Shown: positions 1-64,000 of the stretch, piece after piece
How positions within the stretch are numbered: the stretch's first letter is position 1
Layout of the letters: the number at the start of each line of letters is the position of its first letter
NCBI GenBank assembly: GCA_045627625.1
Contig: JAZQOB010000124.1
Coordinates: forward strand, 1,505 to 65,504
Origin: Treponema sp.
GTDB lineage: Bacteria > Spirochaetota > Spirochaetia > Treponematales > Treponemataceae
Length of the DNA stretch: 64,000 nt
Direction of reading: 5' to 3'
Position numbers and translations under genes: made by a program
The notes under the pieces: generated by a model
What the model saw: the letters and a program-made list of their open reading frames with translations, nothing else
What the model was told of the DNA's origin: nothing
Databases searched by the model: none

Positions 1-1
1 C

Positions 2-364
2 GAACAAGTATTTGCAGAACTTCTCCAGACCGTAAAAGACATGAACGAAGAACAAAAGCGTTATGTTCGTGAAGGTTTTGATAGTGATGAAGAGCTTACA
101 ATCTATGATATGCTTTTCAAGGATAGTTTAACAAAAGAAGATATCAAAAAGATTAAGGAACTATCAAAAGATCTTTTGAAAAAAATTAAAGATTTGCTTA
201 AAGAAATGGATAGTCCTTTTGATAAAGAAGCAACAGTTGCAACTATTCAGAATGAAATCAGAAACACTTTGTATGCAGAGCTTCCAGATGATTGTTTGGC
301 AGATTTGAACATTTACAGACAGAATATTTTTGATTACTTGAAAGCTGTTTATAGTGCAGCATAA
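2..364 (+). CDS. hsdR: Type I restriction enzyme R subunit, C-terminal fragment (5' truncated by window)
   Basis: Open frame from base 2 (EQVFAELLQTVKDMNEEQKRYVREG..EELTIYDML) resembles the HsdR C-terminal tail. Confidence 0.7.
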   Translation, partial: EQVFAELLQTVKDMNEEQKRYVREGFDSDEELTIYDMLFKDSLTKEDIKKIKELSKDLLKKIKDLLKEMDSPFDKEATVATIQNEIRNTLYAELPDDCLADLNIYRQNIFDYLKAVYSAA

Positions 365-395
365 ATATTTTCTTGTTCCGTAAAAATCCCTCTCC

Positions 396-479
396 CCGTT
401 AGGCTATGTAGCGGTGCGTAGCAGCCCGCAGGGCCGGCCGTAGGTAAGCCGCGGAACAGCCGACCCGAAAGGGGAACGG
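396..479 (+). ncRNA. Flavo-1-like structured RNA / GC-rich repeat element
   Basis: GC-rich island closed by ccgtt(396-400)/aacgg(475-479), with an inner ggct/agcc stem and a terminal gacccgaaagggg hairpin. Same architecture as 62143-62250. Confidence 0.55.
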
Positions 480-541
480 CAAACTTTCCCCTTTCATTTC
501 CTCTCTAGCAAATTTCTTTTTTTTACTTTAGAGTTAACACT

Positions 542-2518
542 ATGAAAAATATTTATCGTGTTTTGGCTGCGTTGATTTTGGCAGCGGTGGTAACTACTTC
601 GGTTGGGGCCCAGGAAATTAAACCTGTGCTGGATCCTGAATCTAAAGTTGCTTTGCAGGCAATGCCTATTTACGAAGGAGTAGATAATTTTAGGGAAAGA
701 GTTGAAAAAATCAGAAAAGAAGAAAAGCGGGAACCTCTTGGACTTGTTTTGTGCGGTGGTTCGGCAAGAGCTTTTTGTCATATCGGGGTTTTGAAGGCTC
801 TGGAAGAAAATAATATTGTTCCTGACTTTATTATTGCCAATTCTATGGGAGCTATTATTGGTTCTTTGTATGCTTATGGTTTTTCTCCTGAAAAAATTGA
901 GGAAGTTGTAAGTAAGATTTCTTTGAGTCAGTATTTTGATGTTGTTCTGCCTGTTCATGGTGGTATGATTTCGGTTCGTAAATACGAAGCTTTTGTTGAT
1001 TCTCTCTTGGGAAACGAAAGTCATGATTTGAAGGATTCTGCTATTCCTGTTCTTTTGCTTTCGGAAGATGTTATCAGTAAGCGTCAGATCTGGCATGGGG
1101 AAGGGGATTTTGCATCTATTATGGATGCGGCTTTTGCTATGTCCTTCTTTATGGAACCTGTTGAATATACTTTGCAGGATGGTACTAAAACTAAGCTTGT
1201 TGATAGTGGTACTGTTGATATTGCGGGGCTTAAGATTGCCAGAAGTTTCTCTTCTAATCTGATTGTTTCTACTGCTTTTTATGATGTTAAAGTAGACCTG
1301 AATAATCCTATTGTAATTTTGAATCGTACTTTCTCTATCGGAAAAGAACGAATTGCTATCCGGGATATTATGGATTTTGATCCGCTTTTGATTCGTAACG
1401 AAGTTGAACACTTCTCGTTTATGGATTTCCAGAAGGCGGGAGAAATTACTCAGGTTGGATACGATTCTGCTATGAAAGTTATGCCTTATCTTGTTAAGGC
1501 GCCTCATGGGGATAAAATTGATTTGCAGCGCCGAAGTGTAACTTCTAAACTTGCTGACGATATGATTGAAAGGGTTGCAGATAATGAACCTATGAATTCT
1601 GTTCGTCCTTATTTTGGTGCAAAAGTCTGGCCTTTCTTTGGTATTACTGATTTACCTGACAGCTATCTTTTTAATATGGATGGTGTTGGAGTTTCGGTTT
1701 TTGCTGATTTGAAGGATGTAATTCTTAAGGGACAGGTTAATTTCCCATTCACTTTTGATCAGGCTCGTGGAGATGTGCTTTTTACTTATCAGCCTTCTTC
1801 TGTGTTCAAAGCTGATTTGTTTGCTTCTTACGGAGTTTCGTTCAAAGATTTTAATGAGAATAATTTCTTTGCTTTTGGTGCTTTGAATTTCCGTCCTAGA
1901 ATTTTCCCTGAATGGATTAAGGGCATTTATGCTTCTGGTGAATTTACTAACGACTGCAACTGGAAGTTTACTGATTACCTTATGACTGCAGGTATGAAAT
2001 TTGAATTTGGTAACAAGCTGGCATCTTATCTTTACTTAAAGCCTTTTGCTTATGCAGGTTATGTTAGTGATACTGCTCCTTCTGGTTTTGATTTTGGTGG
2101 TGGTGTTGAATTCCAGAGCAATCTTGTAATGTTCAAGCATTTTGCTCTTGGTGAATATGCAACTGCCCGCTATGGTACTGAAACAAAACTGTATTCTTCG
2201 GATTTCTATCGTGCTAATGGTCTTTCGCTTTATGGAGATATGATTACAACTTCTGCAACTGAACTTTGTTTCTATACTCCAAGTACAGGCTTTACTTTTA
2301 GTGAATTCCTGATTTTCCAGCAGTTGAAGGCTGGTGCATTCTTTGATTTTGCTTACTGTCTTGATTCATACAATTCCCGGGGTATGTGTACTGGTGGATT
2401 TGTACGCACAGATGTTTCGATTATTGGGCTTGCTGATTTTATTATTGAAGCCGGTGGTGGTTTTGATATTACCAACACCAAGCCTTTTGCTTACTTCGAA
2501 ATGAAAAACAGAATGTAG
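542..2518 (+). CDS. Patatin-like phospholipase with signal peptide and probable C-terminal beta-barrel
   Basis: CGGSARAFCHIG oxyanion loop, ANSMG nucleophile elbow and DSG acid motif. The C-terminal half has alternating aromatic beta strands. Confidence 0.8.
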   Translation: MKNIYRVLAALILAAVVTTSVGAQEIKPVLDPESKVALQAMPIYEGVDNFRERVEKIRKEEKREPLGLVLCGGSARAFCHIGVLKALEENNIVPDFIIANSMGAIIGSLYAYGFSPEKIEEVVSKISLSQYFDVVLPVHGGMISVRKYEAFVDSLLGNESHDLKDSAIPVLLLSEDVISKRQIWHGEGDFASIMDAAFAMSFFMEPVEYTLQDGTKTKLVDSGTVDIAGLKIARSFSSNLIVSTAFYDVKVDLNNPIVILNRTFSIGKERIAIRDIMDFDPLLIRNEVEHFSFMDFQKAGEITQVGYDSAMKVMPYLVKAPHGDKIDLQRRSVTSKLADDMIERVADNEPMNSVRPYFGAKVWPFFGITDLPDSYLFNMDGVGVSVFADLKDVILKGQVNFPFTFDQARGDVLFTYQPSSVFKADLFASYGVSFKDFNENNFFAFGALNFRPRIFPEWIKGIYASGEFTNDCNWKFTDYLMTAGMKFEFGNKLASYLYLKPFAYAGYVSDTAPSGFDFGGGVEFQSNLVMFKHFALGEYATARYGTETKLYSSDFYRANGLSLYGDMITTSATELCFYTPSTGFTFSEFLIFQQLKAGAFFDFAYCLDSYNSRGMCTGGFVRTDVSIIGLADFIIEAGGGFDITNTKPFAYFEMKNRM

Positions 2519-2522
2519 AAAT

Positions 2523-3560
2523 CTACTTCTTGCCTTTGTGCTGAACCTGGGCAAGGCCGCGCTTGAACTGAGGGATTCGGGCGCAGGCTGTTGTGTTCCA
2601 GTCGCTGCGGTCTCCTCTCTGCAAGAAGTGGTAGGCAACTCCTGCAATCATTGCACCGTTGTCACCGCAGAGTTTTAGTGGAGGGAATATACAGTTAATG
2701 TCTGTTCTTTCTGCTAAAATTGCACGAAGTCTTGAATTAGCCGCAACACCGCCCCCCGCAACAACTGTTGTAAGTCCTGTATCTTCTACCGCCTTAAAAA
2801 GCTTATTTGTTAAAGTTCTTACTGCTGTTTCCTGGAAAGCTGCACACATGTTTTCTTTTGAATGTTTGTAGCCTTCGTTCCAGAACATATCGCACTGGTG
2901 AATAACTGCTGTTTTTAATCCACTAAATGAAACATCGTATTTGTGTTCTTTTTCGTCCAGTTTTGGAATTGGGAAATGAGCTGCTTTTGGATCTCCCTGT
3001 TTTGCCAGGTTATCGATTACAACTCCTCCAGGATATCCTAATCCGTAGAATTTTGAAACTTTATCAAAAGCTTCTCCTACTGAATCATCTACAGTTGTTC
3101 CAAGAATTTCCAGATCATCATAATTGTTTACTTTACAGATGATACTGTGTCCTCCAGAAACTAAAAGTCCTAAATATGGATACTGAATATCGTTTACTAA
3201 ATGTGCGGCATACAAATGGCCCAGCATATGATTTACTGCAATAAAAGGTTTGTTTGTTGCCCAGGCAAGAGTTTTTCCAAAGGTAAATCCAACTAAAAGG
3301 GAACCCATTAAACCTGGACGGTTTGTGGCTGCAATTGCATCAATATCATCCATTGTAAGATTTGCTTCTTTTAAGGCCTGTTTTACAACTGGAAGAATCC
3401 ATTCTGCATGTTTGCGGCTGGCAATTTCTGGAACAACTCCCTTATAGATTTTATGAAAAGGAATCTGTGTTGCTACGACATTGCTAAGAATTGTTTTTCC
3501 GTCTTCTACAATGGCACAGGCGGTTTCGTCACAAGATGATTCAATTCCTAATACTTTCAT
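2523..3560 (-). CDS. tsaD: tRNA N6-adenosine threonylcarbamoyltransferase
   Basis: LGIESSCDET, GVVPEIASRKH, NHMLGH, VSGGH, GEAFDK and DNGAMI motifs. Confidence 0.97.
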   Translation of the reverse strand: MKVLGIESSCDETACAIVEDGKTILSNVVATQIPFHKIYKGVVPEIASRKHAEWILPVVKQALKEANLTMDDIDAIAATNRPGLMGSLLVGFTFGKTLAWATNKPFIAVNHMLGHLYAAHLVNDIQYPYLGLLVSGGHSIICKVNNYDDLEILGTTVDDSVGEAFDKVSKFYGLGYPGGVVIDNLAKQGDPKAAHFPIPKLDEKEHKYDVSFSGLKTAVIHQCDMFWNEGYKHSKENMCAAFQETAVRTLTNKLFKAVEDTGLTTVVAGGGVAANSRLRAILAERTDINCIFPPLKLCGDNGAMIAGVAYHFLQRGDRSDWNTTACARIPQFKRGLAQVQHKGKK

Positions 3561-3569
3561 TTTCTACCT

Positions 3570-4769
3570 CTATTTTTTCTGGCCTCTGGATTTTGATACA
3601 GTTGTAATTACATAACCTTTTGATTTAAGCTCTGGATAAATTTCTTTTAAGAGCTGAGGCAAAAAGTCTGCGGACCAAACATGTCCTATCATTATAACAA
3701 CTCCATTTTTATTGGCAATATCTAAATTCTTTTTTATTTCTGTTAATGCGTTTTCGCGAGTTTTTACATTATCCAGGAAGTTTCCGTTTCTTTCGTAATA
3801 GCTGTAGCCTAATTCATGGCTTACATATGGAACTTTAGTATCTTTATTTGTTCTTGAATCCAGGAAGAAAATTCCGTTTTCGCTGGCAAGTTTAAGAACA
3901 GTTGCCATTTTTTCTTCATCTGCAGTAATTGCAGAACCTTCGTGATTGTTCATTCCGTCGATTGGTCCAATTTCGTTGATATTCTGGAAGAGGGTTGCAA
4001 TAATTTCGTCTTCGCTCATATCAGGTTTAATAGCTCCTGGACCTGGATTTACTGCGGCATTCAAAGCTTGCATTGGCTGATGAAGCATGAGTTCGTTTCC
4101 TGAAGCTCTGACTTTTTGTGCCGATGCTTTTGAATAAGTCAATCTTGGCAAAACTGCAACTGTAATTGGGAATGGCAGCTCCAGAAATTTTTCAAGGTGT
4201 GAAAGATTCTGGCCACCGTCATCAAAAATAAATACCAGCTGTGCATTGTTTACTGCTTTTGGGAATCCAAAATCCAGAGTTTTTTCTGGAGTAATGGTGG
4301 TTGTATTTTCCTGCTTTGGTTTTGCTGGTGGAGCAGGTGGTTCAATTTTTTTATTTTCTGTTGGTTTGTCTTCTTTTTTAGGAATTTCAACTTCTGTTTT
4401 TGGTGGAAGAGGTTTTGGATTATTCTGAACTGTTTTGTCTTCCTTTTTTGGTGTGACAGGTTCAACGGTTCGTACTGGAACTTCTGTTTTTTCTGCTTCC
4501 TTCTTTTTTTCCTCTGTCACCGGTTTTTCAATTTTAGTTTCCTGTTTAGGTTTTGATTCTTTAGGCTGGGAAGAGGAATCGATTATATTTGTTACAAAGA
4601 GCAAAAGCATACATACTGCAATTACTCCAAGACACATTAAGAGAATTTTCTGTTTTGGAATATATACCTTTTTCGAAGTTGATCTTCGGGTGGTTTTTCG
4701 ATTTGTTGTTTTTTTTGTTGTAACCTTTTTTGTGTTTCGGTTTTTTGATGTTGTTGATGTATTTTTCAT
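3570..4769 (-). CDS. Divergent polysaccharide deacetylase (YibQ family), membrane anchored, with Pro/Lys/Glu linker
   Basis: IFDDGG, LHQPMQ, NNHEGS, FLDSRT and IGH motifs; N-terminal TM helix. Confidence 0.9.
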   Translation of the reverse strand: MKNTSTTSKNRNTKKVTTKKTTNRKTTRRSTSKKVYIPKQKILLMCLGVIAVCMLLLFVTNIIDSSSQPKESKPKQETKIEKPVTEEKKKEAEKTEVPVRTVEPVTPKKEDKTVQNNPKPLPPKTEVEIPKKEDKPTENKKIEPPAPPAKPKQENTTTITPEKTLDFGFPKAVNNAQLVFIFDDGGQNLSHLEKFLELPFPITVAVLPRLTYSKASAQKVRASGNELMLHQPMQALNAAVNPGPGAIKPDMSEDEIIATLFQNINEIGPIDGMNNHEGSAITADEEKMATVLKLASENGIFFLDSRTNKDTKVPYVSHELGYSYYERNGNFLDNVKTRENALTEIKKNLDIANKNGVVIMIGHVWSADFLPQLLKEIYPELKSKGYVITTVSKSRGQKK

Positions 4770-4874
4770 AATAGTAATAAAGATATTTTAGTCATTTCTT
4801 TGACAGTTTTCAATAAATATAATAATGTATGACTAGTCAAAGTTTTAAGCTTTGAAGTAAAGAGGTGAAGAAAA

Positions 4875-5480
4875 ATGATTATTACTTGTCTTGATTTAGA
4901 AGGTGTTCTTGTTCCAGAAATCTGGATTGCTTTTGCTGATGCTGTTGGTATTCCAGAATTGCGTCGTACTACTCGTGATGAACCAGATTACGACAAATTG
5001 ATGAAATATCGTCTTGCTATTCTTAAAGAACACGGTCTTGGTTTAAAAGAAATTCAGGATACTATTAAAAAGATAGATCCTCTTCCTGGTGCAAAGGAAT
5101 TTCTTGATGAACTTAGAGCTACTTGTCAGACAATTATTTTGAGCGATACATTCGAACAGTTTGCTGCTCCATTGATGGAAAAACTTGGCATGCCAACAAT
5201 TTTCTGTAATACTTTGGAAGTTGCAGACAATGGCGAAATTACAGGCTACAAAATGCGCTGTGATAAGAGCAAACTTACAACTGTTAAAGCTTTGCAGTCT
5301 ATTGGTTATGATACTATTGCATCTGGTGACAGTTTCAACGATTTGGGAATGATTCAGGCTTCTAAAGCTGGTTTCCTTTTCCGCTCAACTGAACAGATTA
5401 TTAAGGATTATCCACAGTATCCTGCTTTTACAGAATACAAGGATTTACTTAATGCAATTAAAGAAGCAATTAAAAAATAA
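4875..5480 (+). CDS. thrH: Phosphoserine phosphatase / homoserine phosphotransferase (HAD)
   Basis: CLDLEGVLVPEIW, TTRDEPDYDKLM and GDSFND motifs. Confidence 0.93.
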   Translation: MIITCLDLEGVLVPEIWIAFADAVGIPELRRTTRDEPDYDKLMKYRLAILKEHGLGLKEIQDTIKKIDPLPGAKEFLDELRATCQTIILSDTFEQFAAPLMEKLGMPTIFCNTLEVADNGEITGYKMRCDKSKLTTVKALQSIGYDTIASGDSFNDLGMIQASKAGFLFRSTEQIIKDYPQYPAFTEYKDLLNAIKEAIKK

Positions 5481-5544
5481 AAAACATCTATAAAAATCAT
5501 GTTTTTTTATTTTTTTTGATTATATTAATTTCAAGGGGATTAAA

Positions 5545-6240
5545 ATGAAAAAAATTATTGCTATTGCTGTTGCTGCTGTAGTTATGGCATCTTCAACTTT
5601 TGCACTTGGTCTTTCATTTGGTGTAAAAGGTGATATTGGTAAGACTTTGGCTAACAACTGGGCTGATGCTAAATCTGAAATCATGGAATTCAATATGAAT
5701 TCAGAATTTGACTTTGGCTTTGGTGGTTATACTAATGTTGAATTAATCAACGGTCTTGGTGTGTTGTTGGAATGTGATGTTACAAAATCACAGATCAAGT
5801 TTACTGGTGCTAAAATTGCTGATGGCAAAGATAAAGAAAACTGGGAAACAAAGGAATTCGATACATGGTTAATCGATGTTCCTGTAATGCTCTGGAATAA
5901 CATTGATTTCTGGAAGTTCAGAATTGGTATGGGTGTTGGTGTAAACTTCTCATTCAACCTTGATGCAAAAGATAGAGCTTCTATTGAAGCAGCAATCGAT
6001 AAGGCAAAAACTGTTTATGCAGAAAAGAGCTTTATTATGGGTGCTGTAGCTGGTATCGATGGTAAATTCTACATTACTGATACTATCGGTCTTGTAGCAA
6101 GTGCAAGATACATTGGTAACTTTGAAAAAACAACTGCAACTTTCCCAATTGAAGGTACAGAAGGTTTTGAATATCCATCAATCAAATTCAACCGTAACTC
6201 AATCTACGGTGGACTTGGTATGGAAATCAAATTGTTCTAA
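5545..6240 (+). CDS. Outer-membrane beta-barrel protein (8-stranded/PorT-like)
   Basis: Signal peptide, amphipathic beta strands and a C-terminal Phe (GLGMEIKLF). Confidence 0.75.
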   Translation: MKKIIAIAVAAVVMASSTFALGLSFGVKGDIGKTLANNWADAKSEIMEFNMNSEFDFGFGGYTNVELINGLGVLLECDVTKSQIKFTGAKIADGKDKENWETKEFDTWLIDVPVMLWNNIDFWKFRIGMGVGVNFSFNLDAKDRASIEAAIDKAKTVYAEKSFIMGAVAGIDGKFYITDTIGLVASARYIGNFEKTTATFPIEGTEGFEYPSIKFNRNSIYGGLGMEIKLF

Positions 6241-6263
6241 TTTTCTGAATAGAATAATTTAAG

Positions 6264-6325
6264 AATAGGGTTATCCGCAATAGACCTGATATGGTTTTTG
6301 CTGTTGGATAACCCTATTTTTTTTT
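6264..6325 (+). terminator. Rho-independent terminator
   Basis: aatagggttatcc/ggataaccctatt stem followed by a T run. Confidence 0.75.
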
Positions 6326-6338
6326 GTAAAATGAAGTC

Positions 6339-7133
6339 ATGGAAAGATTAGATAAGATTTTAGCTCACGAAGGCTTTGGTTCACGAAAAGATATTAGAAA
6401 AATGCTTCGTTCCTGCGAAGTTCTTGTGAACGATAAAAGAATTTATGATCCTTCTTTTCAGCTGGATGTGGAAAATGATGTAGTTGTTGTAGATGGTGAA
6501 GAAATTAATCTTCATGGCCACATCTATCTTATGATGAACAAAGTAATGCACACAATTTCTTCAAATAAAGATGGAGAACATCAGACAGTTTTTGATTTGC
6601 TGGATGATTCAATGCGTACTCCATATTTGCAGAATAAGCTTCATCTTATCGGTCGTCTCGATATGGATACAGAAGGCCTTTTGTTGTTCACTACTGATGG
6701 TGAATTGACTCATCGCCTTATTTCTCCAAAATCTCATGTAAGTAAAACCTATCTTTGTATTCTGGAACATCAGGAAACTGCAGAACATAAAGCCCAGATC
6801 GAAAAACAATTTCTGGAAGGAATCGAAGTTGGTCCCGAAGATAATGAAGCGGGCTTTAAATGTGAACCTGCTTTTGTAAAATGGCCAACAAAAGAAGAAA
6901 TTCAGAAATATCTTAAAAATTCTTCCTATGTAAAAGAAAATCCTGAACACGATTTTGCCCTTTTAACAATTTACGAAGGCAAATACCATCAGGTAAAACG
7001 AATGTTTGTTGCCGTTGGAAATAAAATCTCTTTCCTGAAACGAGTATCGGTTGGCCAGCTGGAGTTGGATTTGAATCTTGTTCCAGGAGATTATAAATAT
7101 CTATCTGATTCCGATTTGGATAAATTAATCTAG
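6339..7133 (+). CDS. RsuA-family rRNA pseudouridine synthase
   Basis: S4 domain (RLDKILAH), GRLDMDTEGLLL and EGKYHQVKRM. Confidence 0.92.
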   Translation: MERLDKILAHEGFGSRKDIRKMLRSCEVLVNDKRIYDPSFQLDVENDVVVVDGEEINLHGHIYLMMNKVMHTISSNKDGEHQTVFDLLDDSMRTPYLQNKLHLIGRLDMDTEGLLLFTTDGELTHRLISPKSHVSKTYLCILEHQETAEHKAQIEKQFLEGIEVGPEDNEAGFKCEPAFVKWPTKEEIQKYLKNSSYVKENPEHDFALLTIYEGKYHQVKRMFVAVGNKISFLKRVSVGQLELDLNLVPGDYKYLSDSDLDKLI

Positions 7134-7213
7134 AAAAAATAGGAAAAATAAAATCAGAGTTTTAGTATGAACAAAAATTAGCGGAACGCGAGCAAAAAAG
7201 TCAATCAGCGGAA

Positions 7214-7267
7214 TCCTACCGCAGAAGTTTTTCCAAAAAGTAAGCGTTAATTGGAAAACTTCGAGGA
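7214..7267. repeat. Imperfect intergenic hairpin / REP-like element
   Basis: tcct..gaagtttttccaa / ttggaaaacttc..agga inverted repeat. Confidence 0.5.
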
Positions 7268-7279
7268 CAGCAATAGAGA

Positions 7280-7318
7280 TTTACAATTTCCTATAAACCT
7301 TGTATCATAGTAGGTAAT
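7280..7318 (+). promoter_or_regulatory. Sigma70 promoter with overlapping putative Rrf2 operator
   Basis: TTTACA(7280)-17bp-TATCAT(7303). AACCT-N7-TAGTAGG-Y-AAT at 7296-7318 is shared with the cysK upstream region. Confidence 0.7.
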
Positions 7319-7329
7319 ACGAGGTTAAA

Positions 7330-7734
7330 ATGATTGTATCAACACGAGGTCGCTACGCCCTTAGAGTTATGATTGATCTGGCGGAACATGTAGACGAAGA
7401 GAGAATTCCTTTAAAAGCAATTTCTGAACGCCAGGAAATTTCGCAAAAATATATGGAAGCAATTATGACTTTGCTTTCGAAAAATAATTTTGTAGATGCT
7501 GTTCACGGAAAGGGTGGCGGTTATAAATTAAACAGAAAACCAGAAGAATACAAGGTTGGAGATATTCTTCGTTTGACAGAAGGAACTTTGGCTCCTGTTG
7601 CATGTCTGGAAGCTGGCGCAGCAAAATGTCAAAAAGAAGCTAACTGTCGTACAATTCCTATGTGGTCAAAACTTGATAAGTTGATTACAGAGTTTTTTGA
7701 CGGAATAACTATTGCCGATTTGATGAAAAAGTAA
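7330..7734 (+). CDS. Rrf2-family transcriptional regulator (CymR/IscR-like, 3 Cys)
   Basis: STRGRYALRVMIDL, G-GGGYKL and the C-x7-C-x5-C cluster. Confidence 0.92.
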   Translation: MIVSTRGRYALRVMIDLAEHVDEERIPLKAISERQEISQKYMEAIMTLLSKNNFVDAVHGKGGGYKLNRKPEEYKVGDILRLTEGTLAPVACLEAGAAKCQKEANCRTIPMWSKLDKLITEFFDGITIADLMKK

Positions 7735-7748
7735 TTAAGGAACTAAAG

Positions 7749-8915
7749 ATGAATTATATACCACAGGAACTTCCAAAGGCTGGGGACACTGTTGTTGTTG
7801 GTCTTTCTGGAGGAGTTGATTCTACTTTGACTGCAATTCTCTTACAGGAAAGAGGTTGTAAAGTAATTGGTGTTACTATGTCTTTGTGGGATGGAAATAT
7901 TCCAATTATTAATAAAGAAAAAACTATTAAAGATGCCTGCTATAGCCCGGGAGAATCAGAAGATATTGCAGCTTGCGAAAAATTCTGTGAAGAACATGGA
8001 ATCGAATATCATGTAATTGATGTTCAGAAGGCATATGCAAAAGAAGTTCTGGAATATTTTAAATCGGAATATCGCTCTGGTCGTACTCCAAATCCTTGTA
8101 TCAGATGTAATCGTTTTATTAAGTTTGGTGCCTTACTGGAAGGAATCAAAAAACTTAATATTGAATATGATTATTTCTGTACCGGTCATTATGCAAAAAT
8201 TGTTCGTCCTGAAGAAGGGGTTTTTGGTAGTGACAAAAGGCCTTTTATGATTGCAGGGGCTGCAGATGTAACTAAAGATCAGACTTACTTTGTATACCGT
8301 TTGCCAGATGAAGTTTTACAAAAGGTAAGATTTCCTTTGGCAACTATGAAAAAAACTGAAGTTTTTGAGCTGGCACGAAAAGCAAATCTTGCGGCGGCTG
8401 AACGAGCAGAAAGTCAGGATTTTATTGGTGAAGAATATTTTGATGTTCTTTTTGCCGATAAACCTTCTGTTCCTGGAGATATTATCGATTTGGATGGTCA
8501 TGTTCTTGGTCGTCATCGTGGTATTGAACATTATACGATCGGGCAGCGCAGAGGCCTTGGAGTTGCTTTGAATTATCCTGCTTATGTTCAGGCAATTGAT
8601 GCTAAAAATAATCTTGTAGTTCTTGCTCCAAACGATGCCCTTAATTCTGATGGTCTTGTTGCTGATGATTTTGTATGGCCTGGTGATGTTGAACCAACCG
8701 AACCATTTGAAGCAATGGTAAAGATTCGTCTGGCAAGCCGACCTGTAAAATGTAAGATTGAACGATATACTCCTGCAGAAGGTGAAGAGTTTATTGGTAC
8801 TCCATGGAAGATTACTTTTGAATCTCCACAGAGAGCTGTTGCTCCTGGCCAGTCTGCAGTTTTGTACAGCGACAATGTAATTGTTGGTGGTGGAATTATC
8901 AGTAAGACAATTTAA
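7749..8915 (+). CDS. mnmA: tRNA 2-thiouridylase
   Basis: SGGVDS, TPNPCIRCN, TGHYA, KDQTYF, TIGQRRGL and APGQ. Confidence 0.96.
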   Translation: MNYIPQELPKAGDTVVVGLSGGVDSTLTAILLQERGCKVIGVTMSLWDGNIPIINKEKTIKDACYSPGESEDIAACEKFCEEHGIEYHVIDVQKAYAKEVLEYFKSEYRSGRTPNPCIRCNRFIKFGALLEGIKKLNIEYDYFCTGHYAKIVRPEEGVFGSDKRPFMIAGAADVTKDQTYFVYRLPDEVLQKVRFPLATMKKTEVFELARKANLAAAERAESQDFIGEEYFDVLFADKPSVPGDIIDLDGHVLGRHRGIEHYTIGQRRGLGVALNYPAYVQAIDAKNNLVVLAPNDALNSDGLVADDFVWPGDVEPTEPFEAMVKIRLASRPVKCKIERYTPAEGEEFIGTPWKITFESPQRAVAPGQSAVLYSDNVIVGGGIISKTI

Positions 8916-10291
8916 TTTGCTTTATTTGGTAATTCAATTCTAACCATGGCGCCACTTGGACTGTGAGTGGCGTTGTGGGCAGAAATCTTTCCGTTCATAG
9001 ATTCGATAATTGTTTTTGCAATTGAAAGTCCAAGTCCTGAACCGCCCGCAGATCTGGTATGTGCGGCATCCCCACGATAAAATCTTTCAAATACATGAGG
9101 AATATTTTCTTCACCAAATCCCTGTCCATTATCTTCCAGTTCAATAATGGTTGTGGAATTATTCTGTTTACAGCTGAAGGTCAAAGTTGCAGGACTAGGT
9201 GCAAACTTCAGACTGTTAGAAACTATTACAGTAAAAACCTGGTGCAAAAGTTCAATGTCACCAGGAACCATAGTATTGATTGTCTGGTCGTAATTGATAA
9301 TGGTTTCTGGTTTTACACTTAAGGTTTCGTCTTTAAGCCGGTCAAATAAATCTTTTACATCTACAGTTGTAATCTGAGGCTGAATTCTTCCGCTTTCCAA
9401 ACGGCTCATCTGTAAAAGATTATTAATGATAGCTTCCATGGATTTTGTTTCATTTATGATTGTTCCCAGGGATTTTTCCAGCTGTGTAGGATCATCTTTT
9501 CCCCAGCGGCGAAGAAGATTTGCCTGCCCCAGAATAACTGCAACTGGAGTTTTTAATTCATGGGAAACATCGCTGGTAAACTGTCGTTCTCTGTCAAAAT
9601 CATTTTTAAGTCTTGTGAACAAATCGTTGAAGGTCTCGGCAAGTTCATCCAGTTCATTTCCTTTTTTAGACACTGGCAGCAGGGTATCAAGATTTGTACT
9701 GCTGATTTTATTTGCACTGTCAGTCATTTTTACAACCGGAGACATGGTTCTGCGGGTCATAAAAATTGAAACAATAAAACAGATCAAAAGTAATGGCATA
9801 ATTCCAAGCAAAATTGCTTTTGGGATTTCTGTTTTGAATTTGCTGGAAGAGTCGGTATCAAGGTTTGTTGCAACCATGATTGTAAGTACTTCATTTTGAA
9901 TTCTTGCTTTTTTTGCAAAGTAAAGAATGTTCAAATCGCCGTCCAGATAAAAGTTCTTTTCGAAGTAAGAACGAGGTTTTGAAGGCGTAACTGGCAGGTG
10001 TGGAAGATAAGGGTCATTTCCTTCAATAAATTCTTCCTCTTCATTATAAACAATGTAAGTTAAATAGTAGGGAAGGGTTGGAGAGGCAGTTTGTTCTTCG
10101 GAAATTGAATTGAAAAAGATTGTTGCTTCAATGTTTTCTGCAGCAAGAGTTAATTCTTCGTTGGTCTGACTTTGAACACTGGCGGACAGCATTGAAAAGA
10201 AAGAAATTGAAAGAATAATAACTGCTGCAGTTAGAATAAGTGTAAATAATAATGAAAGACGGAATGCTACTGAATGAATGAATTTTTTCAT
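8912..10291 (-). CDS. HAMP-domain sensor histidine kinase
   Basis: Two TMs, HAMP, SHELKTP H-box and HATPase GSGLGL. Confidence 0.95.
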   Translation of the reverse strand: MKKFIHSVAFRLSLLFTLILTAAVIILSISFFSMLSASVQSQTNEELTLAAENIEATIFFNSISEEQTASPTLPYYLTYIVYNEEEEFIEGNDPYLPHLPVTPSKPRSYFEKNFYLDGDLNILYFAKKARIQNEVLTIMVATNLDTDSSSKFKTEIPKAILLGIMPLLLICFIVSIFMTRRTMSPVVKMTDSANKISSTNLDTLLPVSKKGNELDELAETFNDLFTRLKNDFDRERQFTSDVSHELKTPVAVILGQANLLRRWGKDDPTQLEKSLGTIINETKSMEAIINNLLQMSRLESGRIQPQITTVDVKDLFDRLKDETLSVKPETIINYDQTINTMVPGDIELLHQVFTVIVSNSLKFAPSPATLTFSCKQNNSTTIIELEDNGQGFGEENIPHVFERFYRGDAAHTRSAGGSGLGLSIAKTIIESMNGKISAHNATHSPSGAMVRIELPNKAN

Positions 10292-10977
10292 TTTTCAGAT
10301 CCATCAATCATCATATAACCCATTCCTCGGATTGTTTTGATATAAGTTTCTTTTACATGCTGGTCAATTTTTGTTCTAAGATAACCAATGTAAACATCAA
10401 CTGTATTTTCATCAAGAAAATGGTCTTTTCCCCAGATGGCATCAATAATCTGATCACGGCTGAAAATCTGATTTGGTTTTTCCATGAACATTTTAAGCAT
10501 CATAAATTCTGTTTTTGATAAAGTTAAATCTTCACCTTTAAGAATTACTTTCATGCTTTCTGGAATCATTTCCAAATCACGATTTTTAAGATGCAAAGGA
10601 CCACTGGCAGCAACTGGAGTGGCACGGCGTAAAACTGCTCGCATTCTGGCAAGAAGTTCTTCAATTTCAAAAGGTTTAGGAATATAGTCGTCGGCACCTG
10701 CATCAAGACCGTTTACTCGGTCATAAGTTTCGCCTCGTGCAGTTACAAGAATAACTGGAGTTGAAGAAGTTTTTCTGATACGGCGTAAAACTTCAAGACC
10801 ACTAAGTTCAGGAAGCATTACATCCAGTAAAATTAAGTCAGGATTAAAGCTTTCGAATTTTTCCAGAGCTTCGCGGCCTGTTGCGGCAACTTCTGTTTCG
10901 AAGCCTTCGTGTTTAAGTTCAAGATTTACAAAATCGCTGATTCCTGTATCGTCTTCTACAATTAAAATTTTATCCAT
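10288..10977 (-). CDS. OmpR-family response regulator
   Basis: Receiver domain (EDD, LDVMLP, KPF) plus winged helix (IKTIRGMGY). Confidence 0.95.
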   Translation of the reverse strand: MDKILIVEDDTGISDFVNLELKHEGFETEVAATGREALEKFESFNPDLILLDVMLPELSGLEVLRRIRKTSSTPVILVTARGETYDRVNGLDAGADDYIPKPFEIEELLARMRAVLRRATPVAASGPLHLKNRDLEMIPESMKVILKGEDLTLSKTEFMMLKMFMEKPNQIFSRDQIIDAIWGKDHFLDENTVDVYIGYLRTKIDQHVKETYIKTIRGMGYMMIDGSEK

Positions 10978-11010
10978 TGTTTTGTCCTTGTAAGTGTTCG
11001 TTTATTGAAA

Positions 11011-11478
11011 TTAAAAATGCTGTGTTTTTGGTGGAATTGGATTTCCATCAAAGTTTTTAATTCCTGATAATATAATCTGTCTTAGTTCTGAAACCTCTAC
11101 AAAAAATCTTGCACGAGTTCCTTCTCTATTGAAAGAAATCTTTACATTCTGTGGTAAAGGTCGTGAATTAATAGTAATTGTTCTTCCGTTCAAACTCTGA
11201 GGATTTACTGGTCCAGAAAAATGAATATCAATCTGGTATCCTTCTCCCCAGGCTTCTGCATCAATAGAAAGAATTGATACTGGAATATTTTCATCTTCTG
11301 AAAGTTTCCTCTGTCCCCTGAAAGGTTTTGAATCAGGTCGTTCAGGTCTTGGAGAAGATTCAGATTCTGGTCGTGGAGAAGGAGCAGGTCCTTGTCCCGG
11401 ACGAGTTGGTCTTACCTGACCTGATAAAGCCGAAAGAGAAAACAAAATTACTAATATAGAAAAGATAGTCTTTTTCAT
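11011..11478 (-). CDS. Secreted Pro-rich protein with Ig-like C-terminal domain, first gene of the TCS operon
   Basis: Signal peptide, Pro/Arg/Ser-rich linker and IHFSGPVNPQSL (Big_5-like). Confidence 0.6.
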   Translation of the reverse strand: MKKTIFSILVILFSLSALSGQVRPTRPGQGPAPSPRPESESSPRPERPDSKPFRGQRKLSEDENIPVSILSIDAEAWGEGYQIDIHFSGPVNPQSLNGRTITINSRPLPQNVKISFNREGTRARFFVEVSELRQIILSGIKNFDGNPIPPKTQHF

Positions 11479-11527
11479 TACTTATAGTATAAATCATATA
11501 AAAAGTTTTTTTCAATGTTTTTAAATA

Positions 11528-11565
11528 TAAGAATATTCTTATTTTTTTCTTAGGAAAGATTCATG
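11528..11565. promoter_or_regulatory. Putative response-regulator binding site
   Basis: Perfect palindrome TAAGAATATTCTTA (11528-11541) and TTCTTA direct repeats 11 bp apart (11536, 11547), in the divergent intergenic region. Confidence 0.45.
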
Positions 11566-11644
11566 AACTGGGTTTGGGTTTGCATTATAGTTAGTATAGA
11601 AATCGGGAGAGGTGATTTCAAAAAATAGTTTTTAGGAGATAACT

Positions 11645-12469
11645 ATGAAACAGACAAAAAAGATTTTACTTTCAGTATTTATGGCAGCATTATCAGGAAG
11701 TGCAGTATCACTTTTTGCAGATACTAGTTCAATTAATTTTACATCAGCACAGGGTTTTACAAATACAACTGGTTATGTAGCTGAAGTTAAAGCTTTCCGC
11801 CCAGAAAGTGACAGAAAAACCACAACTACTACAACCACAACAACTACCACTACTACAGTAACAAAAGAAAAAGGTAATGGTAAAAAAGAAGTAAAACCAG
11901 GAAATGGATACGGAAGAGATAAAAACAAATCGGATGATGAGGATGAAATTTGCTTCTGCGGAAAAAAACATGGCAAAGGTGTATCTCATGGATATGGTCA
12001 TGGACATGAAAAACCTTCAAAACCAGAAACAAAGCCATGTGATAAGCCAACTGTAAAACCTGGAACAAAACCATGTGATAAGCCAGCTGTAAAACCTGGA
12101 ACAAAACCATGTGACAAACCAGCTAAACCAGAAGCTAAACCACAGGTAAAACCTTTTAAGCCAGAAACAAAGCCTGCAGTAACACCTGCTAAACCTGAAC
12201 CAAAACCTCAGGTTAAGCCAGGAGCTCCAAAGCCACAGGTAAAGCCTGAAGCACCTAAACCACAGGTTAAACCTGAAGCTCCAAAACCTGAATTTAAACC
12301 TGCTCGTCCTGAAGTAAAACCTACTCCAAAACCTGCAGATCCTAAAAAACCAGGAGCTCCAGATGATGATGACGATGAATGGTGGAAAAAACACAATGGT
12401 AGAAGACACATGAAAAATGGTGATTCTATTCCTGCTGAAATCATCATCGATTCAAGAGTTAAAAAATAA
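11645..12469 (+). CDS. Secreted low-complexity Pro/Lys repeat protein with His/Cys patch
   Basis: RBS aggag, signal peptide, poly-Thr, CFCGKKHGKGVSHGYGHGH, KPCDKP x3 and KPQVKP repeats. Confidence 0.8.
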   Translation: MKQTKKILLSVFMAALSGSAVSLFADTSSINFTSAQGFTNTTGYVAEVKAFRPESDRKTTTTTTTTTTTTTVTKEKGNGKKEVKPGNGYGRDKNKSDDEDEICFCGKKHGKGVSHGYGHGHEKPSKPETKPCDKPTVKPGTKPCDKPAVKPGTKPCDKPAKPEAKPQVKPFKPETKPAVTPAKPEPKPQVKPGAPKPQVKPEAPKPQVKPEAPKPEFKPARPEVKPTPKPADPKKPGAPDDDDDEWWKKHNGRRHMKNGDSIPAEIIIDSRVKK

Positions 12470-12487
12470 TTAATTCTTGTTAAACTA

Positions 12488-12524
12488 AAAAAGGGATGTC
12501 TTTGGAAACAAGGCATCCCTTTTT
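12488..12524. terminator. Bidirectional terminator
   Basis: aaaaagggatg...catcccttttt between convergent genes. Confidence 0.8.
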
Positions 12525-12541
12525 AGTCTTTATTTATAAGA

Positions 12542-13474
12542 TTAATCTGCAAACAATGGAGTAGAAAGGTAGCGGTCTCCTGTATCTGGGAGAATTACTA
12601 CAATGTTCTTTCCTTTGAATTCTGGGCGTTTTGCAACTTCAATGGCAGCCCAAACTGCAGCCCCTGCCGAAATACCAACAAGAATTCCTTCTTTCTTGCC
12701 AATTAATTTTCCTGTGGCAAAAGCATCTTCGTTTTCTACAGGAATAATTTCGTCATAAATTTTTGTATCAAGAATATCTGGAACAAAGCCTGCTCCAATT
12801 CCCTGAATTTTATGTGGACCTGCAACTCCTGTTGAAAGTACGGCAGAAGATTTTGGTTCAACTGCAATAACTTTAACATCTGGATTTTTAGATTTAAGGT
12901 ATGTTCCAATTCCTGTAATTGTACCACCAGTTCCAACACCAGCCACAATTGCATCTACTTTACCGTCTGTATCTTCGTAAATTTCTGGTCCTGTAGTTTC
13001 GATATGAGCTTTTGGATTAGAAGGATTTACAAACTGTCCTGGAATAAAGCTGTTTGGAATAGAAGCAGCCAGTTCTTCAGCTTTTGCAATTGCACCTTTC
13101 ATGCCTTTTGCACCTTCTGACAAAACTAATTCAGCACCATATGCCTTCATAATCTGGCGGCGTTCAACGGACATTGTATCTGGCATAACAATAATACATC
13201 TGTAACCTTTGGCGGCAGCAACCGAAGCAAGACCAATACCTGTGTTACCTGAAGTTGGTTCAATAATTACTGAATCGCTTTTTAATTTTCCTGCTGCTTC
13301 TGCATCATCCAGCATCTTTTTTGCAATGCGGTCTTTAATGCTTCCCGCTGGATTAAAATATTCAACCTTTGCAATTACTTTTGCTCCAAGATTGAATTCC
13401 TTTTCGATGTTGGAAAGTTCAAGAAGTGGTGTGTGACCAATAAGCTGATCTGCTGATGTATAAATGTTTGCCAT
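12542..13474 (-). CDS. cysK: Cysteine synthase A
   Basis: NPAGSIKDR (PLP lysine), [15 protein letters not shown] and HKIQGIG. Confidence 0.97.
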
Positions 13475-13520
13475 AATTTGTTTGTGTAAGAATGAATCTT
13501 ACTTTCCTCCGTTTTGTTAT

Positions 13521-13575
13521 AACCTAGCAAACTAGTAGGCAATGTATTTATATAATTTATTTTACATGTTGTCAA
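13521..13575 (-). promoter_or_regulatory. cysK promoter with putative Rrf2 operator
   Basis: TTGACA on the minus strand (13570-13575); operator-like AACCTAGCAAACTAGTAGGCAAT at 13521-13543. Confidence 0.65.
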
Positions 13576-13591
13576 TTAAATTTCAAAAAAG

Positions 13592-14170
13592 TTATTTTCT
13601 TTTACTGATTGAAACTCCATCGCCAAATGGATAGAAGGTAGTTTCGAATTCTTCGTTAGCTTTTAAAAAAGCAATGTACTTCTGAATTTTCTTTACCAGC
13701 TTTTTTGTACTGTAGTTGTGAGTAAGGCTTAAGTCTTCTACCATGCCATGAAAACTTAAGTTGTCACTGAAAATCACACCTTCAGGCGAAAGATTATTTT
13801 TGTATTTTTCAAAGAATTTAATGTACTGAGCTTTTGCGGCATCAATAAAGATTAAATCAAAAGTGCCTTCAAGTTCGCAGGTCAAAGCATCTGCATTAAT
13901 AAGAGTGATACGGTCCGAAAGCCCGCAATCATTTACATTCTGTCGTGCCTGAATGTGTCGGTCGATATCAATTTCTATAGAAGTAACCTGAATATCTGGG
14001 CCTGCTTTTGCAAATTTAATTGTTGAATAACCAATGGCAGTTCCAATTTCAAGAATTCTTTTAACATTGTGTTCTTTAATATATTCGAGCATAAAGTCAA
14101 TTCCGTCTTCCTGCATAATAGGGACAGAGTTCTTTCGTGCAAAGGTTTTTATGTCTTTTTCTTCTTCCAT
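13592..14170 (-). CDS. SAM-dependent O-methyltransferase (TrmR/YrrM-like)
   Basis: ILEIGTAIGYS, FIDAAKAQY and SDN motifs. Confidence 0.88.
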   Translation of the reverse strand: MEEEKDIKTFARKNSVPIMQEDGIDFMLEYIKEHNVKRILEIGTAIGYSTIKFAKAGPDIQVTSIEIDIDRHIQARQNVNDCGLSDRITLINADALTCELEGTFDLIFIDAAKAQYIKFFEKYKNNLSPEGVIFSDNLSFHGMVEDLSLTHNYSTKKLVKKIQKYIAFLKANEEFETTFYPFGDGVSISKRK

Positions 14171-14271
14171 AGTGATTTGATTATATAGAAAAAAGAGAGT
14201 TTAGACAAAAGAAAAAAAGCATTCTTGCATAAGCGTTTTTTTTCACTATAATTAATAAAAGAGGAAAAAAT

Positions 14272-14436
14272 ATGACTTCGACTTTTGATAGTTGGACAGC
14301 TTATGATGACTGGCTGATTGAAAATTATCCTAATTACAACATCTACAAAGTAAATGAAGTAGATGGCAAAATTGAAATTGAATATTGTAAAAAAGGTGAA
14401 TTGCAGAAAATTATTGACGGTGAAAAGGCTGAATAA
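14272..14436 (+). CDS. Small 54-aa hypothetical protein (not in ORF track)
   Basis: TTGCAT-16bp-TATAAT promoter, GAGG RBS, and ORF MTSTFDSWTAYDDWLIENYPNYNIYKVNEVDGKIEIEYCKKGELQKIIDGEKAE. Confidence 0.75.
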   Translation: MTSTFDSWTAYDDWLIENYPNYNIYKVNEVDGKIEIEYCKKGELQKIIDGEKAE

Positions 14437-14439
14437 TTT

Positions 14440-15132
14440 TTGAAAAAGGATAGGGCTTTGGGTTTATTTCATGATGATGATATAGATGATGATTTCTCTT
14501 TTAACAAAAAATCAAGTTTCTATTCTTATAATTACAACTATAACTACAATGACAATAATGATGATTATGAATATGAAGAGCGTCGCAGAAGACGAAGAAA
14601 AAATCCTAAAAGGCAAATTGCTCTTTTTGTAATTATCATTGGAATTCTTGCCATTTATCAGGTTCTCACAAATAAACCTGTAGAAAAAGATCCTGTTCTG
14701 GTAGATCCAAATACTGTTACCGAACAGCAAAAACTTGATGGTTTTACTACCGAACGAATTTACAAGCATTACACAGAATTAATCGATAAATACTTCCCAA
14801 ACAACAAGTCCGATTTTATTGGTTGGACAATTCAATATAAAAAGAATGAAGAATGGAATCAGATTTCCTACACCGACATTAATGGCGAAAGCACCAGCGG
14901 CAACTACTATGGAGTTTGTGATTATGGTGCAAAAGTTATTTATTTGAATGATGATTTTTTTCCTCGCTACGACAGCCATGACGATGTAATTCTCCACGAA
15001 ATGATTCATATTGTAACCCAGGGAGAAGGGCATCAGGGACGCTTCTTAAAAGAAATAAAAAGAGTCAGCAAAGCTTCTGGAATTCCTGTAAATGTTTTAT
15101 ACGGCTATAACGGTTACGGTTCAGTAGAGTAA
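14440..15132 (+). CDS. Membrane-anchored SprT-like zinc metalloprotease
   Basis: Acidic/Asn-Tyr N-terminus, poly-Arg, TM helix and ILHEMIH..GHQGRF. Confidence 0.75.
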   Translation: MKKDRALGLFHDDDIDDDFSFNKKSSFYSYNYNYNYNDNNDDYEYEERRRRRRKNPKRQIALFVIIIGILAIYQVLTNKPVEKDPVLVDPNTVTEQQKLDGFTTERIYKHYTELIDKYFPNNKSDFIGWTIQYKKNEEWNQISYTDINGESTSGNYYGVCDYGAKVIYLNDDFFPRYDSHDDVILHEMIHIVTQGEGHQGRFLKEIKRVSKASGIPVNVLYGYNGYGSVE

Positions 15133-15175
15133 TTCATATTGACAATTAATGTAAAAATGTCATAATTAACTCATT

Positions 15176-16378
15176 ATGAATTTACTTAAAAAAATCTATT
15201 GTCGTACATTTCAGTTTTGTTTTAAGGTTGCTATTCCAGTATTACCTTATCGTCAGCCAGTTTTAATTGACGGTTTTGAAGGCCTTCCAGAAGTTCTTCG
15301 AAAAGAAAAAAAATCCAGACTCATTATTGTTACTGATAAATCTATTGCAGGTCTTGGTTTATTAGATGGATTAAAAAATATTCTTTCGAACAATAATTTT
15401 GATTTCTGTGTTTATGACGGAACTGTTCCTAATCCTACAACTGAAAATGTTGAAGAAGCACTCAAGCTTTACAAAGAAAATAATTGTGATGCTATTATTG
15501 GTTTTGGTGGTGGTTCTTCCATGGATTGTGCTAAGGCGTTAGGTGTTAGAGTTGCCCGCCCTCATACAAGTCTTGGTAAAGTAAAAGGTATTCTTAAAGT
15601 ATTTAAAAAACTTCCTTTACTTATCGCCGTTCCAACTACAGCCGGAACAGGAAGCGAAACTACTCTTGCCGCTGTTATTCGAGATCCTGTTACTACTGAA
15701 AAATATGCAATTAATGATTTCCCATTGATTCCTCGTTATGCAGTTATGGAACCAAGAATTACTCTGTCCCTTCCTGCAAAAATTACTTCAACTACAGGAA
15801 TGGATGCTTTGACTCATGCGGTTGAAGCTTTTATTGGTGGTTCTACAACTAAAAAAACAAGAGACTGTTCATTAGAAGCGGTTAAATTGATTTTTGAAAA
15901 TCTTGATGAAGCAGTATTCAACGGAACAAATGTAGATGCACGAAAAAATATGCTGCAGGCTTCTTTCTTTGCAGGCTGTGCCTTTACTGTTTCTTATGTT
16001 GGATATGTTCACGCAATTGCTCATTCTTTGGGTGGAAAATACAATGTTCCTCATGGTCTGGCAAATGCAATTATTCTTCCTGTTATACTTAAGGCTTACG
16101 GAAAAAAGGCCTGGAAGAAGCTTGCCATTCTTTCTAAAGTTGCAGGAGTTTCTTCTGAATCTGCCAGTGACGAAGTTGCTGCTAAAGAATTTATAAAAGC
16201 AATTGAAGAAAAGAACGAAAAATACGGCATTGGAAAAAGCTTTGCAGAAATCAAAAAAGAAGATATTCCATTTATGTCTCGTCATGCAGATAAAGAAGCA
16301 AATCCTTTGTATCCTGTTCCTGTTTTGTGGAATGCCAAGGAACTGGAACATTTTTACCTTGAATTAATGGAATCTTAA
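15176..16378 (+). CDS. Iron-containing alcohol dehydrogenase
   Basis: GGGSSMD, PTTAGTGSE, GMDALTHAVE, HAIAH and PHG. Confidence 0.95.
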   Translation: MNLLKKIYCRTFQFCFKVAIPVLPYRQPVLIDGFEGLPEVLRKEKKSRLIIVTDKSIAGLGLLDGLKNILSNNNFDFCVYDGTVPNPTTENVEEALKLYKENNCDAIIGFGGGSSMDCAKALGVRVARPHTSLGKVKGILKVFKKLPLLIAVPTTAGTGSETTLAAVIRDPVTTEKYAINDFPLIPRYAVMEPRITLSLPAKITSTTGMDALTHAVEAFIGGSTTKKTRDCSLEAVKLIFENLDEAVFNGTNVDARKNMLQASFFAGCAFTVSYVGYVHAIAHSLGGKYNVPHGLANAIILPVILKAYGKKAWKKLAILSKVAGVSSESASDEVAAKEFIKAIEEKNEKYGIGKSFAEIKKEDIPFMSRHADKEANPLYPVPVLWNAKELEHFYLELMES

Positions 16379-16415
16379 TTTACAATTAAATAAGAAGCCT
16401 GATTTGGAGAAAAAT

Positions 16416-17795
16416 ATGACTAAAGAAGAAATCAATACAATCGTAAGAAATCAGAGAGTTTTCTTTTCAACCGGTACAACTTTGGATCCTGCTTATAGAA
16501 TTAAAGCATTGAAAAAACTTCAGTCTGTAATGAAGCGGGATATTGATAAAATTAATGACGCAATTAAAGCTGATTTAGGAAAAAGTGCTTTTGAAAGTTA
16601 TATGTGTGAATCTGGTCTCAGTCTTTCTGAAATTGACTACATGATTAAACATATTAAAAAGTTTTCGAAGGTTCGTTCAGTTCCAACTCCTTTAGTTCAT
16701 TTTCATTCAACAAGTAAAATTCAGCCATCTCCTTATGGTGTTACTCTTATAATGAGTCCATGGAATTATCCAGTTCTTTTGACTATTGATGCTCTGGTAG
16801 ATTCTCTTGCTGCTGGAAATACTGTTGTTGTAAAACCAAGTGCTTATTCACCTGCAACTTCCAAAGTCATTAAAGAATTGATTGAAGAATGTTTTGCTCC
16901 TGAATATGTAACAACAATTACTGGTGGTAGAGCAGAAAACAATTTCCTTTTGGATGAACACTTTGATTATATTTTCTTTACTGGAAGTAAAACTGTTGGT
17001 AAAGAAGTTATGCGTCGTGCGGCTGAACATTTGACTCCTGTAACATTGGAATTGGGCGGAAAGAGTCCTTGTATTATTGACGAAAAAGCAAACATTGGTG
17101 TTGCGGCTCGTCGTGTTGTATTTGGAAAATATTTGAACTGCGGTCAGACTTGTGTTGCTCCAGATTATATTCTTGTTCATCAGAGCATTAAGGATAAATT
17201 TGTTGAAGCAGTAATTAAAGAAATCAAACGACAGTACGGGGACAGACCTCTCGAAAATCCAAATTACGGTAAAATCATTAATGAAAAACACTTCAACCGA
17301 GTTTTAGGACTTATTGATAAAAATAAAGTTGTAGCAGGTGGTGAATCAAATCCTGAAACTTTGCAGATTGCTCCAACTGTTATGGATAATGTTACTTATG
17401 AAGATGCTGTAATGCAGGAAGAAATTTTTGGTCCTGTAATGCCAATTATTACATACAAATATCTTGATGTTGCTCTGGAAGTTGTAAATGCCAGTGAATC
17501 TCCTCTGGCTTTATACATTTTTACCGACAACAAAAAACTTGCTAAAAAAGTTATTAAAGAAGCTCGTTTTGGTGGTGGATGTATTAATGATACTATTGTT
17601 CATCTTGCAACAAGCGAAATGGGCTTTGGTGGTTTTGGCGAAAGTGGAATTGGTTCTTACCATGGTAAAAAAGGTTTTGAGACTTTCACTCATTACAAGA
17701 GCATTCTGGAAAAGAAAAACTGGATTGATTTACCAATGCGCTATCAGCCATATAAGTCACTTTGGGATAAAGTTATTCATTTGTTCTTAAAATAA
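16416..17795 (+). CDS. Aldehyde dehydrogenase (ALDH3-like)
   Basis: PWNYP, FTGS, LELGGKSP, GQTC and EEIFGP. ATG at 16416 follows a GGAG RBS. Confidence 0.95.
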   Translation: MTKEEINTIVRNQRVFFSTGTTLDPAYRIKALKKLQSVMKRDIDKINDAIKADLGKSAFESYMCESGLSLSEIDYMIKHIKKFSKVRSVPTPLVHFHSTSKIQPSPYGVTLIMSPWNYPVLLTIDALVDSLAAGNTVVVKPSAYSPATSKVIKELIEECFAPEYVTTITGGRAENNFLLDEHFDYIFFTGSKTVGKEVMRRAAEHLTPVTLELGGKSPCIIDEKANIGVAARRVVFGKYLNCGQTCVAPDYILVHQSIKDKFVEAVIKEIKRQYGDRPLENPNYGKIINEKHFNRVLGLIDKNKVVAGGESNPETLQIAPTVMDNVTYEDAVMQEEIFGPVMPIITYKYLDVALEVVNASESPLALYIFTDNKKLAKKVIKEARFGGGCINDTIVHLATSEMGFGGFGESGIGSYHGKKGFETFTHYKSILEKKNWIDLPMRYQPYKSLWDKVIHLFLK

Positions 17796-17849
17796 AAAAA
17801 ATTGTTTTCCTCTGTCCCCTTTGTGTTATAATTATTTACGAGGTGAATA

Positions 17850-18575
17850 ATGTATTTAGGTGGAATTGATATTACATATTTGATTTTTGTTTTACCTGCA
17901 GTGCTTTTAAGCTTATGGGCTTCGGCAATGGTAAAGAGTAGATTTGCTAAGTTTGATAAAGTTGCCAGCAAACGAAATTTAACTGGAGCTCAGGCTGCGG
18001 CACTTTTACTGGAAAAAAACGGAATTACAGATGTAAAGATTTCCCATATCAATGGGGATTTAACAGATAACTATAATCCAACAAACAATGTTTTGAGTTT
18101 GAGTGATTCAACTTACAGCAGTACATCTATTGCGGCAATTGGTGTTGCGGCTCACGAAACTGGTCATGCAATTCAGCATCATGTAGGATATTTTCCTCTG
18201 GTGTTCAGAAAGGCTTTAGTTCCTGTTGCAAATATTGGTTCTCGTTTTGGCCCTTTACTGGCAGTTGCTGGTCTGGTATTTGGAAGTACTGCAGAATCAA
18301 ATTTAAGCATTTTTCAGTTGATTACTGATATTGGTTTGATTTTATTTGGTCTTTCTGTATTGTTCTATATTGTTACTTTGCCAGTAGAATTTAATGCTTC
18401 CAGCAGAGCTTTGAAGATTCTGAAAGAAACAGGGGCTTTGACTGACAGTTCCGAAATTAGCGGGGCAAGAAAAGTTCTTTGGGCTGCAGCTATGACTTAT
18501 GTTGCTTCTGCTCTTACTGCAATTGGTTCTTTCCTGAGAATCCTGCTTTTGACAAGAGGCAGAAAAAGACGGTAG
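17850..18575 (+). CDS. Membrane zinc metallopeptidase (YugP family)
   Basis: AAHETGHAIQH, TLPVEFNAS and AAAMTYVA. Confidence 0.92.
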   Translation: MYLGGIDITYLIFVLPAVLLSLWASAMVKSRFAKFDKVASKRNLTGAQAAALLLEKNGITDVKISHINGDLTDNYNPTNNVLSLSDSTYSSTSIAAIGVAAHETGHAIQHHVGYFPLVFRKALVPVANIGSRFGPLLAVAGLVFGSTAESNLSIFQLITDIGLILFGLSVLFYIVTLPVEFNASSRALKILKETGALTDSSEISGARKVLWAAAMTYVASALTAIGSFLRILLLTRGRKRR

Positions 18576-18600
18576 GAATTAAAAATTAAGAATTAAGTAT

Positions 18601-18658
18601 AAAAAAAAGGATGCCTTTTTTTACGGTGAACCGTGTTTAGGCATCCTTATTTTTTTTT
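18601..18658. terminator. Bidirectional terminator
   Basis: aaggatgcct/aggcatcctt stem flanked by A and T runs between convergent genes. Confidence 0.7.
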
Positions 18659-20024
18659 ATTTTCTATCCATCAATGGAACGAAGTCGCGTTCAGGAGATA
18701 CATTTTTGTATGCTGGACGATAGATTCTTCCACCAGAAACGATTTCTTCGATACGGTGAGCAGACCAACCTGCAATTCTGGAAATTGCGAAGATTGGTGT
18801 GTAGAGTTCGCGAGGAATGTTCAACATTGTGTAAACAAATCCTGAATAGAAGTCTACATTTGCACAAACTCGTTCTGCAGAAGGGTGTTTTTCCTGAATG
18901 ATTGCAGGAGCAAGTCGTTCAATCATATTGTAAAGTTCAAATTCATCAACCCATTCCTGGCCTTTTTCTTTGGCAAGTTCGTAAGCCTTTTTCTTGAGAA
19001 GAACTTCACGAGGGTCGCTGATTGTATAAACTGCGTGACCAATACCGTAAACTTTTCCTGAGCCGTCAAAAGCCTGTTTATCAACAATTTTCTGTAAGTA
19101 AGCTTTTACTTCAGCTTCGTTTGACCAGTCTTTTACATTGGCTTTAATTTCATCCATCATTTCTACAACGCGAATATTTGCACCACCATGGCGGCTACCT
19201 TTAAGGGAACCAACTGCAGCTGCAATTGCAGAATATGTATCTGTATCAGCAGAAGAAACAACATGAACTGTTAAAGAAGAGTTGTTACCACCACCATGTT
19301 CAGCATGAAGAATAAGTGCCAGGTCAAGAATTTCAGCTTCTGATCTTGTGTAAGCTTTATCAGAACGAATCAGACGCAGGAAGTTTTCTGCAGTTGAAAG
19401 TTCAGCTTTTGGATTATGAACGAACATTGATTTGTTGTCATAGTAGCGGCGTTTTGCCTGATAACCGTAAGCTGCAATAGTTGAAAAACGAGCAATCAAC
19501 TGTACGCACTGTTTAATGATATTTCCGATTTCACGATTTTCAGGATCGTCATCATAAGAATAAGAAGCCAAAACTCCGCGGGCAATTTTATTCATGATGT
19601 CTTTAGAAGGAGCCTTCATAATCATGTCTTCAGTAAAGTTTGGTGGAAGAATTCTTGATTCTCCAAGATAAGCTGAGAAACGGTCCAACTGTTCTTTATT
19701 TGGAAGTTCACCGAAAAGCAAAAGATATGCACATTGTTCAAAACCGTACTGCTTGTTCTTTTCTGCATCAGCGATTAAATCTTCAACATTGTAGCCACGA
19801 TAAACCAGGCGGCCAGGAACAGCAATTTTCTGTCCGTCTTTAAATTCATATCCGACTACATCACCAATTCGTGTAAGTCCAACAAGTACACCGGTACCGT
19901 TTGCATTTCGGAGACCGCGTTTTACATCATATTTTTTATATAAATCCTGATTAATAGGGTCGTTGTGAACAGCAAGTTTTTCGAGTTTTTTAATGATTTT
20001 CTCTTCTTCTTTCTTTGTTGCCAT
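18657..20024 (-). CDS. gltA: Citrate synthase
   Basis: HAEHGGGNNS, HGGAN, GIGHAVY..DPR and NVDFYSG. Confidence 0.93.
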   Translation of the reverse strand: MATKKEEEKIIKKLEKLAVHNDPINQDLYKKYDVKRGLRNANGTGVLVGLTRIGDVVGYEFKDGQKIAVPGRLVYRGYNVEDLIADAEKNKQYGFEQCAYLLLFGELPNKEQLDRFSAYLGESRILPPNFTEDMIMKAPSKDIMNKIARGVLASYSYDDDPENREIGNIIKQCVQLIARFSTIAAYGYQAKRRYYDNKSMFVHNPKAELSTAENFLRLIRSDKAYTRSEAEILDLALILHAEHGGGNNSSLTVHVVSSADTDTYSAIAAAVGSLKGSRHGGANIRVVEMMDEIKANVKDWSNEAEVKAYLQKIVDKQAFDGSGKVYGIGHAVYTISDPREVLLKKKAYELAKEKGQEWVDEFELYNMIERLAPAIIQEKHPSAERVCANVDFYSGFVYTMLNIPRELYTPIFAISRIAGWSAHRIEEIVSGGRIYRPAYKNVSPERDFVPLMDRK

Positions 20025-20068
20025 AGAGATCTCCTTTGTTATTTATAGTATCGGGTTATATTATTAAA

Positions 20069-20138
20069 AATGAATATTTATGCAAAAATTCTTTAATAAT
20101 ATTCAATAATTATACAAATATTAAAATATTTATGCAAT
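20069..20138. promoter_or_regulatory. Putative ArgR (ARG) boxes upstream of citrate synthase
   Basis: AATGAATATTTATGCAAA (20069), ATTCAATAATTATACAAA (20101) and TTAAAATATTTATGCAAT (20121) resemble TGMAT-N4-ATKCA and match the boxes at 50035-50082. Confidence 0.55.
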
Positions 20139-20159
20139 TATGTTTGAAAAATTAAAAAA

Positions 20160-21035
20160 TTATTCAGAAATTCTAAAACCAAGGGCGGCAGGAACTTTTC
20201 GTTGCAGGCAAGGTTTTTCTTCGTATTTTGCGTTGATACAGAGGGCGGTGGAGTGGCCTCCGTCAAAATTCAATGCATCGTAGCAGCCAAGAGTCTGAAG
20301 AATTATGGCACATTCATCGTAAGAAAGACCTTTGTTGTCTTTTGGATTTAGAATCGAAGAAACTGCGAATAAATAAAGGGTTTTTCCGTCCTGACTTATT
20401 CCTGCGGCAGTTCTGGAACGGCGGAGAATTAAGTGGGAAATAAGTTCCCCATTTTTTAGAATTGGGAAAAATCCTCCTGCGGCATAAATGCAGGGGCTGG
20501 CAGAAATCAATAAATCTTTTTGTGGCGAAACGACTTTTGCAATGTAGCCATTTTCAGCTTCAAAAAAAGCAAGGGCGGCATAATCTTCTCGGATAACTGG
20601 AAAATAAATCAGGTTTCCTTCGTTTATGATTATTCCAATTGGATTGTAAGTTTTTGCTTTTGTGTTATCAAATGGAGTTGTGTTTATGGCAACCACAGCC
20701 TTATTTTTCTTTGAAAAAGTTTTTACTCTGAATAATTGAGAAACCTGTTTTCGTTCTTCCGGGAAGTTTACGATTGAAAGCTTTGGATTTGTAAGATCAA
20801 TTTTTACACAGGTCCAGGAGCAGTTGAATTCATTTATGATGTAATCGGTTTTTTCAATGCCCGGCAAAACCTGTTCCCAATGAACATCTGAAGGAATGAG
20901 TCGGTCGGATGAAAGAGGGACTGAAATTTTATACCCTTCAGTTTGTTCTGGCAGGGATTTACAGGAAAATGCCAAAAGGGACAGAGTAAAAATTACAGCT
21001 GTAAAAAGAGTTTGTTTTTTAATTTTATTCAGCAT
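20160..21035 (-). CDS. Phosphodiester glycosidase (NAGPA) family lipoprotein
   Basis: Lipobox AFSC, AINTTPF, SRTAAG and ALNFDGGHST. Confidence 0.85.
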   Translation of the reverse strand: MLNKIKKQTLFTAVIFTLSLLAFSCKSLPEQTEGYKISVPLSSDRLIPSDVHWEQVLPGIEKTDYIINEFNCSWTCVKIDLTNPKLSIVNFPEERKQVSQLFRVKTFSKKNKAVVAINTTPFDNTKAKTYNPIGIIINEGNLIYFPVIREDYAALAFFEAENGYIAKVVSPQKDLLISASPCIYAAGGFFPILKNGELISHLILRRSRTAAGISQDGKTLYLFAVSSILNPKDNKGLSYDECAIILQTLGCYDALNFDGGHSTALCINAKYEEKPCLQRKVPAALGFRISE

Positions 21036-21643
21036 TATTTTTCGATAAAGCGTTGAGGTGGAGTTACAAACCAGATTGCTTCTACATCAACATCACCGGC
21101 ATTTTCGATAACATGTGGTACGGTTGAAGAGAAAGTAACGCTGTCTCCAGTTTCCAAAAGATATTCCTGGCCATTATAAGAAAGTTTTGCAGTTCCTTTA
21201 TTGATAAAACCAAATTCTCTTCCAATGTGTCCGTAAGAACCTCTGTGAGTTCTTGAACCAGCGGGAATTCTAAAAATATATGATTCAAAGGAGTTTTCTT
21301 TGTCGGATGAAGAAGGGCTACCTAATTCTTCAAATGTTAAATCTTCTTCCTGTACAGTTGGTCGTTCATCTTTGCGAATGATTTTTACAGGACGGTCTTT
21401 GCGATATTCTTCGAAAAGATATTCAAGATTAACATCAAGTACATCTGCTAAAGACAAAAGAGTATCGATTGCAGGGGAAACATGATTTCGTTCAATCTGA
21501 GAAACAAGACTTTCACTTACTCCTGCTTTCTGTGCAACAACTTTTAATGTATAGCCTTTATGTTCACGAGCAGCACGAAGCTTTTCTCCAAAGTGATATG
21601 GAACTCGTTTCTGTTTATTGTCAGTTTCTTGCGAAGGTGTCAT
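21035..21643 (-). CDS. XRE-family HTH regulator with cupin domain
   Basis: HTH (VAQKAGVSESLVSQIER) plus cupin (H-GREF..GDS..PH). Confidence 0.9.
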   Translation of the reverse strand: MTPSQETDNKQKRVPYHFGEKLRAAREHKGYTLKVVAQKAGVSESLVSQIERNHVSPAIDTLLSLADVLDVNLEYLFEEYRKDRPVKIIRKDERPTVQEEDLTFEELGSPSSSDKENSFESYIFRIPAGSRTHRGSYGHIGREFGFINKGTAKLSYNGQEYLLETGDSVTFSSTVPHVIENAGDVDVEAIWFVTPPQRFIEK

Positions 21644-22700
21644 TGTTCTGTTTCTCCTTGTTTTTTTCTGTTACAAATTGAATGAAGTAATCTTCCAAAG
21701 TTTTATGAGGACCTTCCAGCTTCATTCTTGTACGGGCACGGGCATTATCCCGGCGAATTGTGTAAAGTGAATAGAAATCTCGATAGTCTAATCCGGCATC
21801 GGCTTTAACATGCTCTCCCAAGAATTTTGATACTTCATCACGGCCGATAGCAGGGATTCCCTGTTCACGCAAACTTTTTCTTAAATAGGTTATCTGTTCA
21901 TAAGAAATACCAAAGAGAAACTCTTCCATAGCCTGAGTTACTCCGGCATCTCCCATTTTCTGCTTAATAAAACTAATCCACTGGTCATCCATCTGCATGG
22001 AAATCAAAAGTAATTCACTGGTTCCCATCATTGTTCCAAATGCAGGAGCAAGTTTTCGTCGTGCCTGCCATACTGACTGAAGGACAGGAGCCACATCTTC
22101 AACCGCCGAATCGGTCCAGTGTTCCCAAAGGAGCAGCAACGAAAGTGCCCATTCTCTTCGGAAATCCATTGACTGGGTTTCGTCACGAATTAAATTCAAA
22201 TAAACATCTTCTACCAGTAAAGAGAATACACACAAAACAGTTTCGTTTCCAAAAGAACGGTGATACTTTGAGTATTCATCGCCTAAATGGTGGAAATATT
22301 TTGACATACTGGAAAGAGTATGCATTTTAGCAACAAGAAAAGCTTTTCCCATGATTGCTTTTGAAGGCAACTGAAGGGTCGAATCACCAGAATCCTGATG
22401 CTTGATTAAAGATTCTATAAGAGAAGTTGGAGTTCGAGTTCCCCCAACTAATTCATGTTTTTCCAAAAGAGAAGGGAAGCGGTTCATTGCTTTTGCAAGA
22501 GCTTCCAGATCGTTAAAGCGCTTTTCGAAACTGGCTGCTTTTTCAGGGTCCAGTTCCTTTACAATAGGCATTACTTCGTCTATAAGGGCTTTTTGTTTTT
22601 TGGAGAGAAATTCGACTTTTTCTTCTTGAACAGGCTTTTCGGATTCGGTTTCAAAAAAGCTGCTGATATTCACTTGTTCAAAATCACTAACACTTTGCAT
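21621..22700 (-). CDS. Hypothetical cytoplasmic protein
   Basis: 359-aa ORF overlapping the XRE gene; no motif recognised. Confidence 0.7.
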   Translation of the reverse strand: MQSVSDFEQVNISSFFETESEKPVQEEKVEFLSKKQKALIDEVMPIVKELDPEKAASFEKRFNDLEALAKAMNRFPSLLEKHELVGGTRTPTSLIESLIKHQDSGDSTLQLPSKAIMGKAFLVAKMHTLSSMSKYFHHLGDEYSKYHRSFGNETVLCVFSLLVEDVYLNLIRDETQSMDFRREWALSLLLLWEHWTDSAVEDVAPVLQSVWQARRKLAPAFGTMMGTSELLLISMQMDDQWISFIKQKMGDAGVTQAMEEFLFGISYEQITYLRKSLREQGIPAIGRDEVSKFLGEHVKADAGLDYRDFYSLYTIRRDNARARTRMKLEGPHKTLEDYFIQFVTEKNKEKQNNDTFARN

Positions 22701-22752
22701 ATTATTGCCAATTTTTTAAATAGGATTGTATCTCTTTAATAATTATAAAGTA

Positions 22753-23661
22753 TTATTCTGTTTTTTCAACCTTATTTAATACTTCTAGAATTGGAGTTTT
22801 TAGAATTTTTCGTTTTTTGCTGTTGTATTCATAAACTTCTTTCTGGGCATTATAAAGGTTTCCTCTGTAAAAGCGGATGACTGGGTTTATTTCAAAAAGA
22901 GCAAAATCCAGATAATTCTGACTTACGATACTCCATGTGCTTATTGCAATCAATGAACCATTCAGCAAAAAGGCATTGAGGGCGTCTAAAGGTTGTCCTG
23001 CATATAACTGCCCAAGACCTGGAATAAAAGAAAGATGCATTGCCAGCATTGGACTTTTTGGTTTGAATTTTTTAAGATTTTCCATTGCCTGGGCGATAGA
23101 ATCTTTATCTTCGTCAGTAAATGAATCTGGGAATTTTGAATAGAATGTCTGAAGGTTTTCTTCCAGTTTTTCAAAATTTTCCCGGAGTACATTATTTTCA
23201 AGAATAACAAGCCATGCAGAAATCTGAACTTCCTGTGGATAGCCTTCAACAAAACGATAACGGTAAAGATTTACATTTGATTCTAAATCCGGTTGTTTTG
23301 CCTGACTGTATTTTTGAAGCAGCTGAATTTCTTTTAGCTGTAGTTCTGTGGTTTGGTTGTAGCTTTGTGCCAGCTGAAGATATTCCAGGGCTTTGGTGAA
23401 TTTTTCTTCTTTCTGATACAAGAGGGACAGAGCAACACAAGCTTCCTGCTGATGAATTCCTTCTGCGTAATCCTGGAGAAACAAATATCTTTTGTATTCA
23501 ATAAAAGCTTCTTTTGGAGAATTAGACTGATCAAATTTCTGGGCAAGAAGAAAAATGTCTTCGTAGGGGTCTGTCCCCGTTTTTCCTGAATTCTGGGCAA
23601 AGCTATTAAATGAGAAGAATAGAACTAAAGTAAAAATTAAAATTTTAGTATAAAGCTTCAT
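22753..23661 (-). CDS. Secreted TPR-like protein with TM2-like hairpin
   Basis: Signal peptide, helical repeats (EAFIEYKRYLF) and KSPMLAMHLSFIPGLGQLYAG. Confidence 0.7.
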   Translation of the reverse strand: MKLYTKILIFTLVLFFSFNSFAQNSGKTGTDPYEDIFLLAQKFDQSNSPKEAFIEYKRYLFLQDYAEGIHQQEACVALSLLYQKEEKFTKALEYLQLAQSYNQTTELQLKEIQLLQKYSQAKQPDLESNVNLYRYRFVEGYPQEVQISAWLVILENNVLRENFEKLEENLQTFYSKFPDSFTDEDKDSIAQAMENLKKFKPKSPMLAMHLSFIPGLGQLYAGQPLDALNAFLLNGSLIAISTWSIVSQNYLDFALFEINPVIRFYRGNLYNAQKEVYEYNSKKRKILKTPILEVLNKVEKTE

Positions 23662-24490
23662 AAATCTTCTCTGTATTTGTAACTAATTCCTTGTAAATTC
23701 TGGTGTTGTAGCGTTTTGCAGACTGATAGGCACCATAAATATCTACGATATAAAGAATGGCACCGCAAGTTCCGTAAGCATAAGGTCGCCAGCTTTTCCA
23801 TTCAGTTTTAATTCCGGAATAAACACAGGCACTTGCAAAAGAACTGATTGTAAGGAAAGAAGAAACTCCCTGGGCAAAAGAACTGGTGTACCATTTTCCT
23901 GCTCCTGGACAAATCATAGAAAGAAAAAGTGCAAGTCCTGGTGATTTAGTTTTGTAATCTGATAAATAAAGGGACAGAGGAGAAAAAATCAAATTGTCTT
24001 CGGTTGCGCTCTGTGCCTTTGTTCTGGCATCTGTAATGTTGTTTGCAAGAACCAGCTGTGAAATATCAACAATATTGTGAAAATCCAGGGAAAACTTATC
24101 TGCATTTTGACCTAATGTCTGCTGAAAATCATTGAAGGCCTCTGCATCCTGTGTATGAAGCAGCAGTTTACTTTTTGTAAGAGAAACTTTTTCCAGTGCA
24201 AAAGGGGACAGAGACAAATTGAAATTATCAAAAATCCAGCTGTTGCCTGCCATATCATTTTTCTGATCGTAAATGCTGTTTAAGGTAAGAACTGCATTTT
24301 CATCAATGATTACACCGGCGGTAAAAAGGTATCTGCGGAATTCACTTTCGGCTTCATCATAAAAACCTGTCTGGTATAAATCAAAGGCAAATTCCTTGAT
24401 GAGGTCTGGACTAAAGGCATTTGGGGCTTTTTGACCAAAACATGGAAGTGCAAAAACAGCCGCAATAAATATATAGATAATTTTTTTCAT
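23645..24490 (-). CDS. Secreted TPR-like protein with TM2-like hairpin (paralog of neighbour)
   Basis: EAESEFRRYLF and KSPGLALFLSMICPGAGKWY. Confidence 0.7.
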   Translation of the reverse strand: MKKIIYIFIAAVFALPCFGQKAPNAFSPDLIKEFAFDLYQTGFYDEAESEFRRYLFTAGVIIDENAVLTLNSIYDQKNDMAGNSWIFDNFNLSLSPFALEKVSLTKSKLLLHTQDAEAFNDFQQTLGQNADKFSLDFHNIVDISQLVLANNITDARTKAQSATEDNLIFSPLSLYLSDYKTKSPGLALFLSMICPGAGKWYTSSFAQGVSSFLTISSFASACVYSGIKTEWKSWRPYAYGTCGAILYIVDIYGAYQSAKRYNTRIYKELVTNTEKIYEALY

Positions 24491-24503
24491 TTTAGCTCCA
24501 ATT

Positions 24504-25520
24504 TTATTTTACAGGATCAACATGTTTTCCGTTTTTGTTGGTATCGTAAAGATTTGCATTATGTTCTGTTGGATTACAGCGTTTTAATCGTTCCAATCCC
24601 ATGATTAAACCTGCAGGTCCGTATTTTGAAATTGCCTGAAGCATATACTGGGAACAGGTTGGTTCAAATGGGCAGGCAGAATTATCCTGTTTTGTAACAA
24701 ATTTTTTGTAGCCTTTGTAGGCAATATTTGTAATGACTGAAGAAAGGGAAACTCGGAACACTGGGGACAGAGGAGAAATTGCAAGTACAACAGGATTCTT
24801 TATTCCATTGATTTCGTTGGATTTTGCAGGGCTGGAATTATCTGCCTGATATTCAGAGTAGGCATCTTCAATCTGATTAATTTTAATTTTCGAAAATTTA
24901 AGAATTGTACAAATGTAAGGTTTTCCATTTGTATAAGTTTGAGATTCTATTGTTGTAGGAACTGTGTAGCCGGTGATTTTAGTAAAATCCGAAAGTTTTG
25001 TTTCGGTATACAATTCACCACTTGCAAGATACATTTTAAGGTTTGTAAAGTTACCTTTTGAATCGGTAGTAACAAGAACTTTTTCGATGGCATGGGCACC
25101 GTTTCTAAAATATTGCCATTCTGTAACTACAAGGCCGTCTTCCACCGTTGAGATTGCAGGGGCATAACCAGAATCTCCAAGTCCCATGTCGCTTTTGAAC
25201 CAGGTAAGAATATCTACGCAAGTTTGATTTAAAATACTTCTTCCCTGGGTAAAATCATAAATTCCGGTGGAGTCCTTAAAAAAAGTTCCATCGGAATTTA
25301 TGTAGTTCACCTGATTTTCAGGTTTGAGAATATTGAAAACAAAAAAGTAGGGATTATTTTTGTAGTAAAGGTTTCCGGAGATTGCATTTTTTTGCCCCGC
25401 CCCATTAATTTCAACCCTTTCAAAATCCAGTTGAAGTTTGCGGATAGTTTTAGATTGACTAAAGCAGGCGGTGCAAAGAAAAAGTAGAAATAAACCCTCT
25501 AAAAAAATCGACTTTTTCAT
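24504..25520 (-). CDS. Secreted LolA-like domain fused to YidD (membrane protein insertion efficiency factor) domain
   Basis: C-terminal YKKFV..CPFEPTCSQY..AISKYG..LERLKRCNP is the YidD signature. The N-terminal part has a signal peptide and a beta-rich domain; the LolA-like call is tentative. Confidence 0.7.
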   Translation of the reverse strand: MKKSIFLEGLFLLFLCTACFSQSKTIRKLQLDFERVEINGAGQKNAISGNLYYKNNPYFFVFNILKPENQVNYINSDGTFFKDSTGIYDFTQGRSILNQTCVDILTWFKSDMGLGDSGYAPAISTVEDGLVVTEWQYFRNGAHAIEKVLVTTDSKGNFTNLKMYLASGELYTETKLSDFTKITGYTVPTTIESQTYTNGKPYICTILKFSKIKINQIEDAYSEYQADNSSPAKSNEINGIKNPVVLAISPLSPVFRVSLSSVITNIAYKGYKKFVTKQDNSACPFEPTCSQYMLQAISKYGPAGLIMGLERLKRCNPTEHNANLYDTNKNGKHVDPVK

Positions 25521-25526
25521 TTTAGA

Positions 25527-25970
25527 TTAAGGAACATAGATTGGGAATAAAGCTAAGTTTTCTGCAAAGCTTAAAATTCCGCCTCCTGATGCGTTCTGAC
25601 ATGCGGTTTCAACGGCATTTTCTGCACACCCCTGAGCAGCGCTTTCGCAGCATTTTGATGTTTCATTAATGAGGAAGTATGTTCCAATTGCAATACCACC
25701 AATAACTACAACACCGCCAATTACGGAAGCTGTAATAATGATAGCTTTTTTCTTAGGAGACATTTTTTCCTTTTTAGGTTTTCCTTCATTTTCTTTTAAT
25801 TCGTCATCTAAATCCTGAGTTAAAGAATCATCATCAGCAGAAACTCTCATTGCTGAAGATGGAAGTCCTCCACCAAAGCCAGAAAATTTATAAAGTGGCT
25901 GTCCAAAAACAGTGAAACTGAAGCTCAAAAAAATAGAGCATAAGCATAAAAGTTTAGTAATTCGTTTCAT
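25527..25970 (-). CDS. Small secreted/membrane Cys-rich protein, FxGFGGGLPS family
   Basis: Signal peptide, FSGFGGGLPSS, TM helix, CC-x6-C-x8-C and C-terminal PIYVP; GAGG RBS. Confidence 0.7.
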   Translation of the reverse strand: MKRITKLLCLCSIFLSFSFTVFGQPLYKFSGFGGGLPSSAMRVSADDDSLTQDLDDELKENEGKPKKEKMSPKKKAIIITASVIGGVVVIGGIAIGTYFLINETSKCCESAAQGCAENAVETACQNASGGGILSFAENLALFPIYVP

Positions 25971-26046
25971 AATTGTTACCTCGCTATTCGTTTATTATAA
26001 CATATAAATTGTTATTTATGATACAAAGATTTCCGATAAAAGTTGT

Positions 26047-27261
26047 ATGAATAGATTCACCAAAAATCAGATAATCTTATTTGTATTACTCATATTATCG
26101 GCAAGTTGTTTTGCTCAGCAGAAAAAAAATTTAAAAGTTCCTCCGCAAAATATTGTGATTAAAGCTCGTCCTCAGGGAGATGGCTTTGATATGTATGTAA
26201 AAAAAACAGCCGATATTAATTCAATTTTGCTTACTGAATCGGTTCGAGATTATGCGGGAAACAACGACAGCTATGCCTACCGAGCAACAGAATACAACGA
26301 AATTAATGGTGATGAAATTCGCTATTTAAATGGCCAGATTTTAACTTCGGATTGGGCAAAGTTCAGTCTGGTGGATTCTACTCCCGAGAAAACTCCTTAT
26401 TTTGAAGAAGAAGCTTTCCATATTTTTATTCCTCTTAAGCTGGTTTTTGGTTATACCTGGGCAAGACAGGGGCAGGTGGAAGTTGGAAACCGGACTTTTA
26501 TAAATATTCGTGCCTTTGAAAAAAAATATGCAGATCATTCTGGTGAATATGATGACAGTCCTTATTATTTGAATCTGAAAGTTGTAGAAAAAACTAAAAA
26601 TGATTCAATGGGGACAGAGGAAAAAGTTGAACCAAAGGGGACAGAGGAAAAAAAGACAATTCCTCCTCACGAAAGCATTTATAACGAAACTGCCACAGAA
26701 AAACTGGCGGAAATTTCGGAAGAGATTATTTTTTGCAAAGGTCCGTCTGCTTTAGTTGGGGATATTGAAAAAGTTCTGGAACGAACAGAAAATAAGGATA
26801 AGCTGGATGTAATTTTTGCTATTGATGGCACCGGCAGTATGGAAGATGATCTTTATGCCCTTAAGCATGAACTGGTTCCTGCCATGAAGCAGCTGTTTGA
26901 AGGAAGTGGGGCTCAATTTGGACTTTTGTATTATCGGGATTATGATGAATATGTGTCCGGGGCCTACAAAGAACTTCCTGTTCATATTTTTGATTTTGAT
27001 AAAGATTTGAATAATTTTACAATGAATTTGAATTCAATTACTGCTTATGGTGGCGGAGATACTCCCGAAGCGGTTTACGAAGCAATTTTTGCTGCAACAG
27101 AAGGTTTTGATTGGCGTGAAGGAAGTGAAAGAAGAATTATTCTGATTGGTGATGCAGAACCTCACCCTGAACCAAGAGGCACAGGGCTTTATTCAAAAGA
27201 ATATGTAATGAACCTTGCTTCGCAAAAAGGAATCAAAGTCACTACAATTCTTTTACCATAG
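26047..27261 (+). CDS. Secreted von Willebrand factor A domain protein
   Basis: DGTGSM MIDAS, YRDY, GGGDTPE and IGDAEPH. Confidence 0.88.
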   Translation: MNRFTKNQIILFVLLILSASCFAQQKKNLKVPPQNIVIKARPQGDGFDMYVKKTADINSILLTESVRDYAGNNDSYAYRATEYNEINGDEIRYLNGQILTSDWAKFSLVDSTPEKTPYFEEEAFHIFIPLKLVFGYTWARQGQVEVGNRTFINIRAFEKKYADHSGEYDDSPYYLNLKVVEKTKNDSMGTEEKVEPKGTEEKKTIPPHESIYNETATEKLAEISEEIIFCKGPSALVGDIEKVLERTENKDKLDVIFAIDGTGSMEDDLYALKHELVPAMKQLFEGSGAQFGLLYYRDYDEYVSGAYKELPVHIFDFDKDLNNFTMNLNSITAYGGGDTPEAVYEAIFAATEGFDWREGSERRIILIGDAEPHPEPRGTGLYSKEYVMNLASQKGIKVTTILLP

Positions 27262-27263
27262 TT

Positions 27264-27668
27264 CTATTTTTTTGAAAGTTTTTTCAATTCGTCTTCTGGA
27301 ATCTGTGAAAGTCCTTTCTGTGCCAATGTTTTGTACGAAGGGCTTAAAGTTCCAGCTGGGTAAGAAGCATAGATATCAAGAATTTCTGTAAAACTTCTGT
27401 AGGCTGTAGCATAATCCTTTGTGCGGATTGCAATGTGTCCTATTTCGTAACGGCATTCAACATAAATTGGAGTGTCCATTCCGAACTTGATTAATGCCTG
27501 TGAATAATAATATTCAGCTTTTGTATAGTTTCCGTTATCGTAGGCTTTCTGTCCTAACTGCATAATCTGTGCAGCACTGTAATCTGAAGGAATTTCATCG
27601 GTTGAAGCACAGCTTGTTACTGCAAAAAGTGAAGCCAAAATTGTTAAAATTAAAATAATCTTTTTCAT
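27264..27668 (-). CDS. TPR lipoprotein
   Basis: Lipobox VTSC and TPR helices. Start placed at MKKIIL. Confidence 0.8.
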   Translation of the reverse strand: MKKIILILTILASLFAVTSCASTDEIPSDYSAAQIMQLGQKAYDNGNYTKAEYYYSQALIKFGMDTPIYVECRYEIGHIAIRTKDYATAYRSFTEILDIYASYPAGTLSPSYKTLAQKGLSQIPEDELKKLSKK

Positions 27669-27748
27669 GATTAAAATATTACTGTATGCTTTAAGATGTT
27701 TCAATAAAAAATGGAATATGATAAAATTAAAACATTCATGGAGGCATT

Positions 27749-28708
27749 ATGAAAGTTTTAGTTATTGGTGGTGCAGGTTATATTGGCAGCCATGTTGTAA
27801 AAGAAATGATGAAAGCTGGTCACAAGGTAACAGTTTTCGATAATCTTTCAAGCGGTTTGCGTTGTAATTTATTCCCAGAAAACGATTTTATTTACGGAAA
27901 CATTCTTATTCAGGATGATTTGGAATCAGCATTTGCCCAGGGTTTTGATGCCTTTGTTCATCTTGCCGCTTTTAAGGCTGCCGGTGAATCAATGATTAAA
28001 CCAGAAAAATATTCAGTAAACAACATTACTGGAACTTTAAATATTTTGAATGCAGCAGTTAAATACAATTGTCTTAAAATGGTATTTTCTTCATCTGCTG
28101 CAACTTTTGGTGAACCACAGTATTTACCAATGGACGAAAATCATCCACAGAATCCAATCAATTATTACGGTTTTACAAAACTCGAAATTGAACGCTATAT
28201 GACCTGGTATGATCAGTTGAAGGGGTTGAAATTTGCTGCCCTCAGATATTTTAATGCCGCAGGTTATGATCCAGATGGAGAAATTCGTGGACTTGAACAG
28301 AAACCTGAAAATCTTCTTCCTCGAGTAATGGAAGCAGCTTTAGGTCAGCGCCAGCTTAAAGTATTTGGAACTGATTATGATACTAGAGATGGAACTTGTA
28401 TTCGTGATTATGTTCATGTAACAGACTTAGCACGGGCTCATGTAATGGCATTGGATTATATTGCTAAAAAGAACGAAAGTCTTAAACTTAATCTTGGAAC
28501 CGAAAAAGGCACAACAGTAAAAGAACTTATTGATGCTGCCCGCAAAATCACTGGAAAAGAAATTCCTGCCGAAGATGCTCCAAGACGACCTGGAGACCCA
28601 GCAAGTTTATACACAACTTCAAAACTTGCCAAAGACCTTATCGGCTGGGAACCAAAATATTCAGATGTAGAAACATTAGTACGAACTACATGGGAAGTTT
28701 ATAAATAA
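27749..28708 (+). CDS. galE: UDP-glucose 4-epimerase
   Basis: GGAGYIGSH, YGFTK, LRYFNAAG and GTCIRDYVHV. Confidence 0.96.
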   Translation: MKVLVIGGAGYIGSHVVKEMMKAGHKVTVFDNLSSGLRCNLFPENDFIYGNILIQDDLESAFAQGFDAFVHLAAFKAAGESMIKPEKYSVNNITGTLNILNAAVKYNCLKMVFSSSAATFGEPQYLPMDENHPQNPINYYGFTKLEIERYMTWYDQLKGLKFAALRYFNAAGYDPDGEIRGLEQKPENLLPRVMEAALGQRQLKVFGTDYDTRDGTCIRDYVHVTDLARAHVMALDYIAKKNESLKLNLGTEKGTTVKELIDAARKITGKEIPAEDAPRRPGDPASLYTTSKLAKDLIGWEPKYSDVETLVRTTWEVYK

Positions 28709-28846
28709 TTAAGAATTATGAATTAATAATGAAAAATAATTAATGAATGAACTTGCCAACTAAAAATTTTTAAATAAATCGTTAATTCTATTCCTTTTTT
28801 TTATTAGTAATGAACAAATTCTTATAGGGACCAAAAGGATTTGTTT

Positions 28847-29842
28847 ATGAAAAAAATATTTTTATTTTTAATTTTTACTATTTTGATTTCTTCCTGTTCT
28901 ATAAATTTTCAGGGGAATGGGAAAAGGCTGAAGGTGGGAACTTGGAATGTTCAGACTTTTTTTGATTCTACAAATGAAGGAACTGAATATTCGGAGTTTC
29001 GGAAAGGGGATAACTGGAATCAGAGTAAGTATGAAGAAAGACTGGACCGGCTTTGTCAGGTGATAAACGAAATGGATTGTGATGTGATTGTCCTGGAAGA
29101 ATTGGAAAACGAAGGGGTGATTTACGACATTAATAATCGGCTGGCAGGAAATGCCTGGAATCCTAAAAAATGCTGGAAGTATTCCTGTTTTGCAAAGAAC
29201 AAAGGGGATGCTATTGGTTGCGGGGTGCTTTCTAAATATGAACTGTCAAATCTAAAAATTCACAACCTTGATATTCAGATAGAAAAAGCTACTCAGCCTT
29301 CAATGCGTCCTATAATGGAAATGACTGTTAATTTGGGTACAACTGATTATGTTCTTTTTGTAAATCACTGGAAATCTAAACTAGGCGGTCAGGAGACAAC
29401 TGAAATCTGGAGAAATTATCAGGAAAATCTTTTGGGATATTTAACTGAAGAAGCGGAGATTCAAAATAAGGCTTTTATTGCCTGTGGAGATTTTAATCGG
29501 GATATTCAGGATTTTAGTTTTTCAAATGAAGCAGAGAACAAAATGGTTGAAATTCGACCTGGTAACTTTGGTAATAAGGGAACTTTTGTAAAATCAGTAT
29601 GGTTTTCTCATGGTGAAGAGGATTTTGAAGGCAGAGGCAGTTATTATTATAAAGATTCCTGGGAAAGAATTGATCATATTTTTGTAAGTAAGGGATTTTT
29701 CATTAAAGCTTTTGAATTGTTTTCAAAAGGTCCCTGGTGTTACGAAGATGGGGTTCCAAAAGAATATAAAATTTATTCGGGGGAAGGCTATTCGGATCAT
29801 GTTCCTTTAATGGTAGAACTGGAAGTTACCGAGGAATTATGA
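28847..29842 (+). CDS. Endonuclease/exonuclease/phosphatase family lipoprotein
   Basis: Lipobox ISSC, TWNVQ, NHWKS, GDFN, IDHIF and SDH. Confidence 0.9.
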   Translation: MKKIFLFLIFTILISSCSINFQGNGKRLKVGTWNVQTFFDSTNEGTEYSEFRKGDNWNQSKYEERLDRLCQVINEMDCDVIVLEELENEGVIYDINNRLAGNAWNPKKCWKYSCFAKNKGDAIGCGVLSKYELSNLKIHNLDIQIEKATQPSMRPIMEMTVNLGTTDYVLFVNHWKSKLGGQETTEIWRNYQENLLGYLTEEAEIQNKAFIACGDFNRDIQDFSFSNEAENKMVEIRPGNFGNKGTFVKSVWFSHGEEDFEGRGSYYYKDSWERIDHIFVSKGFFIKAFELFSKGPWCYEDGVPKEYKIYSGEGYSDHVPLMVELEVTEEL

Positions 29843-31009
29843 TTTTTTTACAAGGAACAGATATTCTTTAACATGAATTTCCCGTTCCTTTAAGTTTCGT
29901 GAGCCTCTGAAAGTATTGTACTGTGATTCTAAAACTTGAACTGTTCCACATTTTGAAAGCAATTCTGTCATTTCGTTTTTTGAAATAAAACCTTCCGAGT
30001 TGAAAGAAACCAGTACATATCTGGCTTTTACATTATTCACTAAATCAAAGAAAACCTGACAAACCTGTTTTTTCTTGTTGTAAGAAGAACGGTTCCAGTT
30101 TTTTGGAATTCCTGAAACTCGGCTGATTGTTTCTTCCTGTGGACGGTTGTAGTTTGCAATAAGATTCAGCATAAAGTAATTTGAACCATAAGGATGCTGA
30201 TTGTATGGTGGATCAAAATAGGCTAAATCAAATGTTTTATCGGTACCGGTATTTTCGTAAAGAGAAGGATTTAACACCAGGGTGTTGGCATTTTCGTTAA
30301 ACACCTGAAAATCACAATTGAAATTTGAAAATACAGGGAACGGAATTTTAATTGGTCCAAGAATTCTTGATAAAGCATTTTTTCCATTACCGCCAAATTG
30401 TCCTGTTCCTGTGCGGGAGTTTTTATAAAAGCCTTTGAAAATTCCTGCAGTATTAGCATGAATTGAAGCTTCGGATAAAAGTGGAGCAATAAAATAATGC
30501 TGATATTCTTCTGGAAGCTTTGCAATGCACTGACGAGCTACATCTATGTAGTTTGCATTATAAGGAGTATAAAAGCAGCGTTCAGTTTTCTGAATGTTTT
30601 CGATATCAAAAGGTGAATATAATTCCGAAACAAAACCTGGGGCGGTGTAGGTATCAGAATCCCTTTGTGCCTGAAGTTTGTTCATTTCTTCTTCGATATT
30701 ACGGGAAAGGGCGGTGTAGAGTTCTTCCAGTTTCTGTTTAAGTTCCAGTGTGTTGTTTGAGAGATAGCATTTACTGATTAAGCAGGCATAAGTTTCCAGA
30801 TCGTTTACTGCAATAAAAGAGGAATATTGTTTTAAAAATCTGGAAACAATTCCGCTGCCGGCAAAAATATCAAGACAGGAAAGTTTATCTTTGTTTAAGT
30901 CGCCCCGTACAATTTCAATTGCTTCTGCAATAAAAGGAAGAAGAGAACGCTTATTACCAATGTAGGTAATCAATTGAGACTGCAGGAATTCAGTATTTTC
31001 TGTTTGCAT
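29837..31009 (-). CDS. Orphan DNA adenine methyltransferase (D12 class)
   Basis: YIGNK, DIFAGSG and DPPY motifs; no adjacent restriction gene. Confidence 0.88.
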   Translation of the reverse strand: MQTENTEFLQSQLITYIGNKRSLLPFIAEAIEIVRGDLNKDKLSCLDIFAGSGIVSRFLKQYSSFIAVNDLETYACLISKCYLSNNTLELKQKLEELYTALSRNIEEEMNKLQAQRDSDTYTAPGFVSELYSPFDIENIQKTERCFYTPYNANYIDVARQCIAKLPEEYQHYFIAPLLSEASIHANTAGIFKGFYKNSRTGTGQFGGNGKNALSRILGPIKIPFPVFSNFNCDFQVFNENANTLVLNPSLYENTGTDKTFDLAYFDPPYNQHPYGSNYFMLNLIANYNRPQEETISRVSGIPKNWNRSSYNKKKQVCQVFFDLVNNVKARYVLVSFNSEGFISKNEMTELLSKCGTVQVLESQYNTFRGSRNLKEREIHVKEYLFLVKKS

Positions 31010-31011
31010 TT

Positions 31012-32361
31012 TTACAAAATAAAACCAGCACCAAGTTGTTTATTCATTACTTCAAAGAAGTGTGGGAAAGTAACGCTGCACCATTCTGCATCATTAACAA
31101 TAAGCTTTTCACCAGCTTTTAATCCTAATCCAAGGCAGGCAAGAGACATTACGATTCTGTGGTCCTTGTAAGATTCTGCTTCTCCACCATGAATTACGAA
31201 TTCTGGATTTGCTTCTCCGTTTTCTAAAAGTGGTGAATGTCCATGAACAATAAGACAATCATCTCCTTCTTCAAGAACAGCTCCCAGTTTTGTAAGTTCT
31301 GTACGCATTGCCCAGATTCTGTCTGTTTCTTTTTTGCGGCAGATTTCAACATCTGTAAAAGTTGTCGTTCCTTCAATAAAGCAGGCAATAACAGCAAGGG
31401 CACAAATTGCATCTGGGAAATCCGAAATATTAATTGTTAAGTCACCTTTTAAGCGTTTGCCACCAGTAACTGTCAAAGTGCAGGCTTTTTTATCCCAGAC
31501 AATGTCTGCTCCGGCTTTCTGCAAAACTTCAACAATTTTGTCATCTCCCTGACTTCCAGAACCGTCAATATTATTAATAACGATTTTGCTGTCTGTCATA
31601 AGAGCGGCAATAAGTGGAAATGCAACTCCTTCCCAGTCAGATGGAACGGCTTTGTCAAAAGCTTTAATATCAACAGGACCTGCAACTTCTACAGTTTTAA
31701 AATCCTGTGAAATATTACATTCAACACCAACAGATTCCAGCCACAACTTTGTCATTGTAAGGTATGGAGTTTCTTTTGGAGTAGCAAGATTCATATGGAG
31801 TTTTCCATTTAATCTGGAAGCGGCCATCATAAAACCACTGATGTACTGAGAAAGTTTTCCATCAGTATTCAAAGTTTTATTTACATCAATTGGGCCTTCA
31901 AATTTGAAAGGAGGGCAAAGTGGTTTTCCTGTTGGGTTTGGAAGACATTCAGCTTTTGCACCAAACTGATTCAATGCGTCGATTAAGTGGCCAACTGGAC
32001 GAGTACAAATGGATTCATCTCCTGTAAATGTACATTCTCCAGGAAGTGTCGAAAGAACTGGACACAAGAAATACATAAGGGAGCCAGAGTTTCCAACATC
32101 AATAGTATTTTCTGGAAGATGAAGATTTTTACCAGCGCCTTTTACAATCCACTGATTTTCAACCGATTCAATATCAACTTCAGCACCAACTTGTTTAATG
32201 GCTTTTACAGTTGAAAGACAGTCGTTACTTGGAAGCGGATTAGAAATATGAGAAGTGCCGTCTGCCATTGTAGCAAGAATTAATGCACGAATTGTATGAC
32301 TTTTAGAGCCTGGAACAGTAATATTTCCAGATAATTTAGCTTTTTGTGATGAGATTTTCAT
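31012..32361 (-). CDS. aroA: 3-phosphoshikimate 1-carboxyvinyltransferase
   Basis: PGSKS, GNSG, SQYISG, KETDRI and DHRI. Confidence 0.95.
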   Translation of the reverse strand: MKISSQKAKLSGNITVPGSKSHTIRALILATMADGTSHISNPLPSNDCLSTVKAIKQVGAEVDIESVENQWIVKGAGKNLHLPENTIDVGNSGSLMYFLCPVLSTLPGECTFTGDESICTRPVGHLIDALNQFGAKAECLPNPTGKPLCPPFKFEGPIDVNKTLNTDGKLSQYISGFMMAASRLNGKLHMNLATPKETPYLTMTKLWLESVGVECNISQDFKTVEVAGPVDIKAFDKAVPSDWEGVAFPLIAALMTDSKIVINNIDGSGSQGDDKIVEVLQKAGADIVWDKKACTLTVTGGKRLKGDLTINISDFPDAICALAVIACFIEGTTTFTDVEICRKKETDRIWAMRTELTKLGAVLEEGDDCLIVHGHSPLLENGEANPEFVIHGGEAESYKDHRIVMSLACLGLGLKAGEKLIVNDAEWCSVTFPHFFEVMNKQLGAGFIL

Positions 32362-32432
32362 TTCTCTATATTACCAAATATATTGCTGATTGTGAATTGA
32401 GCATTGTTATTATTTTTGTTAAACTCATTTAT

Positions 32433-34052
32433 ATGGTAAAACAAGCGCTTATTCATGTTGAAAATCCTGCAGGCATTGTAAATTTTGCACGATTTTTAAC
32501 AGATTTCGGATGGACAATTTATTCAGCTAATAAAACCGAAGAATTACTCCTTAAGGAAAATATTCCTGTTCAGAGAGAAAGAGGATTAGTAAAACATAAT
32601 CTTTTCTTATCGGATCATTCTTCTCTTATCAGAAAACTGCTTACTGCAAAAAATGATGAAGACCTGTCTTTTTCAGATAACGAAGTGGTTGAAGATTCAA
32701 TTTCTTTGGTTTGTATAAATGTTCTTCCTGGTATGGTTCTGGCTCCAAAAGAAAATCAGATTGAATCTATTATGAACCGCCATGATTTTTACATCTCTTC
32801 CATTCTTAGAGATTGTTTTGTTAATTACAAAAATCTTTTGATTCTTACTGATCCTGAAGATTATGAAGAAGCAATTGTTCAGCTTAGAAACGATAACATT
32901 ACAGATAGTTTTAGAACTTACCTTGCTGCAAAAGCCTTGAATCTGATTTCTGCTTATGACGGTGGAATTTCCAGTTCAATTTTAATGGACAAAACCCTTA
33001 ATGAAGGCTGCTTCATGAATTACCTTATGTTCCCATTTATTAAGCAGGAAGTATTTCCATCGGGAGCAAACAAACAGCAGAGTTCCTGTTTATATAGATA
33101 TCCTTCAGAAGTAGGGGCAGTTAATGGGTTTAATCGTTATGCGGGAGTAAAAGCCGATTTTAATGTTGTAAACGATGCGGCTCTTTCCTGGGAAATTATC
33201 AGTAGTCTCTACTCCAACTTGCGAACTCAGTATGCCGTAGAAAGCACTAATTGTGACGGCTACGATTTTACAACTCAGTTTTCTCCACTGACTGGAACAG
33301 TATTCACCATTGCAATGAAATTCCGTTCAGTTTTGGGAGCTTCAACTGCAACAAATGTTCTTGATTCTTTTAAGAAAACTTTTGCATTTGAAGACGATAT
33401 CGAAGGAATTTGTTTTGGCTGTAGTGCAGTTATTGATGAAGATGCGGCAATGGAACTGGTTAAGCAGAATCTTTCTGCCATTGTTGCACCAGGCTTTACT
33501 GTAGAAGCAAAAGATATTCTTTTGAGAAATCCAGATATCCGTTTGATTCCTATTGCTCAGACAAATATTTCGCCTTTTGATTTGCAGCTTATAAATGGTG
33601 GTCTTGTTTTCCAGACAAAAGATACTATGATTTTTGAAAAATGGGCGGTAAAAACTAGAATTCGTCCTACTCAGGCAATTGCAGATCAGCTGGCATTTGG
33701 AATGGTTCTTGCAATGGGTTCCAGAACTTATTGTGCCGTTCTGGTTAAGAATAATTCCATTGCGGGGATTTCACAGGGAGCCCGTTCTGCAGCAAAAGCG
33801 GTTGCTCATGCACTGGAAGGAGCAATTGAACAGAAAAAGCAGTATTGGCCAGATGATGAAGGTCCTTTAGCTGATGTTCTTATTTGTGATACTTCACTTC
33901 CATTTACTCCGGTTGTAAAAGAAATAATTGATTCTGGTGTAACAGCAATTATTCAGACTGGGGGAAATTCTTCCGATGATGAATTTATAAATTATTGTAA
34001 TGAAAAGGGTGTTTCTTTAATCTTTACAGGAACTACTCATATTTCATATTAG
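32433..34052 (+). CDS. Divergent PurH-like protein (catalytic motifs degenerate)
   Basis: PurH architecture (ALI.V..FA..L..G, DPEDY, IVAPGF, AIIQTGG), but canonical motifs are substituted. Confidence 0.75.
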   Translation: MVKQALIHVENPAGIVNFARFLTDFGWTIYSANKTEELLLKENIPVQRERGLVKHNLFLSDHSSLIRKLLTAKNDEDLSFSDNEVVEDSISLVCINVLPGMVLAPKENQIESIMNRHDFYISSILRDCFVNYKNLLILTDPEDYEEAIVQLRNDNITDSFRTYLAAKALNLISAYDGGISSSILMDKTLNEGCFMNYLMFPFIKQEVFPSGANKQQSSCLYRYPSEVGAVNGFNRYAGVKADFNVVNDAALSWEIISSLYSNLRTQYAVESTNCDGYDFTTQFSPLTGTVFTIAMKFRSVLGASTATNVLDSFKKTFAFEDDIEGICFGCSAVIDEDAAMELVKQNLSAIVAPGFTVEAKDILLRNPDIRLIPIAQTNISPFDLQLINGGLVFQTKDTMIFEKWAVKTRIRPTQAIADQLAFGMVLAMGSRTYCAVLVKNNSIAGISQGARSAAKAVAHALEGAIEQKKQYWPDDEGPLADVLICDTSLPFTPVVKEIIDSGVTAIIQTGGNSSDDEFINYCNEKGVSLIFTGTTHISY

Positions 34053-34067
34053 TATAAAGAGGATAAA

Positions 34068-35141
34068 ATGATTTACTATTTGGGATCTTATTTACAGCAG
34101 TTCTGGGGACCTGCAAGACTTTTATGTTCTTATGCGATTCTTATTTCCTGCGCACTTTATTTAGGCTATTTTTTGGCTTATAAATTAATTCCTGTTTTTT
34201 ACGATAAGCTTCCTCATGACCGTGGAAGAGAATTTACAATTAAAGAAAATGCAGAAGCTGCAAAAGGAAAACCAACAGGTTCTGGTGTTGTATTTATTAC
34301 TTTATTTGTTTTAATTTCTTTCCTGTTTGTTCCAATGACCTGGCCAATCGCCTGTATAATTGTTCTTACCTGGTTTACAATGCTTACTGGTTATCTTGAT
34401 GATAGAAGTGTTACAAGCTGGGGCGAATACTTAAAAGGTGCCTTGGATTTGGTAATCAGTGTTGTAACAGCATTTGTTCTTTACTATGGATTAAGAAATC
34501 CTGAAACTGGAAAAATTAGTTTCTGGCTTCCATTTATTGCAGATCCTGTAAATGTTCATCCTGCACTTTACATTGTGATTTGTGTAATTCTTTTGTGGGC
34601 TTCTATTAATACTACAAACTGTACTGACGGAGTTGATGGTCTTTCTTCAACTCTTGTTTTGGTAGCCTTGATTACTTTAGGTGCACTTTTCTATGTAGTT
34701 TTAGGTCACAAAGATATTTCCAGCTATTTGCTTTTACCTCATCTTGAAGATGGTGCCAACTGGGCAATTATGATTTTTACAATGGCGGGTGTTGTGATGG
34801 GTTACTTGTGGCTCAATGCTTTCCCAAGCCACTGTTTAATGGGAGATGCAGGTAGCCGTGCATTAGGTTTCTTTATTGGTGTTTGTGTAATGGTTTCTGG
34901 AAATCCATTTATGATTATTGCAACTTCATCAATTATTTTTGTAAATGGTGGAATGGGTTTGTTAAAAGTAGCTTTGTTGCGTTTCTTCAAAATCAAGATT
35001 TTCGAAAACATTCGTTTCCCATTGCACGATCATATGCGTAAAAATCGCGGATGGTCACCAACTCAGGTTCTTGTAAAATTTACAATTCTTCAGATTTTGA
35101 TTACTTCTTTGGTTTTAGGAATTTTCTTGAAAATTCGCTAA
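34068..35141 (+). CDS. mraY: Phospho-N-acetylmuramoyl-pentapeptide transferase
   Basis: KGKPTGSG, GYLDD, NCTDGVDGL, MGDAGS and PLHDH. Confidence 0.93.
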   Translation: MIYYLGSYLQQFWGPARLLCSYAILISCALYLGYFLAYKLIPVFYDKLPHDRGREFTIKENAEAAKGKPTGSGVVFITLFVLISFLFVPMTWPIACIIVLTWFTMLTGYLDDRSVTSWGEYLKGALDLVISVVTAFVLYYGLRNPETGKISFWLPFIADPVNVHPALYIVICVILLWASINTTNCTDGVDGLSSTLVLVALITLGALFYVVLGHKDISSYLLLPHLEDGANWAIMIFTMAGVVMGYLWLNAFPSHCLMGDAGSRALGFFIGVCVMVSGNPFMIIATSSIIFVNGGMGLLKVALLRFFKIKIFENIRFPLHDHMRKNRGWSPTQVLVKFTILQILITSLVLGIFLKIR

Positions 35142-35159
35142 TCCCGATTGGACAATAAG

Positions 35160-35190
35160 AAAGCCCCGAAGTTTTTCGAGGCTTTTTTTT
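35160..35190. terminator. Bidirectional terminator
   Basis: aaagccccgaa/ttcgaggcttt stem plus T run. Confidence 0.65.
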
Positions 35191-35536
35191 ATTCAGAATA
35201 AATTGGAGCAGTAAACAGCATTGGAATTGTTCCAATTGTACTGCAGGAACTACAGAACAGTTCGCAAAAGATTTCGACACAAGCTTCGATTAAAGCATCT
35301 GTCAAATGATAACAGCATTCATCTGCAAGATATTCGGAAGTTGTATAAGCAGTGCCTGAATTATTAAGTAAAATTGAATTAACAGGAGTTTCTGCTTCGT
35401 TATTTACTGAAACAGCGGTTGAAGGAAGTCCGCCTCCAAAGCCTGTAAATGCAATGTTTGAGTTCTGAGCAAAAAGGCTAAAATTAATTCCAAGAAGAAC
35501 TAAAGCCGCAAGCAAAAATTTTAAACTCTTTTTCAT
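35189..35536 (-). CDS. Small secreted Cys-rich protein, FxGFGGGLPS family
   Basis: AGGAG RBS, signal peptide, FTGFGGGLPST, 6 Cys and C-terminal PIYSE. Confidence 0.7.
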   Translation of the reverse strand: MKKSLKFLLAALVLLGINFSLFAQNSNIAFTGFGGGLPSTAVSVNNEAETPVNSILLNNSGTAYTTSEYLADECCYHLTDALIEACVEIFCELFCSSCSTIGTIPMLFTAPIYSE

Positions 35537-35590
35537 AAAATATCTCCTAAGGCAATAATAGGTATACTTTCTGTTTTTGTCTATATGTAT

Positions 35591-36790
35591 TTAGTTAAAA
35601 AGTTCGATTAAAGTTTTTGCATCCCGAACAATGTTATCAACAATACAGTATTCATTTGGCTGGTGAGCCTGATCATCCAGAGAACTCCATACAACTGCAT
35701 CAATGCCTTCCCGTCTAAGTTCAGCCCCAACAGTTCCCCCTCCAATACCAATGAACTTTGCCTGAATATTGTGGGCGGTTTTAAGAGCGGCTGCCAGTTT
35801 TTGTGCAACAGGGGCAGTAACAGGAGTTGCAGGACTTTCTGAACGCTGTGGACAGGAATAGTCAATTTTTACCTTGTATTCTGCTTCAACCGTTTTAATG
35901 CATTTTTCAACTTCTGCAAGGACTTCTTTAAGCTGATAGCATGGAAGAATTCTGCAGTCCATATAGAAAGTGTCTTCTCCAGGAATAATATTAATGGAGT
36001 CTACATTTTTTTCCCGTTTTGTTGGCTGGAAAGTAGAGTAGTTAGGTTCAAATAGATCGTCAGTTTTACAGAATACTTTTTCCAGATTATGAAGTTTTAG
36101 CGAAAGATCGCAGGCTGCAAGACAGGCATTTGCTCCATTATCAGGACGGCTTCCATGAGTCTGGGCTCCCTGAACATGAACCTTGAGCCATAAAAGATTT
36201 TTTTCCGCAATTTCGATAGTTTCGCCTTTTGCATCTCCTCCATCAGGAATTACAACCAGATCACCTTTCTTAAAAAGATCTGTATTGTGGATAAGATAAA
36301 TCATTCCGTATTCGCTGCCGTTTTCTTCATCTGCAACAAAAAGGAGTTTCACATTGCAGGCAGGAGTAAGATTATTCTGAATATAATACAGACCTGCAAA
36401 AGCGGCAGAAACTAATCCCTGCTGATTATCTTCAACACCACGACCATAAAGTTTTCCGTCTTTTTCCACCATTTCCCATGGATTTGTATTCCACAAAGAT
36501 AAATCTCCAACAGGAACAACATCCATATGGGCAACAACCCAAAGGTTTTTAGAAGTATCTTTTCCTGGAATTGTTACAACAAGACTTGGGCGGTTTCCTG
36601 AACTTACGCGGGAATCAGGAGCTTCGTATCGTTCTATATTGTTAAAGCCTTTTTCTTTAAGCCATTTTTCCAGGGCATTACATTTTTCAGTTTCACCATC
36701 GCCACCACCTTCTGGAGCAATAGCAGGAATAGAAGTCAAAAGGGCTTCGAGTTCAATCATTTCGTTTTTCTTAGATTCTAAATAATTCAT
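35591..36790 (-). CDS. M20 family metallohydrolase (DapE/ArgE-like)
   Basis: AHMDVVP, GRGVEDN, ADEE and AHQPNE. Confidence 0.92.
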   Translation of the reverse strand: MNYLESKKNEMIELEALLTSIPAIAPEGGGDGETEKCNALEKWLKEKGFNNIERYEAPDSRVSSGNRPSLVVTIPGKDTSKNLWVVAHMDVVPVGDLSLWNTNPWEMVEKDGKLYGRGVEDNQQGLVSAAFAGLYYIQNNLTPACNVKLLFVADEENGSEYGMIYLIHNTDLFKKGDLVVIPDGGDAKGETIEIAEKNLLWLKVHVQGAQTHGSRPDNGANACLAACDLSLKLHNLEKVFCKTDDLFEPNYSTFQPTKREKNVDSINIIPGEDTFYMDCRILPCYQLKEVLAEVEKCIKTVEAEYKVKIDYSCPQRSESPATPVTAPVAQKLAAALKTAHNIQAKFIGIGGGTVGAELRREGIDAVVWSSLDDQAHQPNEYCIVDNIVRDAKTLIELFN

Positions 36791-36843
36791 AGAAATAATA
36801 TTACCACCTTTTTTGTGATATAAAAAGATGATACAATAGAAGA

Positions 36844-37584
36844 ATGCCTAGTAATAAGTACAGTTTCTGGCGTCTGATAGCAGTATTTTGTGCAATTTTT
36901 CTTGTTGTTGCTTACATTGCCTGCTACTTTTTGATGCCGGATAACATGAAAAAAGTTTATTTAATTTTAATGATTCCTACCTTCTTTTTATGGTTGTATT
37001 CTGTCATTCACCAGATGATGTTTCCTCTTGATTTAAGAATCTATGTTATCTGGGTTTTCTATTTTTCCTTCTTTCTTGTTTCTTATGGATTTACAGCATT
37101 AAGTTTGTTTGTTTTCTGTTGTGGCTATGTGCTTGGAATGAAAATTCGTTACATGCAGAAAGGAAAAGTCTGGAAGCTTACAGTGGCTATAATTCTTTAT
37201 ATGGCTTCTTCTCTTTATATTCTTCGTCTGTCCCCATTGGAAGTTATCAACTGTGTTGCAGAATTTTTGATGATGGCAATTGGTATTGTTGCCATGCGTT
37301 TTGTCCTTAAGCATCTTATTGATAAAATTAACAAGGATATTTACAAAGAAATTCCAAAAGAAGATTTAAATTCATATTTTGAGGAATTGAATTTTTCTGA
37401 CCGGGATAAGGCAATGCTGGAAGCAGTACGAAACGGCTGCAAGTATGAAGAAATTGCCATTAATCATAATCTTTCAATCAGTTCTGTAAAAAAACGCCTT
37501 GCTTTCCTTTATAAAAAGCTTGGAGTTACCTGTCAGATTGATTTCTTGATTAAATTCTCCCAAATAAACATTCCTATCGAATAA
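36844..37584 (+). CDS. Polytopic membrane protein with C-terminal LuxR-type HTH
   Basis: About 5-6 hydrophobic segments, then FSDRDKAML..GCKYEEIA...SISSVKKRLAFLYKKLGV. Confidence 0.85.
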   Translation: MPSNKYSFWRLIAVFCAIFLVVAYIACYFLMPDNMKKVYLILMIPTFFLWLYSVIHQMMFPLDLRIYVIWVFYFSFFLVSYGFTALSLFVFCCGYVLGMKIRYMQKGKVWKLTVAIILYMASSLYILRLSPLEVINCVAEFLMMAIGIVAMRFVLKHLIDKINKDIYKEIPKEDLNSYFEELNFSDRDKAMLEAVRNGCKYEEIAINHNLSISSVKKRLAFLYKKLGVTCQIDFLIKFSQINIPIE

Positions 37585-37607
37585 ACCAGACAGACATTCA
37601 GGCGTTC

Positions 37608-37693
37608 CACCTTGGTGTAAGAAAAAAATAACCAAGGTTACCCCTAAATTCCACCAAGGTTCAATTTTCTTTATTCTCTTCTCCTGGTAATAT
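37608..37693 (+). promoter_or_regulatory. Three phased ACC-NN-GGT operators plus extended -10
   Basis: CACCTTGGTG (37608), TAACCAAGGTTA (37629) and ACCAAGGT (37653), centres exactly 22 bp apart; TGgTAATAT at 37685-37693. Confidence 0.7.
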
Positions 37694-37699
37694 TAAGAT

Positions 37700-37790
37700 A
37701 TCAGATAAGTAAATTAGTTATCTGGACTAAGAGAGAGTTTAAAAAAAATTACCCGGAAGGTTTTGGAGAGAGCCTTCCGGGTTTTCTTTT
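37700..37790 (+). ncRNA. Candidate sRNA
   Basis: No ATG-initiated ORF; 5' hairpin cagataa/ttatctg, GAGAGTTTAA, then a terminator. Confidence 0.4.
37751..37790. terminator. Bidirectional terminator
   Basis: acccggaagg/ccttccgggt stem, T-rich 3' side and A run on the 5' side. Confidence 0.8.
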
Positions 37791-37810
37791 TAACTTAGTT
37801 TATTAAAGGT

Positions 37811-38941
37811 TTATACATTGAACTTGAAGAATAAAACATCTCCATCCTGAACAACATATTCTTTTCCTTCCTGGCGATATTTACCGGCAGCTTTAATTGC
37901 AGCTTCATCACCATACTTACGCAAATCATCGATTGTGTAAGCTTCTGCTTTAATAAAGCCTTTTTCAAAGTCGGTATGGATTACACCAGCAGCTTTTGGA
38001 GCTTTATCACCGGCATGAATTGTCCATGCTCTACATTCATCTGGACCACCAGTGAAGTATGTTCTAAGACCCATCAAGTGATAAGTTTTTCTAGCCAAAA
38101 CTGAAAGACCACTTTCTGTAAGACCAACACTTTCCATAAAGTCTTTGCGGTCAGCAGGATCTTCAATTTCTGCAAGGTCAGCTTCGAACTTACCGCAGAT
38201 AACAACAACTTCAGAATTTTCTTCAGAAGCATATTTTTTTACGATTTCAACATAATCATTTGTCTGTGCTTCGATTGAATCTTCATCAACATTTGCAACA
38301 TAGATAGTTGGCTTCATAGAAAGAAGGAACATATCGTAAATAGCAGCTTTTTCATCGTCAGTTAAATCTGCTGTGTGGGCACATTTTCCGTCAAGCAACA
38401 AAGGTTTAATTTTTGCAACTGCAGAATTAAAAGGAGCCAGCTGTTTTTCAGCGTCTTTTCCCAAGGCACGAACAGTTTTAATATTTTTTTCTTCCCGCTT
38501 TGTAATTGTATCCAGGTCGGCCTGACATAATTCCCAGTTGATTGTAAGAATGTCGCTTTCTGGATCAATAGGAGCGGCTTCGTTTGCATTGTCGCGAACA
38601 TGCATAATGTCTGGATTGTCAAAACATCTTACAACATGAGCAATTACAGAACATTCACGAATGTTAGCAAGGAATTTATTTCCAAGACCTTCACCCTGAG
38701 AAGCCCCTTTAATCAAACCTGCAATATCAACGAATTTTACAGAAGCAGGAGTCTTCTTTTTTGGGTTATGTTTGCTTGCAAGAAAATCAAGTCTTTCATC
38801 TGGTAAATCAACGATACCAACGTTTGGATCGATTGTACAGAAAGGGAAGTTCTCTGCCGCAGCAGGAGCCGCAGTCAAAGCCGAAAAGATTGTAGACTTA
38901 CCAACATTTGGAAGTCCAACGATACCACATTCAAGAGCCAT
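37811..38941 (-). CDS. ychF: Ribosome-binding ATPase YchF
   Basis: GIVGLPNVGKST, DIAGL, GLGNKFL and YVVQDGD. Confidence 0.97.
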   Translation of the reverse strand: MALECGIVGLPNVGKSTIFSALTAAPAAAENFPFCTIDPNVGIVDLPDERLDFLASKHNPKKKTPASVKFVDIAGLIKGASQGEGLGNKFLANIRECSVIAHVVRCFDNPDIMHVRDNANEAAPIDPESDILTINWELCQADLDTITKREEKNIKTVRALGKDAEKQLAPFNSAVAKIKPLLLDGKCAHTADLTDDEKAAIYDMFLLSMKPTIYVANVDEDSIEAQTNDYVEIVKKYASEENSEVVVICGKFEADLAEIEDPADRKDFMESVGLTESGLSVLARKTYHLMGLRTYFTGGPDECRAWTIHAGDKAPKAAGVIHTDFEKGFIKAEAYTIDDLRKYGDEAAIKAAGKYRQEGKEYVVQDGDVLFFKFNV

Positions 38942-38963
38942 TTTTATATCCTTAAAATTATAT

Positions 38964-39206
38964 TTATTTTTCCATTACAGCTTTTGCAAGTTGATCTGCA
39001 CAGCTGGTACTTTTAAATCCACAAGTATTGCCTGCAAGTTTAGCCGCAATGTCTTCAGCCTTCATGCCGTCACAAAGTTTAGAAATTGCTTTAAGATTAC
39101 CGTTGCAGCCACCTTCAAAAGAGATGTTAGTGATTGTGCCATCATCATTTTTTGTAAAGTGAATAACCTGAGCACAAGTGCCTTTTGTTTTGAATGAAAT
39201 TTCCAT
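38964..39206 (-). CDS. TSCPD-domain (TIGR03905-type) small protein
   Basis: KGTC, GGCNGNL and CGFKSTSCADQL. Confidence 0.88.
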   Translation of the reverse strand: MEISFKTKGTCAQVIHFTKNDDGTITNISFEGGCNGNLKAISKLCDGMKAEDIAAKLAGNTCGFKSTSCADQLAKAVMEK

Positions 39207-39267
39207 ATTATCCTCTATATATAATATTATAGATATAGAAGAGTTTTCGCAATATTAGAAAGGAAAA

Positions 39268-40644
39268 TTAAATGCCTTCAAGTTCTTCAAAATTGTCGGA
39301 AAGGTCTTTAAATGTTTCTTCAATAACATCATCAGCAGAAAAATGAACCTGATTATAGTAGTAATCGTTGTATTTACTCAAAACACTGCTGAAGTTTGCC
39401 TGTAAAAGTTTTTGCAGAGTAGCCTGTTCCAGAAGAATATCATCGTAATTAGCTTTGAGGATTTCGTAAATTTCAGAATCCAGTTCACCATTTTCTGTCA
39501 TTTTTCCAAGCAAAGAAAGAGTGGCATTTTTATCAAGACCAACATGATAAGAACGGCTCTGACTTAAGGCACTGGTAATATCCGAAATAGTAAGAATTCT
39601 CTGAATTGTATTCAGCTGGTCTCCTGTCAGATGATTTGGATAACCGCTACCGTTGAGCTTTTCGTGATGAGAACAAACAGTTTCGAGAATTTTAGGATCA
39701 ACAAGATCTTTAAGAACACTTTTTGAGTGATTAATATGACTTTTCATAAGGTTCATTTGTTCTGGAGACAAAAGACCATGATATTCAAGAATTCTCTGAG
39801 GAATACCAATTTTTCCAACATCGTGAAGGAAGGCACTGGTAAACAAAATATTCATCTCGTCTTCTGATAAATTCATTCTGTTGGAAAGAGAATGAGCAAT
39901 ACAGGCAGTTTCGATAGAATGCTTAAGGGTAGAAGTACTTTTAAAATCAAGAAAATAAACTAAAAGCTTAATGAATTTAATGGCTTCTTCATCAGTCATC
40001 TGGATGTCTTGAATATATTCATTGATTTTACTTCTGTAAGAATTGTCCCGCACAGACTGAACAATATGATTATCAGAATTCACTTTATTGAAGAGTTCAA
40101 CAAATTCAGGATCAAGTTTGCCTTTTGCAAGAGAGTGGAGATCTTCTGGAAGTTCCTGATCCGGATTATTGTCCAGGTAGTCACTAATTCTTGCTGCAAG
40201 ATAAATGATAGAACGGTATTCAGTCTGATATACAGCTGCCTTCATAATTTCGTCATAATCCTGAGTAAAGGTTTCGATGGCAATAGAATCCCGCTGTAAA
40301 GGAGTCATGTATTCCAAATAGTAGCAGCTGTACATGTATTTGCTTTCGATAGTTTTATCCTGAGAAAAATAGTCGATGGAACTATCAAAAGGATTGTATT
40401 CCTGATTAATAATGTCGTTGGAAAAAAAGCCAATAGTGTGGAAAAGAGAAAGGAGAACAAGATTACGCTGATTACATTTCTCAGAATTAAACTTTCGGTT
40501 TCTGCTTAATTCATATGCAATGTAAGCAGTCTGTTCGTTGTGGCGGACAATTGACTGATTGATTTTGTAGAGCATTCTGTTAGCAATGAGAATAATATTC
40601 CCTGGTTTCAGAATGTTCTGCGGTCTAAATAATACCTTTTCCAT
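39268..40644 (-). CDS. HD-GYP cyclic dinucleotide phosphodiesterase (tandem HD, first degenerate)
   Basis: LHDVGK and HHEKLNGSGYP; degenerate N-terminal LFHTIG. Confidence 0.85.
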   Translation of the reverse strand: MEKVLFRPQNILKPGNIILIANRMLYKINQSIVRHNEQTAYIAYELSRNRKFNSEKCNQRNLVLLSLFHTIGFFSNDIINQEYNPFDSSIDYFSQDKTIESKYMYSCYYLEYMTPLQRDSIAIETFTQDYDEIMKAAVYQTEYRSIIYLAARISDYLDNNPDQELPEDLHSLAKGKLDPEFVELFNKVNSDNHIVQSVRDNSYRSKINEYIQDIQMTDEEAIKFIKLLVYFLDFKSTSTLKHSIETACIAHSLSNRMNLSEDEMNILFTSAFLHDVGKIGIPQRILEYHGLLSPEQMNLMKSHINHSKSVLKDLVDPKILETVCSHHEKLNGSGYPNHLTGDQLNTIQRILTISDITSALSQSRSYHVGLDKNATLSLLGKMTENGELDSEIYEILKANYDDILLEQATLQKLLQANFSSVLSKYNDYYYNQVHFSADDVIEETFKDLSDNFEELEGI

Positions 40645-40715
40645 TGTTAAAACTTTTTGTTATATATTTTGAGTATAACAGAAAAATATAACAATGGAAA
40701 CACAAAGGGCTTATT

Positions 40716-41630
40716 TTAGTTAGGAATTAATCGGTTGAGAGTGATATCCCGCTGACGCCAGTTTTTATCAACTTTAACCTGCAAATCCAAATCGATTTTC
40801 TGGATGTAGATTTCGCTAAGCTTTCTGATAGAAGCCATACGGATTTCCTTGATTTTAGAAGCGCCTTTTCCGATTACAATACCTTTCTGGCTGTCTCGTT
40901 CAACGCAGAGGAAGGCACGAATCCAGAGTTTTTTACCTTCGTTGCGGTGTTCGACATCAGCAACATCAACATAAACCGCATGAGGAATTTCCTGTTCCAG
41001 ACGATTAATAGCTTCGCCACGAATAACTTCGCAAACTCTGAATCTCAAATCCTGATCAGTTGCCAGTTCTTCGTCGTACATTGGCATGCCTTCTGGAGCA
41101 ATATCGTAAAGGCCTTTAAGAACTTCGTTAATACCAATGTCCTTTTCTGCAGACATTTCGAAAATTCGTTCAGCAGGAATTTCCTTCAACTGTTCCTGAA
41201 TAAAGGTTCTGACAGGGGCAACTTTAGAAGCTGACAAATCGGTTTTATTGATAGCTACTACAGTTTTAGCCTGAAGCTTTTTCAACAATTCAGCAGTATG
41301 AACTTCTTCTTCTCCAGGTTCGCGAGTAGAGTCAATAACATATAGAACACAATCGATGTCTTCCAGCTGAGTTTCTGTTACATTGCGCAAACGCAAATTC
41401 AATTTTTTTTCAGAATCGTGGTAGCCAGGAGTATCAATAAAAATAAGCTGGCCAAAAGAAGTGTTTACAATTCCTTTAATCGCATTTCGGGTAGTCTGAG
41501 GAATTGGAGAAACAATAGAAATAGGTTCCTGACATGCAGTATTCAAAAAGGTAGATTTACCAGCACTAGGACGCCCAATAATTGCAACAACGCCTGTTTT
41601 TAATGTTTTGTTTTCAGTATTTTCGTTCAT
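40716..41630 (-). CDS. era: GTPase Era
   Basis: GRPSAGKST, QTTR, DTPG, NKTD and KH domain VIGKG. Start placed at MNEN (41630). Confidence 0.96.
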   Translation of the reverse strand: MNENTENKTLKTGVVAIIGRPSAGKSTFLNTACQEPISIVSPIPQTTRNAIKGIVNTSFGQLIFIDTPGYHDSEKKLNLRLRNVTETQLEDIDCVLYVIDSTREPGEEEVHTAELLKKLQAKTVVAINKTDLSASKVAPVRTFIQEQLKEIPAERIFEMSAEKDIGINEVLKGLYDIAPEGMPMYDEELATDQDLRFRVCEVIRGEAINRLEQEIPHAVYVDVADVEHRNEGKKLWIRAFLCVERDSQKGIVIGKGASKIKEIRMASIRKLSEIYIQKIDLDLQVKVDKNWRQRDITLNRLIPN

Positions 41631-41673
41631 AGGCCTAGTATAAAGACTTTTAAACTTTTGGAAAAGTAATAAA

Positions 41674-41776
41674 CCCAAAGAGGGAGGAGCCCCTCCCTGC
41701 GCGCCCACTTTGTTGGTCGCTACCCACCCAGCGGGCAAATCTGTACACCATTCGGCCCGCAACGCCCGGAAGGGGG
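41674..41776. other. GC-rich multi-hairpin intergenic element
   Basis: agggagg/cctccct and gcgggc/gcccgc stems in an AT-rich background. Confidence 0.5.
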
Positions 41777-41845
41777 ATTAAGAATGAAAAATTGGGGACA
41801 GAGGAAAAATTTTAATTTTGTGGTAAAATGGGTTCAGGAGCTTTT

Positions 41846-43924
41846 ATGAAAAAGATTTTTATTTTGAGTTTAGTTTTTTTGATGAGTCTTGGGGCTTTTG
41901 GGCAGGAGAGAATGGAGAGGGCCAGAAAGTTCAAGGCGGAAGGAAATTATGTTTATGCTCTGGCAGAAAGCTTTGAATGGTTCAATGGTGACAGAGGAGA
42001 ATTTGCTGAAACCTTTATGGAAGAACTGGCAGATGAGATTAATTCTGGAAATTTTGGAATTGATGCTGAATCGAGGGAAGATGTTTATTCGCTCTGGATG
42101 AAAAACATGGAATACCTTGAAAAGTATTTCACTGAAAATTGTATTTATAACTTTAAACTGCAGAATATTAAAAAAACTGGGAAGGGAAAAAAATCTAACA
42201 CCAGTAAGTTTCAGGTGAGTGTTTGTGCTGAATATACGGAAAAGGCATTGTTCCTGCTGGAAACTTTTAGAGAAGGATATGAAAATGCCTATTCCTGGAA
42301 CTGGAAGACAAGTCTGGACTGGCCTTATGTTTCTTGTTATTCATATGATGGGTACAGTTATTTTGAAAATGGGGCGGCTTTAGTAAACTGCAACGGTAAA
42401 AAACATCTGGCGGCTTTAATGGCTCCTGTTTTGCATTATGAAATCAGCTTTAATCTGGTAAATGGTAAAAAAGAAGTTTTATATTCCAGCGGAAAAGTTT
42501 TGCTTGGTGCGACAATTATTCTTGAACTGGACAATTGCGGCCCCAAAATGGAAAAGGCTTTTGAAGCTGACGGTATTTATATTGTTCCTGTCAGTGTTTC
42601 TTTGATTTATGAGAGTGGCACTGTTGATTATGATATTTCTTGTGTTGAATTTAACGGAATTACTGGAACTGATTTTGCAAAGCGACCATTATTGAAAAGT
42701 GATCCTGTAAAAATCTGGAGTTATATTGATGAAATTCCAAGTTGCGTAGCAAAAGGTTTTGCTAATCGTCCGGATATTGAAATTGAGACTAGTATTATTG
42801 CTCAGCAGAATGGCATGTATATGAATGCGCTGGAGGAGAGTCTTTTAAATAATTCATATGATGCTCCCGATATTTTTGTTATTGAAGATTCGGATTTGGC
42901 AAAGTTTACAAAAACAGAGGCAGATAAATATGTTTTGCCTTTTAGTGCTTTGGGAATTGATGTTGAGAAGGAAGTTCAGGATTCTGAAATTGCTAAATAT
43001 ATAGTAGAAAATGGTTCAAATCGACAGGGGGAATTAGTTTCTCTTGGATATCAGTCTGCTTCGGGGGTATTTATTTATCGTCGTTCTCTGGCAAAAGCTG
43101 TTTTTGGAACTGATGATCCTAAGGTTGTTCAGAAAAAAATTGGTGGTCTTTCGGGAAATTGGGAAGAGTTTTTAAAAGCAGCAGAACTTTGCAAAAAGAA
43201 GGGTATTGCTATTGTTTCCGGTTATGAAGATATGTGGAAACCTTTCTTTTATGATTCGGAGAAACCTTGGGTTGTTGATGGAAGACTTTGTATTTCTGCT
43301 GAACGAGAAGCTTTTATGGATTATGCAAAGTTCTTTGTTGAAAAAAATTATACTATCAATGGAAGACAATGGACTGATACCTGGTTTGCTGCTATGAAAG
43401 GAAAATCGGAAAAACCTGTTTTAGGATTTTTTGGGCCTGCATGGTTTTTGAATTATGTTCTTGCTTTTAACTGTGACGAAACTTATGGGGACTGGGCAAT
43501 CTGTAATGCTCCAGTTGGTTTTGTCTGGGGTGGTGCATGGATTTTTGTTAATAAAGAACTTCCTCAAAAGAGAATTAAAAAAGTTCAGGAAATTATCAGA
43601 TGGATTACTCTTGATTCAACTGAAAACGGACTTTTGTATAAATGGGCAAATGCTATGTATGCTCCTTACAAAGATACTGTTATTTCCCGCAAGGTAATGA
43701 AGAATTCTAAGGCGCCAATTGGATTTATGGCAAATCAGGATATGTTTGAATATTTTGTAGATGCTGAAACTCAAGTAAAGGGGAATAATATTTCGATTTA
43801 TGACGAAATGATTAATTCTATCTGGCTGGAAGAAGTTTCTAATTATGCCTACGGAAGAAAATCTAAGGCGCGGGCAATGGCTGATTTTAAGCAGGCACTT
43901 GCTGACAGATTTAATCTGTTCTAA
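41846..43924 (+). CDS. Secreted protein: unknown N-terminal domain fused to family-1 sugar-binding protein domain
   Basis: Signal peptide; the C-terminal ~400 aa has PDIFVIE, YRRSLAK..GTDDP, FFGPAW and WGG.W. Confidence 0.75.
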   Translation: MKKIFILSLVFLMSLGAFGQERMERARKFKAEGNYVYALAESFEWFNGDRGEFAETFMEELADEINSGNFGIDAESREDVYSLWMKNMEYLEKYFTENCIYNFKLQNIKKTGKGKKSNTSKFQVSVCAEYTEKALFLLETFREGYENAYSWNWKTSLDWPYVSCYSYDGYSYFENGAALVNCNGKKHLAALMAPVLHYEISFNLVNGKKEVLYSSGKVLLGATIILELDNCGPKMEKAFEADGIYIVPVSVSLIYESGTVDYDISCVEFNGITGTDFAKRPLLKSDPVKIWSYIDEIPSCVAKGFANRPDIEIETSIIAQQNGMYMNALEESLLNNSYDAPDIFVIEDSDLAKFTKTEADKYVLPFSALGIDVEKEVQDSEIAKYIVENGSNRQGELVSLGYQSASGVFIYRRSLAKAVFGTDDPKVVQKKIGGLSGNWEEFLKAAELCKKKGIAIVSGYEDMWKPFFYDSEKPWVVDGRLCISAEREAFMDYAKFFVEKNYTINGRQWTDTWFAAMKGKSEKPVLGFFGPAWFLNYVLAFNCDETYGDWAICNAPVGFVWGGAWIFVNKELPQKRIKKVQEIIRWITLDSTENGLLYKWANAMYAPYKDTVISRKVMKNSKAPIGFMANQDMFEYFVDAETQVKGNNISIYDEMINSIWLEEVSNYAYGRKSKARAMADFKQALADRFNLF

Positions 43925-43985
43925 TGAAAATTAGATTTGCCACCTTTGAAATTCCATCTTTTTTGTGGTAATATTCCTCTCAACT

Positions 43986-46118
43986 ATGTGTAATTTTGAG
44001 ACTATGAGTGGGATGCCTCTTGGAATGGGGGCTGTAATTACTTCGGAAGGAGTAAACTTTTCTTTATACAGTAAGGACGCAACTAAAGTGTGGTTGTGTC
44101 TTTTTGAAGACAATTCTGATAAAGGTCCTTCTCAGATTATTGAATTAGATTCTGTAAAAAATAGAACTGGTGATATATGGCATGTTCTCGTTTGCGGGGC
44201 AACTGCCGGAACTTTGTATCTTTTTAAGGTGGATGGACCTTACGAACCTACTAAAGGTTTGCGTTATAATCCAAGTAAGTATCTTTTTGATCCTTATGCA
44301 AAGGCTTTTACTTCTGGTTCTGTTTTCCGTTCATATAATAAATTGCATCAGCAGGGTTTTAAGGCAAATTCTGGTGGTGAACTTCAGGATTTGTCAGATT
44401 TCCCAAAATGTGTTGTTGTTGATGACAGATTTGACTGGGAAGGGGACAGACCTCTTAATTATCCTCTTGAAGATACTGTAATTTACGAAACTCATCTTAA
44501 GGGTTTTACTGCTTCTGCAACTTCGGGAATTGATTCTTCTTGTGCAGGAACTTACAAAGGTTTTACTGAAAAAATTGAATATCTGAAAAATCTTGGAATT
44601 ACTTCGGTTGAACTTCTTCCTGTTTTTGAATTTGATGAAAACGAAAACGGAAATTCCAACCCAAAAACTGGGGATGCACTGGTAAATTACTGGGGTTATT
44701 CAACAATCGGATTCTTTGCACCTAAAACCAGTTATGCGGCAGATAAAAGCCCTTGCGGTCCTGTAAATGAATTCAAGCAGATGGTGAAGGAACTTCATAA
44801 AGCGGGAATCGAAGTGATTCTTGATGTTGTTTACAATCATACTGCAGAAGGAAATGAACACGGTTATACTTTTGAATTCCGTGGACTTCAGAATGATGTT
44901 TATTATTCTTTGCCAATGAATGATAAGCAGTACTACATGAATTTTAGTGGCTGTGGAAACAGTGTGAACTGTAATCATCCTGTAACCTGGCAGTTTATTC
45001 TGGACAGCCTGCGTTACTGGGTTTTGAATATGCATGTAGATGGATTCCGTTTTGACCTTGCTTCTATTTTAACTCGAGGACAGAATGGAGCTCCTATTCC
45101 TTATGATATGCCTTCTTTAACTGCGGCTATCAGCAGTGATCCTGTTCTTTCAAAAACAAAAATTATTGCAGAACCTTGGGATTGTGCGGGACTTTATCAG
45201 CTTGGTGGATTCCCTGGTGGTCCTGAAAGCCGCTGGTCTGAATGGAACGGCCGCTTTAGAGATGATATCCGCCGTTTTATGCGTGGAGACGAAATGGCTT
45301 CCACTGCAGCTGCAACTCGAATTGCGGGAAGTTCAGACTGTTATAATCATGATGGAAAAACTCCTCTGGCTTCAATTAATTTTGTTACTGCTCACGATGG
45401 TTTTACTTTGAACGATTTAGTAAGTTACAACCAGAAGCATAATGAAGAAAATGGAGAACAGAATCGTGATGGTAGTGATGATAATTTAAGTTACAATCAT
45501 GGTTTTGAAGGGGAATGTTCAAATCCTAAAATCGAAAGTGTTCGTCTTAAAACAATAAAAAATTTCCTTTTGTATCTGATGGTTTCTCAGGGAGTTCCAA
45601 TGCTTTTGGGTGGAGACGAAATGCGTCGAACTCAGAACGGAAACAACAATGCATACTGTCAGGATAATGAATTAAGCTGGGTGAACTGGGATCTTGCAAA
45701 GAAGAATGAAAGTCTTGTTCGTTTTACTTCCAAATTAATTGAGTTAAGAAAGGCTCATTCGGTTTTCAGACGAAAAGAATTTTTCCAGACCAGTTACGAT
45801 GGAAGCCTTCTGCCAGAAATCAACTGGTATGATATGAATGCAAAGGTTCCAGATTGGAGCAAAATTAACCGCTTCTTAAGCTTTAAGCTTTCTGGTGGTG
45901 ACAGAGACAATGATTTTTATGTTGCAACAAACATGGATATCTATGATTTGACTATCACTCTTCCTGCATTGCCAGATAATAAAAAGTGGTACAGAGTCTG
46001 CGATACCTGTCTTAATGCTCCTGATGATATTCTGGACTTAGGCAAAGAAGAAGAAATGAATGAACAGCGAAGATATGTTCTGGTTTCTGGTTGTTCTGTC
46101 ATTCTGATGAGCAAATGA
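43986..46118 (+). CDS. glgX: Glycogen debranching enzyme (isoamylase)
   Basis: NYWGY, DVVYNHT, DGFRFDLA, AEPWD and HDGFTL. Start uncertain (43965-44003). Confidence 0.95.
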   Translation: MCNFETMSGMPLGMGAVITSEGVNFSLYSKDATKVWLCLFEDNSDKGPSQIIELDSVKNRTGDIWHVLVCGATAGTLYLFKVDGPYEPTKGLRYNPSKYLFDPYAKAFTSGSVFRSYNKLHQQGFKANSGGELQDLSDFPKCVVVDDRFDWEGDRPLNYPLEDTVIYETHLKGFTASATSGIDSSCAGTYKGFTEKIEYLKNLGITSVELLPVFEFDENENGNSNPKTGDALVNYWGYSTIGFFAPKTSYAADKSPCGPVNEFKQMVKELHKAGIEVILDVVYNHTAEGNEHGYTFEFRGLQNDVYYSLPMNDKQYYMNFSGCGNSVNCNHPVTWQFILDSLRYWVLNMHVDGFRFDLASILTRGQNGAPIPYDMPSLTAAISSDPVLSKTKIIAEPWDCAGLYQLGGFPGGPESRWSEWNGRFRDDIRRFMRGDEMASTAAATRIAGSSDCYNHDGKTPLASINFVTAHDGFTLNDLVSYNQKHNEENGEQNRDGSDDNLSYNHGFEGECSNPKIESVRLKTIKNFLLYLMVSQGVPMLLGGDEMRRTQNGNNNAYCQDNELSWVNWDLAKKNESLVRFTSKLIELRKAHSVFRRKEFFQTSYDGSLLPEINWYDMNAKVPDWSKINRFLSFKLSGGDRDNDFYVATNMDIYDLTITLPALPDNKKWYRVCDTCLNAPDDILDLGKEEEMNEQRRYVLVSGCSVILMSK

Positions 46119-46245
46119 TTCATTTGGGACAGAGGAAAATATTCAAATAATTGAAAGATTAGAAAAAAAACACTATCATATTGAAGTATTTTAATTTCAG
46201 AAAGTAACACATCATTTTTTTTATAAGGGATTGGAGGAATCAATT

Positions 46246-48693
46246 ATGGATTTTGATAAGGAAGAGTTCAAGAAAAAGCTTTCGGATCGTTTAAGAAGAC
46301 AATACGGAAAAGATATTTCTCAGGCTAATAAACATGACCTCTTCGATGCTGTTTCTGCTGCTGCTCGCGAAATGATTATGCCTAACTGGATGGCAACTCG
46401 TGCAGAATATGAAAAGAAACCAACAAAACAGCTTTACTATTTATCTGCTGAATTCCTGATGGGTCGTGCAATGAGCAACAACCTTATTAATGCTGGAATT
46501 AAAGATGCAGTTGAAGAAGTTCTCAAAGACATGAATATCGATTTTGATATGATTGAAGATGAAGAACCAGATGCAGGTTTAGGAAATGGTGGTCTTGGTC
46601 GTCTTGCTGCTTGTTTCCTGGATTCTCTTGCAACTTTGGATTATCCTGGACATGGATACGGTATTCGTTATGAATATGGTATGTTTGAACAGAGAATTCA
46701 GGATGGTTACCAGGTTGAATATCCTGATAACTGGCTTGCTCACCGTGATCCATGGGAAGTTAAGCGTTCAGACCTTGCTGTTACTGTAAAATTTGGTGGA
46801 AACATTGCTTATGGAAAAACACCAGATGGACAGCCTCGTTTCTATATTGAAAATGCAGAAGAAGTAACTGCAACTCCTTGGGATATGCCAATTATTGGTT
46901 TTGATACAAAAACTGTAAATACATTGCGTCTTTGGGAAGCATCTTCTCCAAACGGTTTCGATCTTCAGCTTTTCAACAATATGGATTATAACCGTGCTGT
47001 TGAACGCCAGAATTCTGCTGAAAACATCAGCCGCGTTTTGTATCCAAATGATAACGGTCCTTCTGGAAAGGCTCTTCGTCTTAAACAGCAGTATTTCTTC
47101 AGTTCTGCTTCTTTGCAGGATTTAGTTCGTCACTATGTTGCTGATTACGGTACAGACTTTTCTAAGTTTGCTGATTTACATGTAATTCAGTTGAACGATA
47201 CTCACCCTGTAGTTGCTATTCCTGAACTTATGCGCATCTTGATGGATGATTACAGCATTGGTTGGGATGAAGCTTGGGATATCGTAACTCATACTTTTGC
47301 TTATACAAACCATACAATTCTTGCAGAAGCTTTGGAAAAATGGCCAATTGCAATTTTCCAGGGATTGTTGCCTCGTATTTATCAGATTGTTGAAGAAATC
47401 AACCGTCGTCTTGTTATTGAACTTCGTCAGAAATTCCCTAACGATTACTACAAACATGAACACATGGCTATTATCCATAACAATATGGTTTATATGGCTT
47501 GGATGGCAATTCATGCTTGTTTCTCTGTAAACGGTGTTGCTGCTCTTCATACTGAATTGCTTAAAACTGCTGAACTTAAAGACTGGTATTCAATTTATCC
47601 AGAAAAGTTCAACAACAAAACAAATGGTATTACTCAGCGCCGCTGGTGTTTGAATGCTAACCCAGAACTTTCTAAATTCATTACAGACAGAATTGGTCAT
47701 GGCTGGGAAAAAGATTTGACTAAACTTAAGGGATTGGAAAAATTCCTTGATGATGAAGCATCTTTGAATGAATTGATTCGCATTAAAATGGATAATAAAC
47801 AGGCTCTTGCTGATTATTTGAAACATTCACAGAATGAATTCCTTGATCCAGAATCAATTTTTGATGTTCAGGTTAAGCGTCTCCATGAATACAAACGCCA
47901 GCTTTTGAACATCTTAAATGTAATGTACTTGTACAATAAAATTGTTGAAGATCCTTCTTACAATCCTCCTGCAAGAACATTCATTTTTGGTGCTAAGGCT
48001 GCTTCTGGTTACCGCCGTGCTAAATCAATCATTAAATTGATTAATACAGTTGCTGAAAGAATCAACAATGACCGTCGTGTTCGTGGTTTGCTTAGAGTTG
48101 TATTCGTAGAAAACTATCGTGTATCTGTAGCTGAAAAGATTTTCCCTGCAGCAGATGTTTCTGAACAGATTTCTACAGCAGGTCTTGAAGCTTCTGGTAC
48201 ATCTAACATGAAGTTCATGCTTAATGGTGCTTTGACATTGGGAACAATGGATGGTGCTAACATCGAAATCTTTGAAGAAGCTGGAAAAGAAAACGGCTTT
48301 GTATTTGGTCTTTTGACTGAAGAAATCAAGAAGATGGAAGCTGAACACTCTTATAATCCACAGGAATATCTTGATTGTAATCCTGCTTTGGCAAAAGTTG
48401 TTGAACAGCTTGTTGATGGAACTTATGATCCTACACATCAGTTATTCAAAGAATTGCATGATTCTTTAATTTATGGTGTTGAAGGTCAGAGACCTGATGT
48501 TTACTATGTTCTTGCTGACTTTGAATCATACTGTCAGGCTCGAGAAAGAATTGCAAAAGCTTATGCTGATAAAAAAGGCTGGGCTCGCATGACATTAAAG
48601 AATATTGCTAATTGTGGAAAATTCTCTTCAGACCGTACAATCGAAGATTATGTAAGAGATATCTGGCACTTGAACAAAGTTGTAATTAAATAA
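46246..48693 (+). CDS. glgP: Glycogen/maltodextrin phosphorylase
   Basis: GLGNGGLGRLAACF, KRLHEYKRQ and EASGTSNMK. Confidence 0.97.
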   Translation: MDFDKEEFKKKLSDRLRRQYGKDISQANKHDLFDAVSAAAREMIMPNWMATRAEYEKKPTKQLYYLSAEFLMGRAMSNNLINAGIKDAVEEVLKDMNIDFDMIEDEEPDAGLGNGGLGRLAACFLDSLATLDYPGHGYGIRYEYGMFEQRIQDGYQVEYPDNWLAHRDPWEVKRSDLAVTVKFGGNIAYGKTPDGQPRFYIENAEEVTATPWDMPIIGFDTKTVNTLRLWEASSPNGFDLQLFNNMDYNRAVERQNSAENISRVLYPNDNGPSGKALRLKQQYFFSSASLQDLVRHYVADYGTDFSKFADLHVIQLNDTHPVVAIPELMRILMDDYSIGWDEAWDIVTHTFAYTNHTILAEALEKWPIAIFQGLLPRIYQIVEEINRRLVIELRQKFPNDYYKHEHMAIIHNNMVYMAWMAIHACFSVNGVAALHTELLKTAELKDWYSIYPEKFNNKTNGITQRRWCLNANPELSKFITDRIGHGWEKDLTKLKGLEKFLDDEASLNELIRIKMDNKQALADYLKHSQNEFLDPESIFDVQVKRLHEYKRQLLNILNVMYLYNKIVEDPSYNPPARTFIFGAKAASGYRRAKSIIKLINTVAERINNDRRVRGLLRVVFVENYRVSVAEKIFPAADVSEQISTAGLEASGTSNMKFMLNGALTLGTMDGANIEIFEEAGKENGFVFGLLTEEIKKMEAEHSYNPQEYLDCNPALAKVVEQLVDGTYDPTHQLFKELHDSLIYGVEGQRPDVYYVLADFESYCQARERIAKAYADKKGWARMTLKNIANCGKFSSDRTIEDYVRDIWHLNKVVIK

Positions 48694-48717
48694 ACTGAAA
48701 TAGATTATAAGCTTTGG

Positions 48718-48757
48718 AAATCCGTAGAATGACTTTTCATTCTACGGATTTTTTTTT
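48718..48757. terminator. Terminator
   Basis: aaatccgtagaatg/cattctacggattt stem plus T run. Confidence 0.85.
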
Positions 48758-48762
48758 GTATA

Positions 48763-49992
48763 TTAGATGTTTTTAATTGCGTCTTCCAGTTCCTGGTCTG
48801 TAATCTGGGTTTTGTTTTTCCAGGCATTAAGAACTGCATTGTAATAAGAAATGTGGCGTTTTACAAAGGTTTCTGGCAGGAATTGTTTTGAAAGGTTTTT
48901 ACCGTTTTCAGAGAATTTTCTGCTTAATTCTTCATCATTAAGAATCTTTGTAATGAAGTCTGGCATTTCCTCATCAGTTTCTGCCTGGTATCCATTTATA
49001 TTGTTTATAACTGTGTCGTTGTAGCTGGAATCTTTTCTTACAACAATTGGAAGTCCGATAGTAAGAGCTTCGAGAATTGTCATTGAATGCATTTCGGAAA
49101 GGGAAGCAGTTACAAAAAGATCTGCAGCTTCGTAATATTTGTGAACCTGGGTGTTAGCGATGAAACCTGTATAAATGAATCTGTCCTTTGCAGAAGAAAC
49201 TGAAGATAGTTTTTTCATGTGCTTTAATGCCGCCCCATCACCAACGATTACAAATTTTGCTTTAGGATTTTTAGTCAGAGTTTCTTCAATAATATCAACC
49301 AGTTCCAGAACTCGTTTTTCTTCAACAACACGACCAACAAATAAAAGCATTTTTTCATCAGCTTCAATTCCAAGATTCTGGCGGAATGCATTTATTTCTT
49401 CTGGAGTAGATTTTTCAAAATTAAGATTTGCCGAAGGGATAGCATTTGGAATAATTCCAGATGGAACTGACGGGCAGATGTTGTCCTGCTTAAAATAATC
49501 GTGGGCCTTGCCAGAAACATTAATCAGGGAGAAGGCATGCTTGTAGAATCTACGGATTAAGAAACGGATTGTTTCGGCATGAATTAATTCACCTGCAGGC
49601 AAATAGAATTTATAGTAGTCTTCCCACATGGTATGAGTTGTAATAATCAAAGGGATTTTACATTTTCTGCTTTCATGAATTGCATGAATTCCCATGGCAA
49701 ATTCTGTATGGCAGTGAATAAGCTGGATTTTGTTAGATTTAAGTATTTTGCTGACTTTTGATAAAAATGGAAATCCAAAATACTGGTCTTTCATTCCAAG
49801 TCCGATTTTGTGGGCAGGAACTCTATAAACATTTGGATCTGCCTGAGGTCCATAATCTGCATTTGGATTAGCTACTGTAATGATAATTACATGATGGCCT
49901 TCTGCTTTAAGGCATTCATATAATTGATGAACAACGGTTACAACGCCGCTTTTAGAAGGTAGGTAAGAATCAGTAAAAAGTGCAACATTCAT
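48763..49992 (-). CDS. GT4 glycosyltransferase (glycolipid synthase-like)
   Basis: FTDSYLP..GV, HTMWEDY, VGRVVEEK and SEMHSMTILEA. Confidence 0.9.
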   Translation of the reverse strand: MNVALFTDSYLPSKSGVVTVVHQLYECLKAEGHHVIIITVANPNADYGPQADPNVYRVPAHKIGLGMKDQYFGFPFLSKVSKILKSNKIQLIHCHTEFAMGIHAIHESRKCKIPLIITTHTMWEDYYKFYLPAGELIHAETIRFLIRRFYKHAFSLINVSGKAHDYFKQDNICPSVPSGIIPNAIPSANLNFEKSTPEEINAFRQNLGIEADEKMLLFVGRVVEEKRVLELVDIIEETLTKNPKAKFVIVGDGAALKHMKKLSSVSSAKDRFIYTGFIANTQVHKYYEAADLFVTASLSEMHSMTILEALTIGLPIVVRKDSSYNDTVINNINGYQAETDEEMPDFITKILNDEELSRKFSENGKNLSKQFLPETFVKRHISYYNAVLNAWKNKTQITDQELEDAIKNI

Positions 49993-50034
49993 AATAAAAA
50001 AAAATAACAAAAATTTATAATTGATTCAAGAGTG

Positions 50035-50082
50035 AAAATTATTGCATAAATATACAAAAATTATTGCATAAATATACAAAAA
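50035..50082 (+). promoter_or_regulatory. Tandem ArgR-like boxes
   Basis: Exact 22-bp tandem repeat aaaattattgcataaatataca containing TTGCATAAATATACAA. Confidence 0.65.
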
Positions 50083-50112
50083 AGTTTATATTCTTTTGCG
50101 AGAGGTAAACTT

Positions 50113-50892
50113 ATGAAAAAAATTACTTTATTAGTGTTGGCTGTTGTTGCAGTTTTAGGTTTGGCTGGTTGTTCAACAAAAAAAGTTGAAATTAATGGAA
50201 TTTCTGATCTTGCCGGTTTAAAAATTGGTGTTCAGGCTGGTACAACTGGTGAAGCTTGGGTTCAGGATAATGTAAAAGATGTAAAACTTTCATCTTTTAA
50301 ATCTGGAATTGATGCTGCTTTGGCTCTTAAAAATGGTTCTATCGACTGTGTTGTTCTTGATGAACTTCCTGCTGTTGCAATCGTAGATAAAAATGCTGAC
50401 CTTGCAATTATTCGTGACTCTGAATTCACAGAAAACAAAGAAGAATATGCAATTGCTGTAAGAAAAGGAGACGCAACTGTTCTCGCTGCTGTAAACGCAA
50501 CAATCGCTGGTCTTAAGGCAGGGGATGGATATCAGAGTCTTATCGATGCTTATATGCCTGTTGATGGAAATATTGTAATTCCTGTAATTGAAAATGAAGC
50601 AACTTCAGGTGTAATTAAATTGGGAACAAACGCTGCATTCCCTCCATTTGAATATGTAGAAGGAACTGACATTGTTGGTTTTGATATTTCAATGGGTGAA
50701 TATATTGCTAAAGATGCAAATGTAAAACTCGAAGTTGTAGATATGGCTTTTGATAGTCTTATTGCTGCTCTTCAGGCTGGTACAATTGACTTTATTGCTG
50801 CAGGTATGTCTGTTACTGAAGAAAGAAAAGAAAATGTTGATTTCTCTGAACCATATTATGCATCTGAACAGGTTATTATCGTAAGAAAATAA
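50113..50892 (+). CDS. Polar amino acid ABC substrate-binding lipoprotein (circularly permuted)
   Basis: LAGC lipobox; the KIGVQAGTT lobe precedes the GTNAAFPPFE segment. Confidence 0.92.
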   Translation: MKKITLLVLAVVAVLGLAGCSTKKVEINGISDLAGLKIGVQAGTTGEAWVQDNVKDVKLSSFKSGIDAALALKNGSIDCVVLDELPAVAIVDKNADLAIIRDSEFTENKEEYAIAVRKGDATVLAAVNATIAGLKAGDGYQSLIDAYMPVDGNIVIPVIENEATSGVIKLGTNAAFPPFEYVEGTDIVGFDISMGEYIAKDANVKLEVVDMAFDSLIAALQAGTIDFIAAGMSVTEERKENVDFSEPYYASEQVIIVRK

Positions 50893-50962
50893 TTTTTATG
50901 ATATAATTTTAGGACGGTAGTTTTTATGGCTGCCGTCCGATTTTTTTTTAAAGGAAACTGCT

Positions 50963-51628
50963 TTGTTTACTTCTTTTTACAACACAATTATTGCAGGGCA
51001 AAGATATATGCTGATTATTAAGGGTTTAGGAAATACCCTTTTAATTGCTATCTGTGCTCTTCTTATTGGAACAGTTCTTGGCTGTATTTTTGCCTTGATG
51101 AAGGTTTCGGGAAATAAATTCTTAAAATTTATTGCTGATTCATATACTACAATTTTGCGTGGTATTCCCCTTGCAACACAGCTCATGATTTTTTATTTTG
51201 TTATTTTTGCACCTCTTCATCTTCCAAAAATTCTTGTTGCAATTATTTCCTATGGATTAAATTCCGGTGCTTATTGTACTGAAATTTTCAGAGCGGGAAT
51301 TCAAGGGGTTGATAAAGGACAGACTGAAGCTGGACGCTCTCTTGGTTTGAATAAAAATCAAACATTATTTAAGATTGTCCTTCCTCAGGCTGTAAAGGCT
51401 TGTTTGCCAACTTATACTTCGGAATTCATTGTTTTGATTAAGGAAACTTCGGTTGCAAGTTTTATTGCCGTAATGGATATGACAAAAGCGGGAGATATGA
51501 TTCGTAATTCAACTTACAATGCATGGATTCCTCTTATTACCTGTGCTGTAATTTATTTGATTCTTACAGTTGGACTTACAAAATTATTCGGTTTGATTGA
51601 AAAAAGGATGGCTAAAAGTGACAGATAA
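50963..51628 (+). CDS. Amino acid ABC permease
   Basis: RGIPL, EIFRAGI..V.KGQTEA..SLG and LIKETS. Confidence 0.95.
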
Positions 51629-52364
51629 TTTTGAAAATAACTTTATTGAAGTAAAGAACTTGAAAAAAAGTTTTGGTGATCTTCATGTTATTAAAGATCT
51701 TTCAACTGTAATTAAAAAGGGCGAAAAAATTGTAGTTATTGGTCCTTCAGGTTCTGGTAAAAGTACTTTCCTAAGATGTTTGAATCGTCTTGAAGAACCA
51801 AATGGTGGAAAAATTATTTTTGAAGGAATTGATATTACTGCTAAAGAAACAGATATTGATTTGTGCCGTCAGAAAATGGGAATGGTTTTCCAGCATTTTA
51901 ATCTTTTTCCTCATCTGACAGTTATGGAAAATATTACTCTGGCTCCTGTTACTTTAAAATTGAAGACAAAAGAAGAAGCAGAAGCACAGGCAAAGAAATT
52001 GCTTGAACGAGTAGGGCTTGCCGATAAAGCTCAGGTTTATCCATCAACATTGTCTGGAGGACAGAAACAGCGAATTGCCATTGTTCGTTCTCTTGCAATG
52101 AATCCTGATGTAATGCTTTTTGACGAACCAACTTCAGCTTTGGACCCTGAAATGGTAGGTGAAGTTTTGAATGTAATGAAAGATCTGGCAAACGAAGGAA
52201 TGACAATGGTTGTTGTTACTCACGAAATGGGATTTGCCCGGGAAGTTGCTGATCGTGTTATGTTTATGGATGAAGGATATATTGCAGAAGAAGGTAAACC
52301 TGAAGATATTTTTGGAAATCCAAAGTGCGAAAGACTAAAACAGTTCTTAAACTCTGTATTGTAA
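51618..52364 (+). CDS. Amino acid ABC ATP-binding protein
   Basis: [17 protein letters not shown] and [11 protein letters not shown]. Confidence 0.96.
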
Positions 52365-52389
52365 CATAATTTGTAATTATTACAAAAAG

Positions 52390-52467
52390 TAACCTCGGTT
52401 ATTTTTTCATATACCTTGGTTATTTCTTTCTAAATGCTATTTAATTTTTTTTTATTAGTGTTATTAT
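52390..52467 (+). promoter_or_regulatory. Two phased ACC-NN-GGT operators plus extended -10
   Basis: TAACCTCGGTTA (52390) and ACCTTGGT (52413), centres 21 bp apart; TGtTATTAT at 52459-52467. Confidence 0.6.
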
Positions 52468-52471
52468 GAGG

Positions 52472-52631
52472 ACAGCTTGAATATTAAAGCAAGTTCCCAC
52501 GGGAATAAACTTCTTACTATATCTTGAGGGGTTGCCCTTTAGCATTTAGGACGTCGGAAAGTTTACAAGCTATGAGAGTTTAAGTCTCGTACTGAGATGG
52601 AGAGCCACAATTAATTTTGTGGCTCTTTTTT
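52472..52631 (+). ncRNA. Candidate structured sRNA
   Basis: GC-richer stretch with no meaningful ORF: agcttg/caagct enclosing stem, ttccc/gggaa and aggg/ccct hairpins, GAGAGTTTAA, and terminator agagccacaa/ttgtggctct+T. Confidence 0.5.
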
Positions 52632-53414
52632 TTATTTTGAAATCTGGAACTGCATCAAAAGAATTTTTAATTCATTGATATTTGTAACATTAAAAATTTT
52701 GAAGACTTCTGCGAAATCCTTTTTTACTGTGGAAATACTGATGAAATATTTTTCACTTAAATCTTTGTAAGAAAGGTTTTCGTTGATTGTATCAATAATT
52801 AAATTAATCTGTCGTTCTGTAAGTTTATATTCAGAAAGATTGATTTTGTTTCCTCTTCCAACTTTAAGCAAGTTATTTTCAGATACATTTGCAGGAATAA
52901 TACAGAATTCAGATTTTAAGTACTTATAAATGCATGAATAGAAGGTTGCATAGAAGAATGATGTGAAATATGCAATAAAGGTTTTTGACCAGCCATGAGT
53001 ATACATTAAGGTGATTGCAATAAAGTGGAATATCAGCAGTATATGGGCTTTAACAACAGATTTTTGGGAGAATTGGTCATAAATAATTATCAGGATTATA
53101 GCAGCATAAAAGAAAAAAATTCCTAATTGTTCATATGCTGTAAGAATAGTTAAGAAACTTTCGATGAGAAGAATGGAAACCAAAATTGGCATTTTTGGTT
53201 TTATAATGCTATAAATACCGCCCAACAGACACAAACCATGCATTATTGGCAACAGGATACTAGTAAAAGGGTGTCCGTGGTAGCTTAATGGAATTAGTTC
53301 TAGAATTGAATCTTTATCACCATCAAGTAAAATGCTGGCAAGAAAAGATACAAACAAAAAAACTGATCCAACAGCAGCTATGACTCTCTCCATTCGAGTC
53401 GTAGATGTTTTCAT
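52632..53414 (-). CDS. Polytopic membrane protein with C-terminal LuxR-like HTH
   Basis: About 5-6 TM segments, then KLTERQINLI..LSYKDLS..SISTVKKDFAEVFKIFNV. Confidence 0.8.
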   Translation of the reverse strand: MKTSTTRMERVIAAVGSVFLFVSFLASILLDGDKDSILELIPLSYHGHPFTSILLPIMHGLCLLGGIYSIIKPKMPILVSILLIESFLTILTAYEQLGIFFFYAAIILIIIYDQFSQKSVVKAHILLIFHFIAITLMYTHGWSKTFIAYFTSFFYATFYSCIYKYLKSEFCIIPANVSENNLLKVGRGNKINLSEYKLTERQINLIIDTINENLSYKDLSEKYFISISTVKKDFAEVFKIFNVTNINELKILLMQFQISK

Positions 53415-53514
53415 AATACTAATATTATAGTGGATAATTCTGGAAAAACAAGTTGAAAGTTATTTGCAGGACTTATTGACCGCTTTTTATATTTTTCCTC
53501 TGTCCCCAATGAAT

Positions 53515-55143
53515 CTATTTCAGCTTTTTTGCTATTTCCTGGCAGCAGTTTTCTCCGTCCATAGCACTGGAAACAATTCCTCCTGAATATCCGCTGCCTT
53601 CTCCGGCCGGATAGAGGTTTTTAATTCCGATGGATTCAAAAGTTCCTCTGTCCCTCATGATTCTTACAGGAGTACTTGTTCTGGTTTCGATAGCAATCAT
53701 CAGTGCTTCATCACAAATAAAGCCATGCATGTTTTTATCGATATTCTTAAAGCCTTGAGCGAGTCTGGAACTGATGTGTTTTGGAAGCCATGCGTTTAAA
53801 TTTGATGAAACAAGGCCTGGTGTGTAACTGCTTTCCGGGAGGAACAGAGACAACTTATTATCAAGAAAATCTTTTAATCTTTGAGCAGGTGCCTGCTGTA
53901 AATTTCCATTTGATTTTGCAGTCTGTTCCATGTTAGTTCTGAAAAGAAGTCCTGCAAGTGCTGGACAATTAAGTTTTTCTGCTGCTTTCACAAATTCAGA
54001 AGGAATATCTTCTGGTCTGATTTCAACAACTATAGCTGCATTTGACCATTTTGAATTTCGAGCGGCAGCAGACATTCCATTTACAACAATTTCATCAGGT
54101 CCGGAAGATGAAGGAACAACAAATCCTCCTGGACACATACAGAAAGAATATACACCTCGTTCTTCAACTTGAGTTGTTACTCGATATTCAGCGGTAGGAA
54201 GATTTGCATCGACTTTTCCATGATATTGGATTGCATCAATAAGCTGTCTTGGATGTTCAACACGAACTCCGGCGGCAAAAGTTTTTGCTTCAAGAGTTTC
54301 TGGGCTGTATTTTGCAACTAATTCATAAATATCTGATGCAGAATGCCCTGTTGCAAGAAGAACTGCATCTGCAGTGAAGGAGGTTTCAAAGTTACTCTGT
54401 CCCCCTTGATTCTTTCTAACAGTTTTTACACCAGTAATTTTGATTTTTCCATCTGAATCTTCTTCAGTAATAAAATCAACAACTTTTGTATCAAAGTGAA
54501 TTTCACCACCAAGCTCCAGAATCTTGTCCCTCATATTGTTGATTACTTTTGGAAGTTTGTCTGTTCCGATATGAGGATGAGCATCTGTGAGAATTTTAGG
54601 ATCTGCACCAAAATATGTAAAAATCTGAAGGATCGAATTAATATTTCCTCGCTTATTACTGCGGGTGTAAAGTTTTCCGTCAGAAAAAGTTCCAGCTCCA
54701 CCTTCGCCAAAGCAGTAGTTGCTGTCACTATTAACAATTTTTTGAGTACTGATTAAAGCAATATCTTTTCTTCTCTGTGAAGTTTCGGATCCTCGTTCAA
54801 GGATGATTGGTTTTATTCCTGATTCAAGAAGTTTTAATGCTCCAAAGAGTCCTGCAGGTCCGGCACCAACTATGATTACAGATTTTCCAGATTCAGCTTT
54901 TTTCCATACAGGAAGAGCATCTTCTGTGGATTCTGGAGTTTCACCAATGTAAACTTTATATCGCAAATGGAATTTTTGTCTTCCATGTCGTGCATCAATA
55001 GATTTTTTAAGGAATTTAAGGGTCATTTCATTTGGATGAAATAAATAACCTTTTGATGATAATTCACGAATAATTAATTTTTTGATTAGTCCAATATTTT
55101 TTTCTTCTTCAGGTTTTACGGTAATTGTTATCTCTGTATTCAT
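53515..55143 (-). CDS. FAD-dependent oxidoreductase (uncharacterised COG2509 type)
   Basis: GAGPAG, GEGGAGTFSDGKL, SFCMCPGG and GEGSGYSGGI. Confidence 0.92.
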   Translation of the reverse strand: MNTEITITVKPEEEKNIGLIKKLIIRELSSKGYLFHPNEMTLKFLKKSIDARHGRQKFHLRYKVYIGETPESTEDALPVWKKAESGKSVIIVGAGPAGLFGALKLLESGIKPIILERGSETSQRRKDIALISTQKIVNSDSNYCFGEGGAGTFSDGKLYTRSNKRGNINSILQIFTYFGADPKILTDAHPHIGTDKLPKVINNMRDKILELGGEIHFDTKVVDFITEEDSDGKIKITGVKTVRKNQGGQSNFETSFTADAVLLATGHSASDIYELVAKYSPETLEAKTFAAGVRVEHPRQLIDAIQYHGKVDANLPTAEYRVTTQVEERGVYSFCMCPGGFVVPSSSGPDEIVVNGMSAAARNSKWSNAAIVVEIRPEDIPSEFVKAAEKLNCPALAGLLFRTNMEQTAKSNGNLQQAPAQRLKDFLDNKLSLFLPESSYTPGLVSSNLNAWLPKHISSRLAQGFKNIDKNMHGFICDEALMIAIETRTSTPVRIMRDRGTFESIGIKNLYPAGEGSGYSGGIVSSAMDGENCCQEIAKKLK

Positions 55144-55242
55144 AATTGTGATTATACAATAAAAATAAGAAAATTCTTATAAATTCGGTATTTGAAGAAA
55201 ATTTAATTGACGGATTATAACGAATAATTATAAATTATAATT

Positions 55243-55725
55243 ATGAAAAAAATTAGTTTATTTTTAATTGTTTTTGTAATGACAGTTTTTTCTTCTTCAG
55301 TTTTTGCAAAAGAAAAAGTTGTTAAAAAGTATGTTGCTGTAAATTCAGCAGTTTTGAGAGAGAAACCATCAGCATTATCTAACAAGGTTTGCACTTTAGA
55401 TTACGCAACTGAAGTTCATGTAAAAGAAACTAAAAAAGGCTGGCTTTTTGTTGTTTCTAAAAAGAACGAAAATTTGAAAGGTTGGATTCCAAGTTCATCA
55501 CTTTCAGATAAAAAATTGGTTGCTAAAGGAAATAAAACTTCTGTAGATGCTAATGAAATCGCTCTTGCAGGAAAAGGTTTTAATGCCGCTATTGAAAAAA
55601 AATATGCTGCAACTGAACATATTGATTATAGTGGTGTAAACTATATCGAAAGAATCAATGTTTCTGAAGCTGAAGTCATTAATTTCATTTCTTCTGGAAA
55701 ATTAAACGAAGGAGATGATGAATAA
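55243..55725 (+). CDS. Secreted SH3b-domain protein
   Basis: Signal peptide, LREKP..GW...KGWI and EIALAGKGF. Confidence 0.85.
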   Translation: MKKISLFLIVFVMTVFSSSVFAKEKVVKKYVAVNSAVLREKPSALSNKVCTLDYATEVHVKETKKGWLFVVSKKNENLKGWIPSSSLSDKKLVAKGNKTSVDANEIALAGKGFNAAIEKKYAATEHIDYSGVNYIERINVSEAEVINFISSGKLNEGDDE

Positions 55726-56603
55726 TGAAAAAAGTTTTATTGCTTGGTTTAGTTTTATCGGCAGCTTTATTTTTGAATTCCTGTGCATCGCTTACTGCTG
55801 TGTACGAAGGTTGTCAGTCTACATGTAAAGCTTCGAAACCAATTACTCCTGAAGAACAGTATTATATTGGACGATCGGTTGGTGCAACTGTATTGAATAA
55901 GTATTCATTGTATAATGGGGCACCAAACACAGTTTCTTATTTGAATAAAATTTGTTCTGCAATTACTGCATCATCTGAAATGCCATATTTATACAATGGT
56001 TACCATGTTGGTATTATTGATACAGATGAAATCAATGCAATTTCAACACCTGGCGGTCATATCTTAATCAGTCGCGGATTGCTTTCTTGCACTGATTCTG
56101 AAGATGCTGTTGCGGCAGTTATTGCACACGAAATTGCTCATATTCAGTTAGGACATGGTATTGAAGTAATTAAAAAATCACGAAAAGCCGAAGCCAGAGC
56201 AAAAGTTGCATCTGCGGCTGGAGTTGTGATATTGGAAGCTAATGGTGTTGATAACATTTCTTCTGAAGAAGTAAGTAATTTTAATAAAGTAACTTCAAGT
56301 GTTGCAAAAGGAATTACAGAAACTGGTTTTTCTAAGAAAAGTGAATATAAAGCAGATGAAAATGCTTTGATTTTAATGAATAATGCCGGTTATGATCCTC
56401 ACGCCATGATAGATATGCTTACTTTGATTTCGAAAAAAACTGGAAAGAAAAAGAAATCTGGCTGGAGTTCAACTCATCCAAAGCCAAAGGCACGCTTAAA
56501 GAAGGTAAACAAAAAGCTTGCTGAAATGGAATTGCAGGATGAGTTTACATATACAGATAAAGAAAATCGTATGGACCGCTTTGAACGATATATGTCGTTC
56601 TAG
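55725..56603 (+). CDS. M48 family metallopeptidase lipoprotein
   Basis: Lipobox LNSC, INAISTPGG, AHEIAH, EYKAD and THP. Confidence 0.9.
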   Translation: MKKVLLLGLVLSAALFLNSCASLTAVYEGCQSTCKASKPITPEEQYYIGRSVGATVLNKYSLYNGAPNTVSYLNKICSAITASSEMPYLYNGYHVGIIDTDEINAISTPGGHILISRGLLSCTDSEDAVAAVIAHEIAHIQLGHGIEVIKKSRKAEARAKVASAAGVVILEANGVDNISSEEVSNFNKVTSSVAKGITETGFSKKSEYKADENALILMNNAGYDPHAMIDMLTLISKKTGKKKKSGWSSTHPKPKARLKKVNKKLAEMELQDEFTYTDKENRMDRFERYMSF

Positions 56604-56620
56604 TTTTCCTTAAGGTTAGA

Positions 56621-56655
56621 AAAAAAGGATAGTCTCTGGACTATCCTTTTTTTTT
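56621..56655 (+). terminator. Terminator
   Basis: aaaaaaggatagtc/gactatcctttttt stem. Confidence 0.8.
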
Positions 56656-56683
56656 GGTTGGAGTTCGCGGGGGACAGAGGAAA

Positions 56684-56859
56684 AAAACTTGAACCGTCGC
56701 AAAATGAATTGCAGTTGAAGTTAGATTTTTCAGCGACGGTAGGGACAGAGGAAAAATTATAGAAAAACTGCCATAAGTTTTGCAAAGCAAAACTTGAACC
56801 GTCGCAAAATGAATTGCGGTTGAAGCTAGATTTTTCAGCGACGGTAGGGACAGAGGAAA
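56684..56859. repeat. Two 71-bp direct repeats, each a hairpin ending in GGGACAGAGG
   Basis: Copies at 56684-56754 and 56789-56859 differ at 2 positions; internal IR accgtcgc/gcgacggt. Confidence 0.9.
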
Positions 56860-56920
56860 GTTATAAAATCTATCTATTTATCATTGACCTTATATTAAAC
56901 TTCATTATAAAGTAAAAACT

Positions 56921-57403
56921 ATGAGTAAAAATAAGATTTTTTTGATGATTTTGTGTTTAAATTTATTGTCGGTATCAGCTTTTTCCTTTGAACGAGGGGA
57001 AGTAAAAAAATATATTGCTTTAGATCCTGCTCCATTACGAAAAAAGGCATCTGCTATATCAGAACAGGTGGGAAAACTGCCTTATGCTTCAGCTGTAATC
57101 GTTCTTGAAGAAAAAAAGGATTGGGTTCTAGTATGCTCTGTTGAAGATAATAAAATTAAGGGGTGGGTTCCTAAGACCGCCCTCTCAAAAAAGAAACTTA
57201 TTGCAAAAGAGAATACAGGTTCAGTTAATGCAAAAGAAATTGCTTTGGCAGGTAAAGGTTTTAGTTCGACAATTGAAGAATCTTATTCTGCTTCCGCGAA
57301 TGCTGATTTTTCAGATGTAAACATTGTTGAAAAGTATGGTGTTTCTGATTCTGAGATTTGTAATTTTGTGACAGATGGAAAATTGAATGAAGGAGAGAAA
57401 TAA
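56921..57403 (+). CDS. Secreted SH3b-domain protein (paralog)
   Basis: Same motifs as 55243 (KGWV, EIALAGKGF, GKLNEG). Confidence 0.85.
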   Translation: MSKNKIFLMILCLNLLSVSAFSFERGEVKKYIALDPAPLRKKASAISEQVGKLPYASAVIVLEEKKDWVLVCSVEDNKIKGWVPKTALSKKKLIAKENTGSVNAKEIALAGKGFSSTIEESYSASANADFSDVNIVEKYGVSDSEICNFVTDGKLNEGEK

Positions 57404-58323
57404 TGACAAAAATAAGAAGTTTGTGGATTCTTGTTGTCATTTCCTTTTTATTTTCATCTTGTGAAACTTTAGATTTAATTAAAAACTCTGAAGATTATGA
57501 TACAGGAGTTGGCAGGGCTGTAACTCAAAGTAAAAAATCTATCAGTAAAGCAACTGAAAAAATCAGTCCAGAAAATGAATATTATATAGGTCGTTCTGTA
57601 GCGGCTTCAATTCTTTCGAAATATCCTCTCTATAAAAAAGCTCCTGGTACAGTCAGCTATTTGAATAAAATTTGTGGAGCAATTACTTCTGTTTCAGATA
57701 CGCCATATCTATATAAAGGTTATCATGTAGCAATTCTTGATTCAGACGATATTAATGCTATTGCAACTCCTGGAGGTCATATTTTTATTAGTCGCGGTTT
57801 ATTGGAATGCACAGATTCAGAGGATGCTGTTGCGGCGGTTATTGCTCATGAAGTTGCCCATATTCACTTAAAACATAGTATTAAAGCTGTAAAAACCTCG
57901 AGGGCTACAGATGCAATTGTAAAATCTGGTGTTGCGGCTGGTTCTCTGATTGCAGATGCTACTGGAAAAGTTTCAGTTTCTGAAGATGTTGTAGATTCTT
58001 ATAATGAGGTTAGTGGTAAAATAGCAAATACTCTGGTAGATACAGGATTTTCTAAAGCAAATGAATTTGAAGCTGATGGAAAAGCTCTGAAATTGATGAA
58101 TCAAGCAGGTTATGATCCTTATGCTATGTTAGATATGCTGGAACTTATCAAAACAGCTTCTAAAAATTCAAAAACTGGCTGGAGTATGACACATCCAAGC
58201 CCTGATGAACGAATTTTTATGGCAAAGATTATTCTCGCTAATATGGAAGAAAGAGGGGAATTCCTTTATACCGACAAATCAATACGCCAAAAGCGTTTCA
58301 AAAATAATATTGGATTGAAATAA
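57403..58323 (+). CDS. M48 family metallopeptidase lipoprotein (paralog)
   Basis: Lipobox FSSC, INAIATPGG, AHEVAH, EFEAD and THP. Confidence 0.9.
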   Translation: MTKIRSLWILVVISFLFSSCETLDLIKNSEDYDTGVGRAVTQSKKSISKATEKISPENEYYIGRSVAASILSKYPLYKKAPGTVSYLNKICGAITSVSDTPYLYKGYHVAILDSDDINAIATPGGHIFISRGLLECTDSEDAVAAVIAHEVAHIHLKHSIKAVKTSRATDAIVKSGVAAGSLIADATGKVSVSEDVVDSYNEVSGKIANTLVDTGFSKANEFEADGKALKLMNQAGYDPYAMLDMLELIKTASKNSKTGWSMTHPSPDERIFMAKIILANMEERGEFLYTDKSIRQKRFKNNIGLK

Positions 58324-58355
58324 AATTTAAGAAAAGTTTAACGGATGGAGAAAAT

Positions 58356-60515
58356 ATGAAAAAAAATTATGTTATCTGGTTTAGATCTGTTGTTGTTGCG
58401 TTAGTTAGTTTTATTCTTGTAACAGTTTTATATTTTGGAAAAGTTTTCAATATATTTGAGAATAAAACTTATGATCAGCGTATGATTGAAACCTCTAAAT
58501 ATATCCATCCAAATAGTGATATTTCTCTTATAAGTGTCGATCAGGCAAGTATTGATTGGGCAAAGGAAGAATATGGTTGGGGGTGGCCTTGGCCTAGAGA
58601 GGCTTATGGACGAATGATTGAATTTGTTTCAGCGGGAAATGCAAAATCCATAGCTTTCGATATTATATATTCTGACCCATCAATTTATGGTGAAGAAGAC
58701 GATATAACATTAGGTAGATATGAAAAAGACAGTGGAATTGTAATTCAAACAGTTTATGTTTATGAAGAAGAGGATAAAGAGAATTTAGTATTATATCCTG
58801 TTGATCATATTAAGAATAATGCTGCAATGCTTGGAAATATTACTAGTGCTATGGATGATGATGATATTATTCGCCGTGGACGCCTTTATTATGATATCGA
58901 TGGGGACAGATACCCAACATTAGGAACTGCACCTTTATATTTAAATGAGGAAACTGAATATCTTGAAAATCTTCCTGTTTTGAAGGATGGAACTGTTCTT
59001 TTAAGATATCAGCAAAATTTGAATAAATATAATCCGTATAGAGCATGTGATATTCTTAGTTCTTATGATATCTGGAAATCAAATGATACATCCGTTGAAC
59101 CTGTATTTGTTCCAGAAGATTTTGAAGATGGTTATGTTTATGTGGCTTATTATGCTGCAGGACTTTTTGATATCTGTTCAACACCTGTAAGTCAGGTTTT
59201 CCCTGGTGTTGGAGTTCATATTACTACTTTGGATAACTGTCTGTCTGGAAATTTTATTCGAAAAGTTCCTGAAATTATAATTTGCTTGTGGAATATAATT
59301 GTTGCGATTGTCGGAGCATTGGTAGTTGCATTTGCTTCAACCCGTAGAAATCAAAAGCAGACTGTATTATTCCTTTCACTTGGTATATTCATTGGTGGAG
59401 GAATTATTATCGGGCTTCCTTGGCTGTTATTTATTGCAGGGATTTGGTTCAAACTTGTTGCCCCTGCATTTAGTTTCATTCTTTCGTTTATTATTACGCT
59501 TGGAATGACCCTTACAATTGAAGGAAAGCAGAAACGATTCATAAAATCAGCATTTAGTCAGTGTCTTGCTGCTGAAGTTGTAAATAGAATTATTGATGAT
59601 CCGGATTCATTTAAGCTTGGTGGTGAGTATTACAATATGACTGCCATTTTTACTGATATTGAAAAATTTTCAACATTGAGTTCGTTATTAACTCCTCAGC
59701 AACTTGGAAAATTAATCAATGTATATTTGACAAAAATGTCAGATATCATCATGGAAGAGGGTGGCTTAATTGATAAATATGAGGGAGATGCCATTATTGC
59801 AATGGTAGGAGCTCCTGTTTCTTGGGAGGATCATGCGGCTCGAGCTTGTATTGCTGCAATCCGAATTAAAGAAGAAGAGAAAGTTTTAAATGAATCAATT
59901 GCTGAGATCGCAAAAAATCCAAAAGCCTCTGATATGGATCAGGACTTATATGATGCCTATAAGATTCTTAAGGATAATAATAAGCGTATTTATACTCGTA
60001 TAGGTATTAATTCTGGCGAAATGATTGCGGGTTATTTTGGAGCTACATTAAAAAAGAATTATACAATGATGGGGGATAATGTAAATCTTGCTTCTCGTTT
60101 GGAAGGTGTAAATAAGCAGTATCATACATATGGAATTTTGATAAGTGAATCGACTAAGGAAGGAGCTGGGGACAGAGTAATAGTGAGAAAACTGAATAAA
60201 GTCCGAGTTATCAATGTTCCAGAACCAGTTAGATTGTATGAGTTGATGGGTTCAAGGGACAGAGGAGATGAGGCTTTAGTTGATTATGTTGCAGACTGGG
60301 ATTGTGCAATGGAAGCTTTTGAATCAAAAGATTATGAAACTTGTTTGAAACAGATGAAATTATTGAAAAATCGTCGTGCTGATGATTCTGTTGCTGATTA
60401 TTTTATTTATTTATTGGAAAACTATTTTATATTGGGAAAATTTCCAACTGAAACAGACTTGGAAGGTGTTGTTTTTGAGCCAGAGAATTGTGTTTTTGTA
60501 TTGCAGCAGAAATAA
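58356..60515 (+). CDS. CHASE2-domain class III adenylate cyclase
   Basis: CHASE2 (WPWPR, FDIIY, DDIIRR, PGVGVH), TM helices, FTDIEKF, DKYEGDA and NYTMMGDNVNLASRLEG. Confidence 0.93.
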   Translation: MKKNYVIWFRSVVVALVSFILVTVLYFGKVFNIFENKTYDQRMIETSKYIHPNSDISLISVDQASIDWAKEEYGWGWPWPREAYGRMIEFVSAGNAKSIAFDIIYSDPSIYGEEDDITLGRYEKDSGIVIQTVYVYEEEDKENLVLYPVDHIKNNAAMLGNITSAMDDDDIIRRGRLYYDIDGDRYPTLGTAPLYLNEETEYLENLPVLKDGTVLLRYQQNLNKYNPYRACDILSSYDIWKSNDTSVEPVFVPEDFEDGYVYVAYYAAGLFDICSTPVSQVFPGVGVHITTLDNCLSGNFIRKVPEIIICLWNIIVAIVGALVVAFASTRRNQKQTVLFLSLGIFIGGGIIIGLPWLLFIAGIWFKLVAPAFSFILSFIITLGMTLTIEGKQKRFIKSAFSQCLAAEVVNRIIDDPDSFKLGGEYYNMTAIFTDIEKFSTLSSLLTPQQLGKLINVYLTKMSDIIMEEGGLIDKYEGDAIIAMVGAPVSWEDHAARACIAAIRIKEEEKVLNESIAEIAKNPKASDMDQDLYDAYKILKDNNKRIYTRIGINSGEMIAGYFGATLKKNYTMMGDNVNLASRLEGVNKQYHTYGILISESTKEGAGDRVIVRKLNKVRVINVPEPVRLYELMGSRDRGDEALVDYVADWDCAMEAFESKDYETCLKQMKLLKNRRADDSVADYFIYLLENYFILGKFPTETDLEGVVFEPENCVFVLQQK

Positions 60516-60566
60516 CAATTACTAAATATTGACTGAGAATTTAATAACTTGCCAGTTTTTGAGTTT

Positions 60567-61328
60567 TTATGTACAACTCGGATTTGAAAGAAGATAAGAT
60601 TTGACCATTCTTTTTGGCAGGTGCGTTATCCTTGATATTGAATTAATAGAAAATCCATGCTGTCGAATCAATAAAATTTTGGATTTTATAATTTCAGGTG
60701 GTAATTCTTGATTTATAATTGGACTTTTACTATTCAGAATTTCGCAAATTAATTTTGTTTGATTTTCATTTTTTTCAGATGGGCGTAAGGATGGCTCCAT
60801 CCAGGTATCTGTATCATTCTCGTATAAAAACTTGAATAAGTTATTTAAATTTCCAAGTATGTTTATAATTGGTTTTGTATTTACGAAAGAGTGGTTTTTC
60901 TTGATTTCTTTATAATTGCTCCATTTGTACTCATCAAAATTTGAAATACCTGCTTTTTGTGGATTTTTAATTATATATTTAAAAACAGATATGAATGCTT
61001 CGTCGTCTTCAATGGTTTCACTTAGAAAACGCCCTTGAAAAAGATGACCAATTCTATCGTATTTTTTGTTAAAGTATTTTGCATATAGAGAAGAAACAAT
61101 CTGCATAAAAGATGAAATTGTTTTTCCTGGAGCATCAAGTAATAAGTGTATATGATTGCTCATTAGTACATATCCGATTATATCAATTTCATATTTATTT
61201 TTGTATTTTTTCAGTAAATATAAATATTTTTGAAAATCTCCAGAATCATAAAAAATTATTTGCTTATCATTCCCACGATTTATGGCATGATATAATCCTG
61301 TTTGAGAATATTTTCTACATTTTCGCAT
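60567..61328 (-). mobile_element. RAYT-like / IS200-like HUH Y1 transposase with C-terminal HTH
   Basis: YHAINRGN, MSNHIHL (HUH), GHLFQGRF, KYIIKNP (catalytic Tyr) and YKWS. Confidence 0.88.
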
Positions 61329-61477
61329 TTTCTATCTCCTTAAAAATGGTCTATATAAATAATGTTCAATACTTATCAAAAACCGGAAGTTTTTTTGAAG
61401 AAAAATGAAAAATTTTCCTCTGTCCCCGTTGTTTTTCTTTATTGAGAAGAAAAATTATTTATGATATAACTCAAAGT

Positions 61478-61972
61478 ATGAAAGTTGCAATTTTTTTTGG
61501 ATCAAAGTCAGATAAGGATATAATGAAGAAGGCTGCCGATATTCTTTCAGAATTCGGTGTGGATTATAAAGCTTATATTATTTCGGCTCATAGAGCAGGT
61601 GCCTTGTTACATTCAACTGTAGAACAGATTGAAAAAGAAGGTTGTCAGGTTATTATTGCTGGGGCAGGTCTTGCTGCAGCTCTTCCTGGTGTAATTGCGG
61701 GAATTACAACAATACCTGTAATCGGAGTTCCATTAGAGTGTGTTTCTGATAAATCTAATGGTCTGGGTGGAATGGATGCTCTTCTTTCTATCGTTCAGAT
61801 GCCTCCACAGATTCCTGTTGCTACAGTTGGTATAAATAGTTCTAAAAATGCTGCTTATCTTGCATTGCAGATTTTAGCGTTGAATGATAGCGAATTAGCT
61901 GGAAAACTTAGAGAATTCCGTAATAAATTAGCAGAAGATGCAAAAGCTACTGGTTTAGATATAAAATTCTAA
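61478..61972 (+). CDS. purE: N5-CAIR mutase
   Basis: GSKSD, SAHR, AGLAAALPG and SIVQMP. Confidence 0.95.
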   Translation: MKVAIFFGSKSDKDIMKKAADILSEFGVDYKAYIISAHRAGALLHSTVEQIEKEGCQVIIAGAGLAAALPGVIAGITTIPVIGVPLECVSDKSNGLGGMDALLSIVQMPPQIPVATVGINSSKNAAYLALQILALNDSELAGKLREFRNKLAEDAKATGLDIKF

Positions 61973-61994
61973 GTTATTGATTTTATTGAATTGA

Positions 61995-62024
61995 AAGATC
62001 ACCCTTAAAGGTGATCTTTTTTTT
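61995..62024 (+). terminator. Terminator
   Basis: aaagatcacc/ggtgatcttt stem plus T run. Confidence 0.8.
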
Positions 62025-62030
62025 ATTATG

Positions 62031-62090
62031 AATCAATGGGGACAGAGGAAAATATTTTTTATCATAAAAATCAATGGGGACAGAGGAAAA
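62031..62090 (+). repeat. Direct repeat aatcaatggggacagaggaaaa x2
   Basis: Two identical 22-mers 38 bp apart. Confidence 0.85.
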
Positions 62091-62142
62091 ACCATATCCC
62101 CCTAGTTTTCAAATATCTGTTTTTTCTTTATAATGTTTTCGA

Positions 62143-62250
62143 GCGTTAGGGATAGAAAGGGCCGAAGGGCCACCGGAGCCTGAAAGGTGAGGAGGCTGAA
62201 GCGAAAGCGGAACCCTGGATAGCCCGCCGGTTTGGAATCAAACCGAACGC
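62143..62250 (+). ncRNA. Flavo-1-like structured RNA in the purM 5' leader
   Basis: gcgtt/aacgc closing stem, aggg..agccc, and cggttt/aaaccg hairpin; TATAAT at 62129-62134. Confidence 0.55.
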
Positions 62251-62278
62251 CAATATTATATTTTTCAGGAGTGTCCTC

Positions 62279-63373
62279 ATGGCATCTTACAAAGAATCTG
62301 GTGTAGACGTAGAAGAAGGTTATCGCGCAGTAGACAAATATAAGGAACATGCAAAGCGAACTGCAATTCCAGGTCTTTTAACTGGTTTAGGAAGTTTCAA
62401 TGGAATGTTTGAAGTTCCAAAGGGAATCAAAAATCCTGTTATTGTCAGTGGAACTGATGGTGTTGGAACAAAACTTGATATAGCATTCAAAATGAAGAAA
62501 TATGACACTGTAGGTATCGACTGTGTTGCTATGAGTGTAAATGATATTCTCTGTTCTGGTGTTCAGACTTTATTCTTCCTTGATTATGTAGCATGTGGAA
62601 AACTCGATGCAGATGTTGCTGCTGACCTTGTAAAGGGTGTTGCAGATGGTTGTGTTGATACAGGATGTGCTCTTCTTGGTGGTGAAACAGCTGAAATGCC
62701 TGATTTCTATGATGATGGAAAATATGATTTGGCAGGTTTTGGCGTTGGTGTTGGTGAAAAAGATGAAATGATTTCTGGAGAAAACATTAAAGAAGGAGAT
62801 GTTCTTATTGGTCTTTCTTCGACTGGTGTTCATTCAAATGGTTTCAGCCTTGTTCGTAAACTTGTTACTGATTTTAATGATCCATTTATTCTTGATGGAA
62901 AAGATACAGGTAAAACAATTGGTGAAGTTCTTCTTACTCCAACTCGTATTTATGTAAAACCTGTTATGGAAGTTCTTGGAAAATATAGAAAAGCTGTTCA
63001 TGGTATGGTTCATGTTACTGGTGGTGGTTTCTATGAAAATATTCCTAGAATGTATCCTAAAGCAAAAGATGGAAAAAAACAGTTGATTTCTGTTATTAAT
63101 CGCGGTAGTTGGGATATTCCTCCTGTATTTGGTGAATTAATCAAACGTGGTGCAGATTTGAACTCTATTTATAACACTTTCAATATGGGTATCGGTTTTG
63201 TTCTTGCTGTAAATGCAAAAGAAGCTGATGCTGTTCTTGAAATGTTCAATAAGAATGCTTCGAAATATTCAAAAGAAGGAATCCCTGATATGAAAGCATA
63301 TAAAATTGGTCATGTTGAATATGCTAAAGGTGAAGTTTCTTCTCAGAAAGAGGCAGTTCTCTTTGAAGACTAA
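62279..63373 (+). CDS. purM: Phosphoribosylformylglycinamidine cyclo-ligase
   Basis: GTDGVGTK, GGETAEMP, HSNGFSL and FNMGIG. Confidence 0.97.
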   Translation: MASYKESGVDVEEGYRAVDKYKEHAKRTAIPGLLTGLGSFNGMFEVPKGIKNPVIVSGTDGVGTKLDIAFKMKKYDTVGIDCVAMSVNDILCSGVQTLFFLDYVACGKLDADVAADLVKGVADGCVDTGCALLGGETAEMPDFYDDGKYDLAGFGVGVGEKDEMISGENIKEGDVLIGLSSTGVHSNGFSLVRKLVTDFNDPFILDGKDTGKTIGEVLLTPTRIYVKPVMEVLGKYRKAVHGMVHVTGGGFYENIPRMYPKAKDGKKQLISVINRGSWDIPPVFGELIKRGADLNSIYNTFNMGIGFVLAVNAKEADAVLEMFNKNASKYSKEGIPDMKAYKIGHVEYAKGEVSSQKEAVLFED

Positions 63374-63488
63374 TTGAAATAGATTTTATATTTTTAGTGA
63401 AGGGGAAGTGGGATATATCTTGCTTCTCCTTTATTTTTTTTGAACCAATGGGGACAGAGGAATCTTTATTAAAATTACGGGAGAATAT

Positions 63489-64000
63489 ATGAAACTTAAA
63501 ACTGCTGTATTAGTTAGCGGAGGAGGAACAAATCTTCAGGCTTTGATTGATTATCAACTCCAGAAAGGTGAAGATTGTCCTTACGAAATTGTTATTGTTA
63601 TTAGTGATCATAAAGATGCTTTTGCATTGGAACGGGCTGCTAAAGCGGGAATTCCTACTGCTATTACGAGTCCATATTCCGTAATGGGTAAAGAAAAAGC
63701 TCAGGCAGCTTCTAGAGAAGAAAAACGAATTGCTGTTTCTAATGCAGTCTTAAAATTATGTAAAGAAAATGATGTTCAGGCTATAGTTCAGGCTGGATGG
63801 CTTACTGTTTTGGCTGGAGATATTATTTCTGCTTATCCTGATAAGATTATCAATTTGCATCCTGCATTACTTCCAAAGTTTGGAGGTGTAGGAATGTGGG
63901 GACATCATGTTCACGAAGCTGTCATTGCTGCTGGTGAAAAAGAAAGTGGTTGTACAATTCATATTGTAAACGGCGAATGCGATGGTGGAAAAATTTTAAT
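63489..64000 (+). CDS. purN: Phosphoribosylglycinamide formyltransferase (3' truncated by window)
   Basis: MKLKTAVLVSGGGTNLQALI...INLHPALLPKFGG..SGCTIH. Confidence 0.95.
   Translation, partial: MKLKTAVLVSGGGTNLQALIDYQLQKGEDCPYEIVIVISDHKDAFALERAAKAGIPTAITSPYSVMGKEKAQAASREEKRIAVSNAVLKLCKENDVQAIVQAGWLTVLAGDIISAYPDKIINLHPALLPKFGGVGMWGHHVHEAVIAAGEKESGCTIHIVNGECDGGKIL

What the first reader, a model, noticed from the sequence alone, without database searches (positions are those of the whole stretch)
11308..63460. Highly over-represented dispersed 11-mer GGGGACAGAGG
Seen: 12 exact copies by my reading (+: 24763, 26610, 26637, 41794, 56670, 62038, 62076, 63450; -: 11308, 17809, 53497, 61417). There are also 10-mer copies (23971, 46126, 53645, 56742, 56847, 60256) and many one-mismatch variants. 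The motif often extends to tcaatGGGGACAGAGGAAAA. A zero-order estimate at ~35% GC gives about 0.004 expected copies. It is non-palindromic, occurs on both strands, and lies both between and inside genes. Inference: either the target or product of the RAYT-like HUH enzyme in this window (from recall, not checked here, GGGG[A/T]CA[G/C] motifs are reported beside this class of Y1 nucleases), or a DNA-uptake-like/Chi-like genome signature.
Basis: partly seen in the sequence, partly recalled or inferred. Interest (0 to 1): 0.75.

Follow-up and report, generated by a model that had tools for sequence, protein, structure and literature searches.

The report
Transposase stamps motif on neighbouring genes
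The repeated 11-letter word piles up within tens of kilobases of a DNA-cutting (TIRYT-type HUH) gene, sits inside ordinary genes mostly as letter changes rather than insertions, and the seven such genes in this genome assembly are surrounded by six different versions of it, so each enzyme likely marks or rewrites its own chromosomal neighbourhood.

Summary
Confirmed: 12 of 12 copies (shuffle mean 0.02). It is not a genome-wide signature: 19 of the genome's 34 copies lie on this contig, densest around the Y1-HUH gene at 60567-61328, a TIRYT-like protein flanked by inverted copies. The assembly holds seven such genes surrounded by six different motif variants. Across 338 genus genomes, GGGGACAG is in excess in 33 of 37 with the gene and 5 of 301 without. 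Density falls from about 12 to 2 per 10 kb over 40-60 kb; a closed chromosome has 23 of 25 copies within 81 kb of its gene. Not found in my literature searches: copies inside housekeeping genes are mostly in-register substitutions (42 of 55 gap-free against orthologues), fill 11 of 14 protein-compatible positions near the gene (0.06 expected), persist far above background, and differ in variant between alleles of one locus. Best reading: a cis-limited nick-and-rejoin enzyme overwrites near-matches around itself (0.45); rival: local uptake-sequence-like drive (0.3). Neither is shown; no biochemistry. A predicted ori-mirror cluster failed its pre-stated test. The scan earlier noted local clustering around a TIRYT in another genome (e1-9962265). 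New variant of a known kind.

The parts
60567..61328 (-). TIRYT-like Y1-HUH nuclease gene, 253 aa: HuH motif H59-I60-H61, Y118-x3-NP, C-terminal helical (HTH-like) extension; holds no GGGACAG
   Evidence: Y1_Tnp E 2.8e-14; best PDB match 4ER8, E 1.9e-7
61417..61427 (-). exact 11-mer 89 bp upstream of the nuclease start codon, pointing to the gene (upstream end of the TIRtron-like unit)
60256..60265 (+). 10-mer GGGACAGAGG about 300 bp downstream of the nuclease gene, inverted relative to 61417, inside the neighbouring ORF 58356-60515; gap-free against the G179 orthologue
62038..62086 (+). two exact 11-mers (62038, 62076) in a 38-bp tandem pair between purE and purM
63450..63460 (+). exact 11-mer, intergenic, after purM
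56670..56860 (+). exact 11-mer (56670) plus two 10-mers (56742, 56847) in a 105-bp tandem duplication between two paralogous gene pairs; G179 has three copies of its own variant at about the same place
53497..53507 (-). exact 11-mer, intergenic
53645..53654 (-). 10-mer inside the FAD-dependent oxidoreductase-like ORF 53515-55143; gap-free against 6 of 6 orthologues (core shared with G179, absent from the other five)
46126..46135 (+). 10-mer (TGGGACAGAGG type) between glgX and glycogen phosphorylase; this gap is shorter in relatives (insertion-like)
41794..41804 (+). exact 11-mer, intergenic
26610..26647 (+). two exact 11-mers 27 bp apart in a variable linker of ORF 26047-27261 (GTEEK twice); first gapped, second gap-free but unrelated residues in G179
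24763..24773 (+). exact 11-mer on the antisense strand of ORF 24504-25520; gap-free against G179 (PLSP vs PLIP)
23971..23980 (+). 10-mer on the antisense strand of ORF 23645-24490 (no orthologue passed the threshold)
17809..17819 (-). exact 11-mer, intergenic, just before a TGnTATAAT-like sequence (seen by eye)
11308..11318 (-). exact 11-mer in ORF 11011-11478, made by synonymous differences only relative to G179 (RGQR in both)
14121..14128 (+). GGGACAGA-GT variant site in ORF 13592-14170, synonymous-only difference from G179; one of about 9 sites of the AGAG[CT] type (the G179/C136 variant) on this contig
15763..15770 (-). AGAG[CT]-type site in ORF 15176-16378, identical in G179

Best explanation
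The word is concentrated around the window's TIRYT-like HUH gene and is likely that enzyme's own recognition and cutting site; the enzyme would act mainly near its own gene and would, by nicking and rejoining single-stranded DNA, copy the motif into gene gaps and overwrite near-matching sequence inside genes. Shown: local density gradient, one variant per paralogue or clade, mostly gap-free substitutions inside genes, strong retention of sites, an inverted pair around most genes. Inferred: recognition by the C-terminal helical domain, cleavage by Tyr118/HuH (by analogy with TnpA-REP), cis preference, repair of a nick with a motif-bearing strand giving a short patch, purifying selection keeping only patches that proteins tolerate, re-conversion of decayed sites, and rearrangements or horizontal tracts carrying blocks of the halo elsewhere.
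For: Cognate link (about 0.9 on its own): excess of GGGGACAG over its reversed control of at least 25 in 33 of 37 genus genomes with the gene and 5 of 301 without; median ratio 4.4 vs 0.83. Variant by locus table in this genome nearly diagonal (chi2 465, df 30); variants follow the protein tree. Gradient: GGGACAG per 10 kb 11.8, 8.5, 7.9, 2.9, 1.9, 2.6, 2.0 at 0-2, 2-5, 5-10, 10-20, 20-30, 30-40, 40-60 kb over 16 stretches of 9 genomes, reversed control 0.3-1.2; 23 of 25 copies within 342-423 kb of a closed 2.63-Mb record whose gene is at 421.9 kb. Syntenic stretches without the gene at this place hold 1-3 GGGACAG in five relatives and 8 in a sixth, against 42 here and 59 in G179, which has a 44%-identical allele in the same place and a different variant. 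In genes: 42 of 55 sites with an empty orthologue are gap-free; 11 of 14 protein-compatible positions within 10 kb carry the 9-mer, 0.06 expected. For active writing: 32 of those 42 gap-free sites involve amino-acid differences and differ by 1-7 of 9 bases; gaps beside sites are commoner than background (13 of 55 vs 3-5%); tandem and inverted doublets in gene gaps and composite dimers in Lachnospiraceae; in two Clostridia contigs 94% identical, the three gene-proximal clusters differ together (GGGTC vs GGTTC) while a distal cluster of the GGGTC contig has the GGTTC form. TnpA-REP cleaves and recombines BIMEs in vitro (PMC3333891, abstract); the model's best PDB match is that enzyme.
Against: No biochemistry and no direct sight of a conversion: strains about 99.5% identical showed no change at a site among the 40 differences listed (820 not shown) and no motif-to-motif joint. 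Near-saturation of compatible positions, retention (20 of 21 sites kept between G179 and C136, background 0.38) and the bimodal mismatch pattern (72 of 105 perfect) fit all-or-none selection just as well. The enzyme's own gene is nearly free of the motif (0 in 29 matched gene stretches; 1 vs 10 expected in full ORFs, but Fisher P 0.14 on compatible positions), which blind writing does not predict without selection. Exceptions: little or no GGGACAG halo at G100:C24 (1 vs 2 control) and G096:C29 (9 vs 9); genome-wide spread of one family in G354 (140 copies) and in G341, where no Y1 gene was found. Cis preference of transposases is recalled, not taken from a call.
Confidence: 0.45

Rival explanations
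1. Local molecular drive. The enzyme recognises the motif but does not write it: sites arise by ordinary point mutation and spread because they help transfer or recombine the segment that carries the enzyme gene (a relaxase-like or uptake-sequence-like mark), so only sites linked to the gene within a recombination-tract length are favoured.
For: In-register, often synonymous substitutions and near-saturation as with uptake sequences (PMC2817400, abstract). Sites kept against synonymous divergence (20 of 21; 15 of 28 vs background 0.17). The gene itself is spared. Divergent alleles (44% identical) sit at the same pur locus, and this assembly holds a second haplotype of the locus (C136) that joins native sequence inside a single-copy gene about 16 kb from the nuclease gene and is 82-95% identical to G179: a tract of halo length. 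The gene is patchy in the genus (37 of 338).
Against: Needs selection strong enough to change amino acids at dozens of sites each; does not by itself explain tandem/inverted doublets, composite dimers or the raised gap rate. The C136 join could be a chimeric assembly. No transfer machinery was examined. No orientation bias towards the gene (242 towards, 233 away).
Confidence: 0.3
2. Ordinary TIRtron repeat family: the motif is the end repeat of the gene unit, copied as small insertions by local hopping; intragenic copies are old in-frame insertions or replacements whose gaps have been lost in alignment.
For: TIR families occurring as singles, dimers and clusters are described (PMC3733652, passages). 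Inverted flanking copies in most loci (25 of 29 upstream, 21 of 29 downstream on the opposite strand). Intergenic copies often sit in longer gaps than in relatives. 13 of 55 intragenic sites are gapped.
Against: Cannot give synonymous-only sites in well conserved proteins (10 of 42; e.g. glycogen phosphorylase, 92-96% identical, YGVEGQRPDV unchanged), nor 11 of 14 and 13 of 15 filling of protein-compatible positions.
Confidence: 0.13
3. Host-selected binding sites: the protein has become a sequence-specific DNA-binding factor (self-repressor, local nucleoid organiser, or a sink that holds a harmful nuclease near its gene) and the sites are selected as operators or decoys.
For: A site within 250 bp upstream in 25 of 29 genes; many intergenic copies near promoter-like sequence (seen by eye); all-or-none core; HTH-like C-terminus.
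Against: Catalytic HuH and tyrosine are invariant in 32 aligned relatives; 224 of 475 sites lie inside ORFs; most genus genomes lack the system (301 of 338); variants turn over with the allele.
Confidence: 0.09
4. Genome-wide signature (uptake sequence, Chi/KOPS or HIP1-like), unrelated to the nuclease gene.
For: A weak excess exists away from the genes (28 of 332 compatible positions, 1.7 expected); mild leading-strand tilt in some sets (14+/5- on C124; 36 vs 21 in G039, counted).
Against: 19 of 34 copies on one contig (P 1e-21); several 40-96-kb contigs have none; GGGACAGAGGAA has 70 copies here, 15 in G179 and at most 3 in the other 336 genomes; the tilt is reversed on C61 (30+/22- with negative skew).
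Confidence: 0.03

Closest known systems
TIRYT / TIRtron (Di Nocera et al. 2013, PMC3733652) = TnpA-Y1 subclass 2.1 (Quentin et al. 2018, PMC6006769) = RAYT group 1 (Bertels et al. 2017, PMC5581495)
   Same: Y1-HUH core with Y---NP signature, C-terminal extension, gene flanked by inverted repeats bearing GGGG[AT][CG]A[CG], moderately repeated families in singles, dimers and clusters, different repeats at different paralogues of one genome.
   Different: In the passages seen these repeats are treated as terminal or extragenic elements. A distance-decaying halo of tens of kb, in-register substitution inside housekeeping genes, near-saturation of compatible codons and variant change with the allele at one locus were not found there. 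Fig. 9 and the supplements were not seen.
RAYT/TnpA-REP with REP/BIME/REPIN (PMC3333891, PMC3116915)
   Same: Same fold (best structural match 4ER8); enzyme-specific repeat families; doublets in gene gaps.
   Different: No GTAG-tagged hairpin; REPINs are extragenic and show no departure from random spacing beyond 200 bp (PMC3116915, passages), whereas this motif is local and about half intragenic; intragenic REPs are described as insertions (PMC3733652, passages).
DNA uptake sequences (DUS/USS) of Neisseriaceae and Pasteurellaceae (PMC2817400)
   Same: Short non-palindromic word on both strands that accumulates inside coding sequence and shapes the encoded peptides.
   Different: Uptake sequences number hundreds to thousands over the whole genome, one family per species; here tens of copies per enzyme, centred on the enzyme gene, six variants in one assembly. 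No uptake receptor was tested.
HIP1 of cyanobacteria (PMC13756078, start of abstract in a search listing only)
   Same: Over-represented short word tied to a DNA-acting enzyme.
   Different: HIP1 is palindromic, genome-wide and tied to methylases; this word is non-palindromic, local and tied to an HUH nuclease gene.

Membership tests
TIRYT / TnpA-Y1 subclass 2.1 | Y1-HUH core with HuH motif and class-2 signature Y---NP | tested here: met
   H59-I-H61 and Y118-IIK-N122-P123; H59, H61, Y118, N122 invariant in 32 relatives; Pfam Y1_Tnp; model matches 4ER8 best
TIRYT / TnpA-Y1 subclass 2.1 | C-terminal helix-turn-helix extension | tested here: inconclusive
   Model has four helices at 183-247 with pLDDT about 90; only weak Pfam HTH hits at E<=0.05 (HTH_7 in 5 of 32, HTH_23 in 4 of 32; the window protein Sigma70_r4_2 at E 0.039, below cut-off); no fold match for this part was listed
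TIRYT / TnpA-Y1 subclass 2.1 | Gene flanked by inverted repeats containing GGGG[AT][CG]A[CG] | tested here: met
   Window: 61417 (-) upstream and 60256 (+) downstream; over 29 genes GGGACAG within 250 bp upstream in 25 and on the opposite strand within 350 bp downstream in 21 (same strand in 6). The repeats are short, not long TIRs
TIRYT / TnpA-Y1 subclass 2.1 | Assignment by the published subclass profiles or tree | not testable with these tools
   Profiles and reference sequences of PMC6006769 were not obtained
TIRYT / TnpA-Y1 subclass 2.1 | Enzyme binds, cleaves and rejoins at the repeat | not testable with these tools
   Needs biochemistry; proposed as future work in PMC3733652 (passages)
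REPtron (RAYT with REP/REPIN) | GTAG-tagged hairpin repeats | tested here: not met
   No significant fold in 6 of 6 copies; no GTAG in the consensus; NCBIfam REP_Tyr_transpos 58 bits against cut-off 80
REPtron (RAYT with REP/REPIN) | Extragenic, spread over the genome | tested here: not met
   12 of 26 GGGACAGAGG on C124 in ORFs; local gradient
DNA uptake sequence (DUS/USS) | Hundreds to thousands of copies genome-wide | tested here: not met
   34 copies, 19 on one contig
DNA uptake sequence (DUS/USS) | Accumulates inside coding sequence without insertion | tested here: met
   42 of 55 gap-free; 11 of 14 compatible positions filled near the gene
DNA uptake sequence (DUS/USS) | Preferential uptake through a sequence-specific receptor | not tested
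   No competence genes were searched; needs experiment
Chi / KOPS | Genome-wide and strongly polarised along replichores (definition recalled) | tested here: not met
   Local; both strands used: 13+/10- in the A. noterae halo, 36 leading vs 21 lagging in G039 (counted), opposite tilts on C124 and C61

The most novel reading that the evidence does not exclude
TIRYTs are neighbourhood-marking selfish elements: each enzyme recodes tens of kilobases of flanking housekeeping genes with its private word and uses the marked tract to move itself between strains by homologous recombination, a cis-limited, enzyme-specific counterpart of DNA uptake sequences that replaces whole alleles without transposing.
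Probability: 0.25. Interest if true: 0.9.

Novelty: new variant of a known kind. Interest (0 to 1): 0.68.

Why it matters
Group-1 RAYTs/TIRYTs are a large class of Y1-HUH proteins (14.9% of strains in PMC6006769) whose substrate and job are unknown; REP searches found no targets for them. The halo reads out each enzyme's probable target directly and gives dozens of natural enzyme-motif pairs (six variants in this assembly alone), which makes specificity, cleavage site and cis action testable in vitro and in laboratory strains. If the enzyme does overwrite near-matches, it is a site-directed mutator that alters codons and amino acids of neighbouring housekeeping genes and a possible short-patch editing activity; if the sites are driven by transfer, it is a local version of uptake-sequence drive. 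Either way it explains local codon and k-mer anomalies, and displaced halo blocks record rearrangements and horizontal tracts.

Tried and rejected
1) Genome-wide signature: rejected. 2) Hairpin/REP structure of the window motif: none; no Rfam match in the window. 3) Mirror halo across the replication origin (3D arm pairing or sister forks): seen post hoc in G354 (P 0.002-0.017 over three window sizes) and G039 (P 0.22, 0.04, 0.006) and suggested for G076 (contig order not shown); the test stated beforehand on NZ_CP154629.1 found only 2 copies outside the halo, one 130 kb and one 360 kb from the mirror point, no cluster, and G354's second family is genome-wide (40 of 140 positions not listed). 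Not general; ori-symmetric rearrangements are the likelier cause where it occurs (genes of one G076 contig end map to both arms in relatives). 4) Excision, inversion or polymorphism at sites in read data: none seen; only contigs were available; the joint 53513-63446 in all four runs is explained by the inverted pair just beyond the stretch laid. 5) Close-pair comparison to tell one-step patches from stepwise change: pairs at 97-99% showed almost no site changes and my pattern was too loose; output partly cut; the mismatch distribution does not separate the models, and its one-off class is inflated by the two C61 variants. 6) Orientation towards or away from the gene beyond the flanking pair: none (242 vs 233). 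7) Captured-cassette array: flanking genes are ordinary and syntenic with relatives lacking the gene. 8) Plasmid-borne element: 2 of 72,556 records hit, one of them chromosome-sized. 9) Single-sequence fold failed (pLDDT 38). 10) Low or missing cover of C136 beyond about 23.5 kb in two runs is noted only as a hint, not as proof of absence.


Full report
OBSERVATION. The six 10-mers are present; 4 of the 12 exact copies lie in ORFs and 8 between genes. The core is all-or-none: on the window's contig, GGGGACAGAGGAA has 18 perfect copies and 2 with a mismatch at positions 2-10. Six copies folded show no significant hairpin.

NOT GENOME-WIDE. The window is C124:1505-65504 of a 2.69-Mb, 137-contig assembly, 87% complete, 2.6% contaminated. 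The 11-mer has 34 copies, 19 on C124 (binomial P 1e-21); several contigs of 40-96 kb have none. On C124 the 10-mer density is 9.6, 2.0, 2.0 and 0.9 per 10 kb at 0-10, 10-20, 20-40 and 40-62 kb from the gene at window 60567-61328. A weak excess exists elsewhere (GGGACAG 1.39 vs 0.51 per 10 kb for the reversed control); since contig order is unknown, part of it may be neighbouring halo.

THE GENE. It encodes a 253-aa Y1-HUH protein (Pfam Y1_Tnp; below the NCBIfam RAYT cut-off). HuH (H59, H61) and Y118..N122 are invariant in 32 relatives. The model (pLDDT 89) matches E. coli TnpA-REP best (4ER8) and has a helical C-terminal extension with only weak HTH hits. The closest named relatives are from Treponema metagenome bins, then Bacillota. 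This fits TIRYT/subclass 2.1, for which flanking inverted repeats with GGGG[AT][CG]A[CG] are published (PMC3733652 and PMC6006769, passages). Over 29 such genes, 25 have GGGACAG within 250 bp upstream and 21 have it on the opposite strand within 350 bp downstream, against 6 on the same strand.

ONE VARIANT PER ENZYME. The assembly has seven paralogues. Within about 10 kb of each, six motif classes fall almost on a diagonal (chi2 465, df 30): C124 GGGGACAGAGGA (13, plus 5 of the AGAG[CT] class), C136 GGGACAGAG[CT] (20), C61a GGGACAGCCT (16), C61b GGGACAGACC (19), C32 and C21 TGGGACAGAGGA (6 and 4; these two proteins are each other's closest paralogues, 55%), C129 GGGAC[AG]GGT[CT] (24). I defined the classes after seeing the contexts, so the test describes and does not independently confirm. 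Variants follow the protein tree across genomes. Of 80 loci from other genomes, about 32 have a GGGAC-type word as top-scoring 9-mer family by my count of the printed table; many of the rest are short or distant.

PRESENCE/ABSENCE. In 338 genomes of the genus, 37 have the gene at E<=1e-20. GGGGACAG exceeds its reversed control by at least 25 in 33 of those 37 and in 5 of the other 301; median ratios 4.4 and 0.83; the excess rises with gene number (Spearman 0.52) (counts transcribed by hand; kin are not independent). In five genomes searched with the Pfam family (four of the exceptions plus G076) no full Y1 domain was found in the four exceptions; G341 has 194 copies spread over many contigs.

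HALO. Pooled over 16 gene-bearing stretches of 9 genomes (the 6 own contigs, G179, G076 and others picked for contig length), GGGACAG per 10 kb is 11.8, 8.5, 7.9, 2.9, 1.9, 2.6, 2.0 from 0-2 kb out to 40-60 kb; control 0.3-1.2. In G076, with one gene, density peaks at the gene. On near-closed or closed replicons: 19 of 58 copies within 25 kb in G354, 32 of 58 within 120 kb in G039, and 23 of 25 within 81 kb, all but two of them on one side, in NZ_CP154629.1 (predicted beforehand). Counter-examples: no GGGACAG halo at G100:C24 and G096:C29, and a genome-wide family for G354's second gene.

FILLED AND EMPTY SITES. G179 has the same gene order and a 44%-identical allele at the same place, with 59 GGGACAG of the AGAG[CT]AA type; stretches from six relatives without the gene at this place have 1-3 (five) and 8 (one) (only parts of them are syntenic). 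Codon alignments for the 76 intragenic GGGACAGAG sites of C124, G179 and C136: 14 had no orthologue, 7 were shared by all orthologues; of the other 55, 42 are gap-free against the closest empty orthologue (10 synonymous only; 1-7 of 9 bases differ) and 13 have a gap within three codons, above the 3-5% background (sites shared between the three loci are counted more than once). Examples (output partly cut): window 11308 RGQR unchanged; glycogen phosphorylase YGVEGQRPDV unchanged in G179; GlgX EGDRA in G179 against EGDRP or EGDKP in six others. Within 10 kb of the C124 gene 11 of 14 positions where the protein allows GGGACAGAG carry it (0.06 expected from codon usage), 13 of 15 on C136, 0 of 17 near the C61 genes (which instead fill 13 of 29 for their own 9-mer), 28 of 332 on the 22 largest other contigs; the reversed control has 0 on the six gene-bearing contigs and 3 of 320 elsewhere. 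'Compatible' includes positions made compatible by amino-acid change, which inflates the fractions. Sites persist: 20 of 21 G179 sites are kept in C136 (background 0.38) and 15 of 28 C124 sites in G179 (0.17). Over 27 stretches 224 of 475 dominant-variant sites lie in ORFs, with no orientation bias. The nuclease genes themselves are nearly free of the word (suggestive only).

ALLELE TURNOVER. C136 carries a second copy of the pur/nuclease locus, 71% identical to C124 and 82-95% to G179. Its left part is covered by long 99.7% contigs at the species' depth in two runs, up to a point inside a single-copy gene at about 23.5 kb; beyond it only short low-depth pieces were laid. This reads as a second haplotype with an imported tract of at least 18 kb, or as a chimeric join. 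In two Clostridia contigs 94% identical, the three clusters next to the gene differ together while a distal cluster has the other form.

MECHANISM. Shown: association, locality, specificity, in-register origin of most intragenic copies, retention. Inferred: that the enzyme binds and cuts the word. Two ways to get the pattern remain. (A, 0.45) The enzyme works in cis, nicks near-matches and rejoins or repairs them with motif-bearing DNA, giving doublets in gaps and short patches in genes that purifying selection filters; TnpA-REP cleaves and recombines BIMEs in vitro (PMC3333891, abstract); cis preference of transposases is recalled. (B, 0.3) Sites arise by point mutation and are driven because they help move the linked tract, as uptake sequences are (PMC2817400, abstract) but only near the gene. 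Multi-base, amino-acid-changing sites, raised gap rate, doublets and concerted proximal change favour A; sparing of the gene and long allele-replacing tracts favour B; they are not exclusive. A mirror cluster across the origin, seen post hoc in G354, G039 and perhaps G076, failed the pre-stated test and is best read as rearrangement history.

LITERATURE SEEN. PMC6006769: abstract and passages; PMC3733652: passages (two look-ups); 10.1101/2020.03.09.984088: whole main text (found no such repeats at picocyanobacterial subclass 2.1 genes); PMC5581495: passages; PMC3116915: passages; PMC2817400 and PMC3333891: abstracts; PMC13756078: search listing. Figures and supplements were not seen and could mention local clustering. 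Searches returned no paper that, by title or start of abstract, describes a distance-decaying halo or in-register intragenic copies for these enzymes; most subscription papers are outside the library. Earlier scan notes saw local clustering of a repeat around a TIRYT in another genome (e1-9962265) and TIRtron repeats elsewhere; searches returned nothing.

VERDICT. Real; a member of the TIRYT/TIRtron kind on the features testable here; the local, enzyme-specific recoding of neighbouring genes is a new variant. Interest 0.68.

Noticed in passing
G000:C136:23500-41332 (L296): Second haplotype of the pur/nuclease locus, G179-like (82-95%), joined to native sequence inside a single-copy gene; imported tract of at least 18 kb or chimeric assembly.
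   Followed up: partly
window 55243-61328: Two paralogous gene pairs (55243-56603, 56921-58323; the larger ORFs give weak M48 peptidase hits), ORF 58356-60515 and the nuclease gene form a block that is missing between the oxidoreductase-like gene and purE in G076, G111 and G005 (spacing of BLAST matches).
   Followed up: partly
G354 (1.16-1.50 Mb), G039 (3.11-3.61 Mb), G076:C45 (135-220 kb): Secondary motif clusters far from any cognate gene, roughly at the mirror distance from the origin; G354 has no copy within about 210 kb either side of dnaA. Not seen in NZ_CP154629.1.
   Followed up: yes
G341, many contigs: 194 GGGGACAG copies (GGGGACAGACCCCT type in the stretches read), with tandem arrays, and no Y1 gene found in a 99%-complete assembly.
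   Followed up: partly
L055, L057, L093, L098, L106, L267 and other Bacillota loci: Here the motif sits in the loop of a 5-9-bp outer stem whose sequence differs between loci, or in 60-80-bp composite dimers; one family has lost the GGGAC core (AATGAGTCAC).
   Followed up: partly
NZ_CP154629.1 (L316, L317): A 2.63-Mb record labelled as a plasmid begins with ORFs that look like dnaA, dnaN, recF and gyrB/gyrA (recognised by eye), so it is likely a chromosome; its halo is one-sided and ends about 1 kb after the gene.
   Followed up: partly
window 62126-62265: GC-rich 140-bp stretch upstream of purM; single copy in the genome, no Rfam match.
   Followed up: partly
window 11645-12469: ORF with long Pro/Lys-rich repeats (KPETKP, KPQVKP) and a Thr run.
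   Followed up: no

What the first reader, a model, noticed from the sequence alone, without database searches (positions are those of the whole stretch)
36844..37790. Membrane LuxR-type sensor with a phased operator array driving an ORF-less transcript (copy 1)
Seen: directly downstream of the TM-LuxR gene lie three ACC-NN-GGT palindromes (centres 37612.5, 37634.5, 37656.5, exactly 22 bp or two helical turns apart). An extended -10 (TGgTAATAT, 37685-37693) follows, with no good -35. After it come ~90 nt with no ATG-initiated ORF (hairpin cagataa/ttatctg, GAGAGTTTAA) ending at a strong terminator. Known: LuxR-family activators bind palindromes centred near -42; the proximal box here sits at about -43 from the predicted start. 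Inference: a one-component membrane sensor that activates its own downstream small RNA, a module I do not recognise as described in spirochaetes.
Basis: partly seen in the sequence, partly recalled or inferred. Interest (0 to 1): 0.8.

Follow-up and report, generated by a model that had tools for sequence, protein, structure and literature searches.

The report
Membrane LuxR switches on GAGAG RNA
In a gut Treponema, a membrane-anchored LuxR-type regulator sits beside a conserved operator and promoter that have lost the two exported-protein genes found there in its relatives, leaving a roughly 90-base GAGAG-rich stretch that likely belongs to a class of small RNAs not found in Rfam or in our paper searches and seen beside many related regulators, though in this copy it may be a leftover.

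Summary
Observation confirmed. The three ACCNNGGT boxes 22 bp apart are the only such triple in the genome, and box 3 lies at a fixed distance from a -10 in every orthologue. The reading needs correcting. In all 5 orthologous genomes this promoter drives a beta-propeller lipoprotein plus a likely outer-membrane barrel. Here that pair is missing, and a related pair with a near-identical box array sits on another contig, without a regulator beside it. The 90-nt unit is probably a deletion product, but not random DNA. Of 447 predicted terminators, only this one and copy 2 carry two or more GAGAG words. It aligns best with the GAGAG-rich tail behind the barrel gene in two orthologues. Paralogous regulators (91 of 164 genomes) often drive ORF-less GAGAG(UUU)-repeat transcripts. 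No Rfam match; no RNA run was listed, so expression is untested. Best reading: a membrane one-component activator turning on a motif-repeat small RNA, likely a protein decoy (0.42). Rivals: inert scar (0.33), base-pairing RNA (0.17). The scan's look-ups returned nothing on this module.

The parts
36844..37584 (+). Membrane LuxR-type regulator, 246 aa: five to six predicted hydrophobic helices with short loops (residues 5-167), then a LuxR/NarL-type HTH (about 175-240)
   Evidence: ORF; model mean pLDDT 84; HTH fold Z 8.7-8.9; Pfam GerE E 5e-4, below cut-off; hydropathy
37585..37620 (+). In-frame relic of the older C-terminus (reads ..STLV* past the present stop; orthologues end STKV*). Box 1 lies inside it
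37609..37616 (.). Box 1 (ACC-TT-GGT); in orthologues it overlaps the regulator's last codons
37631..37638 (.). Box 2 (ACC-AA-GGT); box 2 through box 3 is 38 of 38 identical to G193
37651..37664 (+). Box 3 with conserved flanks, invariant in the clade; centre about -43 from the inferred start
   Evidence: exact 14-mer in 9 of 338 genomes, 6 of them those with the orthologue; reversed control 3 matches
37685..37693 (+). Extended -10 (TG-G-TAATAT), 23 nt after the box-3 14-mer in all 8 clade promoters examined
37700..37790 (+). Predicted ORF-less RNA: 5' hairpin 37702-37724, GAGAGAG at 37731-37737 and 37766-37772, intrinsic terminator
   Evidence: ends inferred, expression untested
37751..37790 (.). 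Bidirectional intrinsic terminator with a GGAG loop; the A-run 37741-37748 would be the U-tract for convergent ychF
37811..38941 (-). ychF GTPase (synteny anchor)
35591..36790 (-). M20 peptidase, divergent (synteny anchor)
52388..53414 (.). Copy 2, a paralogous module: two boxes (52392, 52413), an ORF-less stretch of about 160 nt with GAGAGTTT at 52574 and a terminator, convergent membrane LuxR 52632-53414 (-)
   Evidence: same layout in G193

Best explanation
This is a membrane-anchored LuxR-type regulator with a conserved operator array and promoter that it likely activates, and the promoter here would make a roughly 90-nt GAGAG-motif small RNA that likely acts as a decoy for an RNA-binding translational regulator. 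Shown: protein architecture, box conservation and spacing, absence of the lipoprotein and barrel genes that orthologues carry at this promoter, a second array-led copy of such genes on contig C117, and the GAGAG signature shared with ORF-less units beside paralogues. Inferred: the helical bundle senses an envelope or membrane cue (there is no periplasmic domain); dimers bind the phased boxes; the box centred near -43 recruits RNA polymerase in place of a -35; a deletion joined the promoter to the GAGAG-rich tail that ended the old operon; the same protein activates the C117 genes in trans. The decoy step is the weakest. It rests on a short word repeated up to 11 times at variable spacing in otherwise unconserved RNAs, and on its likeness to a ribosome-binding-site form used in this genome (GGAGAGTTTT-ATG). 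The bound protein is not identified; CsrA and a PUR-domain protein are both encoded.
For: Operator: 38 of 38 identity to G193 over boxes 2-3, against 54-66% at four-fold sites of the flanking genes. Constant box-to--10 distance in 8 of 8 promoters. Box pairs near 20 of 90 family loci, 5 of 1548 control genes, 2 of 1800 shuffles. RNA: of 447 predicted terminators only copy 1 (4 words) and copy 2 (2 words) have two or more GAGAG. Copy 1 is the densest non-coding GAGAG window in the genome; 2 of 5000 shuffles reach 4. In 11 ORF-less units from other genomes the top words found without a prior were GAGAG (9 of 11 against 20 of 445) and GAGAGT (8 of 11 against 1 of 445). An automated split gave GAGAG in 6 of 6 terminators behind box pairs against 4 of 63 others in the same loci. 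Best alignments are to the post-barrel tails of G190 (0 of 500 shuffles) and G189 (1 of 500). Hfq was not found in this 87%-complete genome; CsrA, its fliW-type neighbour and DUF3276 were.
Against: No expression or binding data. All 5 orthologous genomes drive proteins from this promoter, and G193 and G192 lack the GAGAG tail. The motif also lines up with the old ribosome-binding site of the G193 lipoprotein with its ATG lost (p 0.078). G175 lost regulator, boxes and both genes yet kept the GAGAG tail, so the tail can survive passively. Operator conservation could predate a recent deletion. The motif was chosen after comparing copies 1 and 2; kin genomes are not independent (L114, L117 and L130 are one clade); the 11 units were hand-picked. 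The motif is not more single-stranded than the rest (0.38 against 0.40 unpaired). Several family RNAs hold no GGA (L098, L130), against CsrA. Paired GAGAGTTT occurs in 41 of 338 genomes, about as often as the reversed control. One of the 20 box pairs (L146) is a coding false positive and one (L118) is this genome's copy 2.
Confidence: 0.42

Rival explanations
1. Inert deletion scar. The regulator and operator are real, but the lipoprotein and barrel genes were deleted. What remains is the old 5' leader with its ribosome-binding site, or the old 3' tail, abutting a terminator kept for ychF. The regulator's only working target is the C117 cassette.
For: 5 of 5 orthologous genomes have both genes here; G193 is syntenic on both sides and has about 1.85 kb more. 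GAGAGAGTTTA sits where orthologues have their ribosome-binding site and ATG. An independent whole-cassette deletion in G175 left similar relics. The terminator is needed by ychF.
Against: The 5'-leader alignment is weaker than the 3'-tail alignment (p 0.078 against 0.002 or less). It does not explain the second GAGAGAG in the terminator loop, nor why the two top GAGAG terminators of 447 are both behind this operator type. The operator shows no decay.
Confidence: 0.33
2. The RNA is functional but acts by base pairing: GAGAGUUU is a seed that pairs with AAACUCUC-like sites in mRNAs or in another small RNA.
For: Short terminated RNA under an envelope-type regulator, the usual layout of pairing RNAs (general knowledge). 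Copies 1 and 2 each hold only one full GAGAGUUU.
Against: Only 6 of 2045 start regions hold AACTCTC, with no shared function; duplex scans gave no convincing common target. Relatives carry up to six GAGAGT copies at variable spacing. Hfq not found.
Confidence: 0.17
3. The unit encodes a tiny peptide from a rare start codon, or serves only as an insulator or autoregulatory block at the end of the regulator's gene.
For: A 33-codon frame from ATA at 37705 exists. Box 1 overlaps the ancestral end of the regulator gene.
Against: That frame has no ribosome-binding site in front and runs through the terminator. The longest frames in family RNAs vary from 11 to 63 codons with no shared peptide seen. 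Fixed box-to--10 spacing points to outward activation.
Confidence: 0.08

Closest known systems
10-12-TM LuxR regulators of Eggerthella lenta (DadR, CadR, HcdR; PMC9734109, passages read)
   Same: N-terminal membrane domain plus C-terminal LuxR HTH; activation of neighbouring genes (shown there, inferred here)
   Different: Five to six short-looped helices in 246 aa rather than 10-12; outputs are exported proteins or an ORF-less RNA, not metabolic enzymes; the word 'spirochaet' had 0 hits in that main text
Transmembrane transcription regulators as a class (PMC10269533, passages read)
   Same: One-component regulator in the membrane; Spirochaetota are reported as enriched in them
   Different: Treponema, LuxR and GerE had 0 hits in its main text; its File S1, not opened, may list these proteins
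CsrB/RsmY-type decoy RNAs
   Same: Terminated ORF-less RNA with a repeated short purine word resembling a ribosome-binding site, switched on by a LuxR/NarL-type HTH activator (recalled); CsrA is encoded
   Different: The repeated word is GAGAG(U), not GGA in loops; some members have no GGA; no Rfam match; spirochaete CsrA is reported as GGA-dependent and probably FliW-controlled (PMC8668096 passages, which also mention one CsrA-related ncRNA in L. biflexa)
Quorum-sensing LuxR with lux box near -42.5
   Same: Palindrome centred near -43, weak -35, same HTH fold
   Different: No autoinducer-binding domain; membrane bundle instead; box sequence unrelated; -42.5 position recalled
3'-UTR-derived small RNAs (CpxQ, MicL; recalled)
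   Same: An RNA element at the end of an envelope-protein operon, ahead of the terminator, in G189, G190 and G082
   Different: Here the coding part is gone and the promoter abuts the element; Hfq not found; 0 of 14 other coding outputs checked had such a tail right behind the last gene walked

Membership tests
LuxR/NarL-type HTH regulators | C-terminal four-helix LuxR HTH | tested here: met
   Fold Z 8.9, rmsd 2.5 over 65 residues to RcsB; top 10 rows all LuxR-type; Pfam GerE below cut-off
Transmembrane one-component regulators | Membrane helices and DNA-binding domain in one chain, no kinase or receiver domain | tested here: met
   Predicted helices 5-167 hydrophobic; no other Pfam domain of note; topology predicted only
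Coriobacteriia 10-12-TM LuxRs | 10-12 N-terminal membrane helices | tested here: not met
   Five to six helices against 10-12
Quorum-sensing LuxR | Cytoplasmic autoinducer-binding domain | tested here: not met
   N-terminal part is an all-helical hydrophobic bundle; no Pfam hit
LuxR-type activators | Binds a palindrome near -42 and activates | not testable with these tools
   Co-occurrence and spacing fit; binding needs EMSA
CsrB/Rsm decoy RNAs | Many GGA motifs in hairpin loops | tested here: not met
   Copy 1 has 3 GGA, one in the terminator loop; L098 and L130 have none; enriched word is GAGAG(T)
CsrB/Rsm decoy RNAs | Match to Rfam models | tested here: not met
   No gathering-level hit in the window or in 20 loci apart from one tRNA; only sub-threshold hits
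CsrB/Rsm decoy RNAs | CsrA encoded in the genome | tested here: met
   PF02599 E 2e-23 at C89, in a flgK-flgL-fliW-type cluster
CsrB/Rsm decoy RNAs | Direct CsrA binding | not testable with these tools
   needs EMSA
Hfq-dependent pairing small RNAs | Hfq present and a conserved seed with targets | tested here: inconclusive
   Hfq not found in an 87%-complete genome; no convincing targets
Small RNA (any) | Discrete expressed transcript | not testable with these tools
   No RNA run listed

The most novel reading that the evidence does not exclude
Treponema has a widespread family of small membrane LuxR sensors whose shared palindromic operator drives either exported envelope proteins or a class of GAGAG(UUU)-repeat small RNAs that titrate an RNA-binding translational regulator by mimicking a ribosome-binding site, a Csr-like circuit with a non-GGA code wired straight to the membrane. 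Copy 1 shows such an RNA being freed from the 3' end of an operon by deletion of its coding genes.
Probability: 0.35. Interest if true: 0.82.

Novelty: new variant of a known kind. Interest (0 to 1): 0.6.

Why it matters
It gives a predicted operator, promoter architecture and two kinds of output for a regulator family found in 91 of 164 near-complete genomes of the genus, none of which we found described in the libraries searched. Small-RNA control in treponemes is little mapped, and no CsrB-like RNA is in Rfam for them. A repeat-motif RNA class under direct membrane control would be a testable entry point, and family members exist in a cultured species (T. brennaborense). If copy 1 is only a scar, the family-level result still stands and copy 2 is the better example.

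Tried and rejected
Rfam: nothing at gathering level in the window or 20 loci but one tRNA. No RNA holder listed. Pattern-based locus searches were weak: 1 spurious hit in genome contigs, 2 loci in metagenomes, one an orthologue. The protein Atlas gave no answer. The membrane bundle had no clear fold match; it was not folded alone. NCBIfam gave only weak HTH hits. The paired-GAGAGTTT scan was not enriched over its control genome-wide; of its 30 loci, 6 lay beside a family regulator gene. Target prediction by duplex energy was uninformative. Motif accessibility was not above background. GAGAG tails were not general behind coding outputs. Flagellin leaders of this genome show no GAGAG repeats, so a flagellar CsrA link is unsupported. 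Assembly artefact rejected. The locus of the nearest homologue (P0002, 79% identical) could not be obtained, so the deletion cannot be dated. Paper searches found no description of this module; most subscription journals are not in the library. Look-ups of earlier scan findings gave one unrelated ychF note.

Full report
Observation. The three ACCNNGGT boxes are at 37609, 37631 and 37653. Among 192 such 8-mers in the 2.69-Mb genome this is the only triple; the other clusters are a pair on contig C117 and a pair at window 52392/52413. None of 5000 shuffles of the intergenic region gave three boxes. The extended -10, 5' hairpin, GAGAGTTT and terminator are as described. No ATG or GTG start lies in the unit. 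Contigs of runs X1 and X2, from two studies of which one may be the source, span the region with 1-3 differences, so it is not an assembly error. Homologue names point to Treponema.

The regulator. The 246-aa protein folds as five to six hydrophobic helices with short loops, a linker and a four-helix HTH. The HTH matches RcsB, DosR, VpsT and NarL at Z 8.7-8.9; Pfam GerE is below cut-off. A profile of 27 close homologues found full orthologues in 5 other genomes of 338 plus one distant hit, and 354 cluster representatives at E up to 0.001. A broader 33-sequence profile hit 91 of 164 genomes, nearly all at least 90% complete. This genome has two members, copy 1 and copy 2.

The operator. The box-3 14-mer occurs exactly in 9 of 338 genomes: the 6 with the orthologue (twice in this genome) and 3 others, as many as the reversed control's 3 matches. 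In all 8 clade promoters examined (window, C117, five genomes and contig L024, which duplicates G193) a TA..[A/T]T hexamer begins 23 nt after it. Boxes 2-3 are 38 of 38 identical to G193, while four-fold sites in ychF and the M20 gene are 100 of 151 and 79 of 145 identical. Box 1 encodes the regulator's last residues in orthologues (STKV*), and the window keeps this in frame past a newer stop. For 90 loci taken from the top of the 150 listed family matches (67 more were not listed), a pair of relaxed boxes 19-23 bp apart lay within 500 bp in 20, against 5 of 1548 genes of this genome and 2 of 1800 shuffles. One of the 20 is a coding false positive and one is copy 2. Binding and activation are inferred from this, not shown.

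What the promoter drives in relatives. In G193, G192, G189, G190 and G082 the promoter is followed by a roughly 400-aa lipoprotein and a roughly 190-aa exported protein. The lipoprotein family folds as a beta-propeller (C117 member, pTM 0.80). The second protein has a signal peptide and ends in G-x-R-F/L; a small outer-membrane barrel is my inference, it was not folded and Pfam gave only MipA at E 0.079 for one member. G193 is syntenic with the window on both sides and holds about 1.85 kb more between promoter and terminator. This genome has a related pair on C117, behind a near-identical array that still carries the regulator's last codons but no regulator gene; G192 and G193 have nothing at that site. 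So the regulator probably still has protein targets in trans. G175 lost regulator and both genes at the G190-type site and kept relics and the tail. The cassette is labile, and the ORF-less state of copy 1 is best read as derived, though the order of events was not rooted.

Is the 90-nt unit more than a scar? Of 447 predicted terminators in this genome, 425 have no GAGAG in the preceding 95 nt, 20 have one, and the two with more are copy 1 (4) and copy 2 (2). Copy 1 is the densest non-coding GAGAG window. Its first 51 nt align best with the tail behind the barrel gene in G190 (0 of 500 shuffles) and G189 (1 of 500), less with G175 (p 0.024) and G082 (0.06), and weakly with the G193 leader and ribosome-binding site (0.078); the other 7 of 13 comparisons besides G190's leader (0.088) were above 0.1. 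Beside paralogues, ORF-less terminated units behind box arrays are common. In 11 such units that I picked by eye from other genomes, the most enriched words were GAGAG (9 of 11 against 20 of 445) and GAGAGT (8 of 11 against 1 of 445). An automated split gave 6 of 6 against 4 of 63. Across all fetched loci, some of them selected by the motif, 19 of 21 units classed as RNA held GAGAG, up to 11 times. Against this: the motif was first noticed in copies 1 and 2; kin are not independent; G193, G192 and C117 lack the tail; 0 of 14 other coding outputs had one; the word is no more unpaired than its surroundings; the paired word is not enriched genome-wide; the terminator serves ychF anyway. No Rfam family matches. 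No RNA run was listed, which says nothing either way.

Mechanism. Most likely the membrane bundle senses an envelope cue, dimers load on the phased boxes, and the box near -43 recruits polymerase. Output is the C117 proteins and the 90-nt RNA. A short word repeated at variable spacing in otherwise unconserved RNAs suggests protein titration. The word resembles a start-site form used here: 18 of 1170 scored starts have GAGAGT just upstream, 8 of them flagged as signal peptides by a crude test against 333 of 1170 overall, a weak trend. CsrA and a DUF3276 protein (PUR-like, recalled) are encoded; Hfq was not found. Leptospiral CsrA needs GGA (PMC8668096, passages), which some family RNAs lack. 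Borrelia Bpur prefers purine-rich RNA (PMC3764826, passages). The partner is therefore open. Odds: decoy RNA 0.42, inert scar 0.33, pairing RNA 0.17, other 0.08.

Comparison with what is known. It works like the membrane LuxRs of Eggerthella (PMC9734109, passages) but fails their 10-12-helix feature. It is a transmembrane one-component regulator, a class reported as enriched in Spirochaetota (PMC10269533, passages; File S1 not opened). Treponema denticola has a csrA-fliW cluster (PMC9481697, passages). The RNA may work like CsrB but fails the GGA-loop and Rfam tests, so it is not filed there. Other papers were seen only as search listings. Nine searches found no account of this operator or RNA class; the library lacks most subscription journals.

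Verdict. A real and apparently undescribed regulatory module, a new variant of known kinds. Copy 1 is a trimmed member whose RNA carries the family signature but may be a leftover. Interest 0.6.

Noticed in passing
window 52388-53414: Copy 2: two boxes, an ORF-less stretch of about 160 nt and a terminator facing a convergent membrane LuxR. The layout and the pairing ends of the RNA are kept in G193, and similar units follow an amino-acid ABC operon in many genomes. Better small-RNA candidate than copy 1.
   Followed up: partly
G000 C117:919-2824 (L109): Orphan cassette after a TatD-like gene: three-box array with the regulator's last codons, beta-propeller lipoprotein, likely barrel, terminator. 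Absent at this site in G192 and G193.
   Followed up: yes
G000 C31:10319-11569: Second paralogue of the lipoprotein with no box array seen upstream.
   Followed up: partly
L086 (G175:C124), 1350-1550: Independent deletion of the whole regulator-lipoprotein-barrel cassette, leaving short coding relics, the GAGAG tail and the terminator.
   Followed up: yes
L081 near 1541 (-), L085 near 1501 (+), L090 near 1501 (+): ORF-less GAGAG-repeat terminated stretches with no membrane LuxR within 1.5 kb; L081 and L085 have a sigma-54-like TGGCA..TGC element upstream (consensus recalled). The RNA class may have other inputs.
   Followed up: no
L092 (G226:C108), L048, L062, L061: Box arrays with ORF-less GAGAG units but no regulator gene in the fetched flank, suggesting control in trans.
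   Followed up: no
L114, L117, L130, L096, L104 (between the regulator and a glycyl-tRNA-synthetase-like gene): Arrays of four to six boxes interrupted by a G-run of 8-11 bases, a possible phase-variable spacer.
   Followed up: no
L219, L220, L221, L222, L218: Tandem repeated array-plus-lipoprotein cassettes, each with its own box array, beside one regulator.
   Followed up: partly
L114 and kin, codons 10-14 of the regulator: The conserved Arg-Val near the start of some family members is encoded by GAGAGTT, the same word as in the RNAs; may be chance.
   Followed up: no
G000 C95:14850-15350: Several copies of a palindrome of the parS type (recalled) downstream of a gyrA-like gene.
   Followed up: no

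Follow-up and report, generated by a model that had tools for sequence, protein, structure and literature searches.

The membrane LuxR-type protein p2 likely activates a predicted ~160-nt RNA that would act as a sponge and titrate a second small RNA (sRNA), here called X, as judged from sequence patterns shared among Treponema genomes. The locus is a real, conserved system and lies in a 64,000-nt stretch of a Treponema sp. genome (the window; G000:C124, GC 35%), which also holds a second regulator, p1, with its own operator and RNA (copy 1). It offers a named, testable sRNA–sponge pair together with an upstream sensor, in a lineage in which no Hfq was found (six out of six genomes searched).

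The element follows an amino-acid ABC operon (50113-52364, + strand) and precedes a convergent regulator gene and then a FAD-dependent oxidoreductase gene (53515-55143, − strand), a common neighbour, upstream of which the RNA is located instead in many relatives. The two phased palindromic operator boxes reported in the initial annotation were confirmed, TAACCTCGGTTA at 52390-52401 and ATACCTTGGTTA at 52411-52422, 21 bp apart (family consensus TAACYNNRGTTA), as was the extended -10 (TG-T-TATTAT), which ends at 52467 and belongs to a predicted sigma70 promoter with a poor -35, TTTAAT (52440-52467, +). The predicted ~160-nt noncoding RNA, copy 2, spans 52474-52633 (+), its start being placed from the -10. 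It contains a small GUUG hairpin (52526-52539, +), which is a degenerate form of the AGC-GUU-GCU mini-hairpin of the family, and ends in an intrinsic terminator (52600-52633, +) that does abut the stop codon of the regulator gene, as had been claimed. The regulator p2 (260 aa) is encoded at 52632-53414 (−), with a TATAAT directly 5′ of its ATG (53412-53429, −) that predicts a leaderless mRNA. Copy 1 comprises p1 (36844-37584, +), three operator boxes at 22-bp spacing (37607-37662) and a predicted ~90-nt RNA (37701-37791, +). These two arrays are the only ones found in the window, and they differ in layout as initially observed: the -10 lies 25 nt past the last box in copy 1 and 39 nt past it in copy 2. 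Four contig sets of one study, possibly the source, matched the copy 2 region with a few substitutions. Elsewhere in the window, 55243-58323 holds four ORFs arranged in tandem as two pairs alike in size (160 aa plus 292-306 aa), the first pair being an SH3 and an M48 peptidase protein and the second 160-aa ORF resembling the first; 60567-61328 (−) encodes a protein that has a Y1_Tnp (IS200-like) domain and a weak HTH match at its C-terminus.

In the structural model of p2 (mean pLDDT 86.6), six membrane helices are followed by a LuxR-type HTH at the C-terminus, which gives p2 the domain make-up of a transmembrane transcription regulator of the LuxR/GerE type. The HTH aligned with VqmA (Z 9.8) and NarL (Z 9.5) at an rmsd of <2 over 66 residues, and the Pfam GerE match was below the cut-off (E 0.055). 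The membrane part resembled ImcA with a Z of only 10.3, too low to be trusted for a helical bundle; no Pfam or NCBIfam family matched this domain at the cut-off, and Foldseek with p2 returned the HTH only, with no match to the membrane domain. Homologues of p2 are present in 81 of the 201 genus genomes and, at E ≤ 1e-8, in 16 of 29 genomes within the family and one of 221 outside it, the relatives coming from records of Treponema or Spirochaetaceae. The two regulators had been called paralogs with a near-identical recognition helix. A second gene of this type does exist, but p1 and p2 share only 25% identity over 51 aa and are set apart by a long separate branch, a placement taken from a quick tree; an SxSTVKK helix is also present in a LuxR protein that is very distant (L252). 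p1 and p2 are different regulator subfamilies with different promoter layouts.

Co-occurrence over 201 genomes and 59 metagenome loci strongly supports the proposal that operator, regulator and RNA form a system. Paired TAACYNNRGTTA boxes, under a strict pair pattern, were found in 56 of the 201 genomes; a p2-family homologue occurs in 54 of these 56, boxes occur in two of the 120 homologue-negative genomes, and 30 of the 31 genomes carrying the closest p2 homologues are box-positive, although the genomes counted are kin and P values therefore overstate the association. Among the 59 metagenome loci, which were picked by protein alone and many of which are close kin, 35 have the array, including 22 of the 27 whose flanks are complete, against 0/59 in the reversed control; it stands before a terminated noncoding stretch in 32 cases and before an ORF in three. 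In 40 of 86 arrays a -35-like word stands 16-17 nt past the final box; 46 arrays have one somewhere in the scanned stretch. The TTTAAT of copy 2 occupies the position of TTGAC in homologues, and a consensus promoter scan missed this promoter. Because the boxes lie upstream of, rather than over, the -35, their placement suggests that the regulator activates rather than represses, with the HTH, at residues ~190-260, as the probable part that binds the boxes.

It had been expected that arrays would be co-located with genes for transmembrane LuxR proteins. They do track the regulator family, but the boxes precede either a terminated 90-230-nt RNA or genes for exported proteins, whose ORFs have signal-peptide or lipoprotein-like N-termini (judged by eye). 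In the sister genus g2 the boxes beside the regulator precede ORFs only, and the arrays read in g2 and at most g6 sites precede lipoprotein- or signal-peptide-type ORFs, with three of nine g6 sites lacking an ORF of at least 80 aa within 400 nt; in both genera the same operator was seen before large lipoprotein-like ORFs (L166-L173, L181, L182-L193). The operator thus predicts a surface-protein regulon that extends into sister genera. A third G000 array (G000:C117:943-2241, L254) has copy 1 geometry and precedes a 404-aa ORF with a lipoprotein-like start, on a contig without a tblastn match to p1 or p2. Orthologues of p1 in G053, G119 and G138 are accompanied by a box and a lipoprotein-like ORF at the place of the copy 1 RNA of G000. 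One genome (G335) has nine operator sites, and an eight-box array before a lipoprotein-like ORF (L096, G011:C9) has near-identical 21-bp repeats as its later boxes. Some genomes (L049, L053, L064, L080) have the RNA cassette in front of pfkA, at a distance from the regulator gene, with its boxes kept. When BLAST was run with the copy 2 region, only the operator was recovered in relatives.

The RNA had been described as a multi-hairpin structured RNA, a description that we reject. With its terminator copy 2 reaches z=−3.49, whereas without it z is −0.78 and 43 of 200 shuffles are as stable; the family consensus (22 sequences) keeps only the terminator and the 3-bp AGC-GUU-GCU hairpin. The suggested Rfam search gave no match to the RNA at the gathering score in the window or in 10 loci, and 14 loci yielded only sub-threshold unrelated matches. 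A riboswitch or T-box was likewise rejected, since neither a T-box nor a glycine riboswitch matched at E ≤ 10 in these 14 loci; Rfam did recognise a genuine glycine riboswitch at another site in G000. A family profile search placed copy 2 at E=2.5 in the window, second to a chance match, and returned nothing meaningful genome-wide.

What recurs in the RNA is GAGAG(UUU). Curation of the 86 arrays, done in part by eye, left 42 RNAs, with arrays of the ORF type, unclear ones, duplicates and L068 dropped. In 29 non-redundant RNAs, from a first set partly hand-curated after the motif had already been seen, GAGAG occurred 93 times versus 16.4 in shuffles and GAGAGTT 39 times versus 2.1, and there was no enrichment of the CsrA-type GGA (99 vs 89) or ANGGA (22 vs 30). 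Each RNA has 0 to 9 GAGAG units, with at least one in 27 of 30 and no exact GAGAG in the other three; the motif is located in the terminator loop in 7/30, and it was present in all 32 automatically classed metagenome RNAs. Copy 2 has two units including one GAGAGTT (P=0.005), and among 106 terminator-ended intergenic regions of G000 only three have at least two units (copy 2, the glycine riboswitch and one other). Of the variants that differ within the five core letters, GGGAGUU alone is enriched (8 vs 0.7), and it is wobble-compatible with the X seed; GAGGGUU, the other wobble variant, shows no enrichment. GAGAGAU is also enriched (8 vs 1.8), though it breaks a seed pair. What is conserved in the RNA is not a fold but a single-stranded motif that is repeated and that complements a second sRNA, and copy 2 is probably an sRNA sponge rather than a structured RNA.

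The coding capacity of the RNA was also considered. As initially stated, copy 2 has no meaningful ORF (longest 19 codons, P=0.48 vs shuffles), and no conserved ORF under purifying selection, the mark of a small-protein gene, was found in it. In one clade, all 30 distinct RNAs have a 35-47-codon ATG ORF that ends in the terminator (null ~21%), and 136 changes produced no stop where about ten were expected; this avoidance of stops points to translation in that clade. It is nevertheless unlikely that the transcript is mainly a small-protein mRNA regulated by X, or a translated leader controlling read-through downstream: the clade ORF has a pN/pS of 0.73 and little codon-position bias, its frame differs between subclades and no SD precedes its ATG, neither of the two copies nor most other clades have such an ORF, and the gene after the copy 2 RNA in the window is convergent. 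Where the ORF occurs (L060, L061, L062, L066, L076, L082, L203, L227 and kin), it traverses the decoy sites, with indels compensated.

The predicted partner sRNA, X, was found by listing intergenic AACTCTC, the motif complement, in G000. It is ~97 nt long and lies outside the window (G000:C98:23589-23685; L255:1290-1386, +), with TTGACG and TAAATT 17 bp apart, a hairpin, the unpaired AUAAACUCUCUCCGAU, another hairpin and a terminator; its seed, AUAAACUCUCUCCG, has p(unpaired) 0.74-1.0. The exact 14-mer seed occurs in 176 of the 201 genus genomes (a control pattern in two), with one to four matches per genome, and 29 of 30 fetched seed loci were the X element (L277 was not), often beside ORFs that we take from their N-termini to be radA-like or serine-acetyltransferase-like. 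Across 24 aligned copies, 98% of cells are paired and 16 of 23 pairs show two-sided change, a value approached by 0/500 shuffles and by no slid control; Rfam gave no match to X in 10 loci. X thus has the sequence features of an anti-SD sRNA: a conserved unpaired seed, covarying stems, a promoter and a terminator. Within the terminator loop of X, a GUU/GUC triloop hairpin shows covariation; such a hairpin is also present in 8/30 family RNAs versus 6/106 controls, with copy 2 failing the strict rule. The leader of a singlet glycine riboswitch (G000:C87:284-376, L253; Rfam 51.8 bits) also bears the AGCGUUGCU mini-hairpin common to the sponge family and X. An SRP RNA lies just downstream of X in G000 (L255:1468-1565).

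The seed was found in 47 of 121 genomes across the family and in 0/18 of genus g2, where an X search gave chance-level DNA matches only; within the genus, all 56 box-positive genomes have it versus 120 of 145 others. Twenty further sites from multi-hit genomes comprised 19 X copies and one perfect 14-nt seed complement over an RBS and ATG (L313, G101:C25:41233-41246), a candidate X target whose ORF presumably encodes a peptidase-containing ABC exporter, to judge from its N-terminus. The X seed reads as an anti-RBS, and in target prediction for one genome the strong sites fall at RBSs. Exported proteins are only slightly over-represented among predicted targets (38/100 vs 317/1204), an excess without significance in the top 50, and the regulon gene on C117 is not a strong predicted target (−9.1, top 18%). 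Since nearly every genome of the genus has X, and many have several copies, it may act there as a central regulator at the post-transcriptional level.

The X seed ranks first of ~5.4 million 16-nt G000 windows for complementarity to 28 foreign RNAs, and the window in second place is the antisense strand of copy 1. The twelve 6-mers of the seed complement include nine of the 14 that were most enriched in the RNAs, a list obtained before X was known, and the motif flanks UCGG and UUUAU match the seed exactly. Seed pairing beats own shuffles at P ≤ 0.05 in 24 of 30 RNAs and does not in the other six. Cofolding with full X gave a family median of −13.6 kcal/mol versus −4.0 for 106 control regions, and copy 2 is the best predicted partner of X among 106 regions (−14.3; next −9.3). 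Its predicted binding sites, all on the + strand, are UCGGAAAGUUUA (52554-52565; −11.4 kcal/mol), AUGAGAGUUU (52572-52581; −11.7) and AUGGAGAG (52597-52604; −10.4), the last overlapping the 5′ arm of the terminator; sites 1 and 2 jointly give the best duplex with the seed, −16.3 (P 0.02). The X-complementary sites of copy 1 (+), at 37731-37740 and, in the terminator loop, 37762-37773, form duplexes of −16.0 and −16.8 (P 0.01 for the latter, its best). One sponge-family RNA (L086, G162:C46:637-650) has a perfect 14-nt seed complement (duplex −25.7). By its sequence, copy 2 would be a stand-alone transcript with its own promoter and terminator, and it is predicted to carry several sites complementary to the seed of an sRNA, as a sponge would.

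It is quite improbable that the RNA instead sequesters a protein that binds purines, either CsrA or the PUR-domain protein DUF3276, the match to X being secondary as both read RBS-like sequence. The number and spacing of GAGAG sites are variable and the motif sits in the terminator loop in the 7/30 above, which would suit a protein ligand; CsrA and DUF3276 are both encoded, and PMC6736767 describes PUR proteins as preferring purine-rich RNA. The lack of GGA and ANGGA enrichment and the exact match of both flanks to the X seed argue against it. For CsrA itself a sponge was rejected, as the GGA-type motif test failed and G000 flagellin leaders carry ordinary GGA. CsrA here adjoins a gene that we take to be fliW. 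Such a CsrA is described as being under FliW and flagellin control (10.1101/2020.07.02.184341; PMC9481697). Also counting against protein titration, neither Hfq nor RRM proteins were found in the six genomes searched.

Copy 2 is a weak family member, with its poor -35, single sites of −10 to −12 kcal/mol, an opening cost of 8.1 and partial occlusion. The family could be sponges while copy 2 is decaying or silent here, with copy 1 and its two −16 sites taking over; the degenerate mini-hairpin would also fit such decay. We consider this very unlikely, given that both boxes, the extended -10, the terminator and the regulator are intact, and that copy 2 is still the best partner of X among the 106 regions with a GAGAG content at P=0.005.

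A direct role of the RNA, by pairing with CUCUC sites of mRNAs or as a mimic of the 16S rRNA 5′ end, is hardly credible: treponemal 16S starts AUCAUGGAGAGUUUGAUC in these genomes and one flaB carries AAACUCUC, but CUCUC is not enriched near starts, the flaB site occurs in 28 of 56 box-positive versus 79 of 145 other genomes, an absence of association on which flaB was rejected as a pairing target, and the motif continues UUUAU as the X complement does, not UUUGAUC. At L154-L165 the 16S rRNA starts AUSAUGGAGAGUUUGAUC, a 5′ end that is thus in part a complement of the X seed, probably incidentally.

Returning to a sponge that titrates X, the mechanism that we infer has transcription, activation, in vivo pairing and the mRNA targets of X as its predicted elements. 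A signal would be sensed in the membrane by the regulator, which would bind the phased palindromes and drive transcription of surface-protein genes and of the sponge. The sponge would offer several GAGAGUUU decoy sites, pair with the X seed, and titrate or destabilise X. Since AUAAACUCUCUCCG is the complement of a GGAGAG RBS, a spacer and the AU of the start codon, X would cover RBSs and repress translation, the predicted target type being an GGAGAGAGUUUAUG start, and sponge expression would release GGAGAG-UUU-type RBSs from it. The operator also stands before exported-protein genes, and the regulator therefore likely acts through two arms, one of coding genes and one of an RNA that relieves repression. 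More tentatively, and with somewhat less than even confidence, we envisage an Hfq-independent spirochaete circuit, in which a genus-wide anti-RBS sRNA is countered by a multi-site sponge recruited by two membrane LuxR subfamilies, the shared GUU triloop is a docking mark for a matchmaker protein, and the sponge is translated up to its terminator in one clade.

Several known systems bear comparison with parts of this one. Like ToxR/CadC, p2 combines a sensor and a DNA-binding domain in one membrane protein, but it has a six-helix N-terminal domain, a C-terminal LuxR HTH and no curated family at the cut-off; transmembrane transcription regulators are described as enriched in Spirochaetota (PMC10269533). 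Multi-hairpin motifs of Treponema, TD-1 and TD-2, are described with 28 and 36 copies in one species (PMC1950547). As with CsrB/RsmZ, a regulator-induced short RNA (here predicted) carries a reiterated purine motif in variable number, but GGA/ANGGA is not enriched and the motif complement is an RNA seed. X resembles RoxS/RsaE, FsrA and LhrC in directing a single-stranded CU-rich seed at the G-rich SD, as PMC10433868 and PMC4132741 describe for them, and, like LhrC in its published description, it is multicopy in some genomes, with Hfq not found here. It differs from them in having a single long seed that is invariant and extends to the start codon, in the covarying GUU/GUC triloop hairpin in its terminator loop and in the lack of an Rfam match. 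The literature searched, of partial coverage, gave no description of the regulator, the operator or either RNA. The closest parallels are RosA of Bacillus subtilis and RsaI of Staphylococcus aureus (~200 nt), each described in PMC8216469 as a stand-alone RNA with its own promoter and terminator, under transcription-factor control and with several purine-rich stretches that complement the pyrimidine-rich seed of an sRNA aimed at the SD. The Treponema RNA belongs to a different phylum, has no Rfam match and has a new partner sRNA; it carries up to nine units of GAGAGUUU instead of the G-runs described for RosA/RsaI, and its predicted activation by a membrane one-component regulator contrasts with the CcpA repression described there.
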